Source: Candidatus Omnitrophota bacterium
Lineage (GTDB): Bacteria > Omnitrophota > Gorgyraeia > Zapsychrales > JANLHA01
Length of the DNA: 58,220 bases
Direction: 5' to 3'
Assembly (NCBI GenBank): GCA_023247795.1
Contig: JAHFFT010000010.1
Location: 1 to 58,220, forward strand
Shown: in pieces, positions 1 through 58,220 of the stretch
How positions within the stretch are numbered: position 1 is the first letter of the stretch
Layout: every line of letters begins with the position of its first letter
The notes under the pieces: model-generated
Told to the model about the DNA's origin: nothing
Seen by the model: the letters and a program-made list of their open reading frames with translations, nothing else
The model's database searches: none
Position numbers and translations under genes: made by a program

Positions 1-43
1 CAATCTCCAAAAGCTAACGGCTCCTCTTACCAAACCCATTCTC

Positions 44-106
44 GTGGGGGCCATGGCTTTAATGCTTGGCCTGGCCATCGTTTCCGTTGGTGGAAAGGCG
101 CTTGCC
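44..106 (+). other. Signal-peptide-like hydrophobic N-terminus of gene 1
   Basis: MGAMALMLGLAIVSVGGKALA is a hydrophobic core ending in an A-L-A cleavage-type motif. Lys residues lie just upstream in the still-open frame. Confidence 0.5.
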
Positions 107-3100
107 CCGATGCCCGTGTCTATTGCTCCTGTAACGGCTGTTCAAAAAAATGCGGCTGTCGCGGATTTGGTTAAAATCATTGCCGCAGAGAATATGCAGA
201 CACCCGTTTCAGAATGGAGAGTCCAGGAAGCCTGGCGGATGTTAGAGTCCTTGCCGCCTTCTGATTACGGCATATATTTTGTCGATGATTTATCTTCAAA
301 GATGGGGGATGCAGCCGGTGAGTTTAGACGAGGAGTTGTTCTGGATTCAGGAATTGTCCTGATTGAAAAAAGCCTTGATCCAATAGAGCGAAAATATACC
401 TATGTGGATTTGATGACTCGGCAGGCGCTGGAAAGCATTGACAATGATTCCTATATGATAGGGGACACCTCCGCCGCCCTGCGATACGCATCAGGGGAAA
501 AGCTGGTGGATGCCGCCTTGAAAAATGATGCCGTTGATTGGAACGGGCTTGCCGCTTTCTTAGGGAGAACCCCATCTGATGGACAAATGACAGAAGCTCT
601 TAAATATATTCTGCTGAAAGGTGCGCTGGCGTGGCGTATCGAATATGAGGAACGAAGCGCGCAGGGCGAGATCACGCCTGAAGAAGAGACTTTTCTTAAA
701 ACCTTGCAGTCATACCTAAACAGTTTGGCCGTTCGTGATCTTTATACCGAAATGCGGGCAGTGCTTGCGGAACATCAGTTCATAAGTCCGGATTTACTGC
801 GGTCCATTGACAGCGCGGGGCCAACCGCGGATACCGTTGAAGAATTGACCCAGCCGAGCAATACAGCGAATTCTTTAACAGCGCATGATCCAAGCGGCGG
901 TCTCGCCGCTATTTTTGGCGCGCTTTTCGGCCTTTTGCCATTGATCGGAAGAATGAGCCGCTCGGATGAAGTCAGCAAAGACCGCATCGAACGGTATAAA
1001 CGGGCCGTAGCAGAACTTCGATTTCTGCGCGGTGATTGGGCCGGAGGAAATCGAGAGTTTCTCGAATTTTTCAAGAAAGAGGCGCAAACAACGGATAGTA
1101 CGATCCAAAGACTGCTTTCCCAACAAGATCAAGCTGTCTTGGCGATATTTAGCATCCCAACGAACCAACGCTCACGTCTCAAACAGTCTCTGAGGTCGAC
1201 CATCATCGAGATTATGCAAAGGGAGTTCAAGGCCATCATCGCCGCTGGAGGTTCACTGCATTTTGACTTAACCAACCTGAGGACTGGAGATATTCAAGAT
1301 GATCAACAGTGGTCATACAACTTTGATATTGATATCGAATTCAGCGCTCTTATAGAAGATCCGGAAATTTTTAATTCACCTAATACGCACTTTTATCACA
1401 GCGGAAGAGATAGTACCGCGTCTGTGAGGGAGGGTATACTTGCCCTCAGGAATAATCCGCTTCAAGAAGGAGAGGAAGCCGGAAAGAGGAAGCCCGGCAT
1501 GGTGGGGAGTGGCAGGGGAAAAAGAAAAGTTGTGATTTCACCTGATGACCAAGAAAAGGCGCGCGAAGCTTTGGAGGAATTCATCACGAAATACACAACG
1601 CCTGGTGATCCAATCTCAAGAGCATTTGGTATTCAACTTACTAAAAACGAAGCGCAACAAATTTATAGAATGCGCAAAGGAACCATTGGCGCATTGCCCA
1701 GGCCATTGGCTGAAAAACTTGTTGGGGCTGTTAGGGCTAAAATCAATGACGAAGAACTAGAAAAAAACTGGATTGACCGGCTTGTCGCGTTCGTCGCAAC
1801 CCATCACTATCCTGGCGATGGCCAGATCCTGTATGAATTCATCACCTATGTCATGGACGAAACAGAGCCGATTAATCATTTTGGAAAACAGTTTGGTTTT
1901 AGTCTAAATATTCTTTATGACTATCTCTGGGCCCGCCGGACCTTCGACCAATCACCGGAGACGGAAATTTATCTGCAAAGGCTGCTGGATCTTAGCAAAA
2001 CACCAGAAGACCACGCCCATTGGTTAGCGCGCTTCCATAAATCAGACGTATCCGCAGGTAACATCAGCCGCGGGTTTACCGCTGAAGAAGACGTTCAAAT
2101 ACGCCGGGATAATGAAAAGAACAGCGCCCAGGTGAAAGCCGCGGAAGAAGCCAAGCCTGATGATGACAATATGGTTAAGCTGATTGCGCAAAGAAGGAAG
2201 AATTTGCTGGAGAAGTACGCGCATGATATCCGTCTTGAGCTTGAGCATGCCCACGTGTCAGAAGAAGATATTGTAAAGGTAGGCGCCTTGTTAAGCGAGA
2301 TGCCTGCTTTCTGGGCAAATTCACGGGTGGAAGGGGAAGAGAGGTTCTGGCTGGGCAATGAGAGCGCTCGGGCCGTGGATGTTCTGCGGTTTTTAAAGAC
2401 GCGCGAGGAAACGGGTGATGTTAAAAATTTGGTGGAAGAGTATGATCTCCATGAAATCTTGCATAATACGCCGTTAACCCATGAACAGATTATCACGATA
2501 ACCAATAAAATTTTTAGACGTAACGATACGAATCCTTTGGGGCAGGCATTGCGCGGGTTCATTACTTTAAGCCAGCTCAGGTCTTCTCCTTCCGGCCTGC
2601 ACAATGCCGTAAACGTAATTAACCTTCTCGCCAAGAGAGAGGCTTTGGGTGTCTCATTAAGCGCGGATCAAGAAGAAATGCTGACGAGCCTGACTCAAGC
2701 TCTTAATTCCCTGCCTTCATCTGGCGATTTCTTCCAATATGGCGCGGTGTTTATGTCGCGGGAAGGAATGAATGCCATGCTTAAGAGATTGCCGGATTTA
2801 CGGCAGTCGCTTCCTGAAACCGAGCCGCGCAGTTTCACTCTTAAAAGTGGCCTGATGATTTTTAGTGATTACGCGGATATCTTCGTGATCCCAGAGGGAA
2901 TGGAATCTCCTTTGCGGAATAGTATTCGAAATAGGCTTCAACGTGACGGGGTTTTAGGATTTGCGACTTACGATCCGCCCGCGCCAGAGATACGCGACGA
3001 ATACCGACTCATCTTGCGTGAGTCCAGATATCGTCGGGAAGTTTTCTACGGCGTTTTTAGTCGTGTACTGGAGGATAACCCGGACCTATGGAGCGCGGTC

Positions 3101-6100
3101 CTTCTGAATCGTACGGATCCCTCGTGGTGGACGCGTTTAGCGGATTCGGTGAATATCGCGGTGAACGGCCATTCCATCACGGAACAAGATATCGAAGGCG
3201 ATACTCATCAGGCTCTCCGCATAAGAATTTTACGCGAGGTCATCACTCAACACGAAGAAGCGTATTTATTGGCTCTCGCGCAAGTCACGAGTAGCTACAC
3301 AAGATATCCGGAATTAAATACCATTCTTGACGAAGGAAGGGTTATGACTGAGTTCATGGTGGCGATACATCGAATGGCCATTGACCATCATTTGATTGAC
3401 GGTGAAATCATCGAGGCGGTGGGTTCAGGGAATGATGAAATAACGGCAGGGAGTTATTTGACTTTAATCGCAAGACTTTACGCCATAGCGGAATGGTACG
3501 CCGCTAGTGAATCATTAGGTGCAAATTCTCCAGAAGGTTATTTCCCATTAACTCTGTATACAGATCAAGGAGCTCAAGGCATTTATTATGTGTTTCAGTT
3601 GCTTCAAGTGTATAGGGATGTCTTGGGAATTCCAGAGACGGCGTTTCAAAATTCGCCTGAAATTTTAGCGCGAGCGCTTAACCGTATTCTGCGCGAGATT
3701 AACGGACCGGATACGGTCGACCTCTATCAACCCCAGCGATTACCCTTTGATAAGTTCCATGACACTATCCGCTTTTTTTCTCAGGAATATCAACGTAGTG
3801 GAAATATCGATGCCTATTCAGGTTTATCAGGACTTCTTAAACTTGCCCAAGAGCTGGGGGGAGTTCATTTAGGAGACCTTGTTAATGCGTTCAAAGATGA
3901 TCTGGTGATCAAGAATTTGTGGGGTGTTTCCGATTTGGACTGGCCAACCATCAATCTTTCTTACAATGCCTTCGTGAATGGCGAAGTCAGCACCCAGCAA
4001 ATGCTGGTATTGATATCTTATTTGCAAAATGATCGCCCGAACATTCGGCAGAAAGCGTTCTTGTCCTTGCTTCGTTTTATTGAAAACGCGGATGATTCCA
4101 CACCCGCCAATCGAGAGTTGATAGCCACGGCGATCCGCGCGGTGAATGACGCGCGGCAATCATTTGCACTTGCCAACGCTCCAAAATTTTCCGTTAGCGC
4201 AAAAGTCCTTTCTCGATTTGCTCAAGTGCTTTTGCCTTCCTGGACTGGAGAGAGACAATTAGATGCAATCGCTTTAGGCGCAGGAGTAACGTTGATAGAT
4301 GAGTCCTTAGAAGGTGGCCCAGCGGAGTTCTTAGAAGAAGGCCCATTAAAAGACGCGCTTTTTCAAGCAGAGATTAGCCATATTTTTAACCATATTGCCG
4401 GGTCCGATGTCATTACAAGTGATTATGTTCTTTCTCATTTTAAGTCTCCAGGAAATTCAGGGCAAGAGCTCGTCAGTGAATCCCTGGCTTTTATTGACAG
4501 CGAAGGAAATTGGCAGGCCTTGGCCGATCACGCTGGATTAAAGGAGCCGAAGAGTAGAAATGAAAAGTTAGCGGTGCTCAGCGCGGCGATAGCCAGGAGC
4601 TTATGGCTGAGTGATAATTTCATCAATGGCCATTGGACAGAAGAGGAAAGAAAAGAATTCATGGCATTATCTTATAGTTTGAATATTACGCGTTCTACTT
4701 TGAATGTTTTGTCTTTCCTTGTTGAAGAAATTAGGGAACGCAAAGCACAGAATATTATTCTTAAGCCTTATCAAGTCGGGGCCGTGCCTATCGGCCAGCC
4801 ATGGTCCCTAGAAACGGTCAGTGAGTCCCAGGCGAGTTATACGCGCGCGGGGGCAGTGTCCGCAGCTTTGGCGGGGGCTGTCAAAGATCTTCGTGTGGGT
4901 GAGCACGCTTTATTTTTAGGCGACACACCCGGATCTCGTTTGACTAAGGAAGATATGGCTGATCTAAAGAGTCAGTTACCACCAGATGCTGCCCAAGGCG
5001 CTGAGCACGCTTGGGAATTGAAAAAGGGAGAGGAAATTTTCCGCTATACTTTTGTCGCAAGGAAAATCGGCGCCACTACCCTTTGGGTCGAGGCCAATTC
5101 AGGATACGAGCCGGGCGGCGTACATGATTCTCTATTGCAGGATGCCTGGGTTCAAATAGCGAAGGAAGGGCTTGATCCTTCGGCGGCTCTTGTTCGGTTT
5201 CAGAGTGCTCACATTATCAGCAAGGTTCTTCATACCAATGGCCGGGTTGAAGTGGTTGATCTTTTGGCTGGAAATCCCGCGCAAGATGGTTTTCTTTTTT
5301 ATCACAAGTCCCTGGATGAAAAGTTGAATGAATTGAACGCGCGTGTGCGGCCAGGGTTAGACGGAGGATTAGGCGGAGGCGATATCTTCCGTCAGGTTCT
5401 GGACGAGCATGAACCGTGGCATGAAGTGCTAGGCCGGGATACTCCGCAAGCAGAAGAAGAGCGTGTTCAAATGGATATCCAGAGATTGATCGAGCTTGCC
5501 AGGCAAAATAAAATTGAAATCATCAAGTTAGCGAATGCCCTTGCGGATACCGGTATGGTGACCCAAAGATTTAAGGACCGCCTGATGACGAGCGGATTTG
5601 AAGCTTTAAGCAAGGAAGAGCCAGCGTATATTGGCGAGCTTCATAGGGCGATCCTTGCTGTGTTGGGTAACGGGAATGTCACTGAAGAAAAACTCACCGC
5701 GCTTATTCCAGTCGTGGCAAGGCGGATTATAGAAGAGGGCGTATTGACGATGGATGGGATCGGAGATTTGGGGAAGGTGGATTCTGTTCTTCTCGCGCTT
5801 GACGCTTATGGCTACGGGAACAGGATCCTATTTTCTATCATGGGCCAGCGTCTGCAGGATTTGCTTGCGTATGTCGGCGCTATTAAGGCAAATTATTTCA
5901 CGCTTGCGCAGTCAACAGCGTCCCCTCCTGCTTTGATAAATGCCGGTTACGAACTCGCGTATTCTGTTTCGAGAGGTCTTATCACCCGCGCAACAGCAAA
6001 GGATCGGGTAGCGGAAATAATTTCGCATCTGCTCACGAAATATAAGCTTTCCGAAGACGACAGACAGATTCTTGAAGGCTTACTTGATCCCCGGCGGCCT

Positions 6101-9100
6101 AACACGATTGATGATTGGCCTGAGAATATTACGGGAAAAGTTTTGATAGAAGAACTTGACATACTGCTACCGCATTTTTTCCAAATAGAGGGACCGGAGG
6201 ATGCTAATGGCATAAACAGTTTCGATTTGCCGAACGATGGAATCATATTAAGGATACTTCAGGAGATACGAAAGGAATCTCTGAGTAAAAGGTTGGAGTT
6301 TTCGAATTATCATGACAGTGGTAATGACAGGGTGGGATACGCTTGGGAGCTCGCACTTCTGACAACAGGAGATGTGGTTGTATCGTTTTATCGTACACCA
6401 CTTACAAATAGGGGCATGTATTCACTGTACGGATACGGAGAACCGCGAGAACCGCTGGCCCAGTTTTTACTTTACGATACCACGCGGGGTATTTTAAATA
6501 TGCCTGAGCTTGTTTACAGAATAAATCAGGATCACGATGACAGCGAAAAAGAACCTTGGGAGATCCGTCCTGTGCTGGGTGATGGGGATGTCACTGAGGG
6601 GAAACTCGAAGCGCTTCGTCCAGTCATGGCAGGGATGATCGGAAAAGAGGGCGTATTGACGATGAACGGGATCGAAGATTTGGTGACGGATGATTCCGTT
6701 CTTCTCTGGCTTGCCGCTTATGGTTACACGGGCAGGATCAAGTCTCCTCTGAGCCAGCGTCTGCAGGATGCGCTTGCGTATGGCGATGGTGTTATGGCGA
6801 AGTATAACACACTTGAGCAGTCAACAACAGTGTCCCCTAATTTGCAAGACGCCGGTTACGAACTCGCGTATGCTGTTGAGAAAGGTCTTATTCTACGTAA
6901 AACAGCAACAGAGCGTGGATCGAAAATGATTGCGTATCTGATCGCGAAATATGACCTTTCTGAAAATGACAGAAGGATTCTTAGAGACTTGCTTGATCCC
7001 CTGGTGTCTGGCTGGATCAATGAATCGAATTTAGTTTTTATTTCGCCCACAGAGGAAGAACCGCCCATAAGAGGCAACATCAGCCAGGGATACACGGCCG
7101 ATGAAGAAGCGGCGATCAGGAAAGAAATTATTGCAAATAGCGATCAAGTGCGAAACGCCAATGAAGACGTGGTGGCTCTTGCGGAAGAGCGCAGTCGAGT
7201 ATTCTTAGAGACTTATAAAACCAAGATGGAGGAAGTTTTAAGAAGAAGGATTGCAGAGACGATTAGGGAGGAAGGGTTACCTGACGATCAAATAGAAACC
7301 GAGGTGAATCGGCAAATCGAAACAATGAATTCCATTCTCACAAATCCAAGAGACCTTCTTCACTGGTTTGACTCAAAGGTAGAAGGAGAGGACAAGTTTT
7401 ATCTTGGCAATGAAAGCGCTCGGGCCGTAGACCTGATCCGTTTTTTAAAGGAAGCGGAAGAGCAGGGAGAGATCAAGAATCTCATTGAGCGGTATTTATT
7501 CCACGAAGCCGCGGAGAACACAAGTCTGTCCCACAATGAAATTATTGATGCGGAAGCTGAGATTTTTAATGATCCAGCAGTCGAGAGTCCGGGACAGACT
7601 CTTTTGGGTGTGAAGCTCCGGAAATTTATTGATGAACAAGCGGTTGCGTGGTACTCCAAGCTAGATACTCAAACGATCCGCGAGTCCCAGGCGAGTTATA
7701 CGCGCGCGGGGGCAGTGTCCGCAGCTTTGGCGTGGGCCGTCAAAGATCTTCGTGTGGGTGAGCACGCTCTATTTTTAGGCGACACACCCGAATCCCGTTT
7801 GACTAAGGAAGATATGGCTGATTTAAAGAGTCAGTTACCACAAGATGCTGCTGAAGGCACTGAGCACGCTTGGGAATTGAAAAAGGGAGAGGAAATTTTG
7901 CGCTTTAATTTTGTCGCAAGGAAAATCGGCGCCACTACCCTTTGGGTCGAGGCCAATTCAGGATACGAGCCGGGCGGCGTACATGATTCTCTATTGAAGG
8001 ATGCCTGGGTTCAAATAGCGAAGGAAGGGCTTGATCCTTCGGCGGCTCTTGTTCGGTTTCAGAGTGCTCACATTATCAGCAAGGTTCTTCAAGCCAATGG
8101 CCGGGTTGAGGTGGTTGATCTTTTGGCTGGAAATCCCGCGCAAGATGGTTTTCTTTTTTATCACAAGTCCCTGGATGAAAAGTTGAATGAATTGAACGCG
8201 CGTGTGCGGCCAGGGTTAGACGGAGGATTAGGCGGAGGCGATATCTTCCGTCAGGTTCTGGACGAGCATGAACCGTGGCATGAAGTTCCGGGCCGGGATA
8301 CTCCAGAAGCTGAAGAAGAGCGCGTTCAAATGGATATTCAAAGATTGATCGAACTTGCCCGGCAAAATAAAATTGAAATCATCCCATTAGCGAATGCCCT
8401 TGCGGATACCGGTATGGTGACCCCAGAATTTAAGAACCGCTTGTTAACGAGCGGACTTGAAGCCTTAAGCAATGAAAAGATTGCGGAAATCGATTTATCA
8501 ATTCTTAAGAATTTACTTGATTGGCGTCTTGCGGCACTAGTAGAGTTAGAACAGATTGCCGGAGAAGGCACTTATATCACGACCATGGGTCAAACGGAGT
8601 CAGGATACCTTGTTGTAACGTTTCGCAAGCGGGGTGTAGGTGGTGCGATGATCCAAGTGTACTGGCCAAAATGGGCATCAAGCTCTGACGAGGCTTTTAT
8701 TTTAGATCATGGCCAGATTTATTTTTTAAAGAGCAAGACACCCTCGCCTTTCGCTTCTGCAGGTCTGATGGATCTCGCAGAGCGGGAACCTCAGTTTCAG
8801 GCTTTACGAGACTTCCTGCCGGATTTACGGGTCGCTTTGCAGCGACAATTGGATAAGACGCAAGTCGTTTTAAATCAAGAGCCCGAGGAAGTTCGTGCCC
8901 TGCTTGCGCCTATGCTCAATGCATTACTGAATGAGTTCCGAGGAGCGTTCAATCGCCCTGAAGCCATCCCCACCGCGATGAGGCGGCTCGCCCTGCTTGA
9001 AATACAAATGCGGCATTTTGCCAAACTGATACGGGAGCGTATATCAGCCGGAGAAGGGCTTGAGCTTAAAAAGATAGAAAATCCCCAGGGAGACAGGATT

Positions 9101-12100
9101 AATCTATCGGGTAAGCAGTTTAGGATCCATCCGACTGTGATGCAAGAGGTGAAAACCATGTTTCGCGTCCAGAGGCCCAATGCTGCTGAGATTACGGCTG
9201 TTCTTTTAGTGCGCTATAATCCCTACGATTCAAGCGGGCTTCCGCAGGTGTTGACCATTTCTGGGGACGCGACCGATCCTGCCGTTTTTTTCGTTAACGG
9301 ACAGAGGACAGAGTTAACTAAGGTGAATGAAATCGAAGACGATGACGTACAGCTTTTTGTGACGACGACGAAGGACAACGTGACGTATGACCGCGACGGC
9401 CGTATCGAAATTTCGCGCGTCCGATTTGTCATAACACCTCGAAATCACGCAGAAAACTTCCGAAACGATTTTCGTTTTCAAATAAGCGGAGTGGTGGATG
9501 CGGGCGGCTTTAGCGCTAAGCGTCCTAGCGGCATTTCCATATGGACTGCCGATGGCAGTTTTGTGTCACGGATTGTGATTGAGCCAAGGCAGGACAACCG
9601 TCAAGTGATTACCATCAATGGCACAAAGTATTCATTCGATGCGCTGCCATTAAGACCGACCATCCGGCTGTTTGATTTTATCCCGCAGCTTGCCGACCGG
9701 CTTGTCATGAGTGAACCTCTCGCCATCACTCAGAAGGGAATGGTATTCGCCCGCGGTCTTAAATTTCAAGTATTGCCCGATAACGTTGATTTTAACCAAA
9801 TAAAGGATAGGTTAGAGGCTAGATTATATTGGAAGGTTGATCGACCGGAGCACATTGAAATCAGAGATAAAGCGAATAATGTTCTTCTTGCCCGTATTGA
9901 TTTTCGTGGCAGCAAAGTTGTATTGGTAAACTCGGGCGAAGAAGTCATCTTGATAGAAAGCGACACTGGTCAGAAAAATTTTGTAGTTTATCCCTATAGT
10001 CCGGAATTATTATCATGGATAAAACAATTTGTGGCCTCAGTCTCGACAGATCCCATTACGAATATGAACGGTGTTGTTAACCTTGGCGATCATAGATTTC
10101 GCATTTATCCTGCCCTATCAGGCATTGAAACAGAAGAAGAGACTGCATTCAGAGCCTATTTAAACCAACGAATTTTAATCGAGTCTAAGCCGCTAATAGG
10201 CAGCCTTGGGAATGTTGAACACACGCTTATGCTAGGGGATCAAATGATGCTGCGCATCTCGCTTTTGCAGCGTGGTAAAGTGAGGATTGAAGCGGGGGCT
10301 TTGGAAACGGACGAGGAACCTATTACGCAAGAATTGGATCTTCCGGATGCTCGATCGGTCATTGATTTACTCAACTTAATTCCTCTTTACAAACAGCACA
10401 TCGATCAGCTTCGGCAGGAATTCCAAATCAACCAGGAATTTTCGACGGAAGAAGACGCAGCAGAAATCCCCTCCCAAATCGGCAATGATTCTTTTGTAAG
10501 TGGGATTGTTTTGGATGAAAACGCAAAACCTCAAACAGCCAAGATGAAAGATAAAGTAGGAAATCCACTTTCTGATTTAAAACTTACGGAAGCCGGCAAT
10601 TTTGATGTCCAGGCTGGTTTAGACGTTCTCAAAGAACAACTTGAGTATCCTGAAAATTCCGACCATCAAGCCATCTTGAACGGACTTAAGAATTTTGCTC
10701 CTCAGCATGGACTGCCTGAATATACAGTTGATCCACAACCTGAACACGGAAATTTCACGGCTCACGTTCCAGAAAATCTCGACATCTTGATTGCGCATGT
10801 TGGTCTTGACAGTCTTCCCACCGAACTCAAAGCATTGGTATTTTCTTTCCATGAAGAAGGCCACCGGCAGGCTGACCGTAAGAATTTGACCCTGATCCCC
10901 GTTGAAGCAGGAGAGGGAGGGCCTGCGATAACAGTTCAATTCCAAAATCAAGATCCAATCAATCTGAAACTCACCCAAGCGAATGCGATTAGGATTTTTG
11001 AGAAATACCGAACGGCCAAAGAACAAGGTCTCGATCCCAATCACTATCTTCTTTGGGCCATGGCAGAAGAGATGTTTCCCAGGCTTGATCAAAAGCTGAC
11101 GCAAACCCTAACTCAAATCACCGATGGCCATCATTTCAAAACCATTCGGGAAGCCGCAGGACTTGACCAAGAAGAGCTTGCCTTTCAAGTAGGAATATCT
11201 TCTCCGTTCCTTTACCAAATCGAGCGGGGCATTTATCCTATCACCCTCTCACTTCGCTTGCGTCTTACAACTGCTCTTTTACCTCATTTAGGCAATGATC
11301 TCAAAGCTCAAACATGGCTGGTGAGCCGGTTTAACGAGGAGTTCACTCAAACTCCTCGTGTGAGTTTATCAATTCCACCCCAGGAAATTTCCCAAGCTAA
11401 AGAGTGGCTTAAATCTGATGAGGCAAAAAAAGTTCTGCCCCAAGATCTTCAAACACTCTCACTCTTTCAATCCGCTTTGGACTCTCATCCGGCAACTATG
11501 GATGAGGTTTTGGATTTGAACACACTTTCAGATGGCCAAAAGCTCCTTGGGATTCGTTGGATACTGAATTTGACTCAAAGAGGTCTTGCCCGCACAGCGG
11601 GAATATCTTACTCGCTTATCAGCCAAATCGAGCAAGACAATAGGCCTATCACCCTCTCAACCCGCTTGCGTCTTACGATTGCCCTTTTACCTCATTTAGG
11701 CGAGTATCCCAGAGCTCAAGATTGGCTTCTTGATGGGTTAAGTAGCGCCATCCCTCTAGCATCAGACAGTCAACTTTCCGCTGCCGCCCAAGGTATTGAG
11801 ACGGCACAAGCTTTCCTGAATTCAGTCACCGAAGACGTGTTGAGTCAAGATCGGATAGCGCAATTAAATCTCATTCTGAAAAGAATCGAAGAAAAGATAT
11901 TTTATTTGTCCGGCGGAATCCAAGAATTGCATAGATTGTTGACCTCTGCATCGGGAGCCGACCGTCAAGTGGCGGCAAATCGCATTCTGAATCTGGATCG
12001 AAACGATGGGGAGTTGCTGGATGGAGTTATCAATTTGCTTAATCAAGTGACCCATGATGCGAGCTTAGCGCAAGACATTCGTGACCACGCGCAAAGTGTG

Positions 12101-15100
12101 AGCAAGTGGCGGGAGGGATTAGACAAAGCTTTTGCGTGGCTTGAAATGGCCGGGGTTCCTATGATAGCGACAACGGTTACCTTTAGTTCTGGGGAATCTG
12201 TCACTGTGCGAAGGAATCAAGATGAAATTTTGATCGCGGGAAATTCTTCGCCGCCTACAGCAGAAGAGCTATTCAAAACCATTGCTGCCAGATTAGACCC
12301 CAACCTTCTTGACTATCACCAGCCTATTTTCATTGAGGATTCATGGATTGTTTTGCGCGCCCCGCATCCAAATTCACTAAGCCCAGAGCGGCTGGATTCT
12401 TTGGTTGACGAGCTTTATGAAGCCGGCGCTTTATGGGGTGAATCGCTCAGGCCCGACCGGGCCGCGATTAAGCGCCGACTCATCGATCACCCTGGCGGCC
12501 ACAGCTTTTTGCTTGATGCAAAGGGGCGAATTCATGGTGTTATCTACAGCTCCAAATTAAATACGAATACGGTAGGGGATCTTCCAGGAGAATGGCTGAG
12601 CATGAGTCAGAGTCACGACCCTCAAGGAAATACACGGGTTGATTATGACGTTTCCATTCTTCCCAGAGGAGTTCAGAGACCTCAAAGTATCAATTCCAGC
12701 GTCCTTATTCACCATCAACAGGTCCTCGCTCAAAAGGAAGGTCTCGATTTTCTTTATGCCTACAGCCGCCCTGCGGGTTACCAAAGCTTTGTGGATTTAT
12801 ACGGTAAGGACTTTGAGCGGGAGTTTAAGGTTGAACTTACTGTGAAACATTATTTGGGCGCGATGCGGTATCTGGGTGCGCCTCTTGCTTCGTATGACCA
12901 CGATTTTTTTGAAAAAGAATTGTTTCAGTATTGGAAAGAGTTGCTTGGAGATAATTGGGCTCAAAGGGTGAGTGCGATGGATGAGAGTCAAACGGTTCAG
13001 GCTTTAGAAGGGTTGTCTGCTTTCATTGTGGATCGAGGATATCAACATGCTGATTTTGTTCTTGGGTTACACTTGAGCCAGGGCGCTCAAGTGGCTCGGA
13101 TCATCCCGAACGGACGGCCCGAAGATCTCGGGGCCGGCGGTTTTAATGTTGTGATGGGATATCCTGTTCAGCGTTTGAGTCAGATTGTTGTCAGGCACTA
13201 CCCTGAAGACGTGAGATTATTTGTCGAAAGCTGGATTTTAGATTTTACGGCTGGCCGATTTGGAACTGAATCCAGTAATGAGCAGGTAACAAACTTTGCG
13301 GCCGTCATGCTTGGGTCGGTTCAGGAAAAGCTTGCTATACCGCTTGCCGATGGCGGCGGAGTATCGATCCTTAGGAATTTCGACGCGCCGCTTACGATCG
13401 TGTGGATTACGGGAGATGAGGATTTTTCCGTGATGCGATTTGATGAAAATGGAAATCTCTTATCGTCCAGCCATACGAGTGTGGCGGATGCGCTTAATGA
13501 GAGTATAGACATTACCCTCATCCATCCATTGAAAGAAATCTGGAGCGTCAGCCAAAATGAGGATGTGAAAAATGGAATAGAGGATTTGCTTCAGAGTCTT
13601 GAGCTGGCGATTCCAGCGGGTGTGTTTGGACTCAAGCAGGTTTTGACTGAAGCGTATACTTCCGGGGGAAGGCTTTCAGAGTTTGACCGTGTGATGGTGG
13701 AGCAATATTTTTCAAAGATGAATTCACGGCCCATTCAAATTGTCGATATGGCCGCGAGCAGCGGAATCACAAGTTTGGATCTAGCCAAAGTTCTTGAAGA
13801 GAAAGATATTCCTTCGGTCGTCACGTCATCCGATATTGCTGTCGAGCTGCGGGTGGTGAGAAGCGGAACAAGTGTTGGCGTTTTCGATTCTCATGAAAAT
13901 TTACTTCAGGTCAGAATTATGAAAGAAAATGGATCGGACGATGAGGGTGAGGAGGAAATTTTTTACGCGGATAATTTAGATCAATTGCCTGACGGGCTAC
14001 AAAGCAGTTTGGAAGCGCAGTATGCGATGGGTAAATACACTTCATTTAATCGCACCGATCCAAGAGTTGAGTCGCACAAGCAGGGCATTGTGGAGCTGAA
14101 AGTCAAAGAGATTGATGTCACCGATCCCGGGCTTGAAAAGGATACCTACGACGTGGTTCGGCTGTTTAACTTCCTGCGTTATTTTGAGAACAGCGCATCG
14201 GAGGTGACTTCAGCGATTTTAATCAATGCCGGACGGTCACTCAAAAATGGCGGCTATCTTTTCGCGGGCAGAGGATCCGACGAAGGTTATCAATATGCCG
14301 TGTGGCAAAGGGTGGACAATCAACTCATCCGCGTGTCAACGGACGATCCACCGGCGAATTATCTTCTAAACCAAGGGAACCTTAGTTTAGCTGATTCCGC
14401 ACCTCAGATTAAATTCGAAGCTTTAGGCAAGCCAAAGACAATGACAGATGAGGAAATGGTTGCCAAGATTCAGAGTGAGGGGCTTTGGGTTCAGAGTGAT
14501 ACTGAACTGCGCGCGAATATCGAAAGTTTTGGCGGAAATGTTGAGGCCAAGTACCACGAGCTTGCGGATAATCCCGAGATCGAGATTCGTTTTTTCCGTG
14601 ATGTAAATGCGATTGGATTCCGCCAAGGGAATATTGTTTGGTTGAATGAATGGCTTGGAAGCGCTCATCAGGCTCACGCGCCTCCTGGTTTTGACATCGA
14701 AGCGCACCGAAGCGTTCTCGAGTACATTCTCACTGAGCAGACCCATCATAACTCCACAACCGGCACCTTTGCCGAAGAGTTCACTGAAGAAGTCAGCGCC
14801 GGACTTGCGGGAATAACGGTTTTAGTCAGAGACATTCACAATCAGAATGATATGAAAAAGCGCATTCACGACCACGTGGTCATTACAGGGGGGTTCCCGC
14901 CTGACGCGATTCTTTTGGATGAAGTTTTAGACTTGGCTGAGCTTTTTGCCGAGCAAGACTGGTTTTCCAGCGAAGGGAAACTGGCAGATGCGGCAAGGGG
15001 AAGTTATGCCTGGTTTGTCGCGGAATACTACCAAGCTTACTCGTCGCTTTACCAGTTTGCCGAGGAGGTTCATGAGAGCGACGCTACGGAAGGTTTGCTG

Positions 15101-17443
15101 ACGCTCTTTGAAACAACTCCCATCGTTTCTCGGACATTGCAGCGTGTGTATCGAAGCGATCCTGCGATGCGGTTTATCACAAAAGACATGATTCAATCGG
15201 TGAACATTTCTTATGTTGGAACAGGCGATTTTCGAGATGTCTATCACGTGACGGTTACACTGCGCAATCAAACCACCAGGGAATTTGCGCTTAAGATCAG
15301 TAAGAGCCTTCAGAAAAATTCTCACATGGTTAAAAGTTTTGTGGTCGAACGACCGGGGACGCAGAGGGAGATGAGCATCTGGGAATTGCCGAACGGCCGT
15401 CTTGTGTTGACAGAGCCTTACTATGCGGGAGATGACTTCGCAAATGTTCAATTTGCTTTTATGTCTGGGAAAATTTCAAAACAAAGTTTTGATCAAGCAA
15501 CGCGGGCAGTTGCTCGGGAGTCTATTGGTTTTTGGGAGCGTACAGGAGGGTATTTTATTGGGGATCCAAAGCAAGATCAATATCGGATGGAAAGTCCCGA
15601 GAAAGAGAACGATCCATGGGTGGCTCATCTGATTGATACGGGTTTTATCGAACAATACCGCTCAGACGCAGACGTGCATTATGAGGTCATCAATGACGGT
15701 GATGTCAGCGTTTTGAATTCCGAAGGCACAGCCCTAAGACCCAATGAATGGCTGAAGCTCATGGGTCCTACCGAGATCATGTTTAATTTTGCGTATTGGT
15801 TATTCTATTCCGGTCCTGAGGGTTTTGATGAGACGTCCGTTTTATTTGCCGTTGCTCCCGACCAGATGCGACTAATTCGCAATCTCTTCAGTCAAATAGA
15901 TATATCGCGAGAAGCAGTGGTTGATGGAGTGCTGGATGCATTAAGCCATGAGCCAGGCGCGGGCAGGGATTTTTTGAGAGCCATCGATCTTCAGGCTGTT
16001 CAGGACGACGCGCTTTCGATTGCTGCGACGGATGCGTTAATAAAATTATATGAGCAGGAATTTGGCATTACCGCACAAACTCCTGACGGCCGCCGCGGGC
16101 AGTTTGTTGCGGCGCTTGCGAGGCGTGCTGCCACTACGGCAGACCTGGAACAGCGCGAACAAGATTTACGGCTGGCAAAGACGGCTGCAGGCTTAATCCG
16201 TAATAACATTTCGCGGGGAGAAGCCTGGCTTGCAATCGGAAAAGCTGAAGCGGCGCTCGGGCGTGATCCAAGCAATAGTTTGAGCATCGCAAGAAACTCC
16301 GCAGTGGAAGGCTTACAACGCTTGATGAATGACGGAGCTTTTACGGCGGATCGATTTGGAACTGAATCCAGTAATGAGCAGGTAACAAACTTTGCGCGTG
16401 TGATGCTTGGGTCGGTTCAGGAAAAACTCGCGATACCGCTTGCCGATGGCGGCGGGGTGTCAATCCTTAGGAATTTTGACGCGCCGCTCACCATCGTGTG
16501 GATTACGGGGGATGAGGATTTTTCCGTGATGCGATTTGATGAAGAAGGGAATCTTTTTTCGTCCTTCTATTCCAGTCATACGGATGTGGTGCGAATGGAT
16601 TGGAGTGTAGACATTACCATCATCCATCCTTTGAAAGAAATCTGGAGCGTTAGCAAAAATGAGGGTGTGAAAAATCTAATAGAGTATTGGCTTAACGGTG
16701 GCTTTGGTTTAGAAATACAATTGGGTGTGGTCAGCGCTGATGTGACCACGTCTCAAGGCAAGCTTGCAGAATTTGACCGTCTGATGGTAGACCAATACCT
16801 TTCACCAATGAGCTCGCAGAGCTCGCATCCCCTTCAAATTGCTGATATGGGTGCCAGCACTGGAATTACAAGCTTAGATCTAGCCAAGATTCTTGAGGAA
16901 AGAAATATTTCATCGGTAGTCACCTCATCGGATATTACTCTTGAACTTCGTGTAGTGAGAAGCGGATCGCATGTTGGCATTTTCGATTCTCATGGAAATT
17001 TACTTTGGGCCAGAATCACGAAAGAAGATGTATCAAATGAGGAACTGGAAGCGCAGTATGCGATGGGTAAATACACTTCATTTAATCGCACGGATCCAAG
17101 AGTTGAGTCGCACAAGCAGGGCATTGTGGAGCTGAAAGTCAAAGAGACGGATGTCACCGATCCCGGGCTTGAAAAGGATACCTACGACGTGGTTCGGCTG
17201 TTTAACGTCCTGCGTTTTCTTGAAACTCGCTCACCCGATACGATTCCAGCGATTTTAATCAATGTCGGACGGTCACTCAAAAATGGCGGTTATCTTTTCG
17301 CGGGCAGAGGATCCGACAATGATTATCAATATGCCGTGTGGCAAAGGGTGGACAATCAACTCATCCGCGTGCCAACGGACGACCCACGGGCGAATTATCT
17401 TCCAAACCAAGGGAACCTTAGTTTAGCTGATTTAGCACCGTAG
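44..17443 (+). CDS. Giant secreted multidomain mosaic protein (5,799 codons as tracked; possibly 5'-partial)
   Basis: ORF-track entry with a 17.4-kb uninterrupted frame and TAG stop at 17441-17443. The N-terminus LVGAMALMLGLAIVSVGGKALA/PMP looks like a signal peptide. Positions 2-43 in the same frame carry no stop (NLQKLTAPLTKPIL), so GTG44 or ATG53 may not be the true start. Confidence 0.9.
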   Translation: MGAMALMLGLAIVSVGGKALAPMPVSIAPVTAVQKNAAVADLVKIIAAENMQTPVSEWRVQEAWRMLESLPPSDYGIYFVDDLSSKMGDAAGEFRRGVVLDSGIVLIEKSLDPIERKYTYVDLMTRQALESIDNDSYMIGDTSAALRYASGEKLVDAALKNDAVDWNGLAAFLGRTPSDGQMTEALKYILLKGALAWRIEYEERSAQGEITPEEETFLKTLQSYLNSLAVRDLYTEMRAVLAEHQFISPDLLRSIDSAGPTADTVEELTQPSNTANSLTAHDPSGGLAAIFGALFGLLPLIGRMSRSDEVSKDRIERYKRAVAELRFLRGDWAGGNREFLEFFKKEAQTTDSTIQRLLSQQDQAVLAIFSIPTNQRSRLKQSLRSTIIEIMQREFKAIIAAGGSLHFDLTNLRTGDIQDDQQWSYNFDIDIEFSALIEDPEIFNSPNTHFYHSGRDSTASVREGILALRNNPLQEGEEAGKRKPGMVGSGRGKRKVVISPDDQEKAREALEEFITKYTTPGDPISRAFGIQLTKNEAQQIYRMRKGTIGALPRPLAEKLVGAVRAKINDEELEKNWIDRLVAFVATHHYPGDGQILYEFITYVMDETEPINHFGKQFGFSLNILYDYLWARRTFDQSPETEIYLQRLLDLSKTPEDHAHWLARFHKSDVSAGNISRGFTAEEDVQIRRDNEKNSAQVKAAEEAKPDDDNMVKLIAQRRKNLLEKYAHDIRLELEHAHVSEEDIVKVGALLSEMPAFWANSRVEGEERFWLGNESARAVDVLRFLKTREETGDVKNLVEEYDLHEILHNTPLTHEQIITITNKIFRRNDTNPLGQALRGFITLSQLRSSPSGLHNAVNVINLLAKREALGVSLSADQEEMLTSLTQALNSLPSSGDFFQYGAVFMSREGMNAMLKRLPDLRQSLPETEPRSFTLKSGLMIFSDYADIFVIPEGMESPLRNSIRNRLQRDGVLGFATYDPPAPEIRDEYRLILRESRYRREVFYGVFSRVLEDNPDLWSAVLLNRTDPSWWTRLADSVNIAVNGHSITEQDIEGDTHQALRIRILREVITQHEEAYLLALAQVTSSYTRYPELNTILDEGRVMTEFMVAIHRMAIDHHLIDGEIIEAVGSGNDEITAGSYLTLIARLYAIAEWYAASESLGANSPEGYFPLTLYTDQGAQGIYYVFQLLQVYRDVLGIPETAFQNSPEILARALNRILREINGPDTVDLYQPQRLPFDKFHDTIRFFSQEYQRSGNIDAYSGLSGLLKLAQELGGVHLGDLVNAFKDDLVIKNLWGVSDLDWPTINLSYNAFVNGEVSTQQMLVLISYLQNDRPNIRQKAFLSLLRFIENADDSTPANRELIATAIRAVNDARQSFALANAPKFSVSAKVLSRFAQVLLPSWTGERQLDAIALGAGVTLIDESLEGGPAEFLEEGPLKDALFQAEISHIFNHIAGSDVITSDYVLSHFKSPGNSGQELVSESLAFIDSEGNWQALADHAGLKEPKSRNEKLAVLSAAIARSLWLSDNFINGHWTEEERKEFMALSYSLNITRSTLNVLSFLVEEIRERKAQNIILKPYQVGAVPIGQPWSLETVSESQASYTRAGAVSAALAGAVKDLRVGEHALFLGDTPGSRLTKEDMADLKSQLPPDAAQGAEHAWELKKGEEIFRYTFVARKIGATTLWVEANSGYEPGGVHDSLLQDAWVQIAKEGLDPSAALVRFQSAHIISKVLHTNGRVEVVDLLAGNPAQDGFLFYHKSLDEKLNELNARVRPGLDGGLGGGDIFRQVLDEHEPWHEVLGRDTPQAEEERVQMDIQRLIELARQNKIEIIKLANALADTGMVTQRFKDRLMTSGFEALSKEEPAYIGELHRAILAVLGNGNVTEEKLTALIPVVARRIIEEGVLTMDGIGDLGKVDSVLLALDAYGYGNRILFSIMGQRLQDLLAYVGAIKANYFTLAQSTASPPALINAGYELAYSVSRGLITRATAKDRVAEIISHLLTKYKLSEDDRQILEGLLDPRRPNTIDDWPENITGKVLIEELDILLPHFFQIEGPEDANGINSFDLPNDGIILRILQEIRKESLSKRLEFSNYHDSGNDRVGYAWELALLTTGDVVVSFYRTPLTNRGMYSLYGYGEPREPLAQFLLYDTTRGILNMPELVYRINQDHDDSEKEPWEIRPVLGDGDVTEGKLEALRPVMAGMIGKEGVLTMNGIEDLVTDDSVLLWLAAYGYTGRIKSPLSQRLQDALAYGDGVMAKYNTLEQSTTVSPNLQDAGYELAYAVEKGLILRKTATERGSKMIAYLIAKYDLSENDRRILRDLLDPLVSGWINESNLVFISPTEEEPPIRGNISQGYTADEEAAIRKEIIANSDQVRNANEDVVALAEERSRVFLETYKTKMEEVLRRRIAETIREEGLPDDQIETEVNRQIETMNSILTNPRDLLHWFDSKVEGEDKFYLGNESARAVDLIRFLKEAEEQGEIKNLIERYLFHEAAENTSLSHNEIIDAEAEIFNDPAVESPGQTLLGVKLRKFIDEQAVAWYSKLDTQTIRESQASYTRAGAVSAALAWAVKDLRVGEHALFLGDTPESRLTKEDMADLKSQLPQDAAEGTEHAWELKKGEEILRFNFVARKIGATTLWVEANSGYEPGGVHDSLLKDAWVQIAKEGLDPSAALVRFQSAHIISKVLQANGRVEVVDLLAGNPAQDGFLFYHKSLDEKLNELNARVRPGLDGGLGGGDIFRQVLDEHEPWHEVPGRDTPEAEEERVQMDIQRLIELARQNKIEIIPLANALADTGMVTPEFKNRLLTSGLEALSNEKIAEIDLSILKNLLDWRLAALVELEQIAGEGTYITTMGQTESGYLVVTFRKRGVGGAMIQVYWPKWASSSDEAFILDHGQIYFLKSKTPSPFASAGLMDLAEREPQFQALRDFLPDLRVALQRQLDKTQVVLNQEPEEVRALLAPMLNALLNEFRGAFNRPEAIPTAMRRLALLEIQMRHFAKLIRERISAGEGLELKKIENPQGDRINLSGKQFRIHPTVMQEVKTMFRVQRPNAAEITAVLLVRYNPYDSSGLPQVLTISGDATDPAVFFVNGQRTELTKVNEIEDDDVQLFVTTTKDNVTYDRDGRIEISRVRFVITPRNHAENFRNDFRFQISGVVDAGGFSAKRPSGISIWTADGSFVSRIVIEPRQDNRQVITINGTKYSFDALPLRPTIRLFDFIPQLADRLVMSEPLAITQKGMVFARGLKFQVLPDNVDFNQIKDRLEARLYWKVDRPEHIEIRDKANNVLLARIDFRGSKVVLVNSGEEVILIESDTGQKNFVVYPYSPELLSWIKQFVASVSTDPITNMNGVVNLGDHRFRIYPALSGIETEEETAFRAYLNQRILIESKPLIGSLGNVEHTLMLGDQMMLRISLLQRGKVRIEAGALETDEEPITQELDLPDARSVIDLLNLIPLYKQHIDQLRQEFQINQEFSTEEDAAEIPSQIGNDSFVSGIVLDENAKPQTAKMKDKVGNPLSDLKLTEAGNFDVQAGLDVLKEQLEYPENSDHQAILNGLKNFAPQHGLPEYTVDPQPEHGNFTAHVPENLDILIAHVGLDSLPTELKALVFSFHEEGHRQADRKNLTLIPVEAGEGGPAITVQFQNQDPINLKLTQANAIRIFEKYRTAKEQGLDPNHYLLWAMAEEMFPRLDQKLTQTLTQITDGHHFKTIREAAGLDQEELAFQVGISSPFLYQIERGIYPITLSLRLRLTTALLPHLGNDLKAQTWLVSRFNEEFTQTPRVSLSIPPQEISQAKEWLKSDEAKKVLPQDLQTLSLFQSALDSHPATMDEVLDLNTLSDGQKLLGIRWILNLTQRGLARTAGISYSLISQIEQDNRPITLSTRLRLTIALLPHLGEYPRAQDWLLDGLSSAIPLASDSQLSAAAQGIETAQAFLNSVTEDVLSQDRIAQLNLILKRIEEKIFYLSGGIQELHRLLTSASGADRQVAANRILNLDRNDGELLDGVINLLNQVTHDASLAQDIRDHAQSVSKWREGLDKAFAWLEMAGVPMIATTVTFSSGESVTVRRNQDEILIAGNSSPPTAEELFKTIAARLDPNLLDYHQPIFIEDSWIVLRAPHPNSLSPERLDSLVDELYEAGALWGESLRPDRAAIKRRLIDHPGGHSFLLDAKGRIHGVIYSSKLNTNTVGDLPGEWLSMSQSHDPQGNTRVDYDVSILPRGVQRPQSINSSVLIHHQQVLAQKEGLDFLYAYSRPAGYQSFVDLYGKDFEREFKVELTVKHYLGAMRYLGAPLASYDHDFFEKELFQYWKELLGDNWAQRVSAMDESQTVQALEGLSAFIVDRGYQHADFVLGLHLSQGAQVARIIPNGRPEDLGAGGFNVVMGYPVQRLSQIVVRHYPEDVRLFVESWILDFTAGRFGTESSNEQVTNFAAVMLGSVQEKLAIPLADGGGVSILRNFDAPLTIVWITGDEDFSVMRFDENGNLLSSSHTSVADALNESIDITLIHPLKEIWSVSQNEDVKNGIEDLLQSLELAIPAGVFGLKQVLTEAYTSGGRLSEFDRVMVEQYFSKMNSRPIQIVDMAASSGITSLDLAKVLEEKDIPSVVTSSDIAVELRVVRSGTSVGVFDSHENLLQVRIMKENGSDDEGEEEIFYADNLDQLPDGLQSSLEAQYAMGKYTSFNRTDPRVESHKQGIVELKVKEIDVTDPGLEKDTYDVVRLFNFLRYFENSASEVTSAILINAGRSLKNGGYLFAGRGSDEGYQYAVWQRVDNQLIRVSTDDPPANYLLNQGNLSLADSAPQIKFEALGKPKTMTDEEMVAKIQSEGLWVQSDTELRANIESFGGNVEAKYHELADNPEIEIRFFRDVNAIGFRQGNIVWLNEWLGSAHQAHAPPGFDIEAHRSVLEYILTEQTHHNSTTGTFAEEFTEEVSAGLAGITVLVRDIHNQNDMKKRIHDHVVITGGFPPDAILLDEVLDLAELFAEQDWFSSEGKLADAARGSYAWFVAEYYQAYSSLYQFAEEVHESDATEGLLTLFETTPIVSRTLQRVYRSDPAMRFITKDMIQSVNISYVGTGDFRDVYHVTVTLRNQTTREFALKISKSLQKNSHMVKSFVVERPGTQREMSIWELPNGRLVLTEPYYAGDDFANVQFAFMSGKISKQSFDQATRAVARESIGFWERTGGYFIGDPKQDQYRMESPEKENDPWVAHLIDTGFIEQYRSDADVHYEVINDGDVSVLNSEGTALRPNEWLKLMGPTEIMFNFAYWLFYSGPEGFDETSVLFAVAPDQMRLIRNLFSQIDISREAVVDGVLDALSHEPGAGRDFLRAIDLQAVQDDALSIAATDALIKLYEQEFGITAQTPDGRRGQFVAALARRAATTADLEQREQDLRLAKTAAGLIRNNISRGEAWLAIGKAEAALGRDPSNSLSIARNSAVEGLQRLMNDGAFTADRFGTESSNEQVTNFARVMLGSVQEKLAIPLADGGGVSILRNFDAPLTIVWITGDEDFSVMRFDEEGNLFSSFYSSHTDVVRMDWSVDITIIHPLKEIWSVSKNEGVKNLIEYWLNGGFGLEIQLGVVSADVTTSQGKLAEFDRLMVDQYLSPMSSQSSHPLQIADMGASTGITSLDLAKILEERNISSVVTSSDITLELRVVRSGSHVGIFDSHGNLLWARITKEDVSNEELEAQYAMGKYTSFNRTDPRVESHKQGIVELKVKETDVTDPGLEKDTYDVVRLFNVLRFLETRSPDTIPAILINVGRSLKNGGYLFAGRGSDNDYQYAVWQRVDNQLIRVPTDDPRANYLPNQGNLSLADLAP
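4823..5614 (+). repeat. Copy A of a near-identical ~792-bp in-frame direct duplication within gene 1
   Basis: ESQASYTRAGAVSAALAGAVKDLRVGEHALFLGDTP...RLMTSGFEALS aligns gap-free with 7682-8473 at an offset of 2,859 nt (953 codons). By eye I count about 19 differences in about 264 residues, with long stretches of identical DNA. Confidence 0.9.
7682..8473 (+). repeat. Copy B of the near-identical ~792-bp duplication within gene 1
   Basis: ESQASYTRAGAVSAALAWAVKDLRVGEHALFLGDTP...RLLTSGLEALS is colinear with 4823-5614. Confidence 0.9.
11117..11293 (+). other. XRE/Cro-C1-type helix-turn-helix unit 1 inside gene 1
   Basis: ITDGHHFKTIREAAGLDQEELAFQVGISSPFLYQIERGIYPITLSLRLRLTTALLPHLG matches the XRE HTH pattern (L..iR...Gl.qeeLA...Gis...is.iErG...p.......l..aL). 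Confidence 0.7.
11525..11701 (+). other. XRE/Cro-C1-type helix-turn-helix unit 2 inside gene 1
   Basis: LSDGQKLLGIRWILNLTQRGLARTAGISYSLISQIEQDNRPITLSTRLRLTIALLPHLG lies 136 codons downstream of unit 1 and is clearly paralogous to it. Confidence 0.7.
13257..14405 (+). repeat. Copy A of a ~1.1-kb duplicated module in gene 1 (beta-rich region plus CheR-like methyltransferase)
   Basis: FGTESSNEQVTNFAAVMLGSVQEKLAIPLADGGGVSILRNFDAPLTIVWITGDEDFSVMRFDE...NQGNLSLADSAP recurs at 16353-17440. Several runs of roughly 40-80 nt are identical, and there are a few indels. Confidence 0.85.
13729..14340 (+). other. CheR-like class I SAM-dependent methyltransferase unit 1
   Basis: PIQIVDMAASSGITSLDLAKVLEE matches the CheR-type motif I (iWsaGCstGEEpYSlA). 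YDVVRLFNFLRYFENSASEVTSAILINAGRSLKNGGYLFAGRGSD matches fDvIfCRNVliYF....L.pGGyL.lG. Confidence 0.55.
15200..15800 (+). other. Protein-kinase-like (PKL) fold unit in gene 1
   Basis: VGTGDFRDVYHV is a GxGxFxxV-type glycine loop and EFALKIS is a VAIK-like lysine strand. LVLTEPYYAG is hinge-like, FIGDPKQDQY resembles a catalytic loop, and HLIDTGF is DFG-like. Confidence 0.45.
16353..17440 (+). repeat. Copy B of the ~1.1-kb duplicated module, forming the C-terminus of gene 1
   Basis: FGTESSNEQVTNFARVMLGSVQEKLAIPLADGGGVSILRNFDAPLTIVWITGDEDFSVMRFDE...NQGNLSLADLAP, followed directly by the stop codon. Confidence 0.85.
16826..17375 (+). other. CheR-like class I SAM-dependent methyltransferase unit 2
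   Basis: HPLQIADMGASTGITSLDLAKILEE ... YDVVRLFNVLRFLETRSPDTIPAILINVGRSLKNGGYLFAGRGSD is a paralogue of unit 1. Confidence 0.55.
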
Positions 17444-17660
17444 ACCCAACTTCGACAGTTTGCTTCAAGAATTTTTGTAATAGTTCAGCCCTTCTGTGCA
17501 ACTGATACATCGTTTACATTTTACTCATCCCATCGGAGGGGGCAGTACTATGACATCGATTGTCTATTATTTTTTTGACGTTTTTCAAGTGGTCTCTTTG
17601 GAGCGTCTGGGAACGCGTCCTTCTAGAGTTTGCCGGTCTTGAAGAGTCCGGGTGAAATTT

Positions 17661-17699
17661 ATAGTTCTCATTGACAATGAGAACTATTGATGTTATCCT
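17661..17699 (+). promoter_or_regulatory. Sigma70-like promoter overlapped by a 27-bp palindromic operator, upstream of the ATPase gene
   Basis: ATAGTTCTCATT-GAC-AATGAGAACTAT (17661-17687) has perfect 12-bp inverted arms. TTGACA (17671-17676) sits in its centre. A 17-nt spacer leads to an extended -10 TGtTATCCT (17691-17699). Confidence 0.5.
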
Positions 17700-17730
17700 C
17701 TCATTTAGAATGAGAAGAAAGGAGGCTGCG

Positions 17731-19008
17731 ATGCAAAAGCATTTGTTAAAAGAGATCGTTCTTGAACAGGAAAAAGACCGTCAAGAGTTTGACGCGGGCA
17801 TCCCAAGGGCCGCGCTCAGTGTTGTTTTGCGGTACGCGTCTTTGCCTCATGCTGTGGTTGTGTCCGGGGTGCGACGTTGCGGTAAGTCAACACTTCTCAA
17901 TCAGGTTATCAATGACCATTATAAGAAGGGCGTTTATTATCTCAACTTTGAGGATGAACGGCTTGTCAATTTTAAAGTTGATGATTTCAATGATCTTTAT
18001 GAAGTATTTTTAGAACTTTATGGAGAGAAGAAAGTTTTTTTTCTTGATGAAATTCAAAATGTCCCTCAATGGGAAGTCTTTGTGCGCCGGATGCAAGGGA
18101 AAGGGCACAAATTTTTTATTACTGGGTCGAACGCGTCTTTGTTGAGTAAAGAGCTTGGTACAAAATTATCCGGCAGAAACGTTAACGTTGAATTGTTTCC
18201 GTTTTCTTTTAAGGAGTTCCTTTCCTTTATGGATTTTAATCTGTCCAAGAACGGGTTATCTTTAACGACCGAGAGGGCACTGATCAAGAAGCATTTTGCC
18301 GAATACCTTAAGCACGGGGGTATGCCTGAATACTTGAAATATCAGGATCAGACGCTTCTTAAGGGAGTTTATGATGATATTCTCTATCGTGATATCGTGG
18401 CAAGATACGATATTAAGCAGGTCAAGGCGTTGCGGGAATTGGGGCTGTATTTTTTAAGCAATATTGGCACGGCGTTTTCTTACAACAATATGAAGAAAGT
18501 CCTGGGCTTGGGCAGCATGAATACCATCAAGAGTTACGCGGATTATTTAGAGAACAGTTATCTGCTGTTCCTGGTCAGTAAATTTTCTTATTCTCTTAAG
18601 GAACAATTTGTGGCTCTTAAGAAGGTTTATTGTATTGACAATGGTCTGGCAGAGTCGGTTGCTTTTCAATTCTCCAAGAACAAGGGAAAGTTTTTGGAGA
18701 ATTTGGTTTTCCTTGAGCTGAGACGGAAGTCTTCGGAAATTTATTATTATAAAACTTCGAATAATCTAGAGGTTGACTTTCTAGTCAAGTCAGGCAAGAA
18801 GGATATAACGCTTATTCAGGTTGTGGATCATTTGGATCATGAGAAGACGAGGCAAAGGGAGGTTAACGCTCTTATGAAGGCTATGGATGAGTTAAAACTT
18901 AAAACCGGCCTTATTTTGACTGACGATACTGAGGAAAAGATGACAGCAGACGGCAAGGTCATTATAGTTAAGCCCATCTATAAGTGGCTTTTGGAAGCAG
19001 CGGTTTAG
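17731..19008 (+). CDS. AAA+ ATPase of the AAA_14 + DUF4143 (COG1373-like) type
   Basis: Same frame as track ORF 17671..19008. ATG 17731 is preferred because AAAGGAGG (17718-17725) lies 5 nt upstream. Walker A is SGVRRCGKSTLL and Walker B is VFFLDEIQ. The C-terminal half (YCIDNGL...LENLVFLEL...EVDFLV) is typical of DUF4143. Confidence 0.85.
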   Translation: MQKHLLKEIVLEQEKDRQEFDAGIPRAALSVVLRYASLPHAVVVSGVRRCGKSTLLNQVINDHYKKGVYYLNFEDERLVNFKVDDFNDLYEVFLELYGEKKVFFLDEIQNVPQWEVFVRRMQGKGHKFFITGSNASLLSKELGTKLSGRNVNVELFPFSFKEFLSFMDFNLSKNGLSLTTERALIKKHFAEYLKHGGMPEYLKYQDQTLLKGVYDDILYRDIVARYDIKQVKALRELGLYFLSNIGTAFSYNNMKKVLGLGSMNTIKSYADYLENSYLLFLVSKFSYSLKEQFVALKKVYCIDNGLAESVAFQFSKNKGKFLENLVFLELRRKSSEIYYYKTSNNLEVDFLVKSGKKDITLIQVVDHLDHEKTRQREVNALMKAMDELKLKTGLILTDDTEEKMTADGKVIIVKPIYKWLLEAAV

Positions 19009-19041
19009 AAAAGTTCACAATCCTGCAATCCGGGGCTCCGA

Positions 19042-19155
19042 TTCTTTAAAGAATTGCTTGCAAAAGAGAAATTCCGCCAAATGAAGGTTGATGTTGAACT
19101 AGGGATCATTTCTTGGCCGAATGGCGCCAATATTGCCACCGATACGTTTATTTAG
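19042..19155 (+). pseudogene. C-terminal remnant of a DUF2442-family small gene
   Basis: FFKELLAKEKFRQMKVDVELGIISWPNGANIATDTFI* matches the DUF2442 C-terminal signature (F..L.d..F.qv.vd..lG.i.WPnGaDi.pD.ly). The frame opens only at the ATPase stop codon (19006-19008) and has no N-terminal half or plausible start. Confidence 0.5.
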
Positions 19156-19369
19156 AAGCACGCCAGCTGTAAATTATTTTTGACCGCGGGTAATGGCAGG
19201 TCAATTGGAAACCGCAAGTCGTTCTCCATAAATCCCACCGTAATTCTCAAGCGCAAAGGAATGCATAGAAATATTTTTGTTAATTTTGCTCAAAAATAAA
19301 TTTTTTTAAAAGATTAAAATGTTGTAACTTGTTTAAACATAACATCTTAAATCCAACCTAAAAAAATAC

Positions 19370-19397
19370 TTGAAATTATTAGCTAAAGTGTTAAAAT
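19370..19397 (+). promoter_or_regulatory. Candidate sigma70-like promoter for gene 2
   Basis: TTGAAA (19370-19375), a 16-nt spacer, then an extended -10 TGtTAAAAT (19389-19397), about 90 nt upstream of ATG 19488. The region is AT-rich, so a chance match is possible. Confidence 0.35.
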
Positions 19398-19487
19398 CCT
19401 TCTTTACTTCAATAAGACTTTATAGAGAGGTTTTTGCATCATTTTATAACATATACGTTAATCAATCGCTATCTGAAGCTGCCGTAG

Positions 19488-19598
19488 ATGTATTCCTTTC
19501 GCACCCCAAGAGGTTACAAACCGCACACCAGGATTTTAGCCGGCCTCATCATCTTCTTTTTTATATCCAATGAACTCTTTCGATCGGTTGCCTTTGCC
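19488..19598 (+). other. Signal peptide of gene 2
   Basis: MYSFRTPRGYKPHTRILAGLIIFFFISNELFRSVAFA/NP has a basic n-region, a hydrophobic core and an A-F-A cleavage-type site. Confidence 0.6.
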
Positions 19599-22500
19599 AA
19601 TCCCATGGCGAATTCTTCTTCAGTCACCGACGAAGAAGACAAAGTAGAATTTCAAACCAGTCTACTGACCACAAATAATGCCGGCAGCGCGCCCCTTCAA
19701 CAGCCGGTGTTGGCCCCAGATACTCTTTTTAACCCAGAAATTCCAATCCAGTTCAAAAATCTTCCACTTTCCGAATTTAATTTTGAGCAAAGAGCGCGAA
19801 ATTCGGTGAGTTATCCTTACGTTGAATACGATGCCAATGGCAATAAGACCGTGTTTGTCAGTGATCAGCTGAGAATGGTCTTTGAAAAGCTCAGCAATGG
19901 GGAATTTCGAATCAAAGATTTGTTTTGCGGCCCAGAACATGCCGTTTACCGGTTTGCAGACGGCAAGCTGTTCATCACATTGGAAGGACAAAATCAAGAA
20001 TATCGTGAGGAGTTTGTCTATCAATGGGATGACCTTTGCCAGGGCGCAAACTGTCAGATTTTCTCGGCCAAGGAAAAGCTCAATCATAACGAAAATTTTG
20101 ATGTAACTCTAAATTTTTCAACAGGTTGGAACTTTTTTAGTAACCCATTTTCCGAAGCAATTTCGCTCAACTCGCTGGCGGCTGATTTTATGGAGTCAGT
20201 TTGGGCGTGGGATAACGCGGCTAAAAAATATGTCAGGGTTAATGAAGCCTTAGAGCCGGGAAAGGTTTATTGGGTGTGGGTGGATGTGGCTGGTGAGCGC
20301 AAGTTTCAAGGGCGGAAGGTCATCAATATTAACCAGCAGTTAAGTGTTGGGTGGAATCTAATAGGTTCAAGTTATGACAGCCCAAGATTAGAGAGCGTTA
20401 TTGATACGGCCCAAGTGACCGGCCCTTTATGGGATTGGAAAGATGCCAGCTATAAGGCCCATACCATCAATGAGTCTTTGGTTCTTCCAGCGGGAAAAGG
20501 TTTTTGGATCAATGTCAGTCAATCAACTCAACTCAAATTGGCTAAGCAGATTGATTCAGTATTTTTGTCGAGCTTTGACACCATGCCCCCCTTCGGAACG
20601 GTTGTGTTGAATGCGGGGAATGCTTACACGAATTCAGCAATCGTGAATCTGGCTTTAACCGCGGATGATCAGGGGTCTGGCGTGCGTCTGATGCGCTTTT
20701 CCGTGGATGAGGGATCGACTTGGAGCGAGTGGGAAGACTTTAACAAAACGAAGATGTTGGCTTTACCGACGGGCGACGGAGAGAAGAATGTCCAGGCAGA
20801 GCTGCAAGACCAGGCCGGGAATATCTCCGCGGTGACCAGTGCCAACATCATTTTAGATACCCAAGGTCCGGTCAGTACGTTTAATGTCGATTATATTTTG
20901 GATCAAGAGGTTCGGCTCAATCTAACGGCTCATGACATGCTGTCGGGACTCAAAGAGACGCGTATCTCATTTGACCAAGGAAATACTTGGACGGAATGGG
21001 AAATTTTTACCGCCGCTAAGGTGTTACCTAAACCAGTGAACGATCAGCAGCTGAATATCAGGTATCAATTGCGTGATCAGGCCGGAAACGTTTCTAGTTT
21101 TGTGGTCCCTTTGATCCAGATTGTGACGGAAATTCCGAGTTTGATTGATCAGCAGAATTGGGAATTTGAATATCACGTCGGAGATGAAACAGAAAATCGG
21201 AAAAGGATTTTTGAATTGACGAATGGGGTCAACGACTTGAGTGTTGTTGTGACAAACAACGGAAACAAGATCAATATCCGTTTTCAGGTTTTATTTTTCG
21301 AGCGCAAAGGTGATCTGACCAAGGGGGGAATCTTGCCCTATTTTAATTTTTTTGATTCCCAAGCCAATCCGGTGACGGGTTTGAGCAAAAGCCTTTTCGG
21401 CGATAATTCTGATGCCATCCATCAATACGGCACGTTTACCTATGACATGGCGCTGCGGGCCATCGCGCAGTTGCAGCAAACGGTTTTATCCACTTACGCG
21501 CAGAACCGCTCCTTTGCTTTCGGTGAGGATGCCCCGCAAACGCAGGAGGTGAATTATACGCCTAATGAAGGAGTCTTAAACACAATTCGCATCCTCAATT
21601 TTACCGGCAACTGGTGGACGACCTGGGATTTTTCTGTCTTCGGCGGACCCAACGCCTGGATCGGGATCGCGGCTTTGCAGAATTATAGTCAGCAGCCAGC
21701 CGAATGGTTGCTCAATTTCGCGAAAGAACGGGCGGATTTTCTTCTTCATCTGCAAGATAGCGACGGGGGATTAAGGCAGGGGCCGATCGGGCAATTCAGC
21801 CCGACGGCGGATTTTAGCTTTTTCTGGAACCAGAAGTCCACGGAAAATAATGAAAGTGCCCTGTATTTTTTTGACATGCTTTATCAAATGACGGGTGAGC
21901 AAAAATACAAGGATGCCGCTGATCGGATTTACGCTTGGATCAAGGCCATGTATGATCCAACACAGAAAATTTTTTCCCGAGGGGCGGTCTTTCAAAACGG
22001 CAATTGGGTCAAAGACGGTGTCGGTGTTTACGCGTCAGATACGACCAACTGGGCGCCGATCGAACGTATGCTCGACGATCCCTTTTTCGGCGCGCCCCGT
22101 CAAGAACGATTGGCGCTTTATGAACAGATGCTGACGGCCGAGGAGACGCTCACTGGCGTGCGCGACCAACAAGGTGTTTTAAAGGGCATCAGCTTTTCGC
22201 CTTCGTCGGCGGCGTTGGGTGCTATATCGATCGAGTGGTCATCGCAACTCAGCTTGCGCTATCTTCGCGTCGCGACAGAGTATGCCAAATTGAACGTCGC
22301 CAGTAAGACTTTGGAGTATTGGAATAAATATCAGCAGCTCATTTCTGGTTTAGGGCAATATTTTCAAACCGTCGAGAACGGACGTGTTGCGCCACAGGCG
22401 GTTTCTAGCGACGGGAATGCCTTGACTGTCAATACCGGTCACGGCTGGTCAACGTCATCGGCCTACGCGTCGGCGGCCAGTGGTTATTTTTACGGAATGG

Positions 22501-25500
22501 CCAAGGCAGGGTTTGATCCACTGGTCCTGCGCTCGGGTGTTGACATCAGTCATGCCATCCGTAATGCTCAAAACATTTCACCGGTCATTGTGAGTTTGCC
22601 GAATGACCAGACCGTTCTAGAGGATACCGTTGCTGGTGAACAGATGGCACTCGACATTCATCAATTTTTTTCCGATCCCAATAACGACAATTTCACAGTA
22701 ACCGCAACAAGTTCTGATGCCTCGATCCTTGATACACGTGTGCAGGGTCAACTGCTGACTTGCGTTTTGGAGCCAAACCAGCACGGGGCCGTTACTGTTA
22801 CCCTTACCGCCGATGATCATTATGGAGGGGTGGTCTCGACGTCATTTGAGGTGTTGGTCCAGGAAATGAACGATCGTCCTTTGATTGACAATGGAATCGC
22901 CGATGTCTCACTGCAAAGGAATGCTGGGCCAATAACGATCGATTTGGCTGTGACCAAGGCCTTTGCTGATGCCGAGGAAGGGACCGCGCTCGATTATCAC
23001 GTGACCAATCCTAATCAGGAAATTTTCAGTGATGTGCGTATTGTCGACGGAAAATTGATCATCGCCGTCAAACCAGATGTCTTTACGCTTACTCCGCAAC
23101 CGATCACGGTAACCGCCACCGATCATGCTCAGACACCTTTAACAACGGAATTGACATTCTTTGTGATTGTCGAGGCTGGTACTCAGCAACTCACTGTTGC
23201 GCCGATTGACGTCATAGTGCAGGAAAATACGCCAAGGGTCATTGATCTCGGAGATTTTTCGGAAGGGCAACAGGTGGATTATGTCATTGTGACGCCACCG
23301 GCCCACGGGACTTTGGGTGACAGGGTTGGCGATGATATCATCTATACCCCTCAGGATGGATACGAGGGAACGGACCAGTTTACGGTTGCTGTTACCGATG
23401 GAGTCAATGTCAGTGAACCATTGGTGGTAACAATCAACATCCAGGCCGCTATCGACGATGAGACCCTTCCCGCGAATGAAAACACTTTGATTTTGCATAT
23501 GTCACAGCAGGATGAATCGATCGAATTTGCGTTGAGGACAGGTCGCGAAGACAATTCGTCTGATATCAATATTTTGGAAGTGCCAGAAGGTGGAACATTG
23601 ATAGAGAATGGAGATGAGACCTTCCAATTCATCCCTGATGAAGATTTCGTCGGTATTGTCACGATTATTTACACAGTGATCGATCTTGAAAGCGGTCTGG
23701 GGGGCCCCCCCGAGCAGCTTTTAATCGAAGTCCATCCCGCGTCATCCGATGATATCATCCAGGATCAATCATTCGCTTCTCTTAATATCCGCAATGTTAA
23801 ATTTTTAAAACAAAGGCGTATCGATCAGCTCCGTCATGAATCCGAGCAATTCATTGCCAAAGCGCAAAGCGTCATAGCGCAAGTTCTTCATGGGCGTCTT
23901 CTGTCGCAGTTGGCCGCGGGTGAGGCCTTATTGAACCAGGTGTTAAGCAACGCGATTGACTCTTTAAACAGCCAAATCGCGCGGAAACAGGATTCACTCG
24001 ACGCTGTGAGTGATCATTTCGATGGTTTTTCTTCTTCTGCCCAGCTGACGGCAGAAATCAGCCGACGCTACCAGCAAATCCATGATATCGCGGAGACATT
24101 GACTTATCCGCTGGGATCATCGGGCGCTGTTGTCGTTTATGAAGATGGAAAAATCACAACAACAGCAACGGACGATGATGGTCAACAGATTGAAACGCAC
24201 TATGAATTCACGGTTGATGGAAAGGTTTTTCGAAGAATCACGCATCGACAAGACGAGCGATTCATCTATGACGGCGCAGGCACACTGATTGAATCCATCG
24301 ATGCGGAACATAAGCATACCATTTATTATCCCGACGGGCGTGTTCGCAAAGAGATCTGGGTCAACGCGGACGAACAAGCCTTTTGTTCGATCACAACTTA
24401 CAATGACGTGAAAGGAGAAATCATTACGAAAGTATATCGTCTGCCGGCGGGGTACGTCCCATCATCGGACAGCGCGGATCAGGATGATTGGCAAGTTGTG
24501 ACCGATTCCCTTCTAGGGCAGGATGGAAGTTCGATGCAGGTCCTGACCCATTATCTTGACCGTGAAAAAATTGACCGATGGATCACCGATCACCATCGGA
24601 ATGTTTTTGGTGATTCTCTGGAAGCGACTTATGGCCCGGACGGATATCCTTTGGAGGACCGCGTCCTGTACATTTTGAAAAATCATCCTGAACTGGTCAC
24701 GGTTTTGGGTCTTTCTCACGCCAAGTCGGCCCTGGATGAGTGGACCGCGGATAACCATCGTAATCCTTTTGGGGATTTCCTGGGAACAGCATTGCCTCAA
24801 AATGTCGAGAAATATCAGTACCTGATCGAACATCATTTTGAAGACGATGGTTTCAAAGATTATCTGACCAAGGGGTTGAATGTCATTGAAGATACCGCGG
24901 TGGTGCAGAGCGGTTTTATTTTCATGATGGACAATCAATTTTCATTAATGTCTGTTGTAAACCCTCAAGGTCAAGCGGTTGCTCTAACTGGAACTCCCTA
25001 TCAGGTCATGGAAGAAAATATCGATACCAACCCTTATCTTGAACAGTCTAGGATGAATCTCTATAACGCTCTCAAGGATGATTTTTCGATCACATCGATT
25101 GAAGATATTGTTTTTAATCGCGCGGGCTTTTTGGCGCTGCCCAATGAAAACGGCCAGGGGTTAAGGCAATTTCTCAGTTTGGAATTTGAGTACGGAGGGT
25201 TTTCTTTTGAATACCGCGTTGATTTGGCCACGAGAGTGGTCAGCGTATCACCAAAAACACTGGAGATGTTGAACATTTTCAAGAAATCCAAGGCGGCGGT
25301 GGCAGGATATTTTACCGGGATGGGCCAGACCCGAGATGTTAAAGACATGAAGGTGCTTGTGCTCAATCAGATGCTGTGGCGTGACGGTTCGTTGGGCGGG
25401 TATCTCAGCTCAACGGAGGTTTCACACGAGCGTACGCCGGGGTATTCAATCCTCATCGCGGTTGGCGATAAAACATTTCAGGTCCATAGTGATCAAGAGG

Positions 25501-28500
25501 GGTTGACCGTTCTGATTGACCCCAAATTATTACTTCAGCAAGAGCTCATCAAAAAGGCGATCGAGGATTTGGCGTCACGACTTTCCGTCGCTAAGAATGA
25601 CATCAATTTTCTGCAATCATTTGAACAAAATTTTACCAGCGGCACATTGGGAGGGTACAATCCCGCGGGTAGCCAGGAAAAACAAAAGGGATATTCATTC
25701 ATTTTGAAATTAGGCGAAGTGCAGTTTGAATATCACGCGGATTTGACCAATGTTTTTTTGGATCCGGTCCAAATTCAGAGCATCTCAGCCATCAATCGAA
25801 CGAGAAATAGTTTGGTAAGTGTTCTGGGGTTGGAACTTTCCTCCATCAATCTGTTAGACGTTGAAAGGCTGGATGACGGATTCCATGTGACTGTTACTTC
25901 ATCAGTACAAGATCAACGGTTTTTCTATACGTATCTCCAGCGTGACAACTTGACGGAAATACCCGACGAGGTTGTCACCAAGGCCAGTGCTTATCTAGGA
26001 CGTGCCCGTTTGGATCTTGCCAATTTATTGGGTGTTCCTCAGGCGAATATCACGATTGCTGGTCTTGAAGAGCGCGATGATCAACCATTGCGGATCGTCT
26101 TAAATTATAAGAACGTTCTTTTTGAATATACGGTTGTCGATGGGACCCCTCAGCTCTTAACCGATGTCCGCGCCTCGGCACCGTTTGTGGAACGCGCTCG
26201 GGCAGCGTTGGCCGTATTTTTACAGATTGACATCAAAGATATCCAGGTCGGCTATGTTCAAAAAATAACATGGGATGACGCGAGCCTCGGTGGGTATCGG
26301 ACGAATCAAGGGACATCGGCGGTGAACGGTTATACCATCACTCTTATCTACGGGGGTGAAAATTTTGAATATCATACCAGTCAGACCGAAGTCGTTCTGG
26401 ATCCTCTGCGACGGGAGGCCCAACCGCTCATGGGTGTTGTCAAAAATTATTTGGCTTTAGCGTTATCAGGGAAAGCAAAGGATATCATCGTCTCATCTAT
26501 CCATCGCGCGGTATGGGATCAGTCAATGATGGAAGGGTTTGCCGACATTCCACTGACGTTCAATGCCTGGCCGGCCACGGATGTTCAAATCAATTTGCGG
26601 TTGCAGGGCAAAAATTTTGAATTCCGCACTTTTGGACAAAAACTCTACGTCGCTCATCGACCACAACCAGGACCGGTTTATCAATATCGTATTGAATACG
26701 ATCATAACGGCCGACTGAAGCAGATCACTAACGTGGACGGAGGAATTTTGGTCTTTAACGCGGATCAGCGGATCGATCGTCTGGAGTATCAAAACGGTCG
26801 CCAAGAAATTTATCAGTACGCGAAGAATCGATTTGATAGTCTGGAGATGAAGGCCTATCGTACCGGAGAACTCATTAGTAAGTCGATCAAAATCAAACCC
26901 CCGGATGAAAAAATATTTCATCTGAAGATCTTTCCCCTGAACAGCCAGGTTTCCGCAACGCAACGGGATGCGCAACTTTCTTCCGATGCCGATGAGGCAG
27001 CGTTGGATGCTCAGGAGAAAATTCAGGCGGCCAAACAGCAATTGCTTCAGACTTTGCATGAAAAACTTCAGCAATATCAACAGCTTTTTTCGTCCTTGTC
27101 GATACTAGCGCAATCTCACGGTGTCTCTGATGAAGAGCAGATCCGATTGACGCAGTTGCATTCTTTGTTGGAGGATAGTAGGTACGCCGCGTCTTTAAAC
27201 GAATTGATCAACGACTATCTGGGTTTCATCAATTCGGAGGTTATCAATTCCTCGGCCGTCGCGCATTCATTCAATATCAATGATGCTGATGAATCGGCCG
27301 GGGATAATTTTTATACCTATGATGCTGCCGTCGAGGTCATTGCCGCGGTCAATATGTCCTTGAGAGAAAGTCAATTGGGCCATCAAACAAACGCGAATAT
27401 TTGGCGTCAGCGAGCGAACGCGCTTGCCCAACGATTACTATCGACGGAAAAGGACGCGAAGGGAGTGAAAAAGGGATATGCTGTTCCCGATAACTATGTG
27501 GATAACGGTGTCGCCAAGGCCGGATTACAGGTCCCTTTTAGCATTGAGATTGAAGATAACACTCCGTCGGACTTGTATTTCCGTACCGGGGCGCAGTTTT
27601 GGGATGCCTGGGCAGTGCTTTGGCTGCTCAAACAATTTCCTAATATCGAGAATGCCGCTGTTCTGAAAAGCAATGTCACCAGCCTCCTGGAAACTTTGAT
27701 CCATGAATATTACATCACTAACCAACCCCAAGGTCTTCAGCAGCACACCTTCACCGGCGGGATGGGGGTCTATGGGATCCCTGGTGAGCGTCCTATCGAT
27801 TATTCTGTTTTTAGCGCGGACGCTAAAATTCCCTGGTCGAGCACCGAGCATAATACCGACGCTGGTTTTGTCTTGATGCTCGCGGGAGAGGTTTTGGGAA
27901 ACAGCAGATACACCGACATGGCTCGAGAGGTCATTGATGCTTTAAGAACACAGTTGTGGGACCCTGTTCATCAGCGTTTTTATGCAGGCGCCCTTGGCAC
28001 GACTCCGGATTTTTCTCCGGCCTTAGATATCACAAGTTGGTCGGCCTTGCTCATGGACCAGGCCGGGTATACCGATATCGCGGATAAGGCCATGGTCAAC
28101 GCGTCTATATTCGCGGTCACAGAACATTATAATGACGGAACCGCGATCACCGGATATAAGCCGTACCTTTTTTCGCGTTTGACTCCGGGATTATGGCCGG
28201 AAGGTTGGTCCGGTGTTATCTTGGCGCGTTTGGATAATGGGCTGCGCGACACTCGGTCGTACTTGCAGGGGATTCAAGATCTTAACGAGCTCATTGAATT
28301 GAGAGAAAGAAGGGGAGGCCCGTTACCTTATTACACCAAGGATGACCTGATTTTTGAAATGCGCGATTGGGAAGCCCTGATCTCAACTCTTTGGTTAATG
28401 CTGGTCTTAAATCCACAATCATTTATGGGGACCGGAGAGACCGTCATCACCAGAACGATTCCTTTTTCAGAGCTCATCGCTCAGTTGGAAGATCAAATCA

Positions 28501-31500
28501 ACGCGATCGGCGAAGATTTCAGTCAGATGACCAGTTTCGAAGAGATTGAAACGGCTGTCACGGATCGATTGGCCAAACTCTCTGAAATGATTAGTCAAAC
28601 CGAAAATATTAATAGTGATCTTGAACAGGCCGTTGAAAATCTTGAAAACGCTATCACGAAAAATTCAGCGGAACAGATTTTTGTGAATGTTCATCCTGGC
28701 GATTCGATTGTGTTGAATGCTGATTTTGGTTCAGCAACGGAAATCCTTTGGCGCCAAATCGAAGGACCGGTGGTGAGTTTACAGAAGCTGGATGACCAAC
28801 ACATCCGTCTGCAGGTGCCAAGACAAAGCAGCGTTAATGAATTGATCATCGGGGTCAAGGGGCTTGATCCCCATGGGCACATCGTTTATGAAGACACTTC
28901 ACTCAACGGAATCCAATATCTTGAATTGGGAGGACAAGCCATTCCTATTCAAGCGACGTCGGAACTTCATTATCAATTTGATGAGACTGGACGAGTGATA
29001 ATGGTCACTGACGCCCAGAACCGGCTTTTGTACCAAGCTGGAAACGCGCAAAATTCATCGGGGAATGGAATCATTTATAGCGGTATTCCTGGGGCCGATC
29101 ACCGGGTGCTGCGTCTTAAAAATATCCAGCGGTTCGACGATAGTTTTGAGTCGGTCATGGAAGAGACGGGTTTGAACATCAATCTGGAAGACCCTCCTTT
29201 CGCAAATACTCTCAGCGTTGATCAGTTGGCGCAACTCGCCGATGCTTTAAGACCTTCTGATCATGACGTTTTTGTTTTTGAACCGGTTAGGCCCGGTGTC
29301 ACTCGGATCGATTTGGCGGAAAAAACCGATACATTAGACTATCTTCCCGAACGAGGCGCTTTTCACGTTGACATTGTTGTCAAAAAGCAGGATGGAAGTA
29401 ACCCCAACACCAGATCGCTTTTCATCGATGAAAGCCAAAATGATCAGGTCGTTGAAGTTTTTGAAAACGATATCATCAAGGTCCGGCTGCCAGTCCATCT
29501 TCCTTATCGATGGGAATTGCAAGATGAACATGTTTTAACCCCGATGGATTCCAATGTCAGTGACGCAGAAAGTGAATACTCCTTTGCTGTCCAAACAAAA
29601 GGCGGGGAACTCTTAAGTTTTTATGAAATAGATCCGTCAAACGCCAGAATCTTGAATGAATTTGCCGTTTATGTCCAAGCCTCAGAAAAGAATGAAGAAG
29701 ATGAACCTCGTCGGATTGTTTTAAGGCCGGGCGACCGTGGCCGCAAGATTTCGGTCCGTGTCGGCGATACGATTGCTTTGGAATTCCCGCGTCAAACCGA
29801 GACTTCGGCGTGGATTGAACGCGTTGTCGAAAATTCACAAATGACGGTTGTGCATGATGAGCTGGGGCATGTTATCCGTGAGAATTATTCGGATGGAACA
29901 TCGATCATTTACGATCCTCAAGGAAAATTAAAGCAAGTTATGGATCTTAGCGGTAAGATTCTTATTGATAAAAACGATGAGCGTTATTTGCTGCAGACCG
30001 ATAAATTCGGGAATCAGTTTGAGTGGACGTATGTTAAAAACGCTCAGCAGCAGTTGATAGCAACTTTGATCACGGGTCCATCGGGAACAAGGATTTTCAA
30101 TGCTCAGGGTGAATTATGGAAGTTGACCGGATTGACACTCGAACAAAAAAAGCGAATCGATCAGTATTTAGGTCAGCATCCACAGTCTTTACCGCAGCCT
30201 CCACCCGCGGACCCATATTTGTATTGGATCGAACACATCAATGCTTTCCGCAATGATCCTAAACTTGGCGCCCTTTTGCACGATGTTGTCACAGTAACTT
30301 ATGAAAAAGATGATGAAGATCAGATCATTGCCAAAATTGAGAGTCGTCCCGGATCTTCGATCAGAACGGAATATGATGATAAGGGCAATCCGGTTAAGGT
30401 GGTTGATTCCGACGGATCGACGATTGAGACCAGTTACACTTACGACGATGAAGGCAAAATTTTAGCGTCAACGGTGACAACCGATGCCGCGGTCATGGGC
30501 TATGATGCCAGCGGTACCCTCCTTTATCAGCAAAGCCGGCTGAACTCTTCCTTCGCGTCAGCATTCAACTATCTTCGGGGAAATGATCAAACCATTTTGA
30601 CGGAGTTTGAAGAGCGTTCCAACGGGGTCTTGGTCCGCACGGACTATTCGGTGAGCGAACAGGAAAGAGCTGTTGTCGACCTGGATGGAACCATCCATTA
30701 TTCGTCGGAAAGACTTCCAGAGAAAATCACGGAATACATTCAAATAGCGTTCATCCTGCAAGCCCTTTCGGAATCCGAGATTGTTGATCAGATGGAATTT
30801 GACACGACCGGAGAGCGGGTCGAACCTTTCAGCCAGGATACACTTTGGGTGAAGTGGACGGAAGGGGCGGAATCATCGGAGATTGGGAGTCTGCTGGAGT
30901 CGGCCGGCCTGGAATTGGTCGCGGGTGCCGTTCGGGGAGGTTTTCATAAAATTCATCTTCTCGAAGAAGCGTTGCGGCCGGGCCGGGAAACAACATACGA
31001 ATATGAATGGGACAATGGACGTGTTATTGAAACCCGTATCCGAGCCGCGGAGGGTGTCATCGTGATCAACGCCTCCGGAGAAACAATCGCCAGCGTTGAT
31101 GGCCGCCGCCCGTCAGAAATCATTTTGGTCGAAATAACGCATGACCCTTTAACCGGTTTTGTGGAAAAGGTCAACAAATACAAACACAGTGATGCCGACA
31201 GCAATTTTTTTGAGGATCCCCTCAAGTACCGCGATCTGACATTCAAGAACGATGAGATTTTGTCAGCGGAGACCTATGAGACGATGATAAAAAACGCGGA
31301 TGGGAATCTTGTTAATGTCGATGACGTGATCCAAGCCGAACTGTCCGCCCCTGGCAGGACAGGAACATTTCCTCACACGGCATTTGATTTGATCCGCAGT
31401 TCGGAACAAATCAACCGGTTAAGGGAAGCGCGCTATTACGCCCCCGACCGGATTGTGCTCGTGAAACATATTTATGAAGGACGCCGTCTGAAGGAAATCC

Positions 31501-34500
31501 AATCTTACAACATTGATGTTAATGCTCCTCTGAGCCCTGGTGCTTTGCGGCAAAGGACCGTCTATGCCGAGGACATCGTTGATGAGGAATTTCCGGACCT
31601 GGATGAGTCCAGTCGTATTTCCTATGAATTGTTTTATCAGGGGCCCGCGGGCCAGGAAACAAAGGCCACCCGGAGCGATTTCACTTATAAAGCTGGTTCC
31701 GTGACCGAACTGGAGGCTTACCACAAATTCAATATTGCCGGTGACATTCCCGATAATACCACTGATATCCTGTATCTTTTGTCCGACGTCATCCCAACAC
31801 AGACGGACCATGGTGATTATGGTTATGAAGAAGATGAATTCGGACCGCTGACAACATTTTTCTTTTATTCCAACGGTAAATATCATGATTTCCGAGCGCA
31901 GGACACCGATGACAGCTTTTATGTCGATTATTCGGTCAGCTACGCGGGAAAATTGACTGAAATTCCTCAAGGCGCTAACCCGGTCCGGATCACCACGTTC
32001 ATCAAGATGGGTGATGATGAATTCAAACGCGAAACCAAACTTTTCCGACGGGAAGGAGATCGAATCACGACGGACATCGCGAAAATTTTGCGTTATCAAT
32101 ACAGTTTGGGATATTTGGAAAGTGGTGATGGGGATGCCGCCACCCTTGACCTGGTTGAGGAGTTTGAGCCTGATCCTCAAAGTGAGCAGGATGGATATAA
32201 ATTGATCCGCAACAACTTTTATCGAGGAGAAGTGCGGGTCAAAACTGTTGATAACCTTCAGAAAACGGCCACTTATTATTTTAATTCCGTTGAAGACCAC
32301 GGCAATCATCCTTTCAGCGCCGAACTTTTGCAAGATTATTTCGGAAACAGTTTTTCTAACCTGTTGGATTTTTTTGCTGTTACCGCCGCGGATCTTGATG
32401 CGGACAGGGATGATGAGGCTGAGGATGAGGCTGATGAGGATGAGAGTGATGATCGCAAAGCTGATCTGGATTTTGCCGTGACTGTTCATGAACGTCACGA
32501 CAAGGCCATGGAAAAAAGTTTGTTGATTTATCGTGGCGAGAGCACAAAGGAACTGATTGATCGATCTTTCACGGCTGACGGAAGTATTACGGTTTTTAGC
32601 TATAAGTCCGATGGGAGTCGGGATTATTCCGTGAGTTATGATCGTGAACGTTCTAACGCGGTTGTCAAGACCTGGTATCGAGGTCAGCCCGGGCAGGAAC
32701 TGGTTTCGGAAGTCCAATTCGCCGATGGGTCAACCGCGGTTTATCGTTATCTCGAAGATCGCAATGAAAATTATGTCCTGGACCCTCAGGAAGACAGCAA
32801 TGGCGATGGCCGGCTGAATCTTTCGGTTGTTCAAAAAAATAAATGGATTGACCAGGACACTCAGTGGACCACAACAGAATATTATCGCCCGAGCGCGTCA
32901 GGGGAAGATGATGAGCTCGCTTTACAGTTGAGCCCGACGGGAAGTCCGATGGGATTCATCAATGTTAAGAAGGAAGACGGTCATTACGGCGATATTGATT
33001 ATACCGAACAGCGGGTCATTCAGTATGTGAACAGGGAGCATATTTCGTTAACCGGCATCCCTTTGGCCGACAGTCTTGCCGGGATGTTAGGAAGCGCCCA
33101 AGACGTTGATGATCCGGTTTTTCTCAGCCGAATCGGGGCCGCTGATACGATTGAGACTGTTCAAGTCAGTAGCCTCGACGGAGATTTGATCGCGGTTTAT
33201 CAGCCCAACGGTGTCGTGCAGCGATTTGTCAATGAACGCAATGAGCGATCAGAAATCATCAGAACGCTTGAAACCTCGGAATTTGATGCCAACCACGATG
33301 GAGATTTTGACGATCCGCAGGAATATTCCTTTAGTGAAGAGGTTCTGAATTATACCTTGGCTGACGCGTCTATCGAAGGTTATTTCAGGGGCCGCCCCAA
33401 GAGCCGTAAAGATAAAAATGGATTCATTACCGACTATGAATACGCGGTGAATTATTTAGGCGAAATCATCGGAGTTAAGGAAATTGACATCAATCGGTTC
33501 GGCCAGGGCGATCAAAATACTCGCGCGGATAAACCGTTTCGTCAAATTTATTATTTCACTTCGGACTATGCCCCGAATCCAGTCTGGAAAGGCGAGATCG
33601 CCAAAATCATTGATCAAAATGGTCAGATCGTTTATTTCACCTATGAGAAGGGCCCCCAAGGCCAGACTCGACGGGTGATGGAGCGAAATTCTCATAGAAT
33701 TCAGAGCGAGCGTCGTTTTAATGAAGCAGGTCAACTCATTGAGGTGAACGATCCATTGGGTTTCAACATCAAAAGTGAGTATCTGTTGAATGATCAAGGC
33801 CAAACGATCGCTGAGGCTCGCCATTATACCGGAGCGATAACAACGCTTGATGGGAAGGTTGATGTGGATCACGAAGAGTTTTATCAATATGACTCTCGAG
33901 GACGAGTGGTCCGTTTCATTGATCGCAACGGACTCTTGACCAATATCACTTATGTCGATGATGCCAAGGGTAACACGATCGTCAAGCGAACAACCACTTA
34001 TTTGAAAGCAATGGGCGAGGACAATTATGAAAAAGTCACGGTCGCTATGCCCTCGCTTCAAAATATTTCAGATCTGACTTGGGATTTTGATGTTGAATTG
34101 ACGACCGTTGAAGATTTTGACCTGGTTAGCAGTCTGCCCGTCAAGCGGGTTGATCCAGACCAGCGGGTGAGTGAGTTTGATTATGATTTTGATTCCTTGG
34201 GCAATCTGAACCAACGCGACACCAAAATCAAGGAAATGGAAAGTGACGTTGAAAAATCCTTTGTGGAAAAAACAGAATTTTATGTCAGCGACGGACTGAA
34301 TTATCGCAAAGGTGATATCAAAGCGCAGGTGGATAGAAATGGTCTTCGCACCGAGATGAGTTATCACCGTAATCACAAGGAACAAATCACATCGATGCGC
34401 CGCACAGTGATAATTCCGGCGGACTATGACGTGGCCGGACATGATATCACTTATTCGGAAGAGACCTATCTTGATCCAGTGACCGGCACCGTGACCGCGA

Positions 34501-37500
34501 CCCGAGACCGCAACGGACAGGTCCAGCAATTCCATCATGTTTACGACGATCGTTTGAATGTCACGCGAACCACCGAACTTCATTTGCGTCAGGGGCTTTA
34601 TTTGGATGGGATCGATGACTACGGTAAGATCGGCGCGCAAGGGGCCTTGGAGAATCTTACGGATGACGTTCACGGCTTTACCTACAGCGTTTGGTTTTAC
34701 GCGACCGCGATGCCCAGTCAAGATGCCTTGAATCAGGATGGATTTATCATTGCTCGTCCGGAGATCAATTCTTCCGAAGGATTGGATGGTATCTTTATCA
34801 AAAATGTCGGAGATGACTTTGCTGGTAAGGCCGGAGCCATTCAATCCTATATTGATCAAACAACCGGAGAGCGCCAGAACGCCCTGATCTTTACGAATCA
34901 AAATATCGTGGGTCTTAACCGCTGGGTCAACCTTGTTATGGTCGTTGGAGCAGATCGGACCATGAAATTTTTTATGGACGGGGTTCTGCAAGGAGCCGTC
35001 GTGATTCCCGGTCAGCTGAAAGATCATGGCACGCGGCCTTATATGGTCGGCGGGTCGCAATGGATCGACAATGCCGCCGGGGTGGTTGATGATCTGGCCA
35101 TCATGAGCCGGGCCTTGACGAATGAGGAGGTTTTTGATCTTTGGCAAAATGGGATCGAAGACATCAGCCAAAGTGGGCTGGAAGCCTATTATTCTTTTGA
35201 CAACTCTTACGTCGATGATGGACTCTTTGTCATTGATGATTCCGCGCGCGGACATCCTATGGCCCTAGAATTGGGCGCGGGGATACGGGCCGGCGATATG
35301 CGGGGAGAATCGCGGTTTGAGAGCGGGGATGCCAGCGTGCAGATGGTGAAACAATTCAACTCCATGGGCGAAATGCAAAGTGTTTTTGTCGATAAGGCCG
35401 GCACGGAACATGACACGACCGCAAGTTATCAAAGAAAATTCGATGGTCTCGGGCGTTTGATCGAGGCGATTGAGACCGTAAATCCATCGCAGCCAGGTGG
35501 TGACGTGATTAAGAATGTGACAAAGTATAACCTCAGAGGATCGGTGGTTCTCACCCAGAAAATCGTGAACGATGTTGTCAACGATGAGACCAGTTATTAC
35601 GATTTTGTCATTGATGGACAAGGGAATCTCGTTTCGGAAAAAAGCCGCGCGTCAAAAAGAGACGGCCGGGTTGTTGATCTTGTGACGCTGATGGAATTTT
35701 CGCCCCTGGGAGATACCGTCCGTCAGGAAAATCCAGACCTTGGACAAGTCGAAGAATTGAAATATGAAAAAGACAGCCGAGGGCGGGTCATGGTCGTTTA
35801 CAAAAAGACGATTAAAACGTTGTCGTCAGAACTCCCAATCACCATCGAAGGGATTGCTGATGGCAGTCCACGTGTTGCCGAGACTTTTACCGCGCAATTT
35901 TTTAATCAGCAAGGAGATCTTGTGGCGACCATTGATAAAGATGGGCATAAAACCATCATGAATTCACTGAAGGACGCGGATGGCGATAACGTGATTGTGA
36001 CTTCGATGGATTGGCAGGGAAAAATCACGACCCAGATCTTTAATAAGGAAGGGGATCTCCTGCATGAGATTGATCCGACGGGCAGGGTCATGAATTTCAC
36101 CTATGTCTGGGACGCTCTTCATCATATCCGCAGTGTCACGATGTCGGATGACATTGTTCTTTATGATGCGGACAGTGTTCCGACGGTGCCGATTGAATTG
36201 TTGACCAGCGGCAACGCCTATTCCTCCGGACATAATGATGAATTGACTGAAACGCAGAGCCGAAGCTTAGCTCGTTATTCCGTGATGGCCAAGGGAAGCG
36301 GATTATTGAAGATCGTTATGCTGGATTATGTAGGCAACCCGATTCCGGGACGGGAAATTTATTCTTCCGCGATCGCTGGTTCCGAAGAACAGATCGTGAC
36401 TTTTGCGCCGGACCCGGATGTGCGTCGTATCCGGATTGTGGGGTCGGGAACTCTGACAAAGTATAAGGTCGTCAAAGCCCCGTGGACATTTGGAGCTTCG
36501 GGGACAGAAGAAACGTATAGCTCGGTGCTGACCGAAAACGAAGCGGTGTCAGCGGCCGGATACACACTCAACGGTCTTCTATCCGCGCCAGTGAGTGTCA
36601 TTCACAAAGACGGCAAGCGTTCGACGTTCACCTATGATGAAGTCGATCAAAAGACCGGTGAGATCATTCAGTCCACGGAAACATTATCGAATGGCGACAC
36701 GATTGTCCGGCGCTATAAGGATGGATTTTTGATCAGCCAGGTCAACAATGTGACCGAACGCGACGCGGACAGCAAAGGACCATTTCTTCATATCATTGAG
36801 GATCCGCATCATGGATCGCTCAAAATCAATCTTGATGGGTCGGTGACGTATACGCCGGACACGGGTTCAACAAAGAATGATCGATTTGTCTACGCGCTCA
36901 CCGATAAGGACGGAAAAATCGTTAAGATCGATGATGAGGACAGTAAAGTCGTCGATCTTAATGTCATCGGTGGTCAAGTCAGCAATCTTCCGAGTAACGC
37001 GCTTAAGCTGGATGGTCAGGTGGATTCGGTCGCGGTCCCCATCAAGACGCCAGAAATGATGTATCTGATGTACGGAGGATTTGCTTTTGATTTCGATTTT
37101 ATGCGGACCGGAGCGCAAAACATGGACGCCGCTGAGCAAGACGGGTTTCTCGTCTCCCGCCGTGGTTATGACAATACCGGTAAAGTGAACCGGGACGCTT
37201 ATCACGATGGGGTTTTCATCAATCAGGCGTCTGGTAAGTTGGAAGCGGCCATTTGGCACGACAATGGTGATGGAAAACCACCGGTGAGAACTGATATCAA
37301 ATCAAATTTTGTTATCGCAAACAATGTTTGGTATCACATCACGATGTCGGTCGGCATTGATCAGGCGTATTCCAAGATCGCCGCTGATTACGGTGACAAT
37401 GTGACGAATTTCAATGCCCTCCTCGATCAAATTGGTGCAGACAGTGGCCTTTATGCCGAATTTTTCCGTCAGGGGATTCCCAATAAGAAGGGATCAGAAT

Positions 37501-40500
37501 ATCCGACAACCAATTCTTACTGGCGGGCGTTGTTAAAAGATTCTCTGATCAATCAAAATCCCCATTTCAACATTGCTTCGTTATTCGTCGATGGCAATGT
37601 GGTCAAAACAAAGGTCTTTTTTAAACCGCTCCGTTATTTGGGGGACAATCCTTATCTGATTGGTGGGCAGGACTGGCTTTACAATGCCAATGGTTTGATC
37701 GACAATGCGGCTTTTTTTAACCGTTCGCAAAGTGCTTCTGACATTCGCGCCCGTCGAACAACTGGTTATGATCCGGGCCTGGATCCGTCCTTGGTCGCGT
37801 TTTATAATTTTGATCAGGTTGCCAACAATAAATTCATTGATGAGACCGGACACGGCAATGAGGCGATCTTTAACATGACCTATGCCGATGGAAAGAACGC
37901 TGCTTTGGAAACCGGTCAGAACATCAATTTTAGAACGACGCCCTATCCAGATTCTTTAGCGGTTCATTACAACTCATCATTGAAATTGAATCTGCCAGGG
38001 ATGGATGTTTCACCACCGCAGCGACGAACGAAACAATCGACGTTCAGCTATGTTGTTGACAGTAAACTCAATCGAAAAAAGCTCATCCAGAATGATAGCG
38101 GGGATGAAGCGCCGACGGTCACAACGTATGGATTTGCCGGACCAGAAAATGAGACCATCAATTTCGCGTATGGCAATGAGACTTATGTCAGCCACGTGCC
38201 GGCCTATGAGGCGGCCTGGGTCGAATCGTCGTCGGGAAAAGCCTATTACGATTATCTTTTCAACAATGAAGGGGACGTGGTCAGCCGCAATCTCATTTCG
38301 CAGACGCATTTGGATGAGCCTGTTGATTGGCAGGGTGAATGGGCGAAAAGTTTTCGTTCCGAAAAGTATCTTCCTTTTGAGCAGTTGAGCGCGCGGCAAA
38401 AGGCCATCTTCGCGCAGACCCTCACGAGTCGCGGGATTGGGCTTCAACAAGAAGCCGGTGATGCCGATGGCGATGCCGCCATACGATTTCTTTATCAGCA
38501 AATAGCCGCGGTCATGGCGCAAGGGACCCCTCAGTGGAATTTTGGTTTGGCTGATGTCTTTGCCGTGGCCCAACAGGCGGTTGATTGGCGGTATTATTCG
38601 GCATGGGTCAATGAAAACGCGGGGACGACATTCCAGGTCCAGCCGCTGCGGGGAAGTTTTCTTGATTCGGAATATTGGGGACCTGATAAAGTCTTGGACG
38701 GAATAGCCACTGAAAAGCAAATCGCGGACGGGATCTCCACCCGAGATCAGGTGACGAGCACCATCACCACCGTTGGGATTTTTAATCCTTCGCTTTTTAT
38801 CAGTCATCTCAAATCCATCGCGCGTTCCCGGACCGAGGGGCTAGCAAAAATATTTTACCTTCCAGAACCGGCCTATGAAGGCGATGGGAACTGGAACTGG
38901 GTTAAGGATGGCCAGCCGGAGCGCCTCGGTCATATCGGGTCGACGGAGTTTGAAGTCATCAACACCATTGATAATGGAATGTATCAGGATTATCGGGAAG
39001 CGGATGCTTCAAATCAGCTGACCTTTTACGCGAATCTCGCTGAATTCGGTGGCGCTGGAAATTATCAGGTCCGTCTCCATTTTATGGAACCCAACCTCAG
39101 GGTCTTGGGCCACGCTGATCCCAGCAAACTCAATTCAAACCGAACGGATGTGGAACTCAGGTTGGTTTCAACACCTTTACCAGGCGACGGTATTGTCGTA
39201 AAAGCGGATTTTGAACCGTTGCATAACCCTAACGGATATTTTGATCTTTATCCTCCAACCTCTGCCGTTGTGGCCGGACTTAAAGCCGCGGGATATATCG
39301 CCAATGACCTATACGTATCTACTTCTTACACCGCATTGAGTAACACATTTAAAAGATGGTTTCCCGAACTTACGGAGGAAGAATTTACGGACATCGACAA
39401 TTCGCTGGCATCAAAGTCCATACTGAATCGCAACTATACGCAAAATATTTTTAATAGCTTGATTACGTTAGGATACATCAACGCGCTAGGGGTGATTCAA
39501 AATAAATTCAAACTCCTCAAAAACGCCCAGGATGCCGCGTTTGTGTTGGATCCGAACTTTGAAATTCATCGGGCAGGAATTTTTTCCATTGTCCAGTCAA
39601 ACAGCAATAACGATTTGGATGTCCTGCCGTTCTGGTCGTTGGACAATGCCCCTCCCACCGATGCTGATCGGGCCAAACGGTTGTTTGATGTGAATATTCA
39701 GGGACAGTTGGTTGAAAATGATTTTGACATTGTCACCGCCATGGATGATCGCGATCGTTTGCAGGTCACAACACTGGGGACGTATTACCCATTTCATGGC
39801 TTGACCGCGGCGGTCACCCGCGCGTATAACGTCTTGGTCGGCGAAAACAATATGTTGACCATTCAGTTTGATGGGAATCAAGTCGGGTATTCCGGTGATG
39901 ATCTCTTCACCACGGCACCGGTGATCTCTGGGATTGAAATCTTGAACGCCCAAGGAAGGGTTGTCCGACGGGTGAATGTGGGAGGAGAACGCTATGATCC
40001 CTCGGGAAGTCATTATATTTCTCCGCAAAACGCCGAATCGCTTTTCCTTGCTGAGCAAGGGACCGTTAGCAGCCAGCCGGCGTTTGTTCCCACGCATCCA
40101 TTGGGGTCGATTGTTCATGGGGAGCAGTTATGGTCTTCCATTCCTAATCGTTCGGTTGAAGATATTCGCAGCACCATCACCAGTTCGCAAGACGCGGCGT
40201 TGGCAGAATTTGCTGAGGCCGCAACGCAAATGAACGGAAGGCATCTTTCCGCGGTTTCCTACAATGATACTATCGCGGCTTATCAACGCAGTTTTCTACC
40301 GGCCATTGAACGCAAATTGCGAATGGTCTTTCAGGAGCAATTGGGTCGGGACATCTGGACTGCCCAATCTCCGCGGATTCAAGGCCGCGACGTGAGTCTC
40401 TCTGAGTTGGATTATTTTACCCAGCAGTATCAAGCAGGGACATCGATCCAAGAGATCAAAGATTTGATCACGTCGTCCAGGTATAATAACAACGAATTGG

Positions 40501-43500
40501 GTCGGCAGAATGCTTTCCGATCGTCGGTGATAACCAATGTCATGGCCGCGCTGGCCGATTATCGCCAGCAAGGATTAACATCTTCGCTCGACAACAAAAC
40601 ATTTCAAGGTTTGCACGCCTTCCTCACCGCCCAGCAAATGAAAACCATCCTGCTGACCGATCAAGATGTGGCCCATCTTCAAGAATTCTTAAACACGAGC
40701 GACAGCCATTTTGGCCGCAGTGCTTATGACAGTCTTTTGGTCATGCTGGGTCTGAGCGCGGTTGATTTGCAGGATCCTCGACGGGTACAGATCGCGACTG
40801 CACTGATTTTGGTCGATATTCTTTTAGGTATCATCCGTTCTGACAGTCAGAAAGGCATGGCCTTGATCACGTCCATGTTTGCCCTGCATCTGGTGGCTGG
40901 GGCTAAGGGGATAGAGACCACGGGATACAATCTTGTGGCCAATGAGCAAGACTGGACTCAGGCCTTGGACTGGATTGAGCAGATTATCAATTCTGGTGGA
41001 CAGACCCAGCCACGGGGGCAAATATTTTATTTGGAAAATGGCCATTTCGTGACCGTAACCGAGATCAATCGAACGGCGCAGACCATCACGTTTAAAGATC
41101 ATCAAGAGACACGCACGGTATCTTTGGCTGAGTTTAAAAAGATATGGACAGGAAAGGTTTTGTTGGATCATTCAGTGGTATCGGCGTTACATCTCCAGAC
41201 GGTGATCGCCGATAAAATTTTGACCAATGACGTTATGAAAGAAACGCGTGGGGCGGGATTGTTCTCGTGGCTGGGTAAAATTTTTAAAGCCATTGGAAAC
41301 TGGATTGCTGATCATTGGAAAGCAATTCTTATTGTCGCGGTGATGTTGGTGACGATCGGTATTGCCGCTCCTGGGGTTTTTAGCGCGATGGGTCTTAGCT
41401 CACTTGTAAGCACCATTGGCAACGCGATCAGTGCCGCATGGACCGCGATCAGTGGCGCGTTTAGTTCGGCGTTCACGGCTGGCAGCACGAGCGGCATTGC
41501 CGCTTCAGCGACAAGTACAGCGGCATCGACTAGCGGTATTGGCGGAGCGGTTATGGGAGCAGGCGCCCATTTGATGACCACGGGCGCTGGATTCTGGTCA
41601 TTGGGTTTGGGATCGATTGCGTCAGGTGGTATTGGGGGAACCTTGCTTGGCATCGGACAACTCGCGCTGGGCGCTGTGACTTTTGCCGCGGGGGCCATTA
41701 CTTTTGGCGTTGGCTATTTTGTTTCATCACTGCAGGAGCAAATCAAAGGTTTTTACAAAGGGATCACCAATCCCTTTGAAGGGACGCACAGCGCTTTCTC
41801 GACGATCACCAAACCTTTCCAAGATTTTTCAGTCAAAGCGGCATTGAAAGCCGCGGCCGCGGGATACAAATTATCGCAAAGCGTTCAAAGGACATATAAC
41901 TTTGTCAAAACCAGCATCACCCAGGGGATTGGTGTTGCCCTCAAAGCATTTGCCCTGGACATTGGTTTTTCCATTTTGGCCGCGGCCACCATTGATTCGA
42001 TCAGCGCCGGACTCGAAGCGTTGTTCTCCGGCAAAGAGATGATCGAAGTATTTGACACCAAGACCGGCAAGGTTGTCGATACCTTTGATGTGGCGGACCG
42101 GGCCAGTGTTTTAGAACAGTTTGGTGATAAGCCTGGACAGATTGGCCGTTATACCATCAGGACCCGCACCAGCATTTGGTCAAAGCTTTTCCCACAGGTC
42201 AAACAAGGGGGAGAATATCTTTCCGCGGCATCGGCGAATACTGATACCTTGAGTTTTGGTTGGTCAAGCTTTGCCCAGTCAGCGCATTTGTCGTTGGTCC
42301 AGTCAATTGAAATTTTATCCAACGCGGTCGCGGACATTTTTATCAAGACGGAGCAGAATTTCTTTTTAAGGCTGGGGATCAACGCGGGGATCAGTGCTTC
42401 TCTCACCGCTGGTGGACTGTATCTTTCCAACGGAACACCGGAACAAATCATCCAGGCCGTCACCAGAAGATTTGGTAACGCCGCTTTTGACTCATTGACC
42501 ACCGAAGTGATGAATGAATTGGCGGCCCATGTCGAAAATAAATATCTCAAGTTATATCTGACGAAACTTTCAGCGCAATCGATCGGTGCTGTGCGCGGAG
42601 TTCTTGTGCCCAAATTAGAAGATTTGTTGGCGCCGATTTTAACCAAGGCGTTTAACATCCGTTCTGATGACCGCACCGGCATGCGGCATATTTTGGAACA
42701 GCAGGGTTTTATTGCTGTTCGGGAAAACGCGACTGATGATCTGGGAGAGATTGTCGGATATCGATGGAGCGACGGGACAAGGAGTTATTACATTGAAAAT
42801 ACCCCGTCCATAACACCCGATGGCAGCATTGTTTTCAACCGTTATTATTCTTCGAGTGCCAATGGTGAACTGATTTTGGTGAACGGTTATTCCGAGAAAA
42901 CAACATTCAATGAGAATGGCGATAAGATCACGATCAAAGAATGGGCGGTTGATGGGCATCGGGAAGTTGAATACACCAAGGAAGAATATTTTGATCCATC
43001 TTTACCGTATGAATGGCTGTCTACGCCGATTGTGACGGTGTCCAAGATGGTTTTTGAGGGCACAAGAATGCTTTCGGATGTCACGGTGATCACCTCATCG
43101 GATGAGAAAACAACGATCACCACGACGTTTGATGCGCAGACGGGCAAACCCACATTAGTCATAACGGTCATTGAGACCGGTCAGGAAACCAGGACATCGA
43201 GGACGAATTTTGAAGACGGGAAAAGAGTTTCGGATTTAACGGTGATCATCACACCTGAAGGGCGAACAACGATTACAACAGTTTTTGACAAAGAGACCGG
43301 TCAACAAAGACTTGTTATCACGGACATGGAAACGGACCAGGAAACCAGAAAATCAACGACGACGTATGTCGGTGGGAAAAAAGTTTCGGATCTAACAGTG
43401 ATCACCTCGCCTGGTCAGAAAGTGACAATCACCACAGCTTTCGACGGGGAGACAGTCTTATCAAGAACGATCGAAACGATCAAATACGGTTATAAGGAAA

Positions 43501-46500
43501 CCGTAATCTCCACAACAGTTTTCGAAGGGTTGAGGAGAGTTTCAGATCAGACGGTCATCATCGTCCCCGATGGAAGAACAACCATCATCACCGGTTTTGA
43601 TGGGGACACGATCCTTTCGCGGGTAACGACGCACGAGACTCTTTCCGGCGTCTCGATTGAAGTCAGCCAGTATGAGAATGGGGATTTGACTGGCAGCCGC
43701 GTTTGGACATCGACTTCCGACGATGAATCGCAAGGGACATTGGTCATCCGTGATGGCCAGGGTCGTACCATGCTCGTTTATGAAGGCATTAGCCGTGGTC
43801 TTATGGAAGAAGACCAGTCTGATCAAAAACCCATTTTGATCACGAGTTTTAATCCTGCAACACGACAGGCCATGATCAATCGCATTGAGCAGGCCTTCGG
43901 GACCCTCGGCAATTTTGATTTCGCCCGGTATGGATTGGGTTCACTCAGCCGTATTATCGCCAATATTCGTTTTGGCGGATTTGAATTTTATGTCGAGGAG
44001 ACGGAAGATAAAATTGTTTTTTACAAGACGGACCATCCGGGAGAACCCATTATGATCTTGACCAGAACTTCCGGGCCGTTGGACGTGATTTTGGGCCGGT
44101 CGGAAAAATGGAATCTCATTGTGTTCACCGCGAACGGCGCGGACCGTCATGGTGATTTTCTCAATATCCTTACCGGCGTCAAAGACGTTTATGCCAACGG
44201 TCAATTGAGATCAAGAGAGGTGGGTGAAATCAATTTGTTCACGAATCATTTGACGCCTTTCAAGATCATCACTTATCGAGATGATGGCGAATGGACGTCG
44301 ATCAAAGTGCTCGAGACCGATGGTGGCGGCATCACTTTTCCGGGATTTCAAAACGTCCGGTTTATCGTCAGCCGCACGGAGGTCGGTGAAAATCAATGGA
44401 CGACACAGTACTGGAACGTGTCCGGCAGCAATCAGGAAATCGCGCAAGATCATTTTTTAAGCCCTGGTTCTAAATTGACCGTTGACGCGGACGGAAATTC
44501 TTTTCTATCCATTGGCGGCACGTTTCTAGTCGATGGTAAGGCGTATTTCCGTCGGGATGACAGCCACATCGAAATCTCTCTGGTCGACTGGGACCGCGGG
44601 GGCTTGTACCGCGTCAATGTTTACGCGGCTGATTTGACCGTGTCTTTAAATCAGCTTGACATCCATCATTTGATTTCTTACAAAATCACCGACTACGAGG
44701 GCAACGTGGTGGAAAGTGTCGCCCCAGGTGATGTTGCCGGGACTTATGTGAGAACCTCTCAGGACGACATCGGTCACGTCTACCGCGCGGTTTATCAAGC
44801 ATCGTCCCTTGAGCAGATTTCAAACGCGAATCGTATTTCTTACACAATCACGATATGGGGTCAGGAGGTTGAGAATTTTGAAGCCCTTCCTGGCGGGCTA
44901 TTTGTCATCAATAAAATCAATCTGCAGACGGGAGAAATTGTCACCCACAATTTCCGTGGTGAAACATTTGAAGAAAGCATGGAGTATTCTTTTCAGCATA
45001 CCACACGGGAAGGGCTGGTCACGGAAAGCGCTGTTGTGCGCGGTAACGGAACCATTGAGCGAATGACGCGCAATGTCAAGACTGGTGAGGTCCGCAATAT
45101 GATTTTCCACGGCAGTTCGTTGACCGACGTGACCCCGGAAAATCTTTATTCCTTTGAAGTTTGGAATTCGAGAGGACAGAAAATAGCAAGCCGTGATCCC
45201 CTGGATGAAGGCGGTTTTGTGGACACCGAATGGGACCTGGCGAAGAATACCGTGACCGCGATCAGTTATAACGCGCAGGGGCAGAAAACCATGTTGATCA
45301 GGCATGGTCCTTCCGGGCCCCTCATGATCGCGTTTGTCAGCGGCGGTGAGGTGAATATGTTAACAAATCAATACACTTCTAATCCCACTGATGTTTTGTT
45401 GCAAGGACGGGTGATTAGGGGGAGGCTTGTGGGTGAGTGGGACCCTATCAATCGGCAGGTCCTTAAAGAAAATGCTTACGTATTTACCGGTCGGGAGTTG
45501 ACGAGGGTCTATGGTCCCGCGGTTTTAGCGAAGCTGGGGTTAGGAACAATCAATCCGGATGAACAATATTTTTTCTACGGAGACGCGATTTTGGCTGATG
45601 AAGCAAATCCTTATGGACAAAACCTTTTTATCCGGGCGGCATCAGGCAATGTGTCTAGACAATATTCCGCGATATGGAGACAAACCGGCGGTGTCATTCC
45701 TTTTGATTTCGAGTTCATTGGAAACATTACCTCGGGAACAACTGCCCATGGGGCCCAATTCTCTAACACCCGAGACGCCAATGGCGTCCTCATTGATCAG
45801 CGCGTTACTATGCCGTCGCAGTGGGGGGGAACATCAACGATGATCGTTGATCGGAATTTTGTTGCCACTCAAATTGAGACGAAACCGGATGGCAGCAGGG
45901 TTATTCAAACCGGTGGGGGGCTGATCTATTACATCAAACCTGGTGGCACCGACTCGGACAGAGTACTTTTAAATGGTCGCGGCTTTGGTTATGACGCTCG
46001 TACATTTGTCGACGGACGGCCGATGAGCCAGACCGAAAGTTGGAGAGTGAGTTTGGCCCAGAATGGTATCAGGACCGGTGTTCAGAATGGAGGGATGGGG
46101 GTTGGGATCGACGCTTTGATCGCGTTTTACAACTCCGGACAGATTGCCATCGGCGGCGCTTCGAATCTTTTGGGAGCGGGTGTTAATCTTTTTACCGACG
46201 GAGACTCCTTCTTGACCACATTGGGTGGTGGTTTGGTACAGAGTGGCGTTATTGGTCTTGGCAGTGACTTTAAGGCTGGCCCGGTGGGAGCGACGGTTGG
46301 TGTGGCTGCCGCCCTTGCCGGTCTTGGCTATTTGGGTGGTGTTAGTTTATCCGGCGGCGCTTCGGCAGCAGTTTCAAGTATTGGTAATGGGCTCATGAAC
46401 GCTGGCCGGGCTTATTTGGTTTATGACGCGCTGAATCAATTTGATGACGGTAACTACACAAAATTCGCAATGGATTTAGCGCTTCTTCCACTGGGACTCA

Positions 46501-49500
46501 AATCTTTGCCGGCGGGACTGATGACCCCGGCTAAACTCCTTGCCGGAGGCCTTCTTGGCTATGGCGCGTTTCAAACAGATAATCCTTATGAAAGAATTCT
46601 TTACGGAATTGGAGCGTTTGGAGCGTTGGGTTCTCTGGGGACAGGTGCCCTGGCGAGTCTTGCTAATCTTGTTCCCGGCGGATATTTTGGCGACGCGGAA
46701 CTATTATCACTCATGACGATACCGGCATGGGCGACCACAGCGGGCAAGTTTGCTCTTCCTGCCGCCTCATTGTTAGGAGGCGCGTATTTAGGAACGGATT
46801 ATTTACTCAATTATGAGGACCGCAATTTTAGTCAGGCGCTAGGCGCTGTTGCTTTACTTGCCATAGGCGCTATCGGTGGGGCCGGAGCATTGGCAGGTAC
46901 TGGGTTAGGCACGAGATTGTTTGGTCCGGGCGCCCAATTAGCGCAGCAATTCAATTCGATCGTTACGGTTGGCGAGGCGCTTTCGATGGCCGGTGCCGCG
47001 ACAGCTCAAGGTCTTTTGATTTCACCAAAGCTTTATGGATTGAGCAATTTTATTGTTAATCCCTTGTTCAATTTTGCTGAGCGGGCGGGAATTTATCACC
47101 CGACCTATAGCTATCTCGGTCAATCTTATCAAGGCGAGGAACTCTTGCAGTTATACAGCCGGCTTAATCCCAGTCAATTGAGTCAGGTAAGACCAGGCAG
47201 CTTTTTAACATCGATACAACAAAATATGCTGGGTTCGGCGCAGGGTGATTTGCAGTCGATCATGTTTACGACGGCTTTTGGCGCGCCATTTTCTTTTCTT
47301 ACCAAATTTGGTCTTGAGCCCGTTATCAATGGCGGCCTTGCCGGTCTCGCCGGGAATTATAGAAATTACGCGCTGTTCGCTGATCGGATCAGGAATGTTT
47401 ATAACACCTTCGCCGGTGGATCACTGGGTCTGGAATGGATTGGTGAGAATGTTCTAAAAAATGCTCCAGCGGAGTTTCGAGAATTTTTCCGTATTGTTGC
47501 CTCCGGGGTCGATGAGTGGGTTGTGGAAGACTATGCTTCGAAGCTGGCAACATCGATTGGGTTGCCAGATTTCATTTCTGAACAACTGGCAGAAATTTTA
47601 AGTTCGGGGGTGGAATACAATGCTGGTTATCAGTATCAGAATTTTTCTAATGTGATTATTGGTTCCGCCAATTTGGGAGACATTTCGAGAAGCGGTTACA
47701 CGGTTATTGGCCCAACCGGACAAATCAACACGCTGCAATTCCAACAATATTTAGTGGATCGTTTCGATATTTCTGATGAATTGGCCAGTCGTTTCGCGCA
47801 GAGCACGTTTTTGGCTGATGCGTTTATGACGGCCGTGTCAGGCGGACAATTCAGTTTGGTCGATTTGAACCAGTCCATCGTGGAAAACCTGCTTCTCACC
47901 CAAGCCATGGGGCAGATTTTAACAGCCGGGTCAGTGACCAACAGCATATTTCAGGGATTGGATTTTGGGCAGGGGCAAACGGCGCCAGTGACCAGAGAGG
48001 TCATTGAGGATTTCTTGACCGATACGTTAAAAGTGACGGTGCCAACACCGACACTGGATCTGATTTATTTTGCGTTGAGCGGTATCAGCACTTTGAATCC
48101 CAGTCAGCGAACGGCCTTGGCCAATGCCATTAGGATTTATGGGTTGGATATCGCGGCAGAACAGAGCGGGGAAACCAATGTACCACCAGCGGAAAAATTT
48201 GCCGCCTACACCCAACTGCAGGCGCTGATCCCAGTGCCGTTTGGCTGGGATCCAACAGAGGTTGTAAGACCACCGTCGCAGTTGACCGGACAAGCGAAAC
48301 TGGAAATGCGTGATCCAGGACGTCCAGCGGAATTGAACATTTACGTTCAGGGCGGACAGCGTATTACCGTGCAAGTGGACAACCCAGCTACATTTCAAGC
48401 TGTTTATACGCAATTGGCCGCCCAGGGTGGGCGCATGGAATTTGTCCAAAATGGCGGCGCGCAGATCCGTATTCTTAGCACGGCAGGAAATCCGATTTTA
48501 ACCGGCACGTTGGTTTTACCGACGGGAGTTGCTTTGGCGGATATCATACTCAATTTGGATATCCAGACCGGGACTTATTTGGATGTGCCGAACGCTTTTA
48601 AACAAGCTGTTGTTCAGGGGATTCAGCAAACCGCGCTCGAATACAGCAATGATTTGGCGGAACAGACAGAAGGGCTGGCCGAAAGTGCCGTCCGAAATCT
48701 GCAGATCGCGCCATTTTTGATTCAGAGCACCATGACCAAAGCGCTCAAGCTCGCTGATCTGCTGAAAAGAGGATCTTTGGGAACCGAAGCCCGGCAGATC
48801 CGGTTCGATCTCGAGAAGATTCTTTTGGCCGTTACTCCGCTGCTGAATGAAGATGCCATTTTGAATTCAATGGACCAGGAAATAAAAGCGGATGTCTTGT
48901 TTATGGTCATGGCATTGAATGACGCGATCAAGAATTCGGCAAATCGGAAATTGTTGAATGAAACTAAAACGATTTTTGACAATTTGTTGAGTCTTGGTGA
49001 ATATTCCTATGAACAGTTGGTGATGGTTAAAGACCTGCTGGCTGGACAGTGGAACGGCAGGTCCTTTGTTGAAAGTTTCAATTTGTTCAGATCATTTAGA
49101 TTAGAAGAAGATCCAGCCTTTGCGGCTAAAATGATTGGGTCAACTGTTACAAAAAATGATAGGAGGTCGATTTTTACCGCGATTGATGCTGCGAGGAGCA
49201 GGCCCGGAGGAACGACTTCTCTTGCCCAAATTCCTCGAGAGGGTTTTGATCATTTGCAAGATGCCGTTGCTGATTACATCGGTGGCAGCACAGTTCTAAT
49301 GGGAGAAGAGAGACAGGTCATCCTCGATGCCGCGCGAGGAAAACCCATTACGACAATGAAGGGCGCAACGATTGCGGATCCTTACCGGGTGGAATTGATT
49401 CAGGTGGATTTGGGTGATCAGAAGACCCATAGGATGGCCGAAGGCTCTAAATGGCCTGGACCTGTGGCTGTTAGACGTCTGGAACTTGACGATAACAATT

Positions 49501-52500
49501 CAATTGTCTTGCGCGTTTATGTGACAAAAGCACGGATGGGAGATGCTTTAAATAGCGATGATATGATCACTCTCGCTGAAGAAATCAAGCATGAGCTGGA
49601 TGAAGGGGTGTTGGGCAAGTCGCATCCAGAGGCGGTCTTAAGAGAGATTGATTTGGAAAATGGCGACCATGAGGAGATGCTTTCGTTGGCCACTAAGTAT
49701 CGTATGCGATTATTATCTCCAGAAAATTTGATTGATTTGATTGAAGGCACAGCAAATAAACACACTGAAAACTACAAGTTACACGCGAATGGATTGATCG
49801 ATAAACAGACCTATTTACGCCTTGTCCAACATACCATTGCTATTTTTGAGGAAGCAATCGTATTGCTGGAAAATGAGCAATTCCTTGCTTCGTTGGCATT
49901 GAGACAAGCCAATGCTTTTGTTTCCATATTGAAATCTTCGAACAAGGATCAGCTTGCTGAGTATTTTAAAACTTGGGAAATCCCTAGGTATGGTCCGATT
50001 GAGATGCGTTTATTTTGTTTGATTATTGCTATGAGTATTGATAGTACTAACCTGGATAAGATTATTAGTGTTGTCTTAAGTGGAGAAATTTCATCAGCAC
50101 AAAAGGATCGTCTTTCGGATTTTGTCATACAGGTATTAAATTCACGAAATAGTATCATTAGTCAGAACATGAAGTCTCCAGGAACTACGATTGAGTCGGC
50201 AGACAAAGGCGCGAGGAATAGCGATGTGAATTTAGCGAGAAACAATAATAGAGTAAAGACTTTAGGGAATGACAATAAATTTGCCGATGGCACAACAGTC
50301 TTGGAGAAAACGGCAAGTATCATCGAAGCCATGCAGCCTCCGGTTGGTTTGTCCGGTGAAGCGCTTGAAAGATTTAATCGAGAAAGAGATTTTCAGACGC
50401 AGGTGCTGCGGCAAGGGAATTATAAGATTGGGAGTAAGATCATTCAGCAGTTCAAAATTGAAGTGGTTGATCTCGAAGGTCGGGAGGCCTTTTCCGTCAT
50501 TAGTGATCAATCACAAGGCCGTGGGACAGGAATATTTTGGCAGGGAGAAAAAGATGGGTTCGTTCATATTTATATCACCAAAGCTTATTTGGAGCGTCTC
50601 ATTCGTCTGAATCAGCCGGTTATCCTTGCTGAAGTATTTAAACATGAGTTGGACCAAGCCATATTTGGTTACCGGCCGATCCAGACTGTGGCCCGGGAAA
50701 TCGATTTGGAACCCGGCGCTGACCACGCGCTTTCACTGGCCACCAAAGACCTTTTGTATCAAAGGATGGGGCAAACTCCAATCCAGTATATCGTCTACCT
50801 CTCCGGCCTCATTGACAATACTGAAACCAAAAAACAAGAAATCCGTAACGCTTATACGGCAGGAAATCTTACCGTCCAAGAACGCGACCGGCTTTTGGCC
50901 ATGGCCGATGAGGTCAAGGCCGAGGCCAATCATATTCTCAACATTTCCGGTCCTTTAGAAGTGACGCGCGACGCGAATGGCCGGGTCAATTTTATTCACT
51001 ACACCGATTCTTCAAATCCTCTTCAAGTGATAAAAGGATCGATTGTTCCGAAGTACGACGCGGCAGGTAAGCTCATCGATCTTGAAGGGACGATTCCTGA
51101 TTCCATACTCGATTATCTTTTCGCGAACGCGAACAATGTGATTTTGTGGGGCGCAAATGCGCAAGGGGTTTTAGCGGTGCTTCAGGCGAAATCCAGACCT
51201 AACCATACTGCTGAAGTGGTTGGAACGCATCCCTTCTTAGTTAATCTTTTTGATGGGACAGCGAAACAAAGGCTTTATGTGGCAGATGTTCATGGAGTTG
51301 TGAGGCCGTCTGTTTTCTCTAAGCCCAGTCAGGGACTCTTTAATTTATTAAACAGAGTGAGCAGCTCGCATTTTAATGAAGTGATGGATGCCGCTACGGG
51401 AATCATCCAGAGCGTCACTAACGAAAGAGTGGGGGATGCAGAAGTTTATGCCTATTTGATTTCTCACAGTCGTGAGCAGGTATTAGGTTTGTCTTCACGT
51501 GCATCTGCCACAGACTTTCGGTATTTATTAGAATTAAAAGATGCAATGGATTCTGTTGGAATGTTAAGCGGCAATCAATTAAATCAAGCCGCCATGAGTT
51601 ATTTGAGTGGTTTGGATACTTCCTACGAAATTTTACGCGCGCATGTCAATCAAGTCATCAGAAATTCGGGATCAAGTTCTGTGATTAGTAACGTTCAGGA
51701 AATTGTTCAGCTTAATCTTTGGGGCGTTGACGATGGACTGGAAACCAAAGTGTTTCAAGTGGAAGTTTTTCTAAGAGATGGCAGACGCGTGCAGTTTGCT
51801 TTGAATGTAGCGCGCGATACCACAACTTCTTCAAGCGATGTTAAAACGACATCCCAATTTATGCGTTCAAACTATGAATTAAATGAAGGTGGTCTTGCAG
51901 AAGTTTTTTCAGAGTCATCCGCTGTTGCAGTTGCGACTTTAAGTGGTCCTCAGAACGTTCAAGTGATGGCCGGCGCCTGGCTTGAAAATAGCAGAAAACT
52001 TAAAATTAAGGCGAATACCGGGCCTTTATTTTATGCGGTCGAACCAAACTCAAATAGAGAAATACCTATAAGCCGCGCGGAATCAAATACGATATGGTCC
52101 CAAATTGTCAGATTGATGACACTTAATTCTTCCATCGAATCATCCACGGGATCAGCTTTTGTTGTTTTCACTGACATTGCCCGCAATGACTATGTTCAAA
52201 TGGGAAATGGGGATATTCGCCTTACGTGGAGCGATGGTGTTCAAAAGGTCAGCGACCCAGCCCTTATTTTAGCGCGTGGTCTGCTTGTCCACACAACCGT
52301 TGTGCGTGATGGGACAGCAGAGCTCGCGAACGTTTATTGGGATGAGCCGGGACTTGCCATTCAGGCGATTGAAAGTGGATTTCTGCAACGGGCGCGCCGC
52401 CAGGCCCAATTAGAAGGACGGAGCGTTGCTGACGCGGAACGCGACGCACGAATCCAGTTGAATAATTTATGGGAACAGGCCTATACAAGGACACTTCCTT

Positions 52501-55500
52501 CGCTGCTGACCCTAACACAAGACGCTCGAACAATCGCGGTCATCCAGCGCGTGCGTGAAGCAGTTGGAAACCACTTACCATTGTCATCGGCCTTTTCTTC
52601 TAGGAGTCTTAACACGGCGTTGGGGCTTAACAATATTTTAGCCCATCCGGATGTGGTTATTGAAGCAGATGCAATCAGAGCAGATGGGACCAGAGTTGTG
52701 AGTATTCGTCTTCCGGCACGGCAGGTTGTCGATGCCGATCAGGTTCCACAAGGTTTGGCATTTTTACAATATGAACTTGCCAACACAACACAATTTGATC
52801 TTCTCTACAATGCCAAAGGCGATCTCATTGCCGCGCTCCCCCGTGTGTCTTCTAGGGATGAATTTTTAAATGAGATTGCTCCTAAACCCGGAGTCAATCC
52901 CCGGTATTTGAATCTGAGTTATTATAATTTTAAAGTTCCTGATTTGGGCGATCCCGCGGCCGTTGCCAAATGGACCAATTTTGCCAATGAGCGGCACGCG
53001 GACCAACAACGAATTGACAGTTATATAGCAAGTCGCTTTGGGTCTTTAGGTGTAACAATTCAGGGGCTTGATGCCAAATATGATCCTGTCTCTGGAAACT
53101 ATATACGGAAGAAAGAATATGTTTATGCTGAGATTGATAAGACAACGGGTCAGGTCGCTATTAAGGAAATCGATCTTGATTCTCCGGACCTTGTTAATCA
53201 GGTTTCCAAAACGCTTGATCCAAACAAACATCAGATCATTCTTCCGGTGTTCCCTACCATTTATTCGCCGGGAGAACAAGTTAACTTTGTCAGCGATAGC
53301 AGGTATCAGACCGCGATTTTTAATCAAATGGGCATTGCGGCGAATCACGACGTTCTGATGGTTGGTCCGGGAACAGGTTTGGATGTTTGGATTGCCTCGC
53401 GAAAAACAAATAAGCCGATCAATGTTATCGGTATTAATCCCTTGGAAATGGCCAATCTCGCGGTCACCGCGGCACTTGGGGGATTTCAAGTCCACGCGGT
53501 GTTAGGAAATAATATCATTCGAGAAGACGGAACGCTGGTCATTGGGGGAAAACGGTTTGATAGGGTCATTTGGAATTTGCCTTCTTATGATCCTGGTCCG
53601 CCCCCGGGGATTGTTGAGAAAAGACAGTTTGCTGAAGAAGGTCTAAATCCCGACGATATTTTTCAAAAGATGATTGAGAACGGTTGGGCAAGGCAAGTCA
53701 GTCCAACCGAGGTGCTATTGACAGTTAATTTAGTCGATCAAGCAGCTAATATGGCAAATGTTTTTGGTCCCCAATTCCCGGCCATTTTGACTATTTTACA
53801 AGCGTCTCATCCGAATGATCCTGTTCTGCTTACGGAACGACATGACCATGATTTCGAGGGAAGGATCCTGAGGCGTTTTGCTCAAGGGCTTCCGAGTGTC
53901 CTTAATGCGGATGGTCTCGCGCTCATTTGGAACATTCGGGTGTTGAGAAAGGGAATTATTTCGAAAAATCAAATTGAAGAAGCCGGGCTTGATGTCAACG
54001 AAGTTTTTCAAAAACTGGTGGAAAATGGATATGTCCAAACAATAAGCCCAACCCACGTGGAGTTAACTGACTTTTTAGGCCAAGAAGACCAGCGTAATCT
54101 GGAAAATATTTTTGGTCCCCAATTCACAACACTTTGGCCTATTTTGCGAAGCGCCCAAAATGTCATAGGCAGAAATGTGGTTAGTGAGATTTTGCGTTCA
54201 GCGGGAAAATCCGATGGTTTTACCGACGTCGCGCCCGGGGACGTTGTCTTCGATGTTGGTTTTACGCAGCGAAGGCTTTATTTTATCAAATTCACGGCAA
54301 ATGGTTCGAGTAGGAATGAATTTGTGAATGAAGGGGCCCTCGGCTTAGGGACAGCTTTTAATGAAATCAGCAATATTACGACCCAGGCAATGTCATCGGA
54401 GAAGGCCGGTCAAGTCACCGCGGCGATTGGTCAATTGGAAACTGCGGCCCAAGATCCGAAAATGACCGATGAGGAAAGAGCGTTGGTGATGCGGGTCGTG
54501 GTCAAACTCCGGGAACTGCACGCTGCTGGACGCATCCAAGATTTTAACGCCCTCATCCGTGACAGCGATGATTATCTGTTGGCCTTTTTCCGATCAACCA
54601 ATGGCGGTGTCATTGGGTTGTCGGATAATTTTACCGATTTGGCCAGGGTGTTGTTGAGGGAAGGGCTGATCGCGATCGGAGCATCAACGAATTATGAACA
54701 GCATCGATTTTATTATGAAACCTTGCAGGCAAAACTTTTAGGTAGGGGAACAGAGTTTCGTCTCGAGACCAGGACCAACATTGAACAGCCACTTTTTAAC
54801 GATCCGGTCAATGGCCTCGCTCATGCCCAGGCGTTTGTGAATCATTTTGATTATCCCTTGCAAGATAAACTCGATGTGCTTTTACGTCTCATCGATCTAG
54901 GGAATACTGATCCGGCTTATCAAGCCGCGGCAGCGAATGCCTTGGCGGTTTTGGCCGTTTGCTTGAATCAATGGCGGTCGTCAGTCAGTGCTGCCGATGG
55001 GCATCTTTCCGACGAGAGCGAACTCTTTTTGGATCAATGCATCATGAGGCTGATCAATGCTGGTATCAATGAAGTCCCTGGAGTCATGAGGTTTGATCCC
55101 GAGACTGGAGATTTGATTCTCTATGGTCCGGACGGTCAAGCTTTGTCGCAAGCCGAGGAAGAAGAATTTATCGGCGCAACACTGCTTGCCCGCAACACCC
55201 GCGCGACGGGAACGGTGCCTGCGGCGCTGAAAACTTTGCCAGGCTTGGCCCAAGGCCGGGTGGTTTTGACGACGGGTGACACAGCCGATTCGCAAATTAA
55301 CCTTAACGCACTGCGAACGCAAGTCGATCAGAAGCTTGCCGCCAGCGGTGGTAAAGGCCCCATCACGTTAGATTTGCCCGGTGGAAAACAGGAAACATTT
55401 GCTTTGCAAACCATCAATGGGATCAAGGTTCTTGTTCCGGTGAATACGTCACTTTCCGATGGGGCGCTGGCGGCTATCTCAGAAAAAGTTTTAGCGCGAG

Positions 55501-58220: not shown

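Follow-up and report, generated by a model that had tools for sequence, protein, structure and literature searches.

Two giant genes on the same strand occupy most of what DNA identity marks as a fragment of a Candidatus Omnitrophota chromosome, and the second of them carries a three-part cassette--a C39-fold domain with serine in place of the catalytic cysteine, a double-glycine-leader-like motif and a glycine-zipper tract--that we infer to be an internal processing and anchoring unit. The reading of the locus that we favor combines genuine Omnitrophota giants, an ATPase of the putative PDC-S01 type encoded between them, a point within the gene 2 product at which it would be processed and anchored, and a gene 1 product whose bulk would lie in the cytoplasm; taken as a whole it seems to us probable, if with some reserve. 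For the giants of this phylum the main open question is by what route chains tens of thousands of residues long leave the cell, become anchored and are perhaps cut into working pieces. If the most specific version of the proposal for the cassette, a self-cleaving peptidase, is right, Omnitrophota-type giants would be polyproteins cut at defined sites within the chain, and exclusion of cysteine would mark which giants, or which of their parts, leave the cell.

Two giant genes with an ATPase gene between them

Both giant open reading frames lie on the + strand of the window (the whole stretch analyzed, 58,220 nt of contig JAHFFT010000010.1, assembly GCA_023247795.1) and together account for 96.4% of it, bearing out the roughly 96% (5,799 and at least 12,911 codons) of the sequence-only reading that preceded this analysis. 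Frame +2 is free of stops from base 2 to 17440, with the GTG at 44 as its earliest start codon; frame +3 is free of stops from the ATG at 19488 to the last base of the window; the longest stop-free run in all remaining frames is 447 codons. Because its frame is already open at base 2, the true start of gene 1 may sit upstream of the window.

These are real genes, as three lines of evidence establish: 1) The frames are open in independent public assemblies. Contig JAHFFS010000001.1, whose record is titled "MAG: Candidatus Omnitrophota bacterium isolate nzgw298" and whose source is New Zealand groundwater, is 98.5% identical to the window in DNA across 10.6 kb, and its copy of the gene 2 frame stays open for 3,548 codons. 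A contig of GCA_023247435.1 is 99.9% identical to positions 7731..19680, which take in part of gene 1 and the ATPase region. 2) Differences are biased to third codon positions (103 of the 163 between nzgw298 and gene 2, where 84 codons differ synonymously and 59 non-synonymously). 3) Codons for cysteine are scarce in the reading frame only: in-frame TGY codons number 0 in gene 1 (5,799 aa; 84 expected) and 10 in gene 2 (12,911 aa; 210 expected), compared with 148-560 in the two other frames of the giants. On these identities the window would belong to the species of the groundwater MAGs nzgw298 and GCA_023247435.1; the public contigs of that species terminate within the giant genes.

No cysteine at all is found between residues ~1600 and 10000 of gene 2, and the cysteine fraction of related proteins is 0.05-0.3%, against 1.0% in adjacent ordinary genes. 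Complete absence of cysteine is a typical trait of exported proteins. Neither West-Roberts et al. 2023 (10.1101/2023.11.21.568195) nor Nielsen & Lui 2026 (10.64898/2026.06.07.730766) mentions such exclusion; its frame-specific character could make it a simple sequence marker of giant-protein fate.

Most of both proteins is without any match. Phmmer searches of the whole of each against PDB sequences gave nothing useful, Rfam and Tandem Repeats Finder found nothing in the sequence, and two scans of metagenome contigs, one seeded by the cassette alignment and the other by the gene 1 N-terminus, returned no matches. The recognizable features are collected in the table.

Features of the window (nucleotide positions in the window; residue numbers are those of the respective gene product)
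Feature	Residues	Position	Strand	Basis or remark
Gene 1, giant ORF		44..17443	+	5,799 codons from GTG 44; Cys codons 0
Gene 1 hydrophobic segment 1	3-21	50..106	+	hydropathy 1.84
Gene 1 TM segment 2, SGGLAAIFGALFGLLPLIG	284-302	893..949	+	0 K/R before, 5 K/R after
Gene 1 duplicated module, copy 1, with HEPWHE	1590-1888	4811..5707	+	91-98% aa identity to copy 2
Gene 1 duplicated module, copy 2	2543-2833	7670..8542	+	24% identical to gene 2 aa 11901-12146
Gene 1 XRE-type HTH 1	3699-3736	11138..11251	+	Pfam HTH_3/HTH_31, E 2e-12
Gene 1 XRE-type HTH 2	3831-3875	11534..11668	+	Pfam HTH_19/HTH_3; paralogous to HTH 1
Gene 1 methyltransferase block, copy 1	4401-4787	13244..14404	+	weak Pfam Methyltransf_11
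Gene 1 methyltransferase block, copy 2 (C-terminus)	5433-5799	16340..17440	+	Pfam Methyltransf_11, 27.7 bits (cutoff 21.2)
AAA_14 + DUF4143 ATPase, 425 aa		17731..19008	+	Pfam E 8e-38 and 1e-25
Gene 2, giant ORF, cut by window end		19488..58220	+	12,911 codons; 10 Cys codons; frame kept in nzgw298
Gene 2 Sec-type signal peptide, predicted cut after AFA	1-38	19488..19601	+	sequence and hydropathy
OmpL47-type beta-barrel / Big_3_2 Ig-like domains	380-457	20625..20858	+	NF047446 E 3.5e-13; Pfam Big_3_2
Big_9 x3 + Cadherin_5 x2	1241-1401	23208..23690	+	Pfam E 7e-15, 9e-13; NCBIfam tandem-95 repeat
YD/RHS repeat cluster 1	3629-3665	30372..30482	+	Pfam RHS_repeat E 9e-11; TIGR01643
YD repeats	4745-4826	33720..33965	+	sole DPxGL-like motif, DPLGF at aa 4755
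Laminin_G_3 lectin-like domain	5055-5215	34650..35132	+	Pfam E 1.3e-18
YD repeat	5519-5555	36042..36152	+	TIGR01643 E 2e-7; Pfam
Big_9 / cadherin-like domain	5750-5813	36735..36926	+	Pfam E 1e-8
Second, partial Laminin_G_3	6030-6086	37575..37745	+	Pfam E 6e-5; paralogous to aa 5161-5244
Malectin-like carbohydrate-binding stretch	6729-6756	39672..39755	+	Pfam E 1.5e-8, 35 bits (cutoff 23)
Cassette part 1: conserved helical region + C39-fold domain	6949-7240	40332..41207	+	Pfam Peptidase_C39, 22.4 bits (cutoff 22)
Cassette part 2: double-glycine-leader-like motif, LTNDVMKETRGA followed by G	7245-7257	41220..41258	+	predicted scissile bond A7256-G7257
Cassette part 3: Gly/Ala/Ser-rich glycine-zipper cluster 1	7257-7500	41256..41987	+	hydropathy; uncharged TM-grade segments 7280-7298, 7386-7404
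Beta-rich repeats, ~52 aa	7780-8060	42825..43667	+	weak relatives P0014, P0019
Gly-rich hydrophobic cluster 2	8860-9140	46065..46907	+	uncharged segments 8936-8954, 9037-9055, 9117-9135
Gene 2 module common to gene 1 and gene 2	11901-12146	55188..55925	+	BLASTP 24% identity, E 3.6e-7
Weak LolA-like / MucB_RseB-like beta-barrel	12404-12489	56697..56954	+	LolA_like 28.2 bits (cutoff 30); MucB_RseB 25.1 (cutoff 22.3)

The gene 1 product is built from duplicated blocks, among them a pair of XRE-type HTH modules and a pair of CheR-like SAM-methyltransferase modules. The two methyltransferase copies are 63-97% identical, and the C-terminal one shows a motif I (ADMGASTG) and a CheR-like YDVVRLFNVLRF. 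HTH and CheR-like modules had been recognized before and stand; the kinase-like modules ascribed to gene 1 alongside them are not supported, HRD, DFG, VAIK and Walker motifs being absent. (Motif scans for kinases, Walker A and GxSxG turned up nothing coherent, and the kinase-like and methyltransferase modules once assigned to gene 2 gave no signal in any library or motif scan.) The duplicated module that recurs in gene 2 was modeled with AF2 on a three-sequence alignment (pLDDT 55, pTM 0.42), and Foldseek returned no match to this model with TM above 0.15. A zincin reading of the module was dropped because the HEPWHE of the gene 1 copies is not kept in the gene 2 copy.

Signal peptides had been attributed to both giants. 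That of gene 2 (MYSFRTPRGYKPHTRILAGLIIFFFISNELFRSVAFA followed by NP) is retained, since it counts four basic residues, its hydrophobic core spans 11 residues and an AxA site is present; that of gene 1 is not, its frame being open at the window edge, its n-region uncharged and an upstream ribosome-binding site absent. Segment 1 of gene 1 could serve as a signal anchor or as a signal peptide, if a weak one; alternatively the protein is longer and the segment is a TM stretch in its interior. In the predicted topology, one or two TM segments near the N-terminus anchor the gene 1 product, and its bulk, ~5,500 aa, lies in the cytoplasm of the producer: TM segment 2 is followed by a K/R-rich stretch, and the positive-inside rule does the rest. 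(A technical note: the TM counts of both giants--two hydrophobic segments in gene 1, and in gene 2 the signal peptide plus at least five uncharged hydrophobic segments--come from a simple hydropathy scan, so that topology is uncertain.) The cytoplasm is also the usual workplace of HTH and methyltransferase modules, and a membrane-anchored cytoplasmic architecture is described for 46% of Omnitrophota long proteins (Omnitrophota long-protein literature). The complete lack of cysteine in gene 1 conflicts with this predicted placement and keeps an export reading alive.

The ATPase gene that parts the giants has its own ribosome-binding site (AAGGAGG) and a promoter-like site, and a GC content of 0.40 compared with 0.47 for the window. 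Its product matches PADLOC PDC-S01 (E 3.7e-118; 401 of 412 model positions) and has the AAA_14 + DUF4143 architecture, which makes it a candidate single-gene phage-defense protein, probably acquired horizontally. The version starting at the ATG at 17731 is already in a public sequence record; a TTG-start version is not on record. The sequence-only reading had overlooked this third gene.

The gene 2 product would be exported by way of its Sec signal peptide, and its first ~7,000 aa would make up an array outside the cell, composed of Ig-like barrels and of cadherin-like, YD-repeat, LamG and malectin modules, that most plausibly binds glycans or proteins on the surface of another cell, be it partner or prey. 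Pfam and NCBIfam profiles uphold the adhesins (Ig, cadherin, LamG, malectin-like) proposed earlier. YD repeats are likewise genuine, matched by Pfam RHS_repeat and TIGR01643 at three sites (cluster 1 has profile matches to the Rhs chain 7q97, E 1e-6, and to teneurin-like, Tse5 and YenC2 chains); the shell that they were thought to build is not confirmed, the matches being few and scattered over ~1,900 aa, interleaved with LamG and followed by >7,000 aa. TIGR03696, the RHS-associated core, finds no match, and the DPxGL...DPxGL pair is replaced by a lone DPLGF. The last 5,400+ aa hold the second Gly-rich cluster and otherwise unrecognizable modules; just downstream of that cluster, residues 9166-9581 are collinear with the relative P0002.

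The C39-fold cassette of gene 2

The papain-fold, C39-like unit of the sequence-only reading is confirmed by Pfam, by a PDB profile match (chain 7n87, E 1e-5), by an AF2 model (pLDDT 81, pTM 0.80) and by Foldseek, which matches 6mpz (LahT150) and 3b79 at TM 0.65-0.66, with ComA and the HlyB CLD also among the matches; hhalign relates the domain to ComA at 90% probability. Set in register, SAYDSLLVMLG of gene 2 and CGVASLAMVFG of ComA align Ser7078 (nt 40719-40721) on Cys17, the nucleophile position, and in the model a helix begins at this Ser. His7186 (nt 41043-41045) is the conserved histidine, and an acidic partner (D/E, at the aligned TFKD / TVVD / TLLE position) follows it by ~16 residues. 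The domain has no cysteine, and the nucleophile position is an invariant Ser: Ser and His are kept in every relative that spans those positions, at 22-44% identity. No fusion to an ABC exporter is seen, neither ABC_tran nor ABC_membrane matching in gene 2, and the domain is internal.

The leader-like motif aligns in relatives with LSxxEMxxTxGG or a close variant. Strict leader consensus matches number six in 17,427 aa where 0.15 are expected (~40-fold enrichment), and all of them sit 53-68 residues past the His; the gene 2 motif, which departs from the strict consensus (V at -8, T at -4), is not significant alone. The tract that follows is one of two Gly-rich hydrophobic clusters, as had been noted for gene 2 before, and is kept in relatives P0001, P0002, P0003, P0007 and P0008. 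Such cassettes are rare: 1.84 billion representatives include 15 relatives. The order of modules--YD repeats, C39-fold unit, Gly-rich cluster--had been proposed earlier, and it is real: P0002 and P0007 keep it, and share the larger succession, in which lectin/YD modules precede the cassette and the C-terminal half after it is "dark". P0007 is complete at 3,669 aa and consists of a signal peptide, RHS repeats, the cassette and a C-terminal part of ~770 aa; it has no gene 1-like neighbor. (A related locus, L006, was for a time taken for a natural split of a gene 2 ortholog into two genes. That interpretation was withdrawn: tblastn homology crosses the stop of ORF1 in the frame of P0002, and L006 is one gene with a single apparent frameshift.)

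How might such a unit work? Residues 6,949-7,700 would be a processing-and-anchoring point in three parts: the C39-fold domain with its Ser/His pair, the leader-like motif about 60 residues further on and a glycine-zipper tract of ~250 aa. A cut behind the GG-type motif (GA/G, 7255-7257) would part the adhesive N-terminal portion from the C-terminal portion, whether the Ser/His domain makes it in cis or a PCAT-type peptidase makes it in trans, and the N-terminus created by the cut would enter a membrane. The most specific version holds that the cassette (aa 6,949-7,500) is a self-cleaving Ser/His C39-fold peptidase of a new catalytic variety, arisen under cysteine exclusion, whose cut behind its built-in double-glycine leader frees a bacteriocin-like glycine-zipper head that drives the 5,000+ aa downstream into or across a membrane. 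This we put forward tentatively, as a possibility that we would not yet bet on. We know of no precedent for a Ser nucleophile within the C39 fold, and Cys-to-Ser mutants of such cysteine peptidases are generally poor enzymes. A cassette fragment of ~380 residues has a confidently predicted fold, and no culture of the organism would be needed to express and assay it.

Other accounts of the locus

The usual weakness of Cys-to-Ser variants of cysteine peptidases speaks for a dead domain: an inactive leader-binding module like the HlyB CLD. The motif would then be left uncut, or a separate PCAT/ABC exporter would cut it; the cassette would do no more than dock or chaperone the hydrophobic tract during export, and gene 2 would yield one polypeptide. 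The missing cysteine and the presence of the HlyB CLD among the structural and sequence matches fit this account, as does a chaperone-like role of C39 domains in type I systems (West-Roberts et al., 10.1101/2023.11.21.568195). Retention of both Ser and His throughout so divergent a family would be unusual for a dead site, though, a leader-like motif with small residues at -2/-1 is conserved in cis, and an ABC transporter is neither fused nor seen nearby within the window; we therefore hold the dead domain to be decidedly unlikely. A more radical objection, that the long frames are an assembly chimera or non-coding or pseudogenized DNA, can appeal to the frequent fragmentation and mis-assembly of giant ORFs in MAGs and to the frameshift of L006, but is scarcely credible in view of frames intact in two independent assemblies (98.5-99.9% identity), differences concentrated at third positions, cysteine-codon exclusion confined to the reading frame, and Pfam domains in frame over the full length.

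The sequence-only reading saw in the locus a self-contained, contact-dependent delivery machine on Tc/RHS, MARTX and polymorphic-toxin logic: gene 2 would adhere, breach the wall, release itself, insert helices and pass enzymes, and gene 1 would be a train of secreted effectors. The conserved order of adhesins, YD repeats, C39-fold unit, Gly-rich cluster and further modules is in its favor, and so are the polymorphic-toxin-like layout of the complete P0007, the exclusion of cysteine from both giants (as in proteins exported unfolded) and the module common to gene 1 and the C-terminal part of gene 2. Releasing peptidases and Tox-PL-C39 domains are, moreover, known in polymorphic toxins (Zhang et al. 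2012, PMC3482391), and the C39 toxin StbD-CT cleaves itself. Its individual components fare less well. The glycosidase-like toroids that were to attack the cell wall are not substantiated, Pfam, NCBIfam and PDB searches finding no glycoside-hydrolase or lytic domain anywhere. The likeness to MARTX also falls away, there being no RTX repeats (no match to RtxA or HemolysinCabind), no C80 cysteine protease domain (CPD; Peptidase_C80) and no kinase motifs; the Pfam searches behind this cover the visible part, the C-terminus lying beyond the window. Shell logic of the Tc/RHS kind founders on sparse YD repeats, on the missing RHS core and aspartyl-protease motif pair, and on a would-be cargo of >5,000 aa, which cannot fit a Tc-type cocoon. 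Secreted effectors in gene 1 are argued against by TM segment 2 and the positive-inside rule. Neither immunity nor secretion genes are found in the window, the giants are parted by an ATPase gene that is unrelated to them and has a promoter-like site of its own, and P0007 does without a gene 1-like neighbor. A delivery machine is accordingly unlikely in our judgment, though its module order is sound. At the opposite extreme, both giants might be a structural envelope or surface coat of an ultra-small cell--matrix, spacer or biofilm scaffold--with no part in attack or feeding, their lectin and Ig modules binding the cell's own envelope or its mineral or polymer surroundings. Adhesin-type modules are generic, no lytic or toxin domain was found, and the majority of both proteins is without matches, all of which would suit a scaffold; yet a passive one leaves the C39/GG/glycine-zipper cassette and the HTH and methyltransferase modules unexplained, and the giant protein of the cultured Velamenicoccus archaeovorus is, in a finding cited in 10.1101/2023.11.21.568195, strongly expressed when the cell is attached to Methanosaeta. 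We consider a scaffold very improbable. A processing-and-anchoring cassette in genuine Omnitrophota giants remains the reading that we prefer.

Relation to other giants, C39 peptidases, toxins and bacteriocins

The catalogue of Nielsen & Lui 2026 (10.64898/2026.06.07.730766) lists >900 Omnitrophota proteins of >=10,000 aa, 94% of them with a signal peptide and/or TM helices. Given the 98.5-99.9% DNA identity of the window to contigs of two New Zealand groundwater MAGs, one of them titled Candidatus Omnitrophota, the locus, its cassette aside, is one more example of this known type, which is as far as the earlier comparison with giant genes of the phylum holds: the identity and the attachment modules stand, and of carbohydrate-degrading domains none was found. 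Gene 2, with at least 12,911 codons, passes the 10,000-aa threshold, and gene 1, with 5,799 visible codons, falls below it. Like the catalogued giants, those described here are mostly "dark", sequence-unique proteins with ancient rather than nucleotide-level repeats; gene 2 further shares with them its length, a signal peptide plus TM segments (the combination found in 39% of Omnitrophota long proteins according to the literature on these), and attachment-type domains. Peptidase_C39 and Laminin_G_3 (in gene 2) and Methyltransf_11 (in gene 1) belong to the recurrent Pfam families of the catalogue. The same literature describes a 24-protein Peptidase_C39 architecture cluster, with PF13385 and PF08241 as common domains. 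The C39-fold unit of gene 2 differs in lying ~7,100 aa from the N-terminus rather than adjoining the signal peptide, and in having Ser instead of Cys. West-Roberts et al. 2023 (10.1101/2023.11.21.568195), who suggested C39 domains as possible cutters of giant proteins, distinguish among giants of >90 kb an Archaeovorin type (GT, GH, NUDIX, peptidases, methylases) and a Dockerin type (Dockerin/TSP3 repeats), most with a divergent SecA DEAD/preprotein-binding domain, and type II secretion/pilus or carbohydrate-import genes are expected near such giants. Pfam and NCBIfam find neither PF07517 or any other SecA match nor GT, GH, NUDIX, dockerin or TSP3 domains in the visible 18,710 aa, and of the Archaeovorin repertoire they find a methyltransferase in gene 1 and the C39-like unit in gene 2, so that in their visible part the present giants are of neither type; the visible length of gene 2 is 38.7 kb, cut by the window end, beside the >90,000 bp of the West-Roberts criterion.

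With the C39 domains of PCAT/AMS exporters (ComA, LahT, PCAT1) the cassette has in common the fold (Foldseek TM 0.5-0.66) and the His-strand with its F..W.G signature, and its motif matches the leader consensus of their substrates, LSxxELxxIxGG. It differs in its invariant Ser at the nucleophile position, in residing inside a giant secreted protein without fusion to an ABC transporter, in having its putative substrate motif in cis and downstream, and in containing one more hydrophobic helix, as an insert, and a helical extension at the N-terminus. The top Foldseek match, also a PDB-profile match, is StbD-CT (10.64898/2026.05.07.723447; PDB 8ssk/8ssm), the C39 toxin of a CdiA-like effector, for which cutting of itself after an adjacent Gly-Gly has been shown experimentally. 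Here too a C39 fold is found inside a very large surface or delivered protein. StbD-CT, however, relies on Cys183, constitutes the C-terminal toxin and makes its cut on its own upstream side, whereas the unit in gene 2 is internal, has Ser, and is followed by its motif, a glycine-zipper tract and >5,000 aa.

RHS, Tc and polymorphic toxins resemble gene 2 in that their YD repeats precede both a peptidase-like unit and a C-terminal part that varies, and P0007 presents this layout at ordinary size. Gene 2 departs from them in having no contiguous YD tract of shell length, no small C-terminal toxin and, in the window, no immunity gene. Glycine-zipper class II bacteriocins and microcins, and CdzC/D of Caulobacter, are short peptides that depend on a separate PCAT for their export and cutting. 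The unit in gene 2 instead lies within a protein at least 12,911 aa long, with a peptidase-like domain fused upstream; what it shares with them is a double-glycine-type motif followed directly by a Gly/Ala-rich hydrophobic segment that is expected to enter membranes.

Giant frames and the gene between them

Are open frames of this length genes, or are they an artefact? No stop interrupts frame +2 between base 2 and 17440 (gene 1; first start codon GTG 44, 5,799 codons), nor frame +3 between ATG 19488 and the final base, where the window truncates gene 2 (12,911 codons); the longest open run in all other frames is 447 codons. The two giants cover 96.4% of the window and share one direction, as a sequence-only reading had claimed. 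Three kinds of evidence make both of them genes and tell against the artefact. 1) Searched with the final 1,000 aa of gene 2, the GTDB species representatives yield contig JAHFFS010000001.1 ("MAG: Candidatus Omnitrophota bacterium isolate nzgw298"), which breaks off within gene 2 and matches window 45224..55867 at 98.5% identity; its frame is open across all 3,548 codons covered (84 synonymous and 59 non-synonymous codon differences; 103 of 163 base differences at third positions). 2) Gene 1 has no in-frame TGY codon and gene 2 has 10, where position-specific base composition predicts 84 and 210; counts in the two off-frames are 148-560. 3) Both ORFs carry in-frame Pfam and NCBIfam domains along their length. 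The nzgw298 identity also bears out the link to Omnitrophota; the nzgw label is that of a New Zealand aquifer study series. Neither tandem DNA repeats nor Rfam elements were detected in the window. Public contigs of the same species break in or just beside the giants (GCA_023247435.1 contig, ~3657-19680; nzgw298, ending at 55867), so that public annotation shows them in pieces, as partial proteins.

A third, overlooked gene lies between the giants. It has a canonical AAGGAGG ribosome-binding site, an upstream promoter-like site (TTGACA-17-TATCCT) and a GC content of 0.40 (0.47 for the window); its product is an AAA_14 + DUF4143 ATPase (Pfam) that matches PADLOC candidate defence family PDC-S01 over its full length (E 3.7e-118). 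Contig JAHFGM010000011.1 (GCA_023247435.1) carries an exact match to this product and, over the part compared, is 99.9% identical to window 7731..19680. The gene looks like an inserted, unrelated and independently expressed element, and the giants are thus not an uninterrupted pair. Gene 2 is probably transcribed alone, not together with gene 1, as a promoter-like site (TTGAAA-16-TAAAAT with an upstream TG) ~90 nt before its ATG, in an AT-rich 480-nt spacer, suggests.

Exclusion of cysteine from the giants is near-total and frame-specific: 0 of 5,799 residues in gene 1 and 10 of 12,911 in gene 2, compared with 0.5% in the ATPase. Among relatives of gene 2, P0007 has 0.05% and P0002 0.29%; the mean for 20 ordinary genes around P0007 is 1.03%. 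Secreted bacterial proteins have long been known to be poor in cysteine, above all those crossing the outer membrane unfolded, and in gene 2 the shortage fits with export.

Features of the two giant genes and their spacer (aa, protein; w, window)
Feature	Location	Basis
Third gene (+), 425 aa	w 17731..19008	Pfam, PADLOC
Promoter-like site	w 19370-19397	
Gene 1 duplicated blocks, 91-98% identity	aa 1590-1888, 2543-2833 (w 4811-5707, 7670-8542)	
Gene 1 XRE-type HTH x2	aa 3699-3736, 3831-3875	Pfam
Gene 1 SAM-methyltransferase blocks x2, second duplicated pair	aa 4401-4787, 5433-5799 (w 13244-14404, 16340-17440)	motif I ADMGASTG + CheR-like YDVVRLFNVLRF
Gene 2 OmpL47-type barrel / Big_3_2	aa 380-457	Pfam/NCBIfam
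Gene 2 Big_9 x3 + Cadherin_5 x2	aa 1241-1401	Pfam/NCBIfam
Gene 2 YD repeats	aa 3629-3665, 4745-4826, 5519-5555	Pfam/NCBIfam
Gene 2 Laminin_G_3	aa 5055-5215, 6030-6086	Pfam
Gene 2 Big_9/cadherin	aa 5750-5813	Pfam
Gene 2 Malectin	aa 6729-6756	Pfam
Gene 2 Peptidase_C39	aa 7175-7226	Pfam, 22.4 bits
Gene 2 hydrophobic clusters	aa 7257-7500, 8860-9140	
Gene 2 ~52-aa repeats	aa 7780-8060 (w 42825-43667)	
Gene 2 module in common with gene 1	aa 11901-12146 (w 55188-55925)	E 3.6e-7
Gene 2 weak LolA-like barrel	aa 12404-12489	Pfam

The C39-fold cassette of gene 2

Among 1.84 billion representative proteins, an exhaustive phmmer search with gene 2 aa 6951-8150 finds no more than 15 matches at E<1e-3, 14 of them on aa 6952-7500. 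In the family alignment HFGxSA and the His in GHFvTVT are invariant, with an F..W.G signature; P0007, a more distant member, has HFAESA, with Ser and His retained. About 60 residues past the His, most relatives have the motif K.LSxxEMxxTxGG, the equivalent of the double-glycine leader consensus LSxxELxxIxGG that is cut by C39 peptidases: the relatives, 17,427 aa in all, contain 6 strict consensus matches where 0.15 would be expected, every one of them 53-68 residues past the His. The gene 2 copy (LTNDVMKETRGA, then G; aa 7245-7257) is degenerate and not significant alone. The glycine-zipper tract that directly follows is conserved in relatives. Just past the GG-type motif, the otherwise cysteine-poor relatives P0001, P0002, P0003 and P0008 have Cys, which a cut after GG would expose as an N-terminal residue; gene 2 has Gly-Leu at the aligned position (aa 7257).

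The family profile matches the C39 domain of an ABC bacteriocin transporter (7n87, E 1e-5), papain-like CdiA toxins and the C39-like domain of HlyB. In the AlphaFold2 model (11-sequence alignment; pLDDT 81, pTM 0.80) a helix begins at Arg7077/Ser7078 and His7186 stands at the start of a strand; pLDDT is 93 for aa 7239-7248, just ahead of the motif, and 78 across it. Foldseek places the model with LahT150 and its leader peptide (6mpz, TM 0.65-0.66) and also finds a Vibrio C39-like domain (3b79), ComA, HlyB CLD and StbD-CT. Aligned by hhalign to the ComA proteins of S. pneumoniae (peptidase domain identical to PDB 8hf4) and S. mutans (90% probability), the helix register SAYDSLLVMLG on CGVASLAMVFG sets Ser7078 on catalytic Cys17. 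The papain-fold unit of the sequence-only reading stands, on the agreement of Pfam, PDB profile, model, Foldseek and hhalign, with Ser in place of Cys: the fold is C39 and the conserved pair Ser/His. A cysteine peptidase is ruled out, since the domain has no cysteine at all.

P0002 (7,239 aa) follows gene 2 collinearly over aa 4018-9581. P0007 (3,669 aa, complete) has a signal peptide, RHS repeats, an ILEI domain, the cassette and a ~770-aa tail; module order in both is that of gene 2, and P0007 is an ordinary-sized, polymorphic-toxin-like model of the Ser-C39/GG/glycine-zipper cassette. One relative is annotated Omnitrophica and one is labelled double-glycine peptidase by its source. Housekeeping genes surround P0007 (locus L004 10001-21010, GCA_964430735.1, CAYSFB010000002.1), and a Tricorn-like beta-propeller gene lies directly downstream. 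In locus L006 (JGI 3300041079, Ga0452214_004906) a gene 2 ortholog is called as two ORFs (nt ~3885), of at least 1,296 aa and then 7,239 aa; homology crosses the first ORF's stop in the frame of the second, which indicates a single frameshift that may be assembly error, pseudogene or recoding. This ortholog stops ~3,570 aa past the conserved Ser; gene 2 runs on for at least 5,837 aa.

A proposed mechanism and its rivals

On the best reading, gene 2 would be a Sec-exported, membrane-anchored surface giant whose N-terminal 7,000 aa would bind a partner's surface. Its signal peptide is good (4 basic residues, an 11-residue hydrophobic core, an AFA/NP site); the expected Ig, cadherin, LamG and malectin adhesin-type modules are supported by Pfam/NCBIfam, and the two Gly/Ala/Ser-rich clusters are confirmed, with five uncharged TM-grade segments. 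The cassette would be an internal processing-and-anchoring point: the chain would be cut after the GG-type motif, either by the Ser/His C39-fold domain itself (in cis) or by a PCAT-type peptidase (in trans), and the freed glycine-zipper N-terminus would enter a membrane. Cleavage, membrane insertion and targets are what we infer from fold, conservation and motif, which are themselves established. There is a direct precedent: the C39 toxin carried by the CdiA-like protein StbD cleaves itself behind a neighbouring Gly-Gly, a step that delivery requires (bioRxiv 10.64898/2026.05.07.723447); releasing peptidases are regular components of polymorphic toxins (PMC3482391). A rival reading makes the domain a dead leader-binding one. 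To be set beside it are the missing cysteine and the HlyB match on one hand and the kept Ser and His on the other.

A second rival is the full "delivery machine" of the sequence-only reading. Its glycosidase-like toroids and its kinase-like and methyltransferase modules are not borne out, Pfam, NCBIfam, PDB phmmer and motif scans giving no such signal in gene 2. Of its YD/RHS-like shell, the YD repeats are real, since a two-sequence profile of aa 3257-3738 matches Rhs, teneurin-like, Tse5 and YenC2 chains (PDB), but they are sparse, the RHS-associated core is absent and DPxGL occurs only once. From aa 7,700 on gene 2 is essentially dark, and the giants as a passive scaffold form a third rival, to be weighed against the cassette. 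This dark region contains ~5 beta-rich repeats (TVITSPGQKVTITTAFDGETV), 53-62% identical in protein and without a DNA-level tandem repeat, with weak relatives in P0014 and P0019.

Gene 1 would be a membrane-tethered, mainly cytoplasmic multi-module protein. Its supposed signal peptide is doubtful: a hydrophobic stretch is present, but it has no charged n-region, the open frame reaches the edge of the window, and neither GTG 44 nor ATG 53 is preceded by a ribosome-binding site. Another uncharged TM segment lies further on, at aa 284-302, with five K/R on its C-terminal side and none on its N-terminal side; the positive-inside rule would put the ~5,500 aa that follow on the cytoplasmic side of the producer, an architecture (membrane-anchored, cytoplasmic) reported in 46% of Omnitrophota long proteins. 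This topology removes the paradox of intracellular modules behind a secretion signal, from which the effector idea started; the absence of cysteine from gene 1 conflicts with a cytoplasmic bulk. The HTH and CheR-like methyltransferase modules hold, the kinase-like ones find no support in Pfam or motif scans, and the rest of gene 1 matches nothing in Pfam or, by phmmer, PDB. Its block duplications reach 94.5% DNA identity, and one pair repeats the C-terminal methyltransferase block to the final ...NQGNLSLAD(S/L)AP. The other blocks hold, with HEPWHE, a ~250-aa module also present in gene 2, at 24% identity the sole detectable similarity between the giants; its AF2 model is poor (pLDDT 55) and finds no Foldseek match.

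Comparison with known systems

Gene 2 falls outside the RHS/Tc and MARTX toxins on membership tests, contrary to the logic once read into the locus. It fits neither Archaeovorin-type nor Dockerin-type giant genes, and its visible part has no SecA-like domain. It does belong, on the criteria tested, with the Omnitrophota long proteins to which it had been likened: giant genes with many TM regions, C39 domains and attachment domains, for which predation was hypothesized (West-Roberts et al. 2023, 10.1101/2023.11.21.568195), and 916 proteins of at least 10,000 aa, 94% with a signal peptide or TM segment, in which Peptidase_C39 is the largest architecture cluster and PF08241 and PF13385 are common (Nielsen & Lui 2026, 10.64898/2026.06.07.730766). 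With giant genes described in these two preprints, the locus as such would not surprise a specialist. Neither preprint mentions cysteine exclusion, which appears new against the literature compared, as do the rarity of the cassette and its coupling in cis of a Ser-for-Cys C39 fold to a double-glycine-type motif and a glycine-zipper tract. The cassette offers a concrete, culture-free experimental route to how giant proteins are processed.

Follow-up and report, generated by a model that had tools for sequence, protein, structure and literature searches.

The giant protein encoded by ORF1, in the window analysed here (a complete contig of 58,220 nucleotides from an uncultivated Omnitrophota bacterium), carries two true XRE/Cro-C1 helix-turn-helix (HTH) domains, which go back to the tandem duplication of one unit some 115-135 residues long. 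The pair closes a rare module with a conserved arrangement, in which a domain bearing an HExxH motif is followed by two XRE units. In the reading we prefer, with a probability of roughly 40%, the pair would be tethered to the membrane, face the cytoplasm and bind DNA. Giant proteins of Omnitrophota are almost wholly unannotated, and the location of their parts is disputed in two preprints, as far as the accessible text of each goes (10.1101/2023.11.21.568195 and 10.64898/2026.06.07.730766); a confidently identified pair of DNA-binding type provides a concrete handle on the membrane face at which this class of giants works. The features of ORF1 are summarized in Table 1.

Table 1. Positions in the window of ORF1 and of the features recognized or predicted within it.
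Feature	Position	Strand	Remarks
Giant ORF1	2..17443	+	5,813 codons, stop included in the window; frame runs off the contig at its 5' end
Hydrophobic segment 1 (aa 12-31), signal anchor or internal TM	35..94	+	Kyte-Doolittle 19-window peak 2.29
Hydrophobic segment 2 (aa 299-316), predicted stop-transfer TM helix	896..949	+	K/R: 0 in the 30 aa before, 9 in the 30 aa after
Conserved domain of ~215 aa before HTH unit 1	10454..11101	+	FHEEGHRQ (HExxH 10850-10864) and DPNHYLLWAM (11033-11062) invariant in 3 close copies
XRE/Cro-C1 HTH unit 1, five helices	11108..11347 (aa 3703-3782)	+	Recognition helix aa 3734-3741
Helical linker/tail between the HTH units	11348..11518	+	Partly conserved among copies (LS..P..I..A...PQ)
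XRE/Cro-C1 HTH unit 2, five helices	11519..11749 (aa 3840-3916)	+	
GNAT-like domain, PKS-loading/decarboxylase type	12098..13201	+	Common to the G112 frame, 40% identity
Methyltransferase module copy 1, paralogue of copy 2	13244..14404	+	CheR, Methyltransf_12 and Methyltransf_11, weak when scanned alone
Protein-kinase-like domain, lead only	14900..16000	+	ESM Atlas feature matches 0.93-0.95
Methyltransferase module copy 2	16340..17440	+	Methyltransf_12 31.6 bits (cut-off 30), Methyltransf_11 28.9 (cut-off 21.2)

Identity of the HTH pair

Both HTH units lie in the frame of ORF1, and the translation of positions 11000-11900 matched the Pfam profiles HTH_3 (PF01381; 51.4 bits, E 1.1e-13, two stretches, cut-off 23), HTH_31 (44.7 bits, cut-off 27) and HTH_19 (42.6 bits, cut-off 30.2), all above cut-off for the pair, with NCBIfam matches to XRE proteins of the HipB/HigA/RamB type. 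When 400-aa tiles were used to score each unit alone, unit 1 remained above the HTH_3 cut-off of 23 (29.4 bits) and unit 2 came out narrowly below the cut-offs (HTH_3, 21.2 against 23; HTH_19, 24.6 against 30.2). The units are paralogous, with 41.6% identity over 113 residues between aa 3703-3815 and 3839-3950 (E 5.35e-16); 136 codons separate their DG.. motifs (aa 3708 and aa 3844), and the two units are joined by a linker spanning aa 3783-3839, about 57 residues. Two paralogous XRE units at this spacing had been proposed in the initial annotation, and the profile and self-comparison results bear that proposal out. Its interval, 11117..11701, locates the pair but truncates helix 5 of unit 2, which reaches about 11749.

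A profile of six HTH copies from this family retrieved 39 PDB sequences at E<=0.01, headed by C.AhdI (E 1.9e-8), with C.BclI at 7.3e-8. The consensus of helices 2 and 3 is kept, with a Q opening helix 2 in three of the six copies; helix 3 has polar residues and then an invariant I-E in every copy. Basic residues normally follow helix 3 in XRE HTH domains; here they are present in one copy out of six, and the net charge of the 69-residue cores ranges from -4 to +3. These features are indirect signs as regards sequence-specific DNA binding, which XRE domains usually perform as dimers. The family has invariant residues of its own, ALLP.L and AQ.WL. The stretch LRLRLT.ALLPHLG...AQ.WL to which they belong, previously described as an extension added after each unit, corresponds instead to XRE helices 4 and 5: AF2 places both helices there (aa 3749-3762 and 3767-3782 in unit 1, aa 3885-3898 and 3903-3916 in unit 2), and the profile alignment with C.AhdI spans the stretch.

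Predicted fold of the module

Modelling with AF2 from a four-row alignment yielded five helices in each HTH unit, with block pLDDT values of 75-92, and both units are accordingly predicted to adopt the five-helix lambda-repressor-like bundle anticipated for them. Neither outcome that the initial annotation had named as a refutation, no significant profile match or a different fold, came about. This model superseded a single-sequence AF2 model of a 300-aa region, whose mean pLDDT was 58.9 and fell below 50 in unit 2. The modelled units superpose on C.AhdI, DdrO, P22 c2 and ImmR. Foldseek returned local matches with a probability of 1.00 each, to C.AhdI (rmsd 0.8 Å over 58 columns, 34% identity) and C.BclI (0.6 Å over 56 columns); with the whole 476-residue model it returned nothing at E<=0.001, the useful matches being local and confined to XRE. 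In a VIA search against 48,161 chains, about 44 of the 50 matches listed were XRE-type regulators, antitoxins or controller proteins, judged by their titles; the matches covered model residues 212-300 and 355-432, and DdrO, ImmR and CapH were among the top structural neighbours of the HTH units.

The HTH units and the domain upstream make up a conserved module roughly 470 residues long; the ~215-aa FHEEGHRQ domain comes first and the pair last. HEEGH is invariant in all three close copies of the opening domain; a distant copy in G494 reads HELGE, with the second His lost, and has no HTH downstream. The three copies gave no Pfam match at E<=10. An assignment of the domain to M78 was not supported: in hhalign against an alignment built from 18 M78 domains of Omnitrophota, just 12 columns at the motif could be aligned, with a probability of 0.3%, and a scan for PF06114 in the genome of ORF1 (G000) found nothing at E<=1e-8, with six candidates scored. 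In the AF2 model, residues 1-118 have pLDDT below 50 and the remainder of the domain 56-81; the structure-search rows for the whole module model were filled by the HTH units.

Relatives of the module

The full module was found in only one other giant frame, G112, of 7,758 aa with four HTH copies. The HTH module retains 17 invariant columns over six copies, and the G112 genome is related to that of ORF1 at the phylum level only. Word-indexed searches produced no relatives: residues 3640-3960 matched none of 1,781 candidates among proteins 3,189-10,149 aa long, and the 479-aa module none of 7,999 scored proteins in the size range 840-2,395 aa. Exhaustive phmmer against 1.84 billion representatives gave 55 matches at E<=1e-3, of which not one reached 1e-10 (best E 1.9e-10). 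The 11 inspected were all generic multi-HTH proteins; giant frames may be absent from that library, because the ORF1 protein and the G112 frame were both missing from the results. No relative came from scanning metagenomes with the alignment of the module (205 pattern matches), from the 4 loci that fitted a degenerate DNA version of T.ALLP.L(5)AQ.WL, or from a scan of viral contigs (44 pattern matches). The ESM Atlas led to a cluster bearing LPD23 (0.88, 44% of members), which is a lead only and the single hint of a tie to the polyvalent proteins of phages and conjugative elements, in which LPD-type domains occur.

Reading frame and neighbouring genes

The frame of ORF1 is open to base 2 of the contig, and no Shine-Dalgarno-like site was seen upstream of GTG-44 or ATG-53 when the bases were read by eye. 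The bin comprises 85 contigs, this one included, and contig ends interrupt many of its giant frames; the 5' end stayed unextended, with 0 matches at k = 21-127 between the ends of this contig and other contigs of the bin. Among 401 genomes, the N-terminal 383 aa had one weak, uninformative match besides the genome of ORF1 itself.

Of the neighbouring frames, ORF2 encodes an AAA_14/DUF4143 ATPase according to Pfam, and ORF3 a giant that starts with a signal peptide and contains Ig, cadherin, RHS and LamG domains, none of which Pfam detects in ORF1. ORF3 runs off the contig, and its last 15 residues resemble helix 1 of the HTH module of ORF1. Neither mobile-element genes beside ORF1 nor a recognizable secretion signal or secretion-system gene was seen in the window. 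Operator-like repeats were sought in the two intergenic regions, and neither an operator nor a target DNA or dimer contact was identified for the HTH pair; a 24-nt inverted repeat lies at the start of ORF2, with no demonstrated tie to the HTH units.

Membrane topology, cysteine content and enzyme domains

Hydropathy reveals two hydrophobic segments in ORF1. The topology proposed here is based on Kyte-Doolittle averages and the charges beside segment 2 rather than on a trained predictor, and applies to an incomplete N-terminus, upstream of which further TM segments may lie. The hydropathy profile places segment 2 at aa 297-319, and the flank charges refer to aa 299-316. Since K/R residues number 0 before segment 2 and 9 after it, aa ~320-5813 are predicted to be cytoplasmic; this stretch contains the HTH pair, the two SAM-methyltransferase modules and the GNAT-like and kinase-like domains. 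In G112, a single strong hydrophobic segment (aa 6677-6697) is found downstream of the HTH copies, with ambiguous flanks (K/R 2 against 3).

The export signal assumed in the initial annotation corresponds to the hydrophobic stretch at aa 12-31, which would serve as an h-region; a cleavable signal peptide is not established, as the contig edge that cuts the frame hides the start codon and n-region and a later hydrophobic segment follows at aa 299-316. The apparent paradox of DNA-binding domains in an exported protein is weakened because the signal peptide it presupposed lies at the edge of the contig and is unverified, and it largely dissolves because the second membrane segment most likely keeps the HTH part inside the cell.

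ORF1 has no Cys in 5,813 residues, compared with 1.17% Cys in ordinary ORFs of the genome, and its G112 homologue is Cys-poor (6 in 7,758 residues). In the genome of ORF1, ORFs with signal-peptide-like starts contain 0.63% Cys, against 1.30% in those without TM segments, and Cys-free ORFs make up 34.8% of 138 in the former class and 6.5% of 710 in the latter. The depletion of signal-peptide-like ORFs makes the exclusion of Cys from ORF1 a pointer to export; nearly all giants of the genome are depleted irrespective of TM count, however, so the depletion may reflect size rather than location.

Downstream of the HTH pair, the GNAT-like domain gave PDB matches with a two-row profile (7ucl/7uci, E 4.8e-7; GphF, E 1.6e-5; CurA, E 6.3e-5). 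The kinase-like region has no Pfam match; its ESM Atlas clusters carry Pkinase, Kdo, ABC1, RIO1, APH and OspG-kinase, and 9 of the 10 best named matches belong to one family or clan. Because the methyltransferase, GNAT-like and kinase-like domains need cytosolic cofactors, a cytoplasmic location of the bulk of ORF1 is favoured.

Possible roles of the pair

In the preferred reading, the two hydrophobic segments near the visible N-terminus would insert the ORF1 protein in the inner membrane, leaving the chain after segment 2 exposed to the producer's own cytoplasm. The two XRE units would then act as a covalently linked DNA-binding pair, which might keep the nucleoid, or a particular DNA site, close to the GNAT-like, methyltransferase and kinase-like array of the same chain; one-component regulators in the membrane similarly bind DNA from their anchored position. 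The accessible text of 10.64898/2026.06.07.730766 describes Omnitrophota giants bearing methyltransferase and GNAT domains as compatible with inner-membrane anchoring and a cytoplasmic bulk. The absence of Cys, the missing N-terminus, the position of the G112 segment and the scarcity of basic residues after helix 3 count against this arrangement. The initial annotation had left three options: that the protein or a fragment works in a recipient cell, that the HTH fold has been recruited to bind proteins, or that the protein is not exported. The last is favoured in a modified form, as a membrane-inserted protein with some 5,500 residues after segment 2 predicted to be cytoplasmic together with cofactor-dependent enzymes; the other two draw continuing weight from the lack of Cys and from the loss of basic residues in five of six copies.

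One possible, though somewhat unlikely, alternative is that the XRE fold serves protein contacts instead of DNA, either as the place where the adjoining HExxH domain docks or cuts or as a partner-binding module resembling the RodZ HTH. The pairs of metallopeptidase and XRE repressor IrrE/DdrO, ImmA/ImmR and CapP/CapH supply an analogy, and cleavage at such a hinge could detach a C-terminal enzyme cassette from the portion anchored in the membrane. On the other side, the HExxH domain lacks both a Pfam match and M78 similarity, its first 118 residues are modelled poorly, the G494 copy has neither the second His nor an HTH after it, and DdrO, ImmR and CapH match no better than ordinary XRE proteins. 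By the same analogy, the module might form a signal-controlled hinge, equivalent to the IrrE/DdrO or CapP/CapH switch but on one chain, whose HExxH domain would cut at the XRE units and release a Cys-free cassette (HTH, acyltransferase, methyltransferases and kinase) to act on DNA or proteins off the membrane, possibly in an attached prey or host. We consider this version quite improbable; if the HExxH-XRE pairing were a cleavage switch, it would be a first clue to the processing of such polyproteins.

Action outside the producer, with the giant or a processed C-terminal fragment leaving the cell and the HTH units and enzymes working in a prey or host cell as effector-like cargo of predatory or epibiotic Omnitrophota, appears unlikely in our judgement. 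It is consistent with the absence of Cys from ORF1, the Cys depletion of exported-type ORFs of the genome and the Cys-poor G112 frame, and with the neighbouring ORF3, a signal-peptide giant whose end resembles helix 1; the cofactor-dependent enzymes would function in a target cytoplasm as well. The ESM Atlas leads to effector-kinase (OspG) and LPD23 clusters, taken as leads only, point the same way, as do a weak NCBIfam match to Wmk, a two-HTH factor that acts in host cells according to the accessible part of its description (E 9.6e-4; 18.7 against a cut-off of 300), and the accessible text of 10.1101/2023.11.21.568195, with its account of a predatory lifestyle and of the extracellular roles presumed for giants of Omnitrophota. 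The strong positive-inside signature at segment 2 opposes it, as do the window, with an ATPase in ORF2 and no recognizable secretion signal or system, the generality of Cys depletion among giants of the genome, and the viral contigs scanned, with 0 relatives. Finally, the HTH units could be decaying, functionless relics of a captured regulator gene, or the giant frame an assembly chimera; the below-cut-off scores of unit 2 alone and the 85-contig bin with its many broken frames would fit. This is nevertheless highly improbable, given a frame open over 17.4 kb, a module that recurs with its 17 invariant columns in a second giant, from a phylum-level relative, and high-confidence models of both HTH units.

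Comparison with known systems

Poly-XRE proteins, with 2-12 tandem HTH_3 domains, furnish the best matches in the 1.84 billion representatives, and several HTH_3 stretches were present in all 11 inspected. They score by summed generic HTH matches (26-46% identity) and have neither the upstream domain nor the family residues of helices 4 and 5. The systems IrrE-DdrO, ImmA-ImmR and CapP-CapH (M78/COG2856) share with ORF1 the physical coupling of an HExxH-bearing domain to an XRE domain; ORF1 differs in carrying both parts on one chain, HExxH first, with no M78 similarity and a peptidase activity that is only putative.

ToxR and CadC are membrane-bound one-component regulators with an anchored HTH. 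In these regulators and in RodZ, a TM segment fixes a cytoplasmic HTH to the inner membrane and a further part of the protein lies in the periplasm, an arrangement similar to the one predicted here. RodZ and ToxR are small, however, with one HTH adjoining the TM segment, whereas the ORF1 pair lies about 3,400 residues from its own, and the RodZ-type profile HTH_25 scores 17.8 bits on the HTH region of ORF1 against a cut-off of 24.6.

ORF1 falls within the membrane-anchored Omnitrophota giants with methyltransferase and GNAT content, sharing with the giants of both preprints the phylum, a length above 5,000 aa, TM segments, a PF08241-type methyltransferase, a GNAT-like domain and scant Pfam coverage. 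The terms 'HTH' and 'helix-turn-helix' do not occur in the main texts of 10.1101/2023.11.21.568195 and 10.64898/2026.06.07.730766, nor does 'XRE' in that of 2026; the supplements may list PF01381.

The restriction-modification controllers C.AhdI and C.BclI share with the HTH units the five-helix bundle, the helix 2-turn-helix 3 consensus and a helix 4 of the L..L..AL type, at a local rmsd of 0.6-0.8 Å and 32-34% identity. The ORF1 family differs from them in its own invariants and in the lack of basic residues after helix 3 in most copies. Known XRE controllers are free-standing, dimeric proteins of 70-80 residues, whereas the ORF1 pair is embedded about 3,700 residues into a predicted membrane protein of 5,813 residues.

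XRE-type units within the giant frame ORF1

The window spans the 58,220-base contig C41 in full; the contig carries three genes and belongs to the Omnitrophota bin G000, which comprises 2.29 Mb in 85 contigs and is 93% complete. Its first gene, ORF1, harbors two helix-turn-helix (HTH) units at about residues 3706-3900, which the initial annotation had assigned to the Cro/C1 (XRE) type and described as paralogous units 136 codons apart. Both statements are borne out: on window 11000-11900 Pfam HTH_3 matches two stretches (E 1.1e-13, 51.4 bits against a cut-off of 23), HTH_31 and HTH_19 also exceed their cut-offs, and NCBIfam matches include HipB, HigA and RamB-type XRE. The units (residues 3703-3815 and 3839-3950), at a spacing of 136 codons, share 41.6% identity over 113 residues in a chunked self-BLAST (E 5e-16), a likeness well beyond chance, and by this alignment they are paralogues. 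When scanned apart in 400-residue tiles, unit 1 passes the HTH_3 cut-off (29.4 bits), and unit 2 lies slightly under the cut-offs (HTH_3, 21.2 versus 23; HTH_19, 24.6 versus 30.2).

A single-sequence AF2 model of the HTH region reached a mean pLDDT of only 58.9, with unit 2 below 50. For residues 3485-3960, an input alignment with module copies in four rows raised the mean to 70.1, and averages over ten-residue blocks were 75-90 in unit 1 and 85-92 in unit 2. Each unit comprises five helices in this model. Being multi-domain, the query had no global PDB match in Foldseek (E<=0.001); local matches, each at probability 1.00, were C.AhdI (rmsd 0.8 A, 58 columns, 34% identity), C.BclI (0.6 A, 56 columns) and the HTH_3 regulator 1y9q (1.1 A, 58 columns). 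A six-copy module profile matched 39 PDB sequences at E<=0.01, with C.AhdI as the best (E 1.9e-8). The profile alignment with C.AhdI, together with the model helices at residues 3749-3762 and 3767-3782, shows that the conserved LRLRLT.ALLPHLG...AQ.WL segment, previously taken for an extension following each unit, belongs to the XRE fold and forms its helices 4 and 5.

Coordinates of the genes, repeats and related copies
Feature	Location	Strand	Description
ORF1	2..17443	+	5,813 codons; 5' end left open by the contig start
ORF2	17671..19008		AAA_14/DUF4143 ATPase
ORF3	19488..58220		12,911 codons; 3' end beyond the contig; RHS, Ig, cadherin-like, LamG, malectin and C39 matches
Near-identical duplication, ORF1	aa 1604-1800 and 2557-2753		93% identity; weaker out to aa 1933/2872 (with this continuation, window 4811-5800 and 7670-8617)
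Paralogous blocks, ORF1	aa 686-852 and 2358-2536
Paralogous blocks, ORF1	aa 1884-2030 and 2188-2333
Methyltransferase modules, ORF1	aa 4415-4801 and 5447-5813		Paralogous pair
HTH unit copies, G112 frame	aa 3524-3614, 5514-5622, 5653-5759, 5781-5862		Four copies
L041	G494:C79:8299-11529	-	Distant copy of the upstream domain
Contig-end joins in G000 (protein level)	C81 to C58 to C21 to C15; C19 to C57 to C3; C31 to C43

Domain organization and genomic context

Unit 1 is directly preceded by a domain of about 215 residues (3485-3700) bearing an HExxH motif; this domain and the XRE units together form a module. C-terminal to the pair, Methyltransf_11/12 domains exceed Pfam cut-offs, and a GNAT-like domain (window 12098-13201), without a Pfam match and conserved in genome G112, aligns as a two-row profile with the PKS-type GNAT or decarboxylase structures 7ucl (E 4.8e-7), GphF (1.6e-5) and CurA (6.3e-5). 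Region 14900-16000 has no Pfam match; a lead from Atlas feature hits (0.93-0.95) to kinase clusters, including OspG-type effector kinase and Kdo/RIO/ABC1, suggests that it is kinase-like. Self-comparison reveals several internal duplications, the HTH pair among them; the near-identical duplication, with its weaker continuation, and the paralogous blocks lack Pfam matches, as do all other 400-residue tiles of ORF1 at E<=0.001 (27 tiles scanned).

A 24-nt inverted repeat (window 17650-17698; arms 79% complementary, separated by 1 nt) overlaps both a promoter-like site and the TTG that is listed as the ORF2 start, and could be a candidate operator or hairpin. About 400 residues before the contig-edge end of ORF3 there is a weak LolA_like/MucB_RseB match, under the cut-off. 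Across the bin, the C-terminal ends of several 3'-open giant frames recur at the beginning of 5'-open frames located on different contigs, which suggests, at the protein level, that several giant frames join across contig breaks into even longer genes; the chain starting at C81 would seem to exceed 34,000 residues as one gene. The contig-end overlap comparison gave no partner in the bin for the ends of C41.

Relatives of the module

Among 401 Omnitrophota genomes, 18 match the HTH region at E<=1e-3. Besides G000, 16 of the 17 matches are weak (E 7e-5 to 1e-3, frames of 73-373 residues) and, by frame and match, are ordinary small XRE genes. The search for other giant proteins with internal XRE units found one, a 7,758-residue open frame on contig 44 of G112 (E 8e-37), the sole strong relative, whose four unit copies all lie inside HTH_3-positive segments. 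Residues 3475-3922 of ORF1 and 5297-5741 of this frame share 45% identity (E 2e-104), and the GNAT-like blocks 37%. Seventeen columns are invariant across the six aligned unit copies; the upstream domain has three copies with 49-55% identity to that of the window, and FHEEGHRQ and DPNHYLLWAM are invariant in these close copies.

When 401 genomes from the same class were searched by profile, a distant upstream-domain copy appeared in a 3,917-residue frame of G494 (E 4e-9); its motif is HELGE instead of HEEGH, and the copy is not followed by an HTH. Scanning of species-representative genome contigs gave 93 pattern matches and one locus, contig 44 of G112 again; no relatives emerged from scans of JGI metagenomes and of viral contigs, and the closest proteins that database searches with the module or HTH region returned were generic poly-XRE proteins.

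ORF3, the surface giant bearing a signal peptide, ends at the contig edge in 15 codons (window 58176-58220, + strand; EDGQRLKAIRQALSL) whose residues resemble helix 1 of the HTH units, as in the third G112 copy and unit 2. The six-frame translation of G000, 2.33 million residues in all, contains the motif DG..[LF]..IR at only six sites, half of them being the two ORF1 units and the ORF3 end; from this rarity and the helix-1 likeness, ORF3 may also carry the module.

Predicted membrane topology and proposed function

The signal peptide of the initial annotation corresponds to a hydrophobic stretch (residues 12-31); its standing as a start or export signal is only putative, given its place at the open contig edge and a second segment at residues 297-319. 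Since the frame stays open to base 2, no Shine-Dalgarno-like site was seen by eye ahead of GTG-44 or ATG-53, and no contig in the bin overlaps the contig ends, the true N-terminus may lie beyond the visible sequence. The second segment is the only further one (Kyte-Doolittle, 19-residue window), and its 30-residue flanks contain no K/R before and nine after, in sequence terms a strong positive-inside signature of a stop-transfer helix. From this asymmetry, a loop of about 265 residues is predicted to lie in the periplasm, and residues ~320-5813 in the cytoplasm. Pfam finds no surface-type domains of the ORF3 kinds in ORF1. The enzymes recognized in ORF1 require SAM, acyl-CoA or acyl-ACP, and ATP. 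According to 10.64898/2026.06.07.730766, Omnitrophota giants bearing methyltransferase or GNAT domains are compatible with inner-membrane anchoring and a cytoplasmic bulk.

We favor, at a probability of about 0.4, a reading in which the XRE pair, membrane-tethered and facing the cytoplasm, would bind DNA through its two covalently joined units and keep it close to the enzymes arrayed on its own polypeptide. The canonical helix 2-3 consensus retained in the unit copies would fit DNA binding; XRE domains usually have basic residues after helix 3, and their occurrence there in one of six copies weakens this reading, as do net charges of -4 to +3 in the 69-residue cores. The main rival, which we consider rather unlikely, is that the XRE fold would serve protein contacts, especially with the adjoining HExxH domain, in analogy to IrrE/DdrO, ImmA/ImmR and CapP/CapH. 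This analogy is countered by the HExxH domain itself, whose membership of the ImmA/IrrE metallopeptidase family M78 is unsupported: it has no Pfam match at E<=10, hhalign against 18 Omnitrophota M78 domains gives a probability of 0.3%, and the G494 copy has lost the second His.

Delivery of ORF1, or part of it, to another cell is a still more doubtful alternative to DNA binding at the membrane, and runs against the predicted topology; it draws on the cysteine content and on the predatory biology presumed for Omnitrophota in 10.1101/2023.11.21.568195. Cysteine is absent from all 5,813 residues of ORF1, against a mean of 1.17% in G000 frames under 1,500 residues. By a crude classification, frames with a signal-peptide-like start contain 0.63% Cys (34.8% of 138 Cys-free) and those without TM segments 1.30% (6.5% of 710 Cys-free), so the exclusion in ORF1 leans toward export and against a cytoplasmic location. 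Almost all G000 giants are Cys-poor irrespective of TM count: most frames over 1,500 residues have 0-0.8%, and the 12,911 residues of ORF3 include 10 Cys, with none between residues 1634 and 10176. The G112 frame is no decisive guide here, its sole strong hydrophobic segment being C-terminal to the HTH copies, with ambiguous flank charges.

Comparison with known systems

The main texts of two giant-gene preprints (10.1101/2023.11.21.568195 and 10.64898/2026.06.07.730766) contain neither "HTH" nor "helix-turn-helix", and that of the latter no "XRE"; their supplements may list PF01381. The module is known in two giant frames, those of ORF1 and G112, and possibly in a third, ORF3. The XRE domain family itself is textbook knowledge, unlike the architecture: XRE units lie deep in a giant membrane protein, where they belong to a conserved module.

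Follow-up and report, generated by a model that had tools for sequence, protein, structure and literature searches.

Almost the whole of the window (the complete stretch of 58,220 nt that was analysed) is occupied by three plus-strand genes, two giant open reading frames named U and G and an ATPase gene located in the spacer between them, which together cover 98.7% of the sequence. No Rfam family and no tRNA was found across the window. The coordinates of the genes and of the features recognised in G are given in Table 1, in which residue numbers of G convert to window positions as 19488 + 3(aa−1).

Table 1. Genes in the window and features of the giant ORF G, with the evidence for each.
Feature	Residues (aa)	Position (nt)	Strand	Evidence
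Giant ORF U (≥5,813 codons), a gene distinct from G, open at the 5' window edge and closed by a stop of its own		2..17443	+	Open from base 2
AAA_14 + DUF4143 ATPase gene in the U-G spacer	425 aa	17731..19008	+	Pfam AAA_14 (E = 8e-38), DUF4143 (E = 1e-25)
Giant ORF G, 3' end beyond the window		19488..58220	+	Exact translation, GC pattern, orthologous open frames with purifying selection
Putative Sec signal peptide (A-F-A / N-P site)	1-37	19488..19598	+	Hydropathy peak at aa 16-34; ATG conserved in contig JAHFFS010000082.1 (L081)
Ig-like beta-sandwich repeats (OmpL47-type / Big_3_2)	~193-552	20571..21143 (aa ~362-552)	+	NCBIfam NF047446 (E = 3.5e-13), Pfam Big_3_2
(alpha/alpha)6 six-hairpin glycosidase-like domain	612-1021	21321..22550	+	Profile, AF2, Foldseek; no Pfam model
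Big_9 / Cadherin_5 / tandem-95 Ig-like repeats	~1028-1401	22569..23690	+	Pfam Big_9 (E = 5e-15), Cadherin_5 (E = 2e-13)
Sparse degenerate YD/RHS repeats	~3160-5552	28965..36143	+	Pfam RHS_repeat, TIGR01643 YD_repeat, YD motifs by regular expression
Laminin_G_3 (ConA-like lectin)	5055-5215	34650..35132	+	Pfam (E = 1.3e-18)
Big_9/cadherin-like domain	~5750-5813	36735..36926	+	Pfam Big_9 (E = 1e-8); Cadherin_5 and Cadherin_4 weaker
Second Laminin_G_3-like segment (partial)	~6030-6086	37575..37745	+	Pfam (E = 5e-8), offset tile
Malectin-like carbohydrate-binding segment (short, partial)	~6729-6756	39672..39755	+	Pfam Malectin (E = 1.5e-8)
Gly/Ala/Ser-rich hydrophobic helix cluster, putative membrane anchor	~7100-7505	40785..42002	+	Kyte-Doolittle peaks at 7100, 7280, 7386 and 7481
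C39-peptidase-like domain, C-terminal half matched	7175-7226	41010..41165	+	Pfam Peptidase_C39 (PF03412), E = 3.7e-5; score 24 bits, cutoff 22
'Dark' region	~7506-12198	42003..56081	+	No family, PDB or homologue match; dN/dS 0.12-0.38 per block up to aa 12126
Tandem ~88-aa repeats	~12199-12510	56082..57017	+	Self-BLASTP, 47% identity over 169 aa

Exact translation of G gave 12,911 codons with no stop and no bases left over, starting at an ATG directly 3' of an in-frame TAG (19485-19487). As the 3' end lies beyond the window, this length is a lower bound (at least 12,911 codons). The result agrees to the base with a first-pass annotation made from the sequence alone, and a six-frame re-translation in which ORFs were allowed to touch the sequence ends returned the open frame, with no in-frame TAA, TAG or TGA. 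The same annotation had held such a run to be beyond chance, which the calculation bears out: with a random-codon stop probability of 0.054 (base composition of the region), the log10 probability of 12,911 codons without a stop is −311. In the other frames over 19488-58220 the longest open run was 436 codons, on the minus strand, and the five frames together contained 0.050 stops per codon, most of them showing 30-110 stops per 1,000 codons.

The order GC1>GC3>GC2 holds in every 3-kb tile of G, and codon usage is homogeneous along the gene (r 0.84-0.96 between thirds). Tandem Repeats Finder detected a single 45-nt repeat array across the entire window and self-BLASTP of G gave few internal duplications, all weak; repetition does not account for the absence of stops. 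In the ORF listing for 19.5-58.2 kb, seven ORFs of 173-432 aa were present, all on the minus strand. G is missing from it because the lister does not report ORFs that extend past the end of the sequence, just as had been predicted for any ORF finder that needs a terminal stop. The seven minus-strand ORFs were rejected as genes, with no Pfam matches among them and an antisense frame that is stop-poor in this region.

The stop codon of G was not found upon attempted extension of the contig: the orthologous contig from a metagenome-assembled genome (MAG) ends at window position 55867, the exact 51-mer from the window end was absent from the genome, metagenome and viral collections searched, and the last 500 aa of G had no relative among genome or metagenome contigs.

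Two contigs of MAG nzgw298 carry orthologous sequence. The first, JAHFFS010000082.1 (L081, 6.9 kb), corresponds to window 19145-25162 at 96.5% and has the same ATG as G, followed by an open frame of 1,891 codons that runs off the contig end. The second, JAHFFS010000001.1 (30.9 kb, the fetched part being L114), corresponds to window 31988-55867 at 98.98%; the 23,880 aligned nt contain 244 mismatches and no gap, and the frame, 7,960 codons long, stays open across the entire locus. No gap occurs in the coding sequence compared with the two contigs (5,675 + 23,880 nt, ~29.6 kb). The cross-assembly cover of G consists of the window up to 25162 and of 31988-55867, to the exclusion of 25163-31987 and 55868-58220; if colinear throughout, JAHFFS010000001.1 would begin near window 24929 and overlap JAHFFS010000082.1. 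The divergence of the window from this MAG is mosaic. In a third assembly, GCA_023247435.1, contig JAHFGM010000011.1 matches window 7731-19680 at 99.925% identity, its last 193 nt belonging to G. One population has thus been assembled repeatedly, and the giant gene was broken at contig ends each time.

The differences between these sequences carry a clear selection signal. By the method of Nei and Gojobori, dN/dS was 0.22 for codons 1-1891 (L081) and 0.20 for codons 4168-12126 (L114), and differences at codon positions 1/2/3 numbered 48/39/115 and 44/44/156, respectively. Per block of 1,000 codons, omega was between 0.12 and 0.38 in all blocks, those without recognisable homology included, and about 60% of the observed differences were synonymous against ~22% expected (p = 4e-37). 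These substitution patterns indicate that G is under purifying selection over about 9,850 compared codons, the dark half included. G is a genuine, conserved protein-coding gene, hidden only by the absence of a terminal stop within the window.

Two readings that would deny G this status can be set against these data. The 38.7-kb frame might be an assembly artefact, a chimera or collapsed repeat joining unrelated in-frame fragments; the window was not found in the searchable collections, in nzgw298 the gene is broken near window ~25 kb and spread over at least two contigs, and the divergence from this MAG is patchy. Against this, contigs of an independent assembly follow the window colinearly for 6,021 and 23,880 nt with no gap at all, the third assembly is nearly identical across the upstream part, nucleotide repeats are almost absent, codon usage does not vary along the gene and a stop-free in-frame chimera would arise by chance at ~1e-311. 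The worry about misassembly expressed in the first-pass annotation is thereby answered for most of G, and an artefact is so improbable that we consider it essentially refuted. Still less credence can be given to a decaying, non-functional relic, pseudogene-like 'ORFan' DNA that has yet to gain stops. The C-terminal half is mostly without a family match and three stretches beyond aa 1,200 lack a homologue in 5.8 billion protein clusters, but chance survival of such an open frame is impossible, and a dN/dS of ~0.2 with no indels over the 9,850 compared codons, dark half included, points to a maintained protein; by this selection signal the relic reading is refuted.

Within G, the recognisable domains were located with Pfam profiles on tiles, some of them offset, at a reporting limit of E≤0.1. 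The N-terminus, MYSFRTPRGYKPHTRILAGLIIFFFISNELFRSVAFA followed by NP, shows a basic stretch, a hydrophobic core and an A-x-A site arranged as in a Sec signal peptide, in line with the signal peptide proposed earlier after ATG 19488; the call was made by eye and with a hydropathy scan. Residues 362-552 gave thousands of matches to repeat proteins, and at aa ~1028-1401 the NCBIfam tand_rpt_95 match scores under the curated cutoff. Matches to Pfam RHS_repeat (PF05593) lie at aa ~3160, 3629, 4801 and 5519. Both PF05593 and TIGR01643 are above cutoff at several sites, though sparse, and looser YD-like motifs were picked up by regular expression from aa ~1590. The Rhs-associated core domain, with its motif PxxxxDPxGL, had no match in NCBIfam or Pfam, and DPxGL occurs as a single copy (aa 4755) inside the repeat region.

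The cadherin-like, LamG and YD motifs that had been read from the translation were thus recovered as Big_9/Cadherin_5, Laminin_G_3 and YD/RHS matches. A methyltransferase had been listed as well; for this, no Pfam or NCBIfam match was found in G at E≤0.1 and a regular expression for methyltransferase motif I returned nothing. Several domains are indeed present, but the description of G as 'full of bona fide protein motifs' was overstated, with ~5,000 residues past aa 7,500 lacking a family match.

In the N-terminal part, a six-hairpin module occupies aa 612-1021. An exhaustive HMMER search revealed ~50% identity to a 400-aa module of many proteins. Its relatives in genomes come mostly from Omnitrophota MAGs, where the loci fetched are filled by open frames of 4,188-7,064 codons containing the module; Desulfocapsaceae MAGs encode it as a stand-alone protein of ~455-490 aa. 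Compared with the PDB, the profile showed a weak match to a GH76 alpha-1,6-mannanase (E = 2.5e-4). An AF2 model built on a 13-sequence alignment (pLDDT 89.6, pTM 0.90) had GH76 BT2949, cellobiose 2-epimerase and YihS as top Foldseek matches (TM 0.55-0.65, E~1e-7), at a sequence identity of 10-16%.

The module thus resembles the GH76 mannanases and the epimerases-isomerases of the AGE superfamily in its (alpha/alpha)6 fold and weak profile similarity, but differs from GH76 in falling under the Pfam threshold and in an adjacent-Asp pair that is not invariant. Pfam PF03663 (GH76) gave no match on aa 612-1021 of the window and weak ones on homologues only, and the GH76 'DD' catalytic pair was absent among the invariant alignment columns of the module. 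Membership of GH76 by sequence was ruled out by these two results. In the module alignment, conserved acidic residues stand at D160, E187 and E317 of the domain. The module, which occurs within Omnitrophota giants, probably represents a family not yet described; the barrel, to which no GH family is assigned, could be epimerase-like or non-catalytic.

Beyond the lectin-like segments, a C39-like domain in which the His motif NGHFVTV (H7186) is kept lies beside the hydrophobic helices. G contains 10 cysteines in 12,911 aa, with none between aa 1634 and 10176. An active C39 cysteine protease was rejected for lack of a catalytic Cys; because there is no cysteine within thousands of residues, the domain cannot be a canonical cysteine protease. 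The C39 domains of bacteriocin ABC exporters and the CLD of HlyB share with G a PF03412 match and a His motif, positioned immediately ahead of hydrophobic helices as at the N-termini of PCAT and HlyB, and the HlyB CLD also lacks the catalytic cysteine. G differs in that the match is confined to the C-terminal half of the profile and is not followed by an ABC_membrane or ABC_tran domain, and in that the domain lies 7,100 residues from the start of a giant protein. A single-sequence AF2 model of aa 7040-7580 had a mean pLDDT of 44.7, too poor for a fold search. Further isolated hydropathy peaks are located at aa 9114, 9670 and 12612; the topology of G was read from the Kyte-Doolittle scan only.

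The at least 5,400 residues past the hydrophobic cluster show almost no detectable homology. In the dark region no match was obtained with Pfam, NCBIfam or PHROGs (the last searched over aa 7001-12911), and PDB sequence searches covering G and U in full returned no match. A word-indexed search of aa 11412-12911, 6900-7700 and 3000-4000 produced no homologue in the 5.8 billion protein clusters. In the repeats at aa ~12199-12510, Pfam LolA_like and FlgD_ig stay below cutoff and MucB_RseB is barely above it (25.1 vs 22.3 bits).

Two Xre-type HTH domains are embedded in the upstream giant, U, at aa ~3709-3895. The only methyltransferase-like matches lie at the C-terminus of U and are weak, Methyltransf_12 and Methyltransf_11 both being below the Pfam cutoff; the methyltransferase read earlier from the translation fits U only. 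Internal duplications of 67-85% identity were found by self-BLASTP and there is no cysteine in its 5,813 aa. U is 99.9% identical in GCA_023247435.1, and its C-terminus and stop are conserved in L081. The true start of the ATPase gene is ATG 17731; its 425-aa protein is found exactly in three public assemblies, and a 447-aa version matched nothing. Its codon usage is unlike that of the giants (r 0.58-0.68), and the loci around AAA_14 relatives contained no relative of G or U. The U-G spacer is a variable cassette site, because in nzgw298 the ATPase gene is absent and other small ORFs take its place. Pfam did not support a 96-aa ORF in the L081 spacer as a RelE/ParE-type toxin, nor window 19081-19155 as a DUF2442 remnant.

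Judging from the binning and labels of low-coverage (~3-4x) MAG contigs, the source is an uncultivated groundwater bacterium of the phylum Omnitrophota. Both orthologous contigs of nzgw298 are labelled Candidatus Omnitrophota, and Omnitrophota supply most of the genome relatives of the six-hairpin module and most of the closest relatives found for the ATPase gene. The population is represented in New Zealand groundwater runs, for example SRR14366766 and ERZ27297570. Giant proteins are concentrated in this phylum according to Nielsen & Lui 2026 (bioRxiv 10.64898/2026.06.07.730766), who report 3,650 proteins of at least 10,000 aa from their own sampling, a number that rises to 5,761 when NCBI MAGs are included, the longest being 147,155 aa. 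A signal peptide or transmembrane segment was present in 94% of their catalogue, 80% of the sequence clusters were singletons, one architecture cluster was C39-based, and MAG fragmentation was found to hide such genes. In West-Roberts et al. 2023 (bioRxiv 10.1101/2023.11.21.568195), Omnitrophota ORFs reaching 85,804 aa were described that carry signal peptides, transmembrane helices, SecA-like and C39 domains, and beta helices resembling RHS; a SecA DEAD-like domain occurs in 'most' of their full-length giants and is frequent, not obligatory. The earlier placement of G 'among the largest prokaryotic genes' is therefore outdated, with thousands of proteins of at least 10,000 aa catalogued and a maximum far above it. 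G is ordinary in length for Omnitrophota, provided that the portion beyond the window does not extend it very far.

G resembles the very long Omnitrophota proteins (≥10 kAA) in being one ORF that exceeds 10,000 codons in an Omnitrophota-labelled genome, with a signal peptide-like N-terminus and hydrophobic helices (hydropathy scan), a C39-like domain, LamG (PF13385) and RHS-like beta structure. Like them it is mostly unannotatable and sequence-unique, with little tandem nucleotide repetition, and it is cut at MAG contig edges and hence overlooked by gene callers. It differs in having no SecA_DEAD, glycosyltransferase, NUDIX, HEAT/WD/TPR or dockerin domain within 12,911 aa; SecA_DEAD (PF07517) had no match in any tile at E≤0.1 over these available residues, which exclude the C-terminal part. 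Other Omnitrophota giants show no detectable sequence similarity to G except for the one shared glycosidase-like module.

The 39,678-aa giant of Velamenicoccus archaeovorus LiM, the Archaeovorin type, is likewise membrane-associated with glycoside-hydrolase-like and peptidase-like modules. This likeness to G is an analogy, and the glycosyltransferase, methyltransferase/SAM methylase and NUDIX set of the Archaeovorin subtype was not found in G with Pfam or NCBIfam. V. archaeovorus is a host-dependent Omnitrophota bacterium, which forms the basis for the predicted role of G in attachment and cell-surface degradation; according to a summary of proteomics data, its giant protein is ~3-fold more abundant when the bacterium is attached to prey. 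The dockerin (PF00404) and TSP3 (PF18884) repeats of the Dockerin-type subtype have no Pfam match in G. By its domain content, G fits neither of the two named subtypes, and it is a new, sequence-unique giant within a class already described in Omnitrophota.

We therefore consider it highly probable that G is one genuine Omnitrophota gene of at least 12,911 codons belonging to the known class of very long membrane-associated proteins of this phylum, its role being assigned by analogy. Hydropathy, the extracellular-type domains and the extreme cysteine depletion suggest that the protein is exported or membrane-bound. The signal peptide would route the chain through Sec, and the first ~7,100 residues would form an extracytoplasmic arm composed of Ig/cadherin-like spacers, the six-hairpin glycosidase-like barrel, a long degenerate YD/RHS-type beta structure and the LamG and malectin modules. 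Glycine-rich hydrophobic helices at aa ~7,100-7,500 would anchor G in the membrane, and the adjoining C39-like domain may serve in binding or as a chaperone without proteolysis, like its counterpart in HlyB, or may use another nucleophile. The arm would bind, and perhaps cut, glycans on another cell. By analogy, G is most likely a surface protein for attachment to host or prey cells and processing of their glycans.

Other products can be imagined from the same domains. Cleavage or internal starts could turn the locus into a source of several proteins, never one giant, and published work raises C39 or S8 autoproteolysis in such giants, of which G has at least the C39-like domain. This domain is Cys-less, so no canonical C39 protease is present, S8 had no match in G and an SD-like sequence was found upstream of only one of the 182 in-frame ATGs; we regard a polyprotein or multi-product locus as improbable, and it is compatible with the main explanation, not exclusive of it. 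Somewhat less probable again is an Rhs/YD-type polymorphic toxin, in which, as in Rhs, Tc and teneurin-like proteins, a YD shell would encapsulate a C-terminal toxin and deliver it to competitors. G shares YD/RHS motifs in a predicted exported protein with TcB-TcC, Rhs effectors and teneurins, its RHS_repeat and YD_repeat matches are spread across aa ~3160-5552, and the C-terminus, where a toxin would be expected, is off-window. The shell-core-toxin layout is not seen, however: the Rhs-associated core domain and the aspartyl autoprotease motif are missing, the lone DPxGL lies mid-repeat, and the sparse repeats extend over ~2,400-4,000 aa, compared with ~700-1,000 aa for a cocoon. Instead of a small toxin, a long membrane-associated continuation of at least 7,300 residues follows the repeats, the membrane-like cluster included, and in the literature on Omnitrophota giants RHS-like sequence takes the form of open beta-helix filaments instead. 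A classical Rhs toxin was rejected for want of the core domain. Both readings may hold in part.

Returning to the membrane-associated surface protein, a more far-reaching version can be put forward as a tentative and rather doubtful proposal, although less doubtful than the two readings just described. G would then represent an undescribed giant architecture, with a Sec-exported arm of ~7,100 aa in which a new family of six-hairpin glycosidases is combined with thousands of residues of degenerate YD-type beta structure, a Cys-less C39-like/glycine-zipper membrane module, and at least 5,400 strongly conserved orphan residues that would hold new folds or self-export/effector machinery; the near-total lack of cysteine in G and U would have been selected in these giants.

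G shows how ORF finders that require a stop, together with fragmented MAGs, conceal giant genes: a public MAG splits it across at least two contigs and the contig of another assembly ends 193 nt into it. The limits of gene size are unchanged by G, far larger examples having been published. With U it forms a giant gene pair of more than 18,700 codons, two ORFs filling a 58-kb window and backed by independent assemblies. The purifying selection seen over about 9,850 codons, homology-free sequence included, supports the view that the giants of Omnitrophota are functional proteins.

The plus-strand frame U, a second giant ORF upstream of the giant ORF G, is left out of ORF lists that require both ends, as is G itself. 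Two HTH domains of the Xre/HipB type are found in the middle of the protein, the C-terminus gives weak methyltransferase-like matches and two internal duplications are present. U is apparently a membrane-associated giant protein in which DNA-binding HTH modules are embedded.

Features of the window and of the proteins encoded on it
Feature	Position	Strand	Remark
Giant ORF U	2-17443	+	minimum length 5,813 codons; 5' end lies beyond the window
Two Xre/HipB-type HTH domains	U aa ~3709-3895		mid-protein
Internal duplication of U	aa 1604-1902 vs 2557-2847		85%
Internal duplication of U	aa 4415-4801 vs 5447-5813		67%
AAA_14/DUF4143 ATPase gene	17731-19008		present in the spacers of the window and GCA_023247435.1
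24-codon ORF MKVDVELGIISWPNGANIATDTFI	19081-19155	+	within AT-rich spacer
400-aa (alpha/alpha)6 glycosidase-like module	21321-22550		also in loci L082-L113
Antisense ORFs, 432 and 395 aa	31419-35255	-	inside G aa ~4000-5300, where the protein is most highly charged
Compared segments of G	19488-25162, 31988-52988, 52989-55867		vs L081 and L114 (MAG nzgw298)

Cysteine avoidance is extreme in both giant ORFs, with 10 residues in the 12,911 aa of G (19488-58220; 0.08%) and none in 5,813 aa of U (2-17440). Other giant open frames of Omnitrophota-labelled loci (L082-L100) contain 0.04-0.62% Cys, compared to 1.15% for ordinary ORFs of 200-1,200 aa from Omnitrophota-labelled loci. This avoidance is mentioned neither by West-Roberts et al. 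2023 (10.1101/2023.11.21.568195) nor by Nielsen & Lui 2026 (10.64898/2026.06.07.730766).

The spacer separating the two giant genes (17444-19487) is a variable cassette site, corresponding in position to region 410-1225 of contig L081. Its ATPase gene has a codon usage unlike that of the giant genes and is missing from the spacer of MAG nzgw298, where about 470 nt of unrelated sequence was found instead, with a 96-aa ORF that had no Pfam match. The 24-codon ORF, also without a match in a Pfam search, looked like a putative remnant of a small conserved protein.

Where G belongs, the stop-to-stop ORF track displays the two antisense ORFs as ‘genes’. No Pfam match was obtained for either, and stops are scarce in one antisense frame over this part of G (8-11 per 1,000 codons). 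Most likely, these ORFs arise as a side effect of codon bias on the sense strand.

Divergence between G and its nzgw298 orthologue was mosaic, with dS close to 0.095 over codons 1-1891 and again over codons 11168-12126, and about 0.02 over codons 4168-11167, which suggests that strains recombined inside this giant gene.

Pfam holds no family for the (alpha/alpha)6 module of G, yet it is widespread, embedded as one part of giant frames in Omnitrophota and encoded as a stand-alone protein of ~455-490 aa in Desulfocapsaceae/Desulfobulbus genomes. Acidic residues, among others within LQDxDGGxR, KSTENNES and IEWSSQ, are invariant. The module probably represents an undescribed carbohydrate-active family.

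Follow-up and report, generated by a model that had tools for sequence, protein, structure and literature searches.

A C39-family domain with serine in the catalytic-cysteine column and a double-glycine-leader-like motif in cis within a giant Omnitrophota protein

The window, by which we mean the whole 58,220-nt stretch of DNA from Candidatus Omnitrophota that was analysed, carries a giant open reading frame in which a C39-family domain, a double-glycine-leader-like motif and a Gly/Ala-rich hydrophobic cluster follow one another. The features of this frame on which the present analysis is based are the following, in the order of their positions.

19488..58220, + strand: giant open reading frame containing the C39 module; a stop-free frame of at least 12,911 codons (aa) that runs past the 3' end of the window
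19488..19598, + strand: Sec-type signal peptide (aa 1-37), read from the sequence as a basic N-region and the hydrophobic core ILAGLIIFFFI followed by A-F-A/N
40680..41183, + strand: C39-family papain-fold domain, aa 7065-7232 (Pfam, PDB profile, hhalign, AlphaFold and Foldseek)
40707..40724, + strand: HFGRSA motif, aa 7074-7079, with Ser7078 (nt 40719-40721) in the catalytic-Cys column
40791..40859, + strand: family-specific insertion of about 23 residues, aa 7102-7124, within IATALILVDILLGIIRSDSQKGM; not in canonical C39 domains
41043..41045, + strand: His7186 in the GHFV strand, counterpart of the C39 catalytic His (aligned to the His column of ComA, PCAT1 and HlyB)
41097..41099, + strand: Asp7204, counterpart of the third triad residue (hhalign columns; LahT triad positions, PMC6363468)
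41214..41255, + strand: double-glycine-leader-like motif KILTNDVMKETRGA, aa 7243-7256, 34 residues past the conserved W-x-G motif
41256..41321, + strand: amphipathic helix GLFSWLGKIFKAIGNWIADHWK, rich in Trp and Lys, at aa 7257-7278, read from the sequence and given with low confidence as helix 195-211 of the model
41322..41726, + strand: charge-free Gly/Ala/Ser/Thr-rich hydrophobic cluster, aa 7279-7413 (composition and Kyte-Doolittle)

Over 431 aa, the stretch containing the module (nt 40488-41780) has 100% identity with the Ca. Omnitrophota MAG nzgw298, by which its Omnitrophota origin is shown; the frame, of at least 12,911 aa, is longer than 10,000 aa. In the N-terminal 7,000 aa, scattered Pfam matches to Ig-like, cadherin-like, Laminin_G_3, RHS and malectin domains were obtained, and more than 5,500 residues of chain lie C-terminal to the membrane cluster. 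A hydrophobic span found by Kyte-Doolittle scan at aa 16-34 is inside the signal peptide, which would be cleaved at A-F-A/N. The signal peptide makes it probable that the C39 domain is located outside the cytoplasm; this location is uncertain, because basic residues right before the first span would suit a cytoplasmic side. There is no second copy of the C39 domain in either giant ORF of the window and no C39 match elsewhere in the 58 kb, and neither ABC_membrane nor ABC_tran has a match at E<=0.01 in the giant ORF or the window. NCBIfam gave no match for the module or for the 5,000 residues downstream of it. SecA_DEAD, dockerin and TSP3 likewise gave none at E<=0.01, in an ORF that is cut by the window end and for domains that are reportedly very divergent.

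The segment aa 7065-7232 folds as a C39-family (papain-like) peptidase domain. The earlier note had recognized here the C-terminal signature of C39 peptidases and proposed a papain-like fold, and both proposals were borne out beyond chance. Pfam PF03412 matches the window domain at E=2.1e-5 to 7e-6 (24.8-26.3 bits, cut-off 22) and is matched by 25 of 28 relatives, with a best E of 8.9e-11. As long as the family insertion is present, the match of the window domain is limited to profile positions 44-131; with the insertion removed, both Pfam and hhalign can align the N-terminal half of the domain. When the family profile was compared with PDB sequences, the C39 domain of PCAT1 was found at E=5e-7, together with LahT, ComA and HlyB, and hhalign against canonical C39 domains gave probabilities of 96.5-96.8%. 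The AlphaFold model of the region has a pLDDT of 90.2 and a pTM of 0.90, with helices from about aa 7032 packing onto the domain, and Foldseek places 3zua, the C39-like domain of HlyB, first for this model (TM-score per target 0.61), further matches being 3b79 (TM-score per target 0.70), 6mpz, PCAT1 and ComA. The segment aa 7100-7118, hydrophobic on the Kyte-Doolittle scale, was rejected as a membrane span, because it is a buried helix of this confidently folded domain (helix 68-83 of the AlphaFold model). The two peptides quoted in the earlier note are both present, HFGRSAYDSLLVMLG at aa 7074-7088 and IFYLENGHFV...WTGKVLL at aa 7180-7226, while the frame starts at nt 40692 and not at nt 40690.

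The relatives of the domain were collected by an exhaustive HMMER search, which found 65 of them. A word-indexed protein search with the single sequence or the family alignment returned no relatives, and single-sequence phmmer against the PDB gave chance matches only (e.g., G-alpha and NikA), so that the family profile was required. The module appears to be confined to Omnitrophota. Residue-column counts given below refer to an alignment of 61 sequences, with an overall identity of 25-30%.

As the earlier note had claimed, the catalytic Cys is missing, and the whole 231-aa domain region has a cysteine count of zero. In the nucleophile column Ser is present in 58, Cys in two and Asn in one of the 61 sequences, i.e., among the 59 sequences without Cys all but one have Ser, and the two natural Cys residues belong to the relatives P0041 and P0056. 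The preceding His7074, Phe7075 and Gly7076 are family-specific and nearly invariant; this His-Phe-Gly goes along with Ser and is missing in both Cys-type members. Ser7078 is assigned to the catalytic-Cys column because of the Cys-bearing relatives, Pfam register tests and profile-profile alignment. For the register tests, Pfam profile position 13 was calibrated on C17 of ComA, C21 of PCAT1 and Y9 of HlyB. When P0056 was freed of the family insertion, its Cys fell on position 13, and for a member of the main subfamily the position-13 alignment was recruited by a Ser-to-Cys change but not by a Phe-to-Cys change; in hhalign, "qSA" of the family was paired with "DCG" of canonical C39. The window's own subfamily conflicts with this register, in that Phe-to-Cys recruits the Pfam N-terminal alignment whereas Ser-to-Cys does not, and the likely causes are the "CG" dipeptide that Phe-to-Cys creates and a helix that is three residues shorter there. 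Phe7075 had also been considered as the replacement of Cys ("N-x4-H-F-G" against "Q-x4-D-C-G"), and it was dropped for Ser7078 after the natural Cys variants and the register tests. Global and N-terminal-half hhalign alignments were discarded, because the nucleophile helix was mis-registered in them, with HFG paired with "KFG" at the start of ComA.

On the evidence of these alignments, the invariant Ser7078 of H-F-G-x-S-A replaces the catalytic cysteine, while His7186 and Asp7204 are kept. The aside of the earlier note, "if Ser acts as nucleophile", was therefore well aimed. The His is invariant in the divergent family alignment A1 and is found in 59 of the 61 sequences, and the column of Asp7204 is D or E in 56 of 61. 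The spacing from His to Asp is 18 residues in the window, as against 16 in most relatives and in ComA, PCAT1 and LahT. The oxyanion-hole Gln at Cys-6 is absent, its column being occupied by Ser, Asp or Asn; in LahT, the role of the Gln at Cys-6 has itself been questioned (PMC6363468).

Judged by its residues, KILTNDVMKETRGA reproduces the double-glycine leader recognition motif. The consensus of real leaders is Leu(-12)...Glu(-8)-Leu(-7)...Val/Ile(-4)-Gly-Gly/Ala/Ser (PMC6363468), and the window motif carries Leu, Met, Thr, Gly and Ala at positions -12, -7, -4, -2 and -1, respectively. A PSSM built from distant relatives scores it at 18.8 bits, against 8.1 for the next best segment of the protein and at most 17.4 in 200 shuffles; it is the sole outlier-high match in the 12,911 aa. 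The predicted scissile or docked bond is that between Ala7256 and Gly7257 (nt 41255/41256; KILTNDVMKETRGA followed by G). In the AlphaFold model the motif is a short helix and a strand beside the domain, with a pLDDT of 82 (residues 221-230), and of about 93 in a second model. A leader-like motif is found in nearly all of the about 60 relatives, usually 25-42 residues after W-x-G; position -2 is Gly in 53 of 53 cases, and position -1 is likewise always Ala, Ser or Gly (53 of 53). The Cys-bearing P0041 and P0056, presumably active, likewise have downstream cis sites (LNDTEMKALRGA and LTDSKMQSLVGA), which suggests that cis processing was the ancestral function of the clade. In some relatives G-[GAS]/C sites could be read as lipoprotein boxes; this reading was dropped, because -3 is Lys/Arg and there is no adjacent signal peptide. 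The arrangement of domain, leader-like motif and Gly/Ala-rich cluster is conserved throughout the about 60 divergent relatives.

The placement inside a giant protein, adjoining a Gly/Ala-rich membrane segment, was described correctly from the beginning, and some details of the junction have been revised. The membrane cluster had been placed about 90 nt after ...KVLL. What begins at 90 nt is the amphipathic helix (GLFSWLG...), and the first strongly hydrophobic span begins at 157 nt; about 50 residues with the conserved motif separate the fold from this span, and the two are not fused directly. The amphipathic helix is probably at the membrane interface, and similar G-W-W/K-rich segments are present in the relatives P0016, P0020, P0025 and P0061. 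The cluster contains no charged residue in 135 aa and 35 small-xxx-small pairs, and its Gly (19%) and Ala (20%) contents, 39% together, are to be compared with about 8% each protein-wide. The count of five helices that had been given is not supported as stated: the Kyte-Doolittle threshold of 1.6 is exceeded by two spans only, the clear ones at about aa 7279-7301 and 7390-7413, with two or three weaker ones between them, and AlphaFold gives one amphipathic helix and four or five long helices at low pLDDT. Relatives have homologous clusters downstream of the leader-like motif. Homology of the cluster to the membrane domains of ABC transporters was rejected, because neither Pfam nor NCBIfam supports it.

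The reading that we tentatively favour, as a possibility somewhat short of probable, is that of a single-turnover self-cleavage module that frees the exported part of about 7,200 residues. The leader-like segment would dock in cis into the C39 substrate groove, to which the confidence values and secondary structure of the model point, and Gly7255-Ala7256 would be placed in the active-site cleft. The Ser-His-Asp triad would then make one slow intramolecular cut after Ala7256, by which the Sec-exported N-terminal portion, about 7,200 residues long and containing the Ig, cadherin, LamG, RHS and malectin modules, would be parted from the membrane-anchored C-terminal portion. The freed part could then be released, or passed to a secretion system, for prey contact. 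Papain-fold variants with Ser for Cys are usually poor or dead catalysts. The serine-type SERA proteins of Plasmodium (papain family C1) are natural Cys-to-Ser cases that retain the His; they are eukaryotic C1 members with no cis substrate motif, and the activity of SERA5 is disputed, so that they give reason for caution and no precedent for activity. A single cis turnover, however, needs no efficient enzyme, and if the domain is located outside the cytoplasm, as suggested by the signal peptide, a serine would also escape thiol oxidation. Conservation of the residues is no proof of catalysis, because HlyB-type domains keep His and Asp and do not cleave. In its fullest form, self-cleavage would mean a natural Ser-nucleophile C39 peptidase, with the added invariant His-Phe-Gly, whose one self-cut at the membrane's outer face is the long-suspected step dividing Omnitrophota giant proteins, freeing an adhesin-like ectodomain of about 7,200 residues or exposing a glycine-zipper segment during predation; we regard this whole chain of events as rather doubtful.

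The cis leader-like motif suits both options of the earlier note, autoprocessing and docking, and in its light the "cargo" would be the giant protein's own juxtamembrane segment and no longer a foreign protein. Docking alone, i.e., a non-catalytic clamp in the sense of HlyB, is nearly as likely as self-cleavage. The domain would bind its own juxtamembrane leader-like segment with no bond cut, and may in this way seat the giant ectodomain rigidly on the membrane or fix the state of the hydrophobic cluster. This agrees with the absence of the catalytic Cys and of the Gln at Cys-6, and with the non-catalytic HlyB domain 3zua, which too keeps His and Asp, being the best Foldseek match; the narrow S1/S2 pockets of C39 would preserve a Gly at position -2 and a small residue at position -1 even where binding is the sole function, as can be argued from PMC6363468. 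However, at 25-30% identity a mere space-filler should have been exchanged for Ala, Gly or Thr in some relatives, whereas the Ser is invariant, and the invariant His-Phe-Gly, tied to Ser and absent from the Cys-type pair, looks like a compensating active-site change. The Cys-type relatives with a cis site also favour a processing ancestry.

Cutting of the site in trans, by a separate Cys-type C39 (a PCAT or a paralogue like P0041/P0056) or another protease, with the Ser domain only presenting or protecting it, seems improbable to us. Cys-type members do exist in the same clade and the site agrees with the canonical leader consensus, but the C39 domain of canonical PCATs is cytoplasmic while this site comes after a Sec-exported segment of 7,200 residues, the 58-kb window has no other C39, ABC_membrane or ABC_tran match, and the strict one-to-one pairing of domain and site per chain in about 60 proteins is simplest as cis. 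Still less probable, and in our judgement very unlikely, is a bacteriocin-like payload, in which the leader-like motif and the Gly/Ala stretch would resemble a class II bacteriocin or microcin precursor and the glycine zipper would enter the prey membrane after cleavage. The order of C39 domain, double-glycine leader and uncharged Gly-rich peptide mirrors bacteriocin systems such as those of colicin V and class II bacteriocins. The 35 small-xxx-small pairs and the charge-free 135 aa of the cluster would suit such a payload, and Omnitrophota have been reported as predators (bioRxiv 10.1101/2023.11.21.568195). Against this, more than 5,500 residues of chain still follow the cluster, and the published architecture is that of C39, membrane anchors and then intracellular SecA-like domains (bioRxiv 10.1101/2023.11.21.568195); an anchor in the own membrane is the simpler assumption.

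In comparison with known systems, the C39 domains of PCAT/AMS exporters (ComA, PCAT1, LahT and CvaB) are alike in the papain-like fold, in the positions of His and Asp, in the form of the recognition motif (Leu at -12, hydrophobic at -7/-4, Gly-Gly/Ala/Ser) and in standing right before a membrane domain. They differ in having a Cys nucleophile and the Gln at Cys-6, whereas the Omnitrophota domain has Ser, no Gln and an insertion of about 23 residues. They are also accompanied by a six-helix ABC membrane domain and an ATP-binding cassette, neither of which was found with the Omnitrophota domain, whose membrane cluster is Gly/Ala-rich and of low complexity; and they are cytoplasmic, whereas the Omnitrophota domain is probably extracytoplasmic and has a substrate-like motif on its own chain. 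The HlyB-type C39-like domain (3zua) is likewise a C39 fold that has lost the catalytic Cys, retains His and Asp and adjoins a membrane domain, and it binds its substrate without cutting. It has Tyr in the Cys column, where the Omnitrophota domain has Ser, and its ligand is an RTX protein with no double-glycine leader, whereas the Omnitrophota chain carries a leader-like motif. Furthermore, it is the cytoplasmic N-terminus of an ABC exporter, whereas the Omnitrophota domain is internal to a giant protein bearing a signal peptide. A similar logic, in which an inbuilt protease or self-cleaving fold detaches a very large extracellular part from its anchor or payload in a single intramolecular step, is found in GAIN and SEA domains, in the cysteine protease domains of MARTX and TcdB, and in the "releasing peptidases" of polymorphic toxins (PMC3482391), though their folds and chemistries are unrelated to the C39 module; RHS repeats, located upstream in the Omnitrophota protein, are a trait shared with such large surface proteins and toxins. 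The C39-related domain listed for polymorphic toxins, Tox-PL-C39, contains the triad Cys-His-Asp and has been described as a toxin.

C39 domains in Omnitrophota giant proteins are already known. A C39-like domain near the membrane anchors, after which SecA-like domains follow, has been proposed to cleave these proteins, among which the "dockerin type" has dockerin/TSP3 repeats (West-Roberts et al., 2023, bioRxiv 10.1101/2023.11.21.568195), and an architecture cluster with PF03412 has been described (bioRxiv 10.64898/2026.06.07.730766). The window protein is almost certainly one of these published C39 giant proteins. Both reports rest on Pfam matches only; searches of their texts found no catalytic-residue analysis and no mention of a Ser replacement or a cis double-glycine site, and the word "catalytic" is absent from the text of 2023. 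The Ser swap and the built-in site appear to be unreported.

Omnitrophota giant proteins reach 85,000-147,000 residues, and published work has asked whether they function as one chain or as cut pieces, naming C39 domains as the likely scissors with no site or mechanism given. The present analysis supplies a testable prediction, consisting of a nucleophile candidate (Ser7078), a bond (that between Ala7256 and Gly7257) and a motif by which the corresponding bond can be located in about 60 relatives. An active serine would make this a rare switch of the papain fold from thiol to hydroxyl chemistry, together with the capture of a substrate leader in cis. Should the serine be inactive, the domain would represent a novel type of pseudo-protease clamp, with the double-glycine groove serving intramolecular architecture. 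In both cases, the motif offers a practical guide for dividing giant proteins into units for structure prediction and proteomics.

The giant ORF on the forward strand is stop-free from its ATG at nt 19488 to beyond the end of the window (at least 12,911 aa). Its N-terminus, as read from the sequence, is a Sec-type signal peptide (basic N-region, hydrophobic core ILAGLIIFFFI, then A-F-A/N), followed over ~7,000 residues by Pfam matches to Ig-like, cadherin-like, Laminin_G_3, RHS and malectin domains; this first ~7,000-residue part is most likely exported. Both peptides by which an earlier note had placed a Cys-less C39-like unit at 40690-41735 are present (HFGRSAYDSLLVMLG, residues 7074-7088; IFYLENGHFV...WTGKVLL, residues 7180-7226), but its frame was off by two bases, the correct start being nt 40692. 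Over 431 aa, the module (nt 40488-41780) matches a contig of Candidatus Omnitrophota MAG nzgw298 with 100% identity. The MVFQEQLGRDIW segment directly upstream (window 40308-40480, +, aa ~6941-7000) resembles the DUF4214 motif, with no Pfam match to DUF4214 there at the thresholds used; its counterparts in relatives (Y-R-x-I-L-G-R-D-P), which come after long coiled-coil regions, are also DUF4214-like.

A second giant ORF lies upstream (window 44-17443, +, 5,799 aa), with an N-terminal membrane span at aa 13-31, almost no Pfam matches, last ~200 residues that look methyltransferase-like by eye, and no copy of the C39-like module. Its aa ~1611-2822 show only weak similarity (22-24% identity) to aa ~11901-12175 of the downstream giant ORF. 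Between both ORFs is an ATPase gene with AAA_14 and DUF4143 matches (window 17671-19008, +; E=8e-38 and 1e-25) and a weak Mrr_cat match at its C-terminus.

The proposed papain/C39 fold has been confirmed by several methods. The Pfam PF03412 match in the window scores 24.8-26.3 bits against a curated cut-off of 22. When 1.84 billion representative proteins were searched exhaustively with HMMER, 65 relatives came up, most of them in proteins of 2,000-7,000 aa, and a profile of 28 aligned relatives matched the PDB sequences of the PCAT1 C39 domain (E=5e-7), LahT, ComA and the HlyB C39-like domain. By hhalign, the same alignment reached 96.5% probability against a seed of ComA, PCAT1 and HlyB; AlphaFold2 modelled it with pLDDT 90.2 and pTM 0.90, and Foldseek against PDB returned the HlyB C39-like domain (3zua) as the best match, followed by a papain-like CdiA toxin, 3b79, LahT, PCAT1 and ComA. 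No family members were found by a word-indexed search of 5.8 billion proteins, even with the 28-sequence profile; such an index may give poor access to giant or fragmentary proteins of Omnitrophota. Since the defining Cys is missing, the domain is not a C39 peptidase in the strict sense, and it is neither a domain of a peptidase-containing ABC transporter nor one of an HlyB-type transporter.

The 231-residue domain region contains no cysteine. In every member the Pfam/HMMER alignment begins only at profile position ~44, because a family-specific helical insertion of ~23 residues (aa 7102-7124 in the window) lies between the first helix and the remainder of the domain. The hydropathy scan flagged this insertion, but we rejected a membrane span there, because the AlphaFold model buries it within the folded domain. 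Three independent lines indicate that the invariant Ser of H-F-G-x-S-A occupies the catalytic-Cys column, which is profile position 13 as calibrated on ComA C17, PCAT1 C21 and HlyB Y9. Without the insertion, the Cys-bearing member P0056 aligned over positions 12-129, its natural Cys falling at 13. A Ser-to-Cys variant of a main-subfamily member, likewise stripped of the insertion, aligned over 13-127 and also placed its Cys at 13, and the alignment of the Phe-to-Cys variant did not reach the N-terminus. The insertion-deleted family profile placed 'q-S-A' opposite the canonical 'D-C-G' in hhalign. However, in the small subfamily of the window (P0001-P0005), whose first helix is three residues shorter, Phe-to-Cys and not Ser-to-Cys recruits the N-terminal alignment; this change makes a 'CG' dipeptide imitating the family signature, and we have given the result less weight because HFGxSA is plainly the same motif in both subfamilies. 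As to natural variation, the third line, 58 of the 61 aligned sequences have Ser in this column, 2 have Cys and 1 has Asn, and both Cys-bearing members, P0041 (KIFNCAIQSL) and P0056 (SVINCAIISL), lack His-Phe-Gly. The family domain differs from canonical C39 in lacking the Gln usual six residues before the nucleophile. The candidate triad in the window is as follows.

Candidate triad residues (forward strand)
nt 40719-40721, +, Ser7078, candidate nucleophile in the catalytic-Cys column
nt 41043-41045, +, His7186, His kept in 59 of 61 sequences
nt 41097-41099, +, Asp7204, Asp/Glu in 56 of 61 sequences

Alignment of the relatives past the fold end revealed a feature absent from the earlier note, a conserved K-x-L-S-x-x-E-x-x-x-I-(R/K)-G-(A/S/G) motif, usually 25-42 residues past the conserved W-x-G and followed directly by hydrophobic residues. 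It corresponds to the recognition pattern published for leaders that C39 peptidases cleave (PMC6363468).

Leader-like motif in 53 relatives, numbered backward from its last residue, and its copy in the window (slash, predicted bond)
Position -12, Leu/Ile/Met in 47
Position -11, Ser/Thr in 37
Position -8, Glu in 21 and Gln in 10
Position -4, Ile/Val/Leu in 43
Position -2, Gly in 53
Position -1, Ala/Ser/Gly in 53
nt 41214-41255, +, aa 7243-7256, KILTNDVMKETRGA/GLFSWLG, found by alignment and scored by position-specific matrix

With a matrix built from distant relatives only, the window copy scored 18.8 bits, against 8.1 for the next best site in 12,911 residues and a maximum of 17.4 over 200 shuffles of the giant protein. 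Both AlphaFold runs modelled the motif as a short helix (NDVMKE) and then extended R-G with high confidence (pLDDT 82 for residues 221-230 in one run, about 93 in the other), dropping directly past the predicted bond. Both Cys-type relatives also have a downstream site (LNDTEMKALRGA/G and LTDSKMQSLVGA/E). The first residue past the predicted bond is Cys in 13 of the 53 relatives (e.g. KGG/C, KGS/C) and Phe in 25; lipidation or a disulfide would be conceivable roles for this Cys.

The motif marks where the chain passes over to the membrane cluster; the segments that follow it are listed here.

Segments after the leader-like site
aa 7257-7278, +, amphipathic Trp/Lys-rich helix directly after the site
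aa 7279-7413, +, charge-free cluster of 135 residues by composition count

The cluster has 19% Gly, 20% Ala, 23% Ser+Thr and zero charged residues, and neither Pfam nor NCBIfam links it to the membrane domains of ABC transporters. Two spans (about 7279-7301 and 7390-7413) are of membrane-grade hydrophobicity with a weaker stretch between them, and the AlphaFold prediction of four or five long helices has low confidence; the count of five helices in the earlier note thus remains a guess. The signal peptide and domain content speak for a module lying outside the cytoplasm. Basic residues immediately ahead of the first span, in turn, would agree with the reverse orientation, and topology is a weakness of the model.

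Scanning GTDB at one genome per species with the main-subfamily alignment as query gave 68 loci, some genomes having two copies, all in MAGs labelled Omnitrophota/Omnitrophica, 'uncultured Planctomycetia' or 'uncultured bacterium'. Many relatives (P0006, P0007, P0009, P0011, P0017 and others) have four or five amphipathic repeats (...G-L/V-D/N-P-x-L/I-S/T...G-G...) after the Gly-rich cluster, which the window's subfamily lacks, and an alpha/beta-hydrolase-like 'G-Y-S-G-G' region near the C-terminus. In P0044 (aa ~2250-2600), a beta-propeller-like insertion of ~300 residues splits the domain between mid-fold and the His strand, and the domain end still has a G-S/F site ahead of a membrane segment. 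P0041 (843 aa) has two tandem units (aa ~150-370 and ~408-624), the first degenerate and without His, the second Cys-type, with a Gly-small site after each; it may be near an active ancestor of the Ser-type module.

Omnitrophota giant proteins have been described as having C39 domains close to membrane anchors, with SecA-like domains after the anchors, and these C39 domains have been suggested to cleave the giant proteins (West-Roberts et al., 2023, bioRxiv 10.1101/2023.11.21.568195); a 24-protein PF03412 architecture cluster appears in a 2026 preprint (bioRxiv 10.64898/2026.06.07.730766), and type II-like secretion systems have been reported adjoining such giant-protein genes. The text of neither paper discusses catalytic residues ('catalytic' is absent from the 2023 text), and a text search found no mention of the Ser replacement or a cis double-glycine site, which figures or supplements might hold.

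The observation in the earlier note and its structural reading stand. Judged from sequence and models, the domain probably acts like, or descends from, a leader-processing C39 domain that targets the chain of which it is part. We infer that the leader-like motif sits in the substrate groove in cis, and from there two readings lie close together. We tentatively prefer self-cleavage, in which one cut after Ala7256 would separate the Sec-exported part of ~7,200 residues from what stays embedded in the membrane, to be passed on, perhaps, to type II-like secretion systems. This is favored because the Ser is invariant and not merely small, because the extra invariant His-Phe-Gly occurs together with Ser and not with Cys, because Cys-type relatives also have the cis site, and because even a weak catalyst would suffice for one intramolecular turnover. 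Quite possible too, and close to self-cleavage, is that the domain holds the motif without cutting it, since His and Asp are also kept in HlyB-type C39-like domains and papain-fold proteins with Ser in place of Cys often have no activity. Processing of the site in trans by a Cys-type enzyme appears unlikely beside these two, and it is more doubtful still that the Gly-rich segment is a bacteriocin-like payload.

With these findings, whether giant proteins are cut, and where, becomes a specific residue-level question, and a functional serine C39, if true, would be unusual enzymology.
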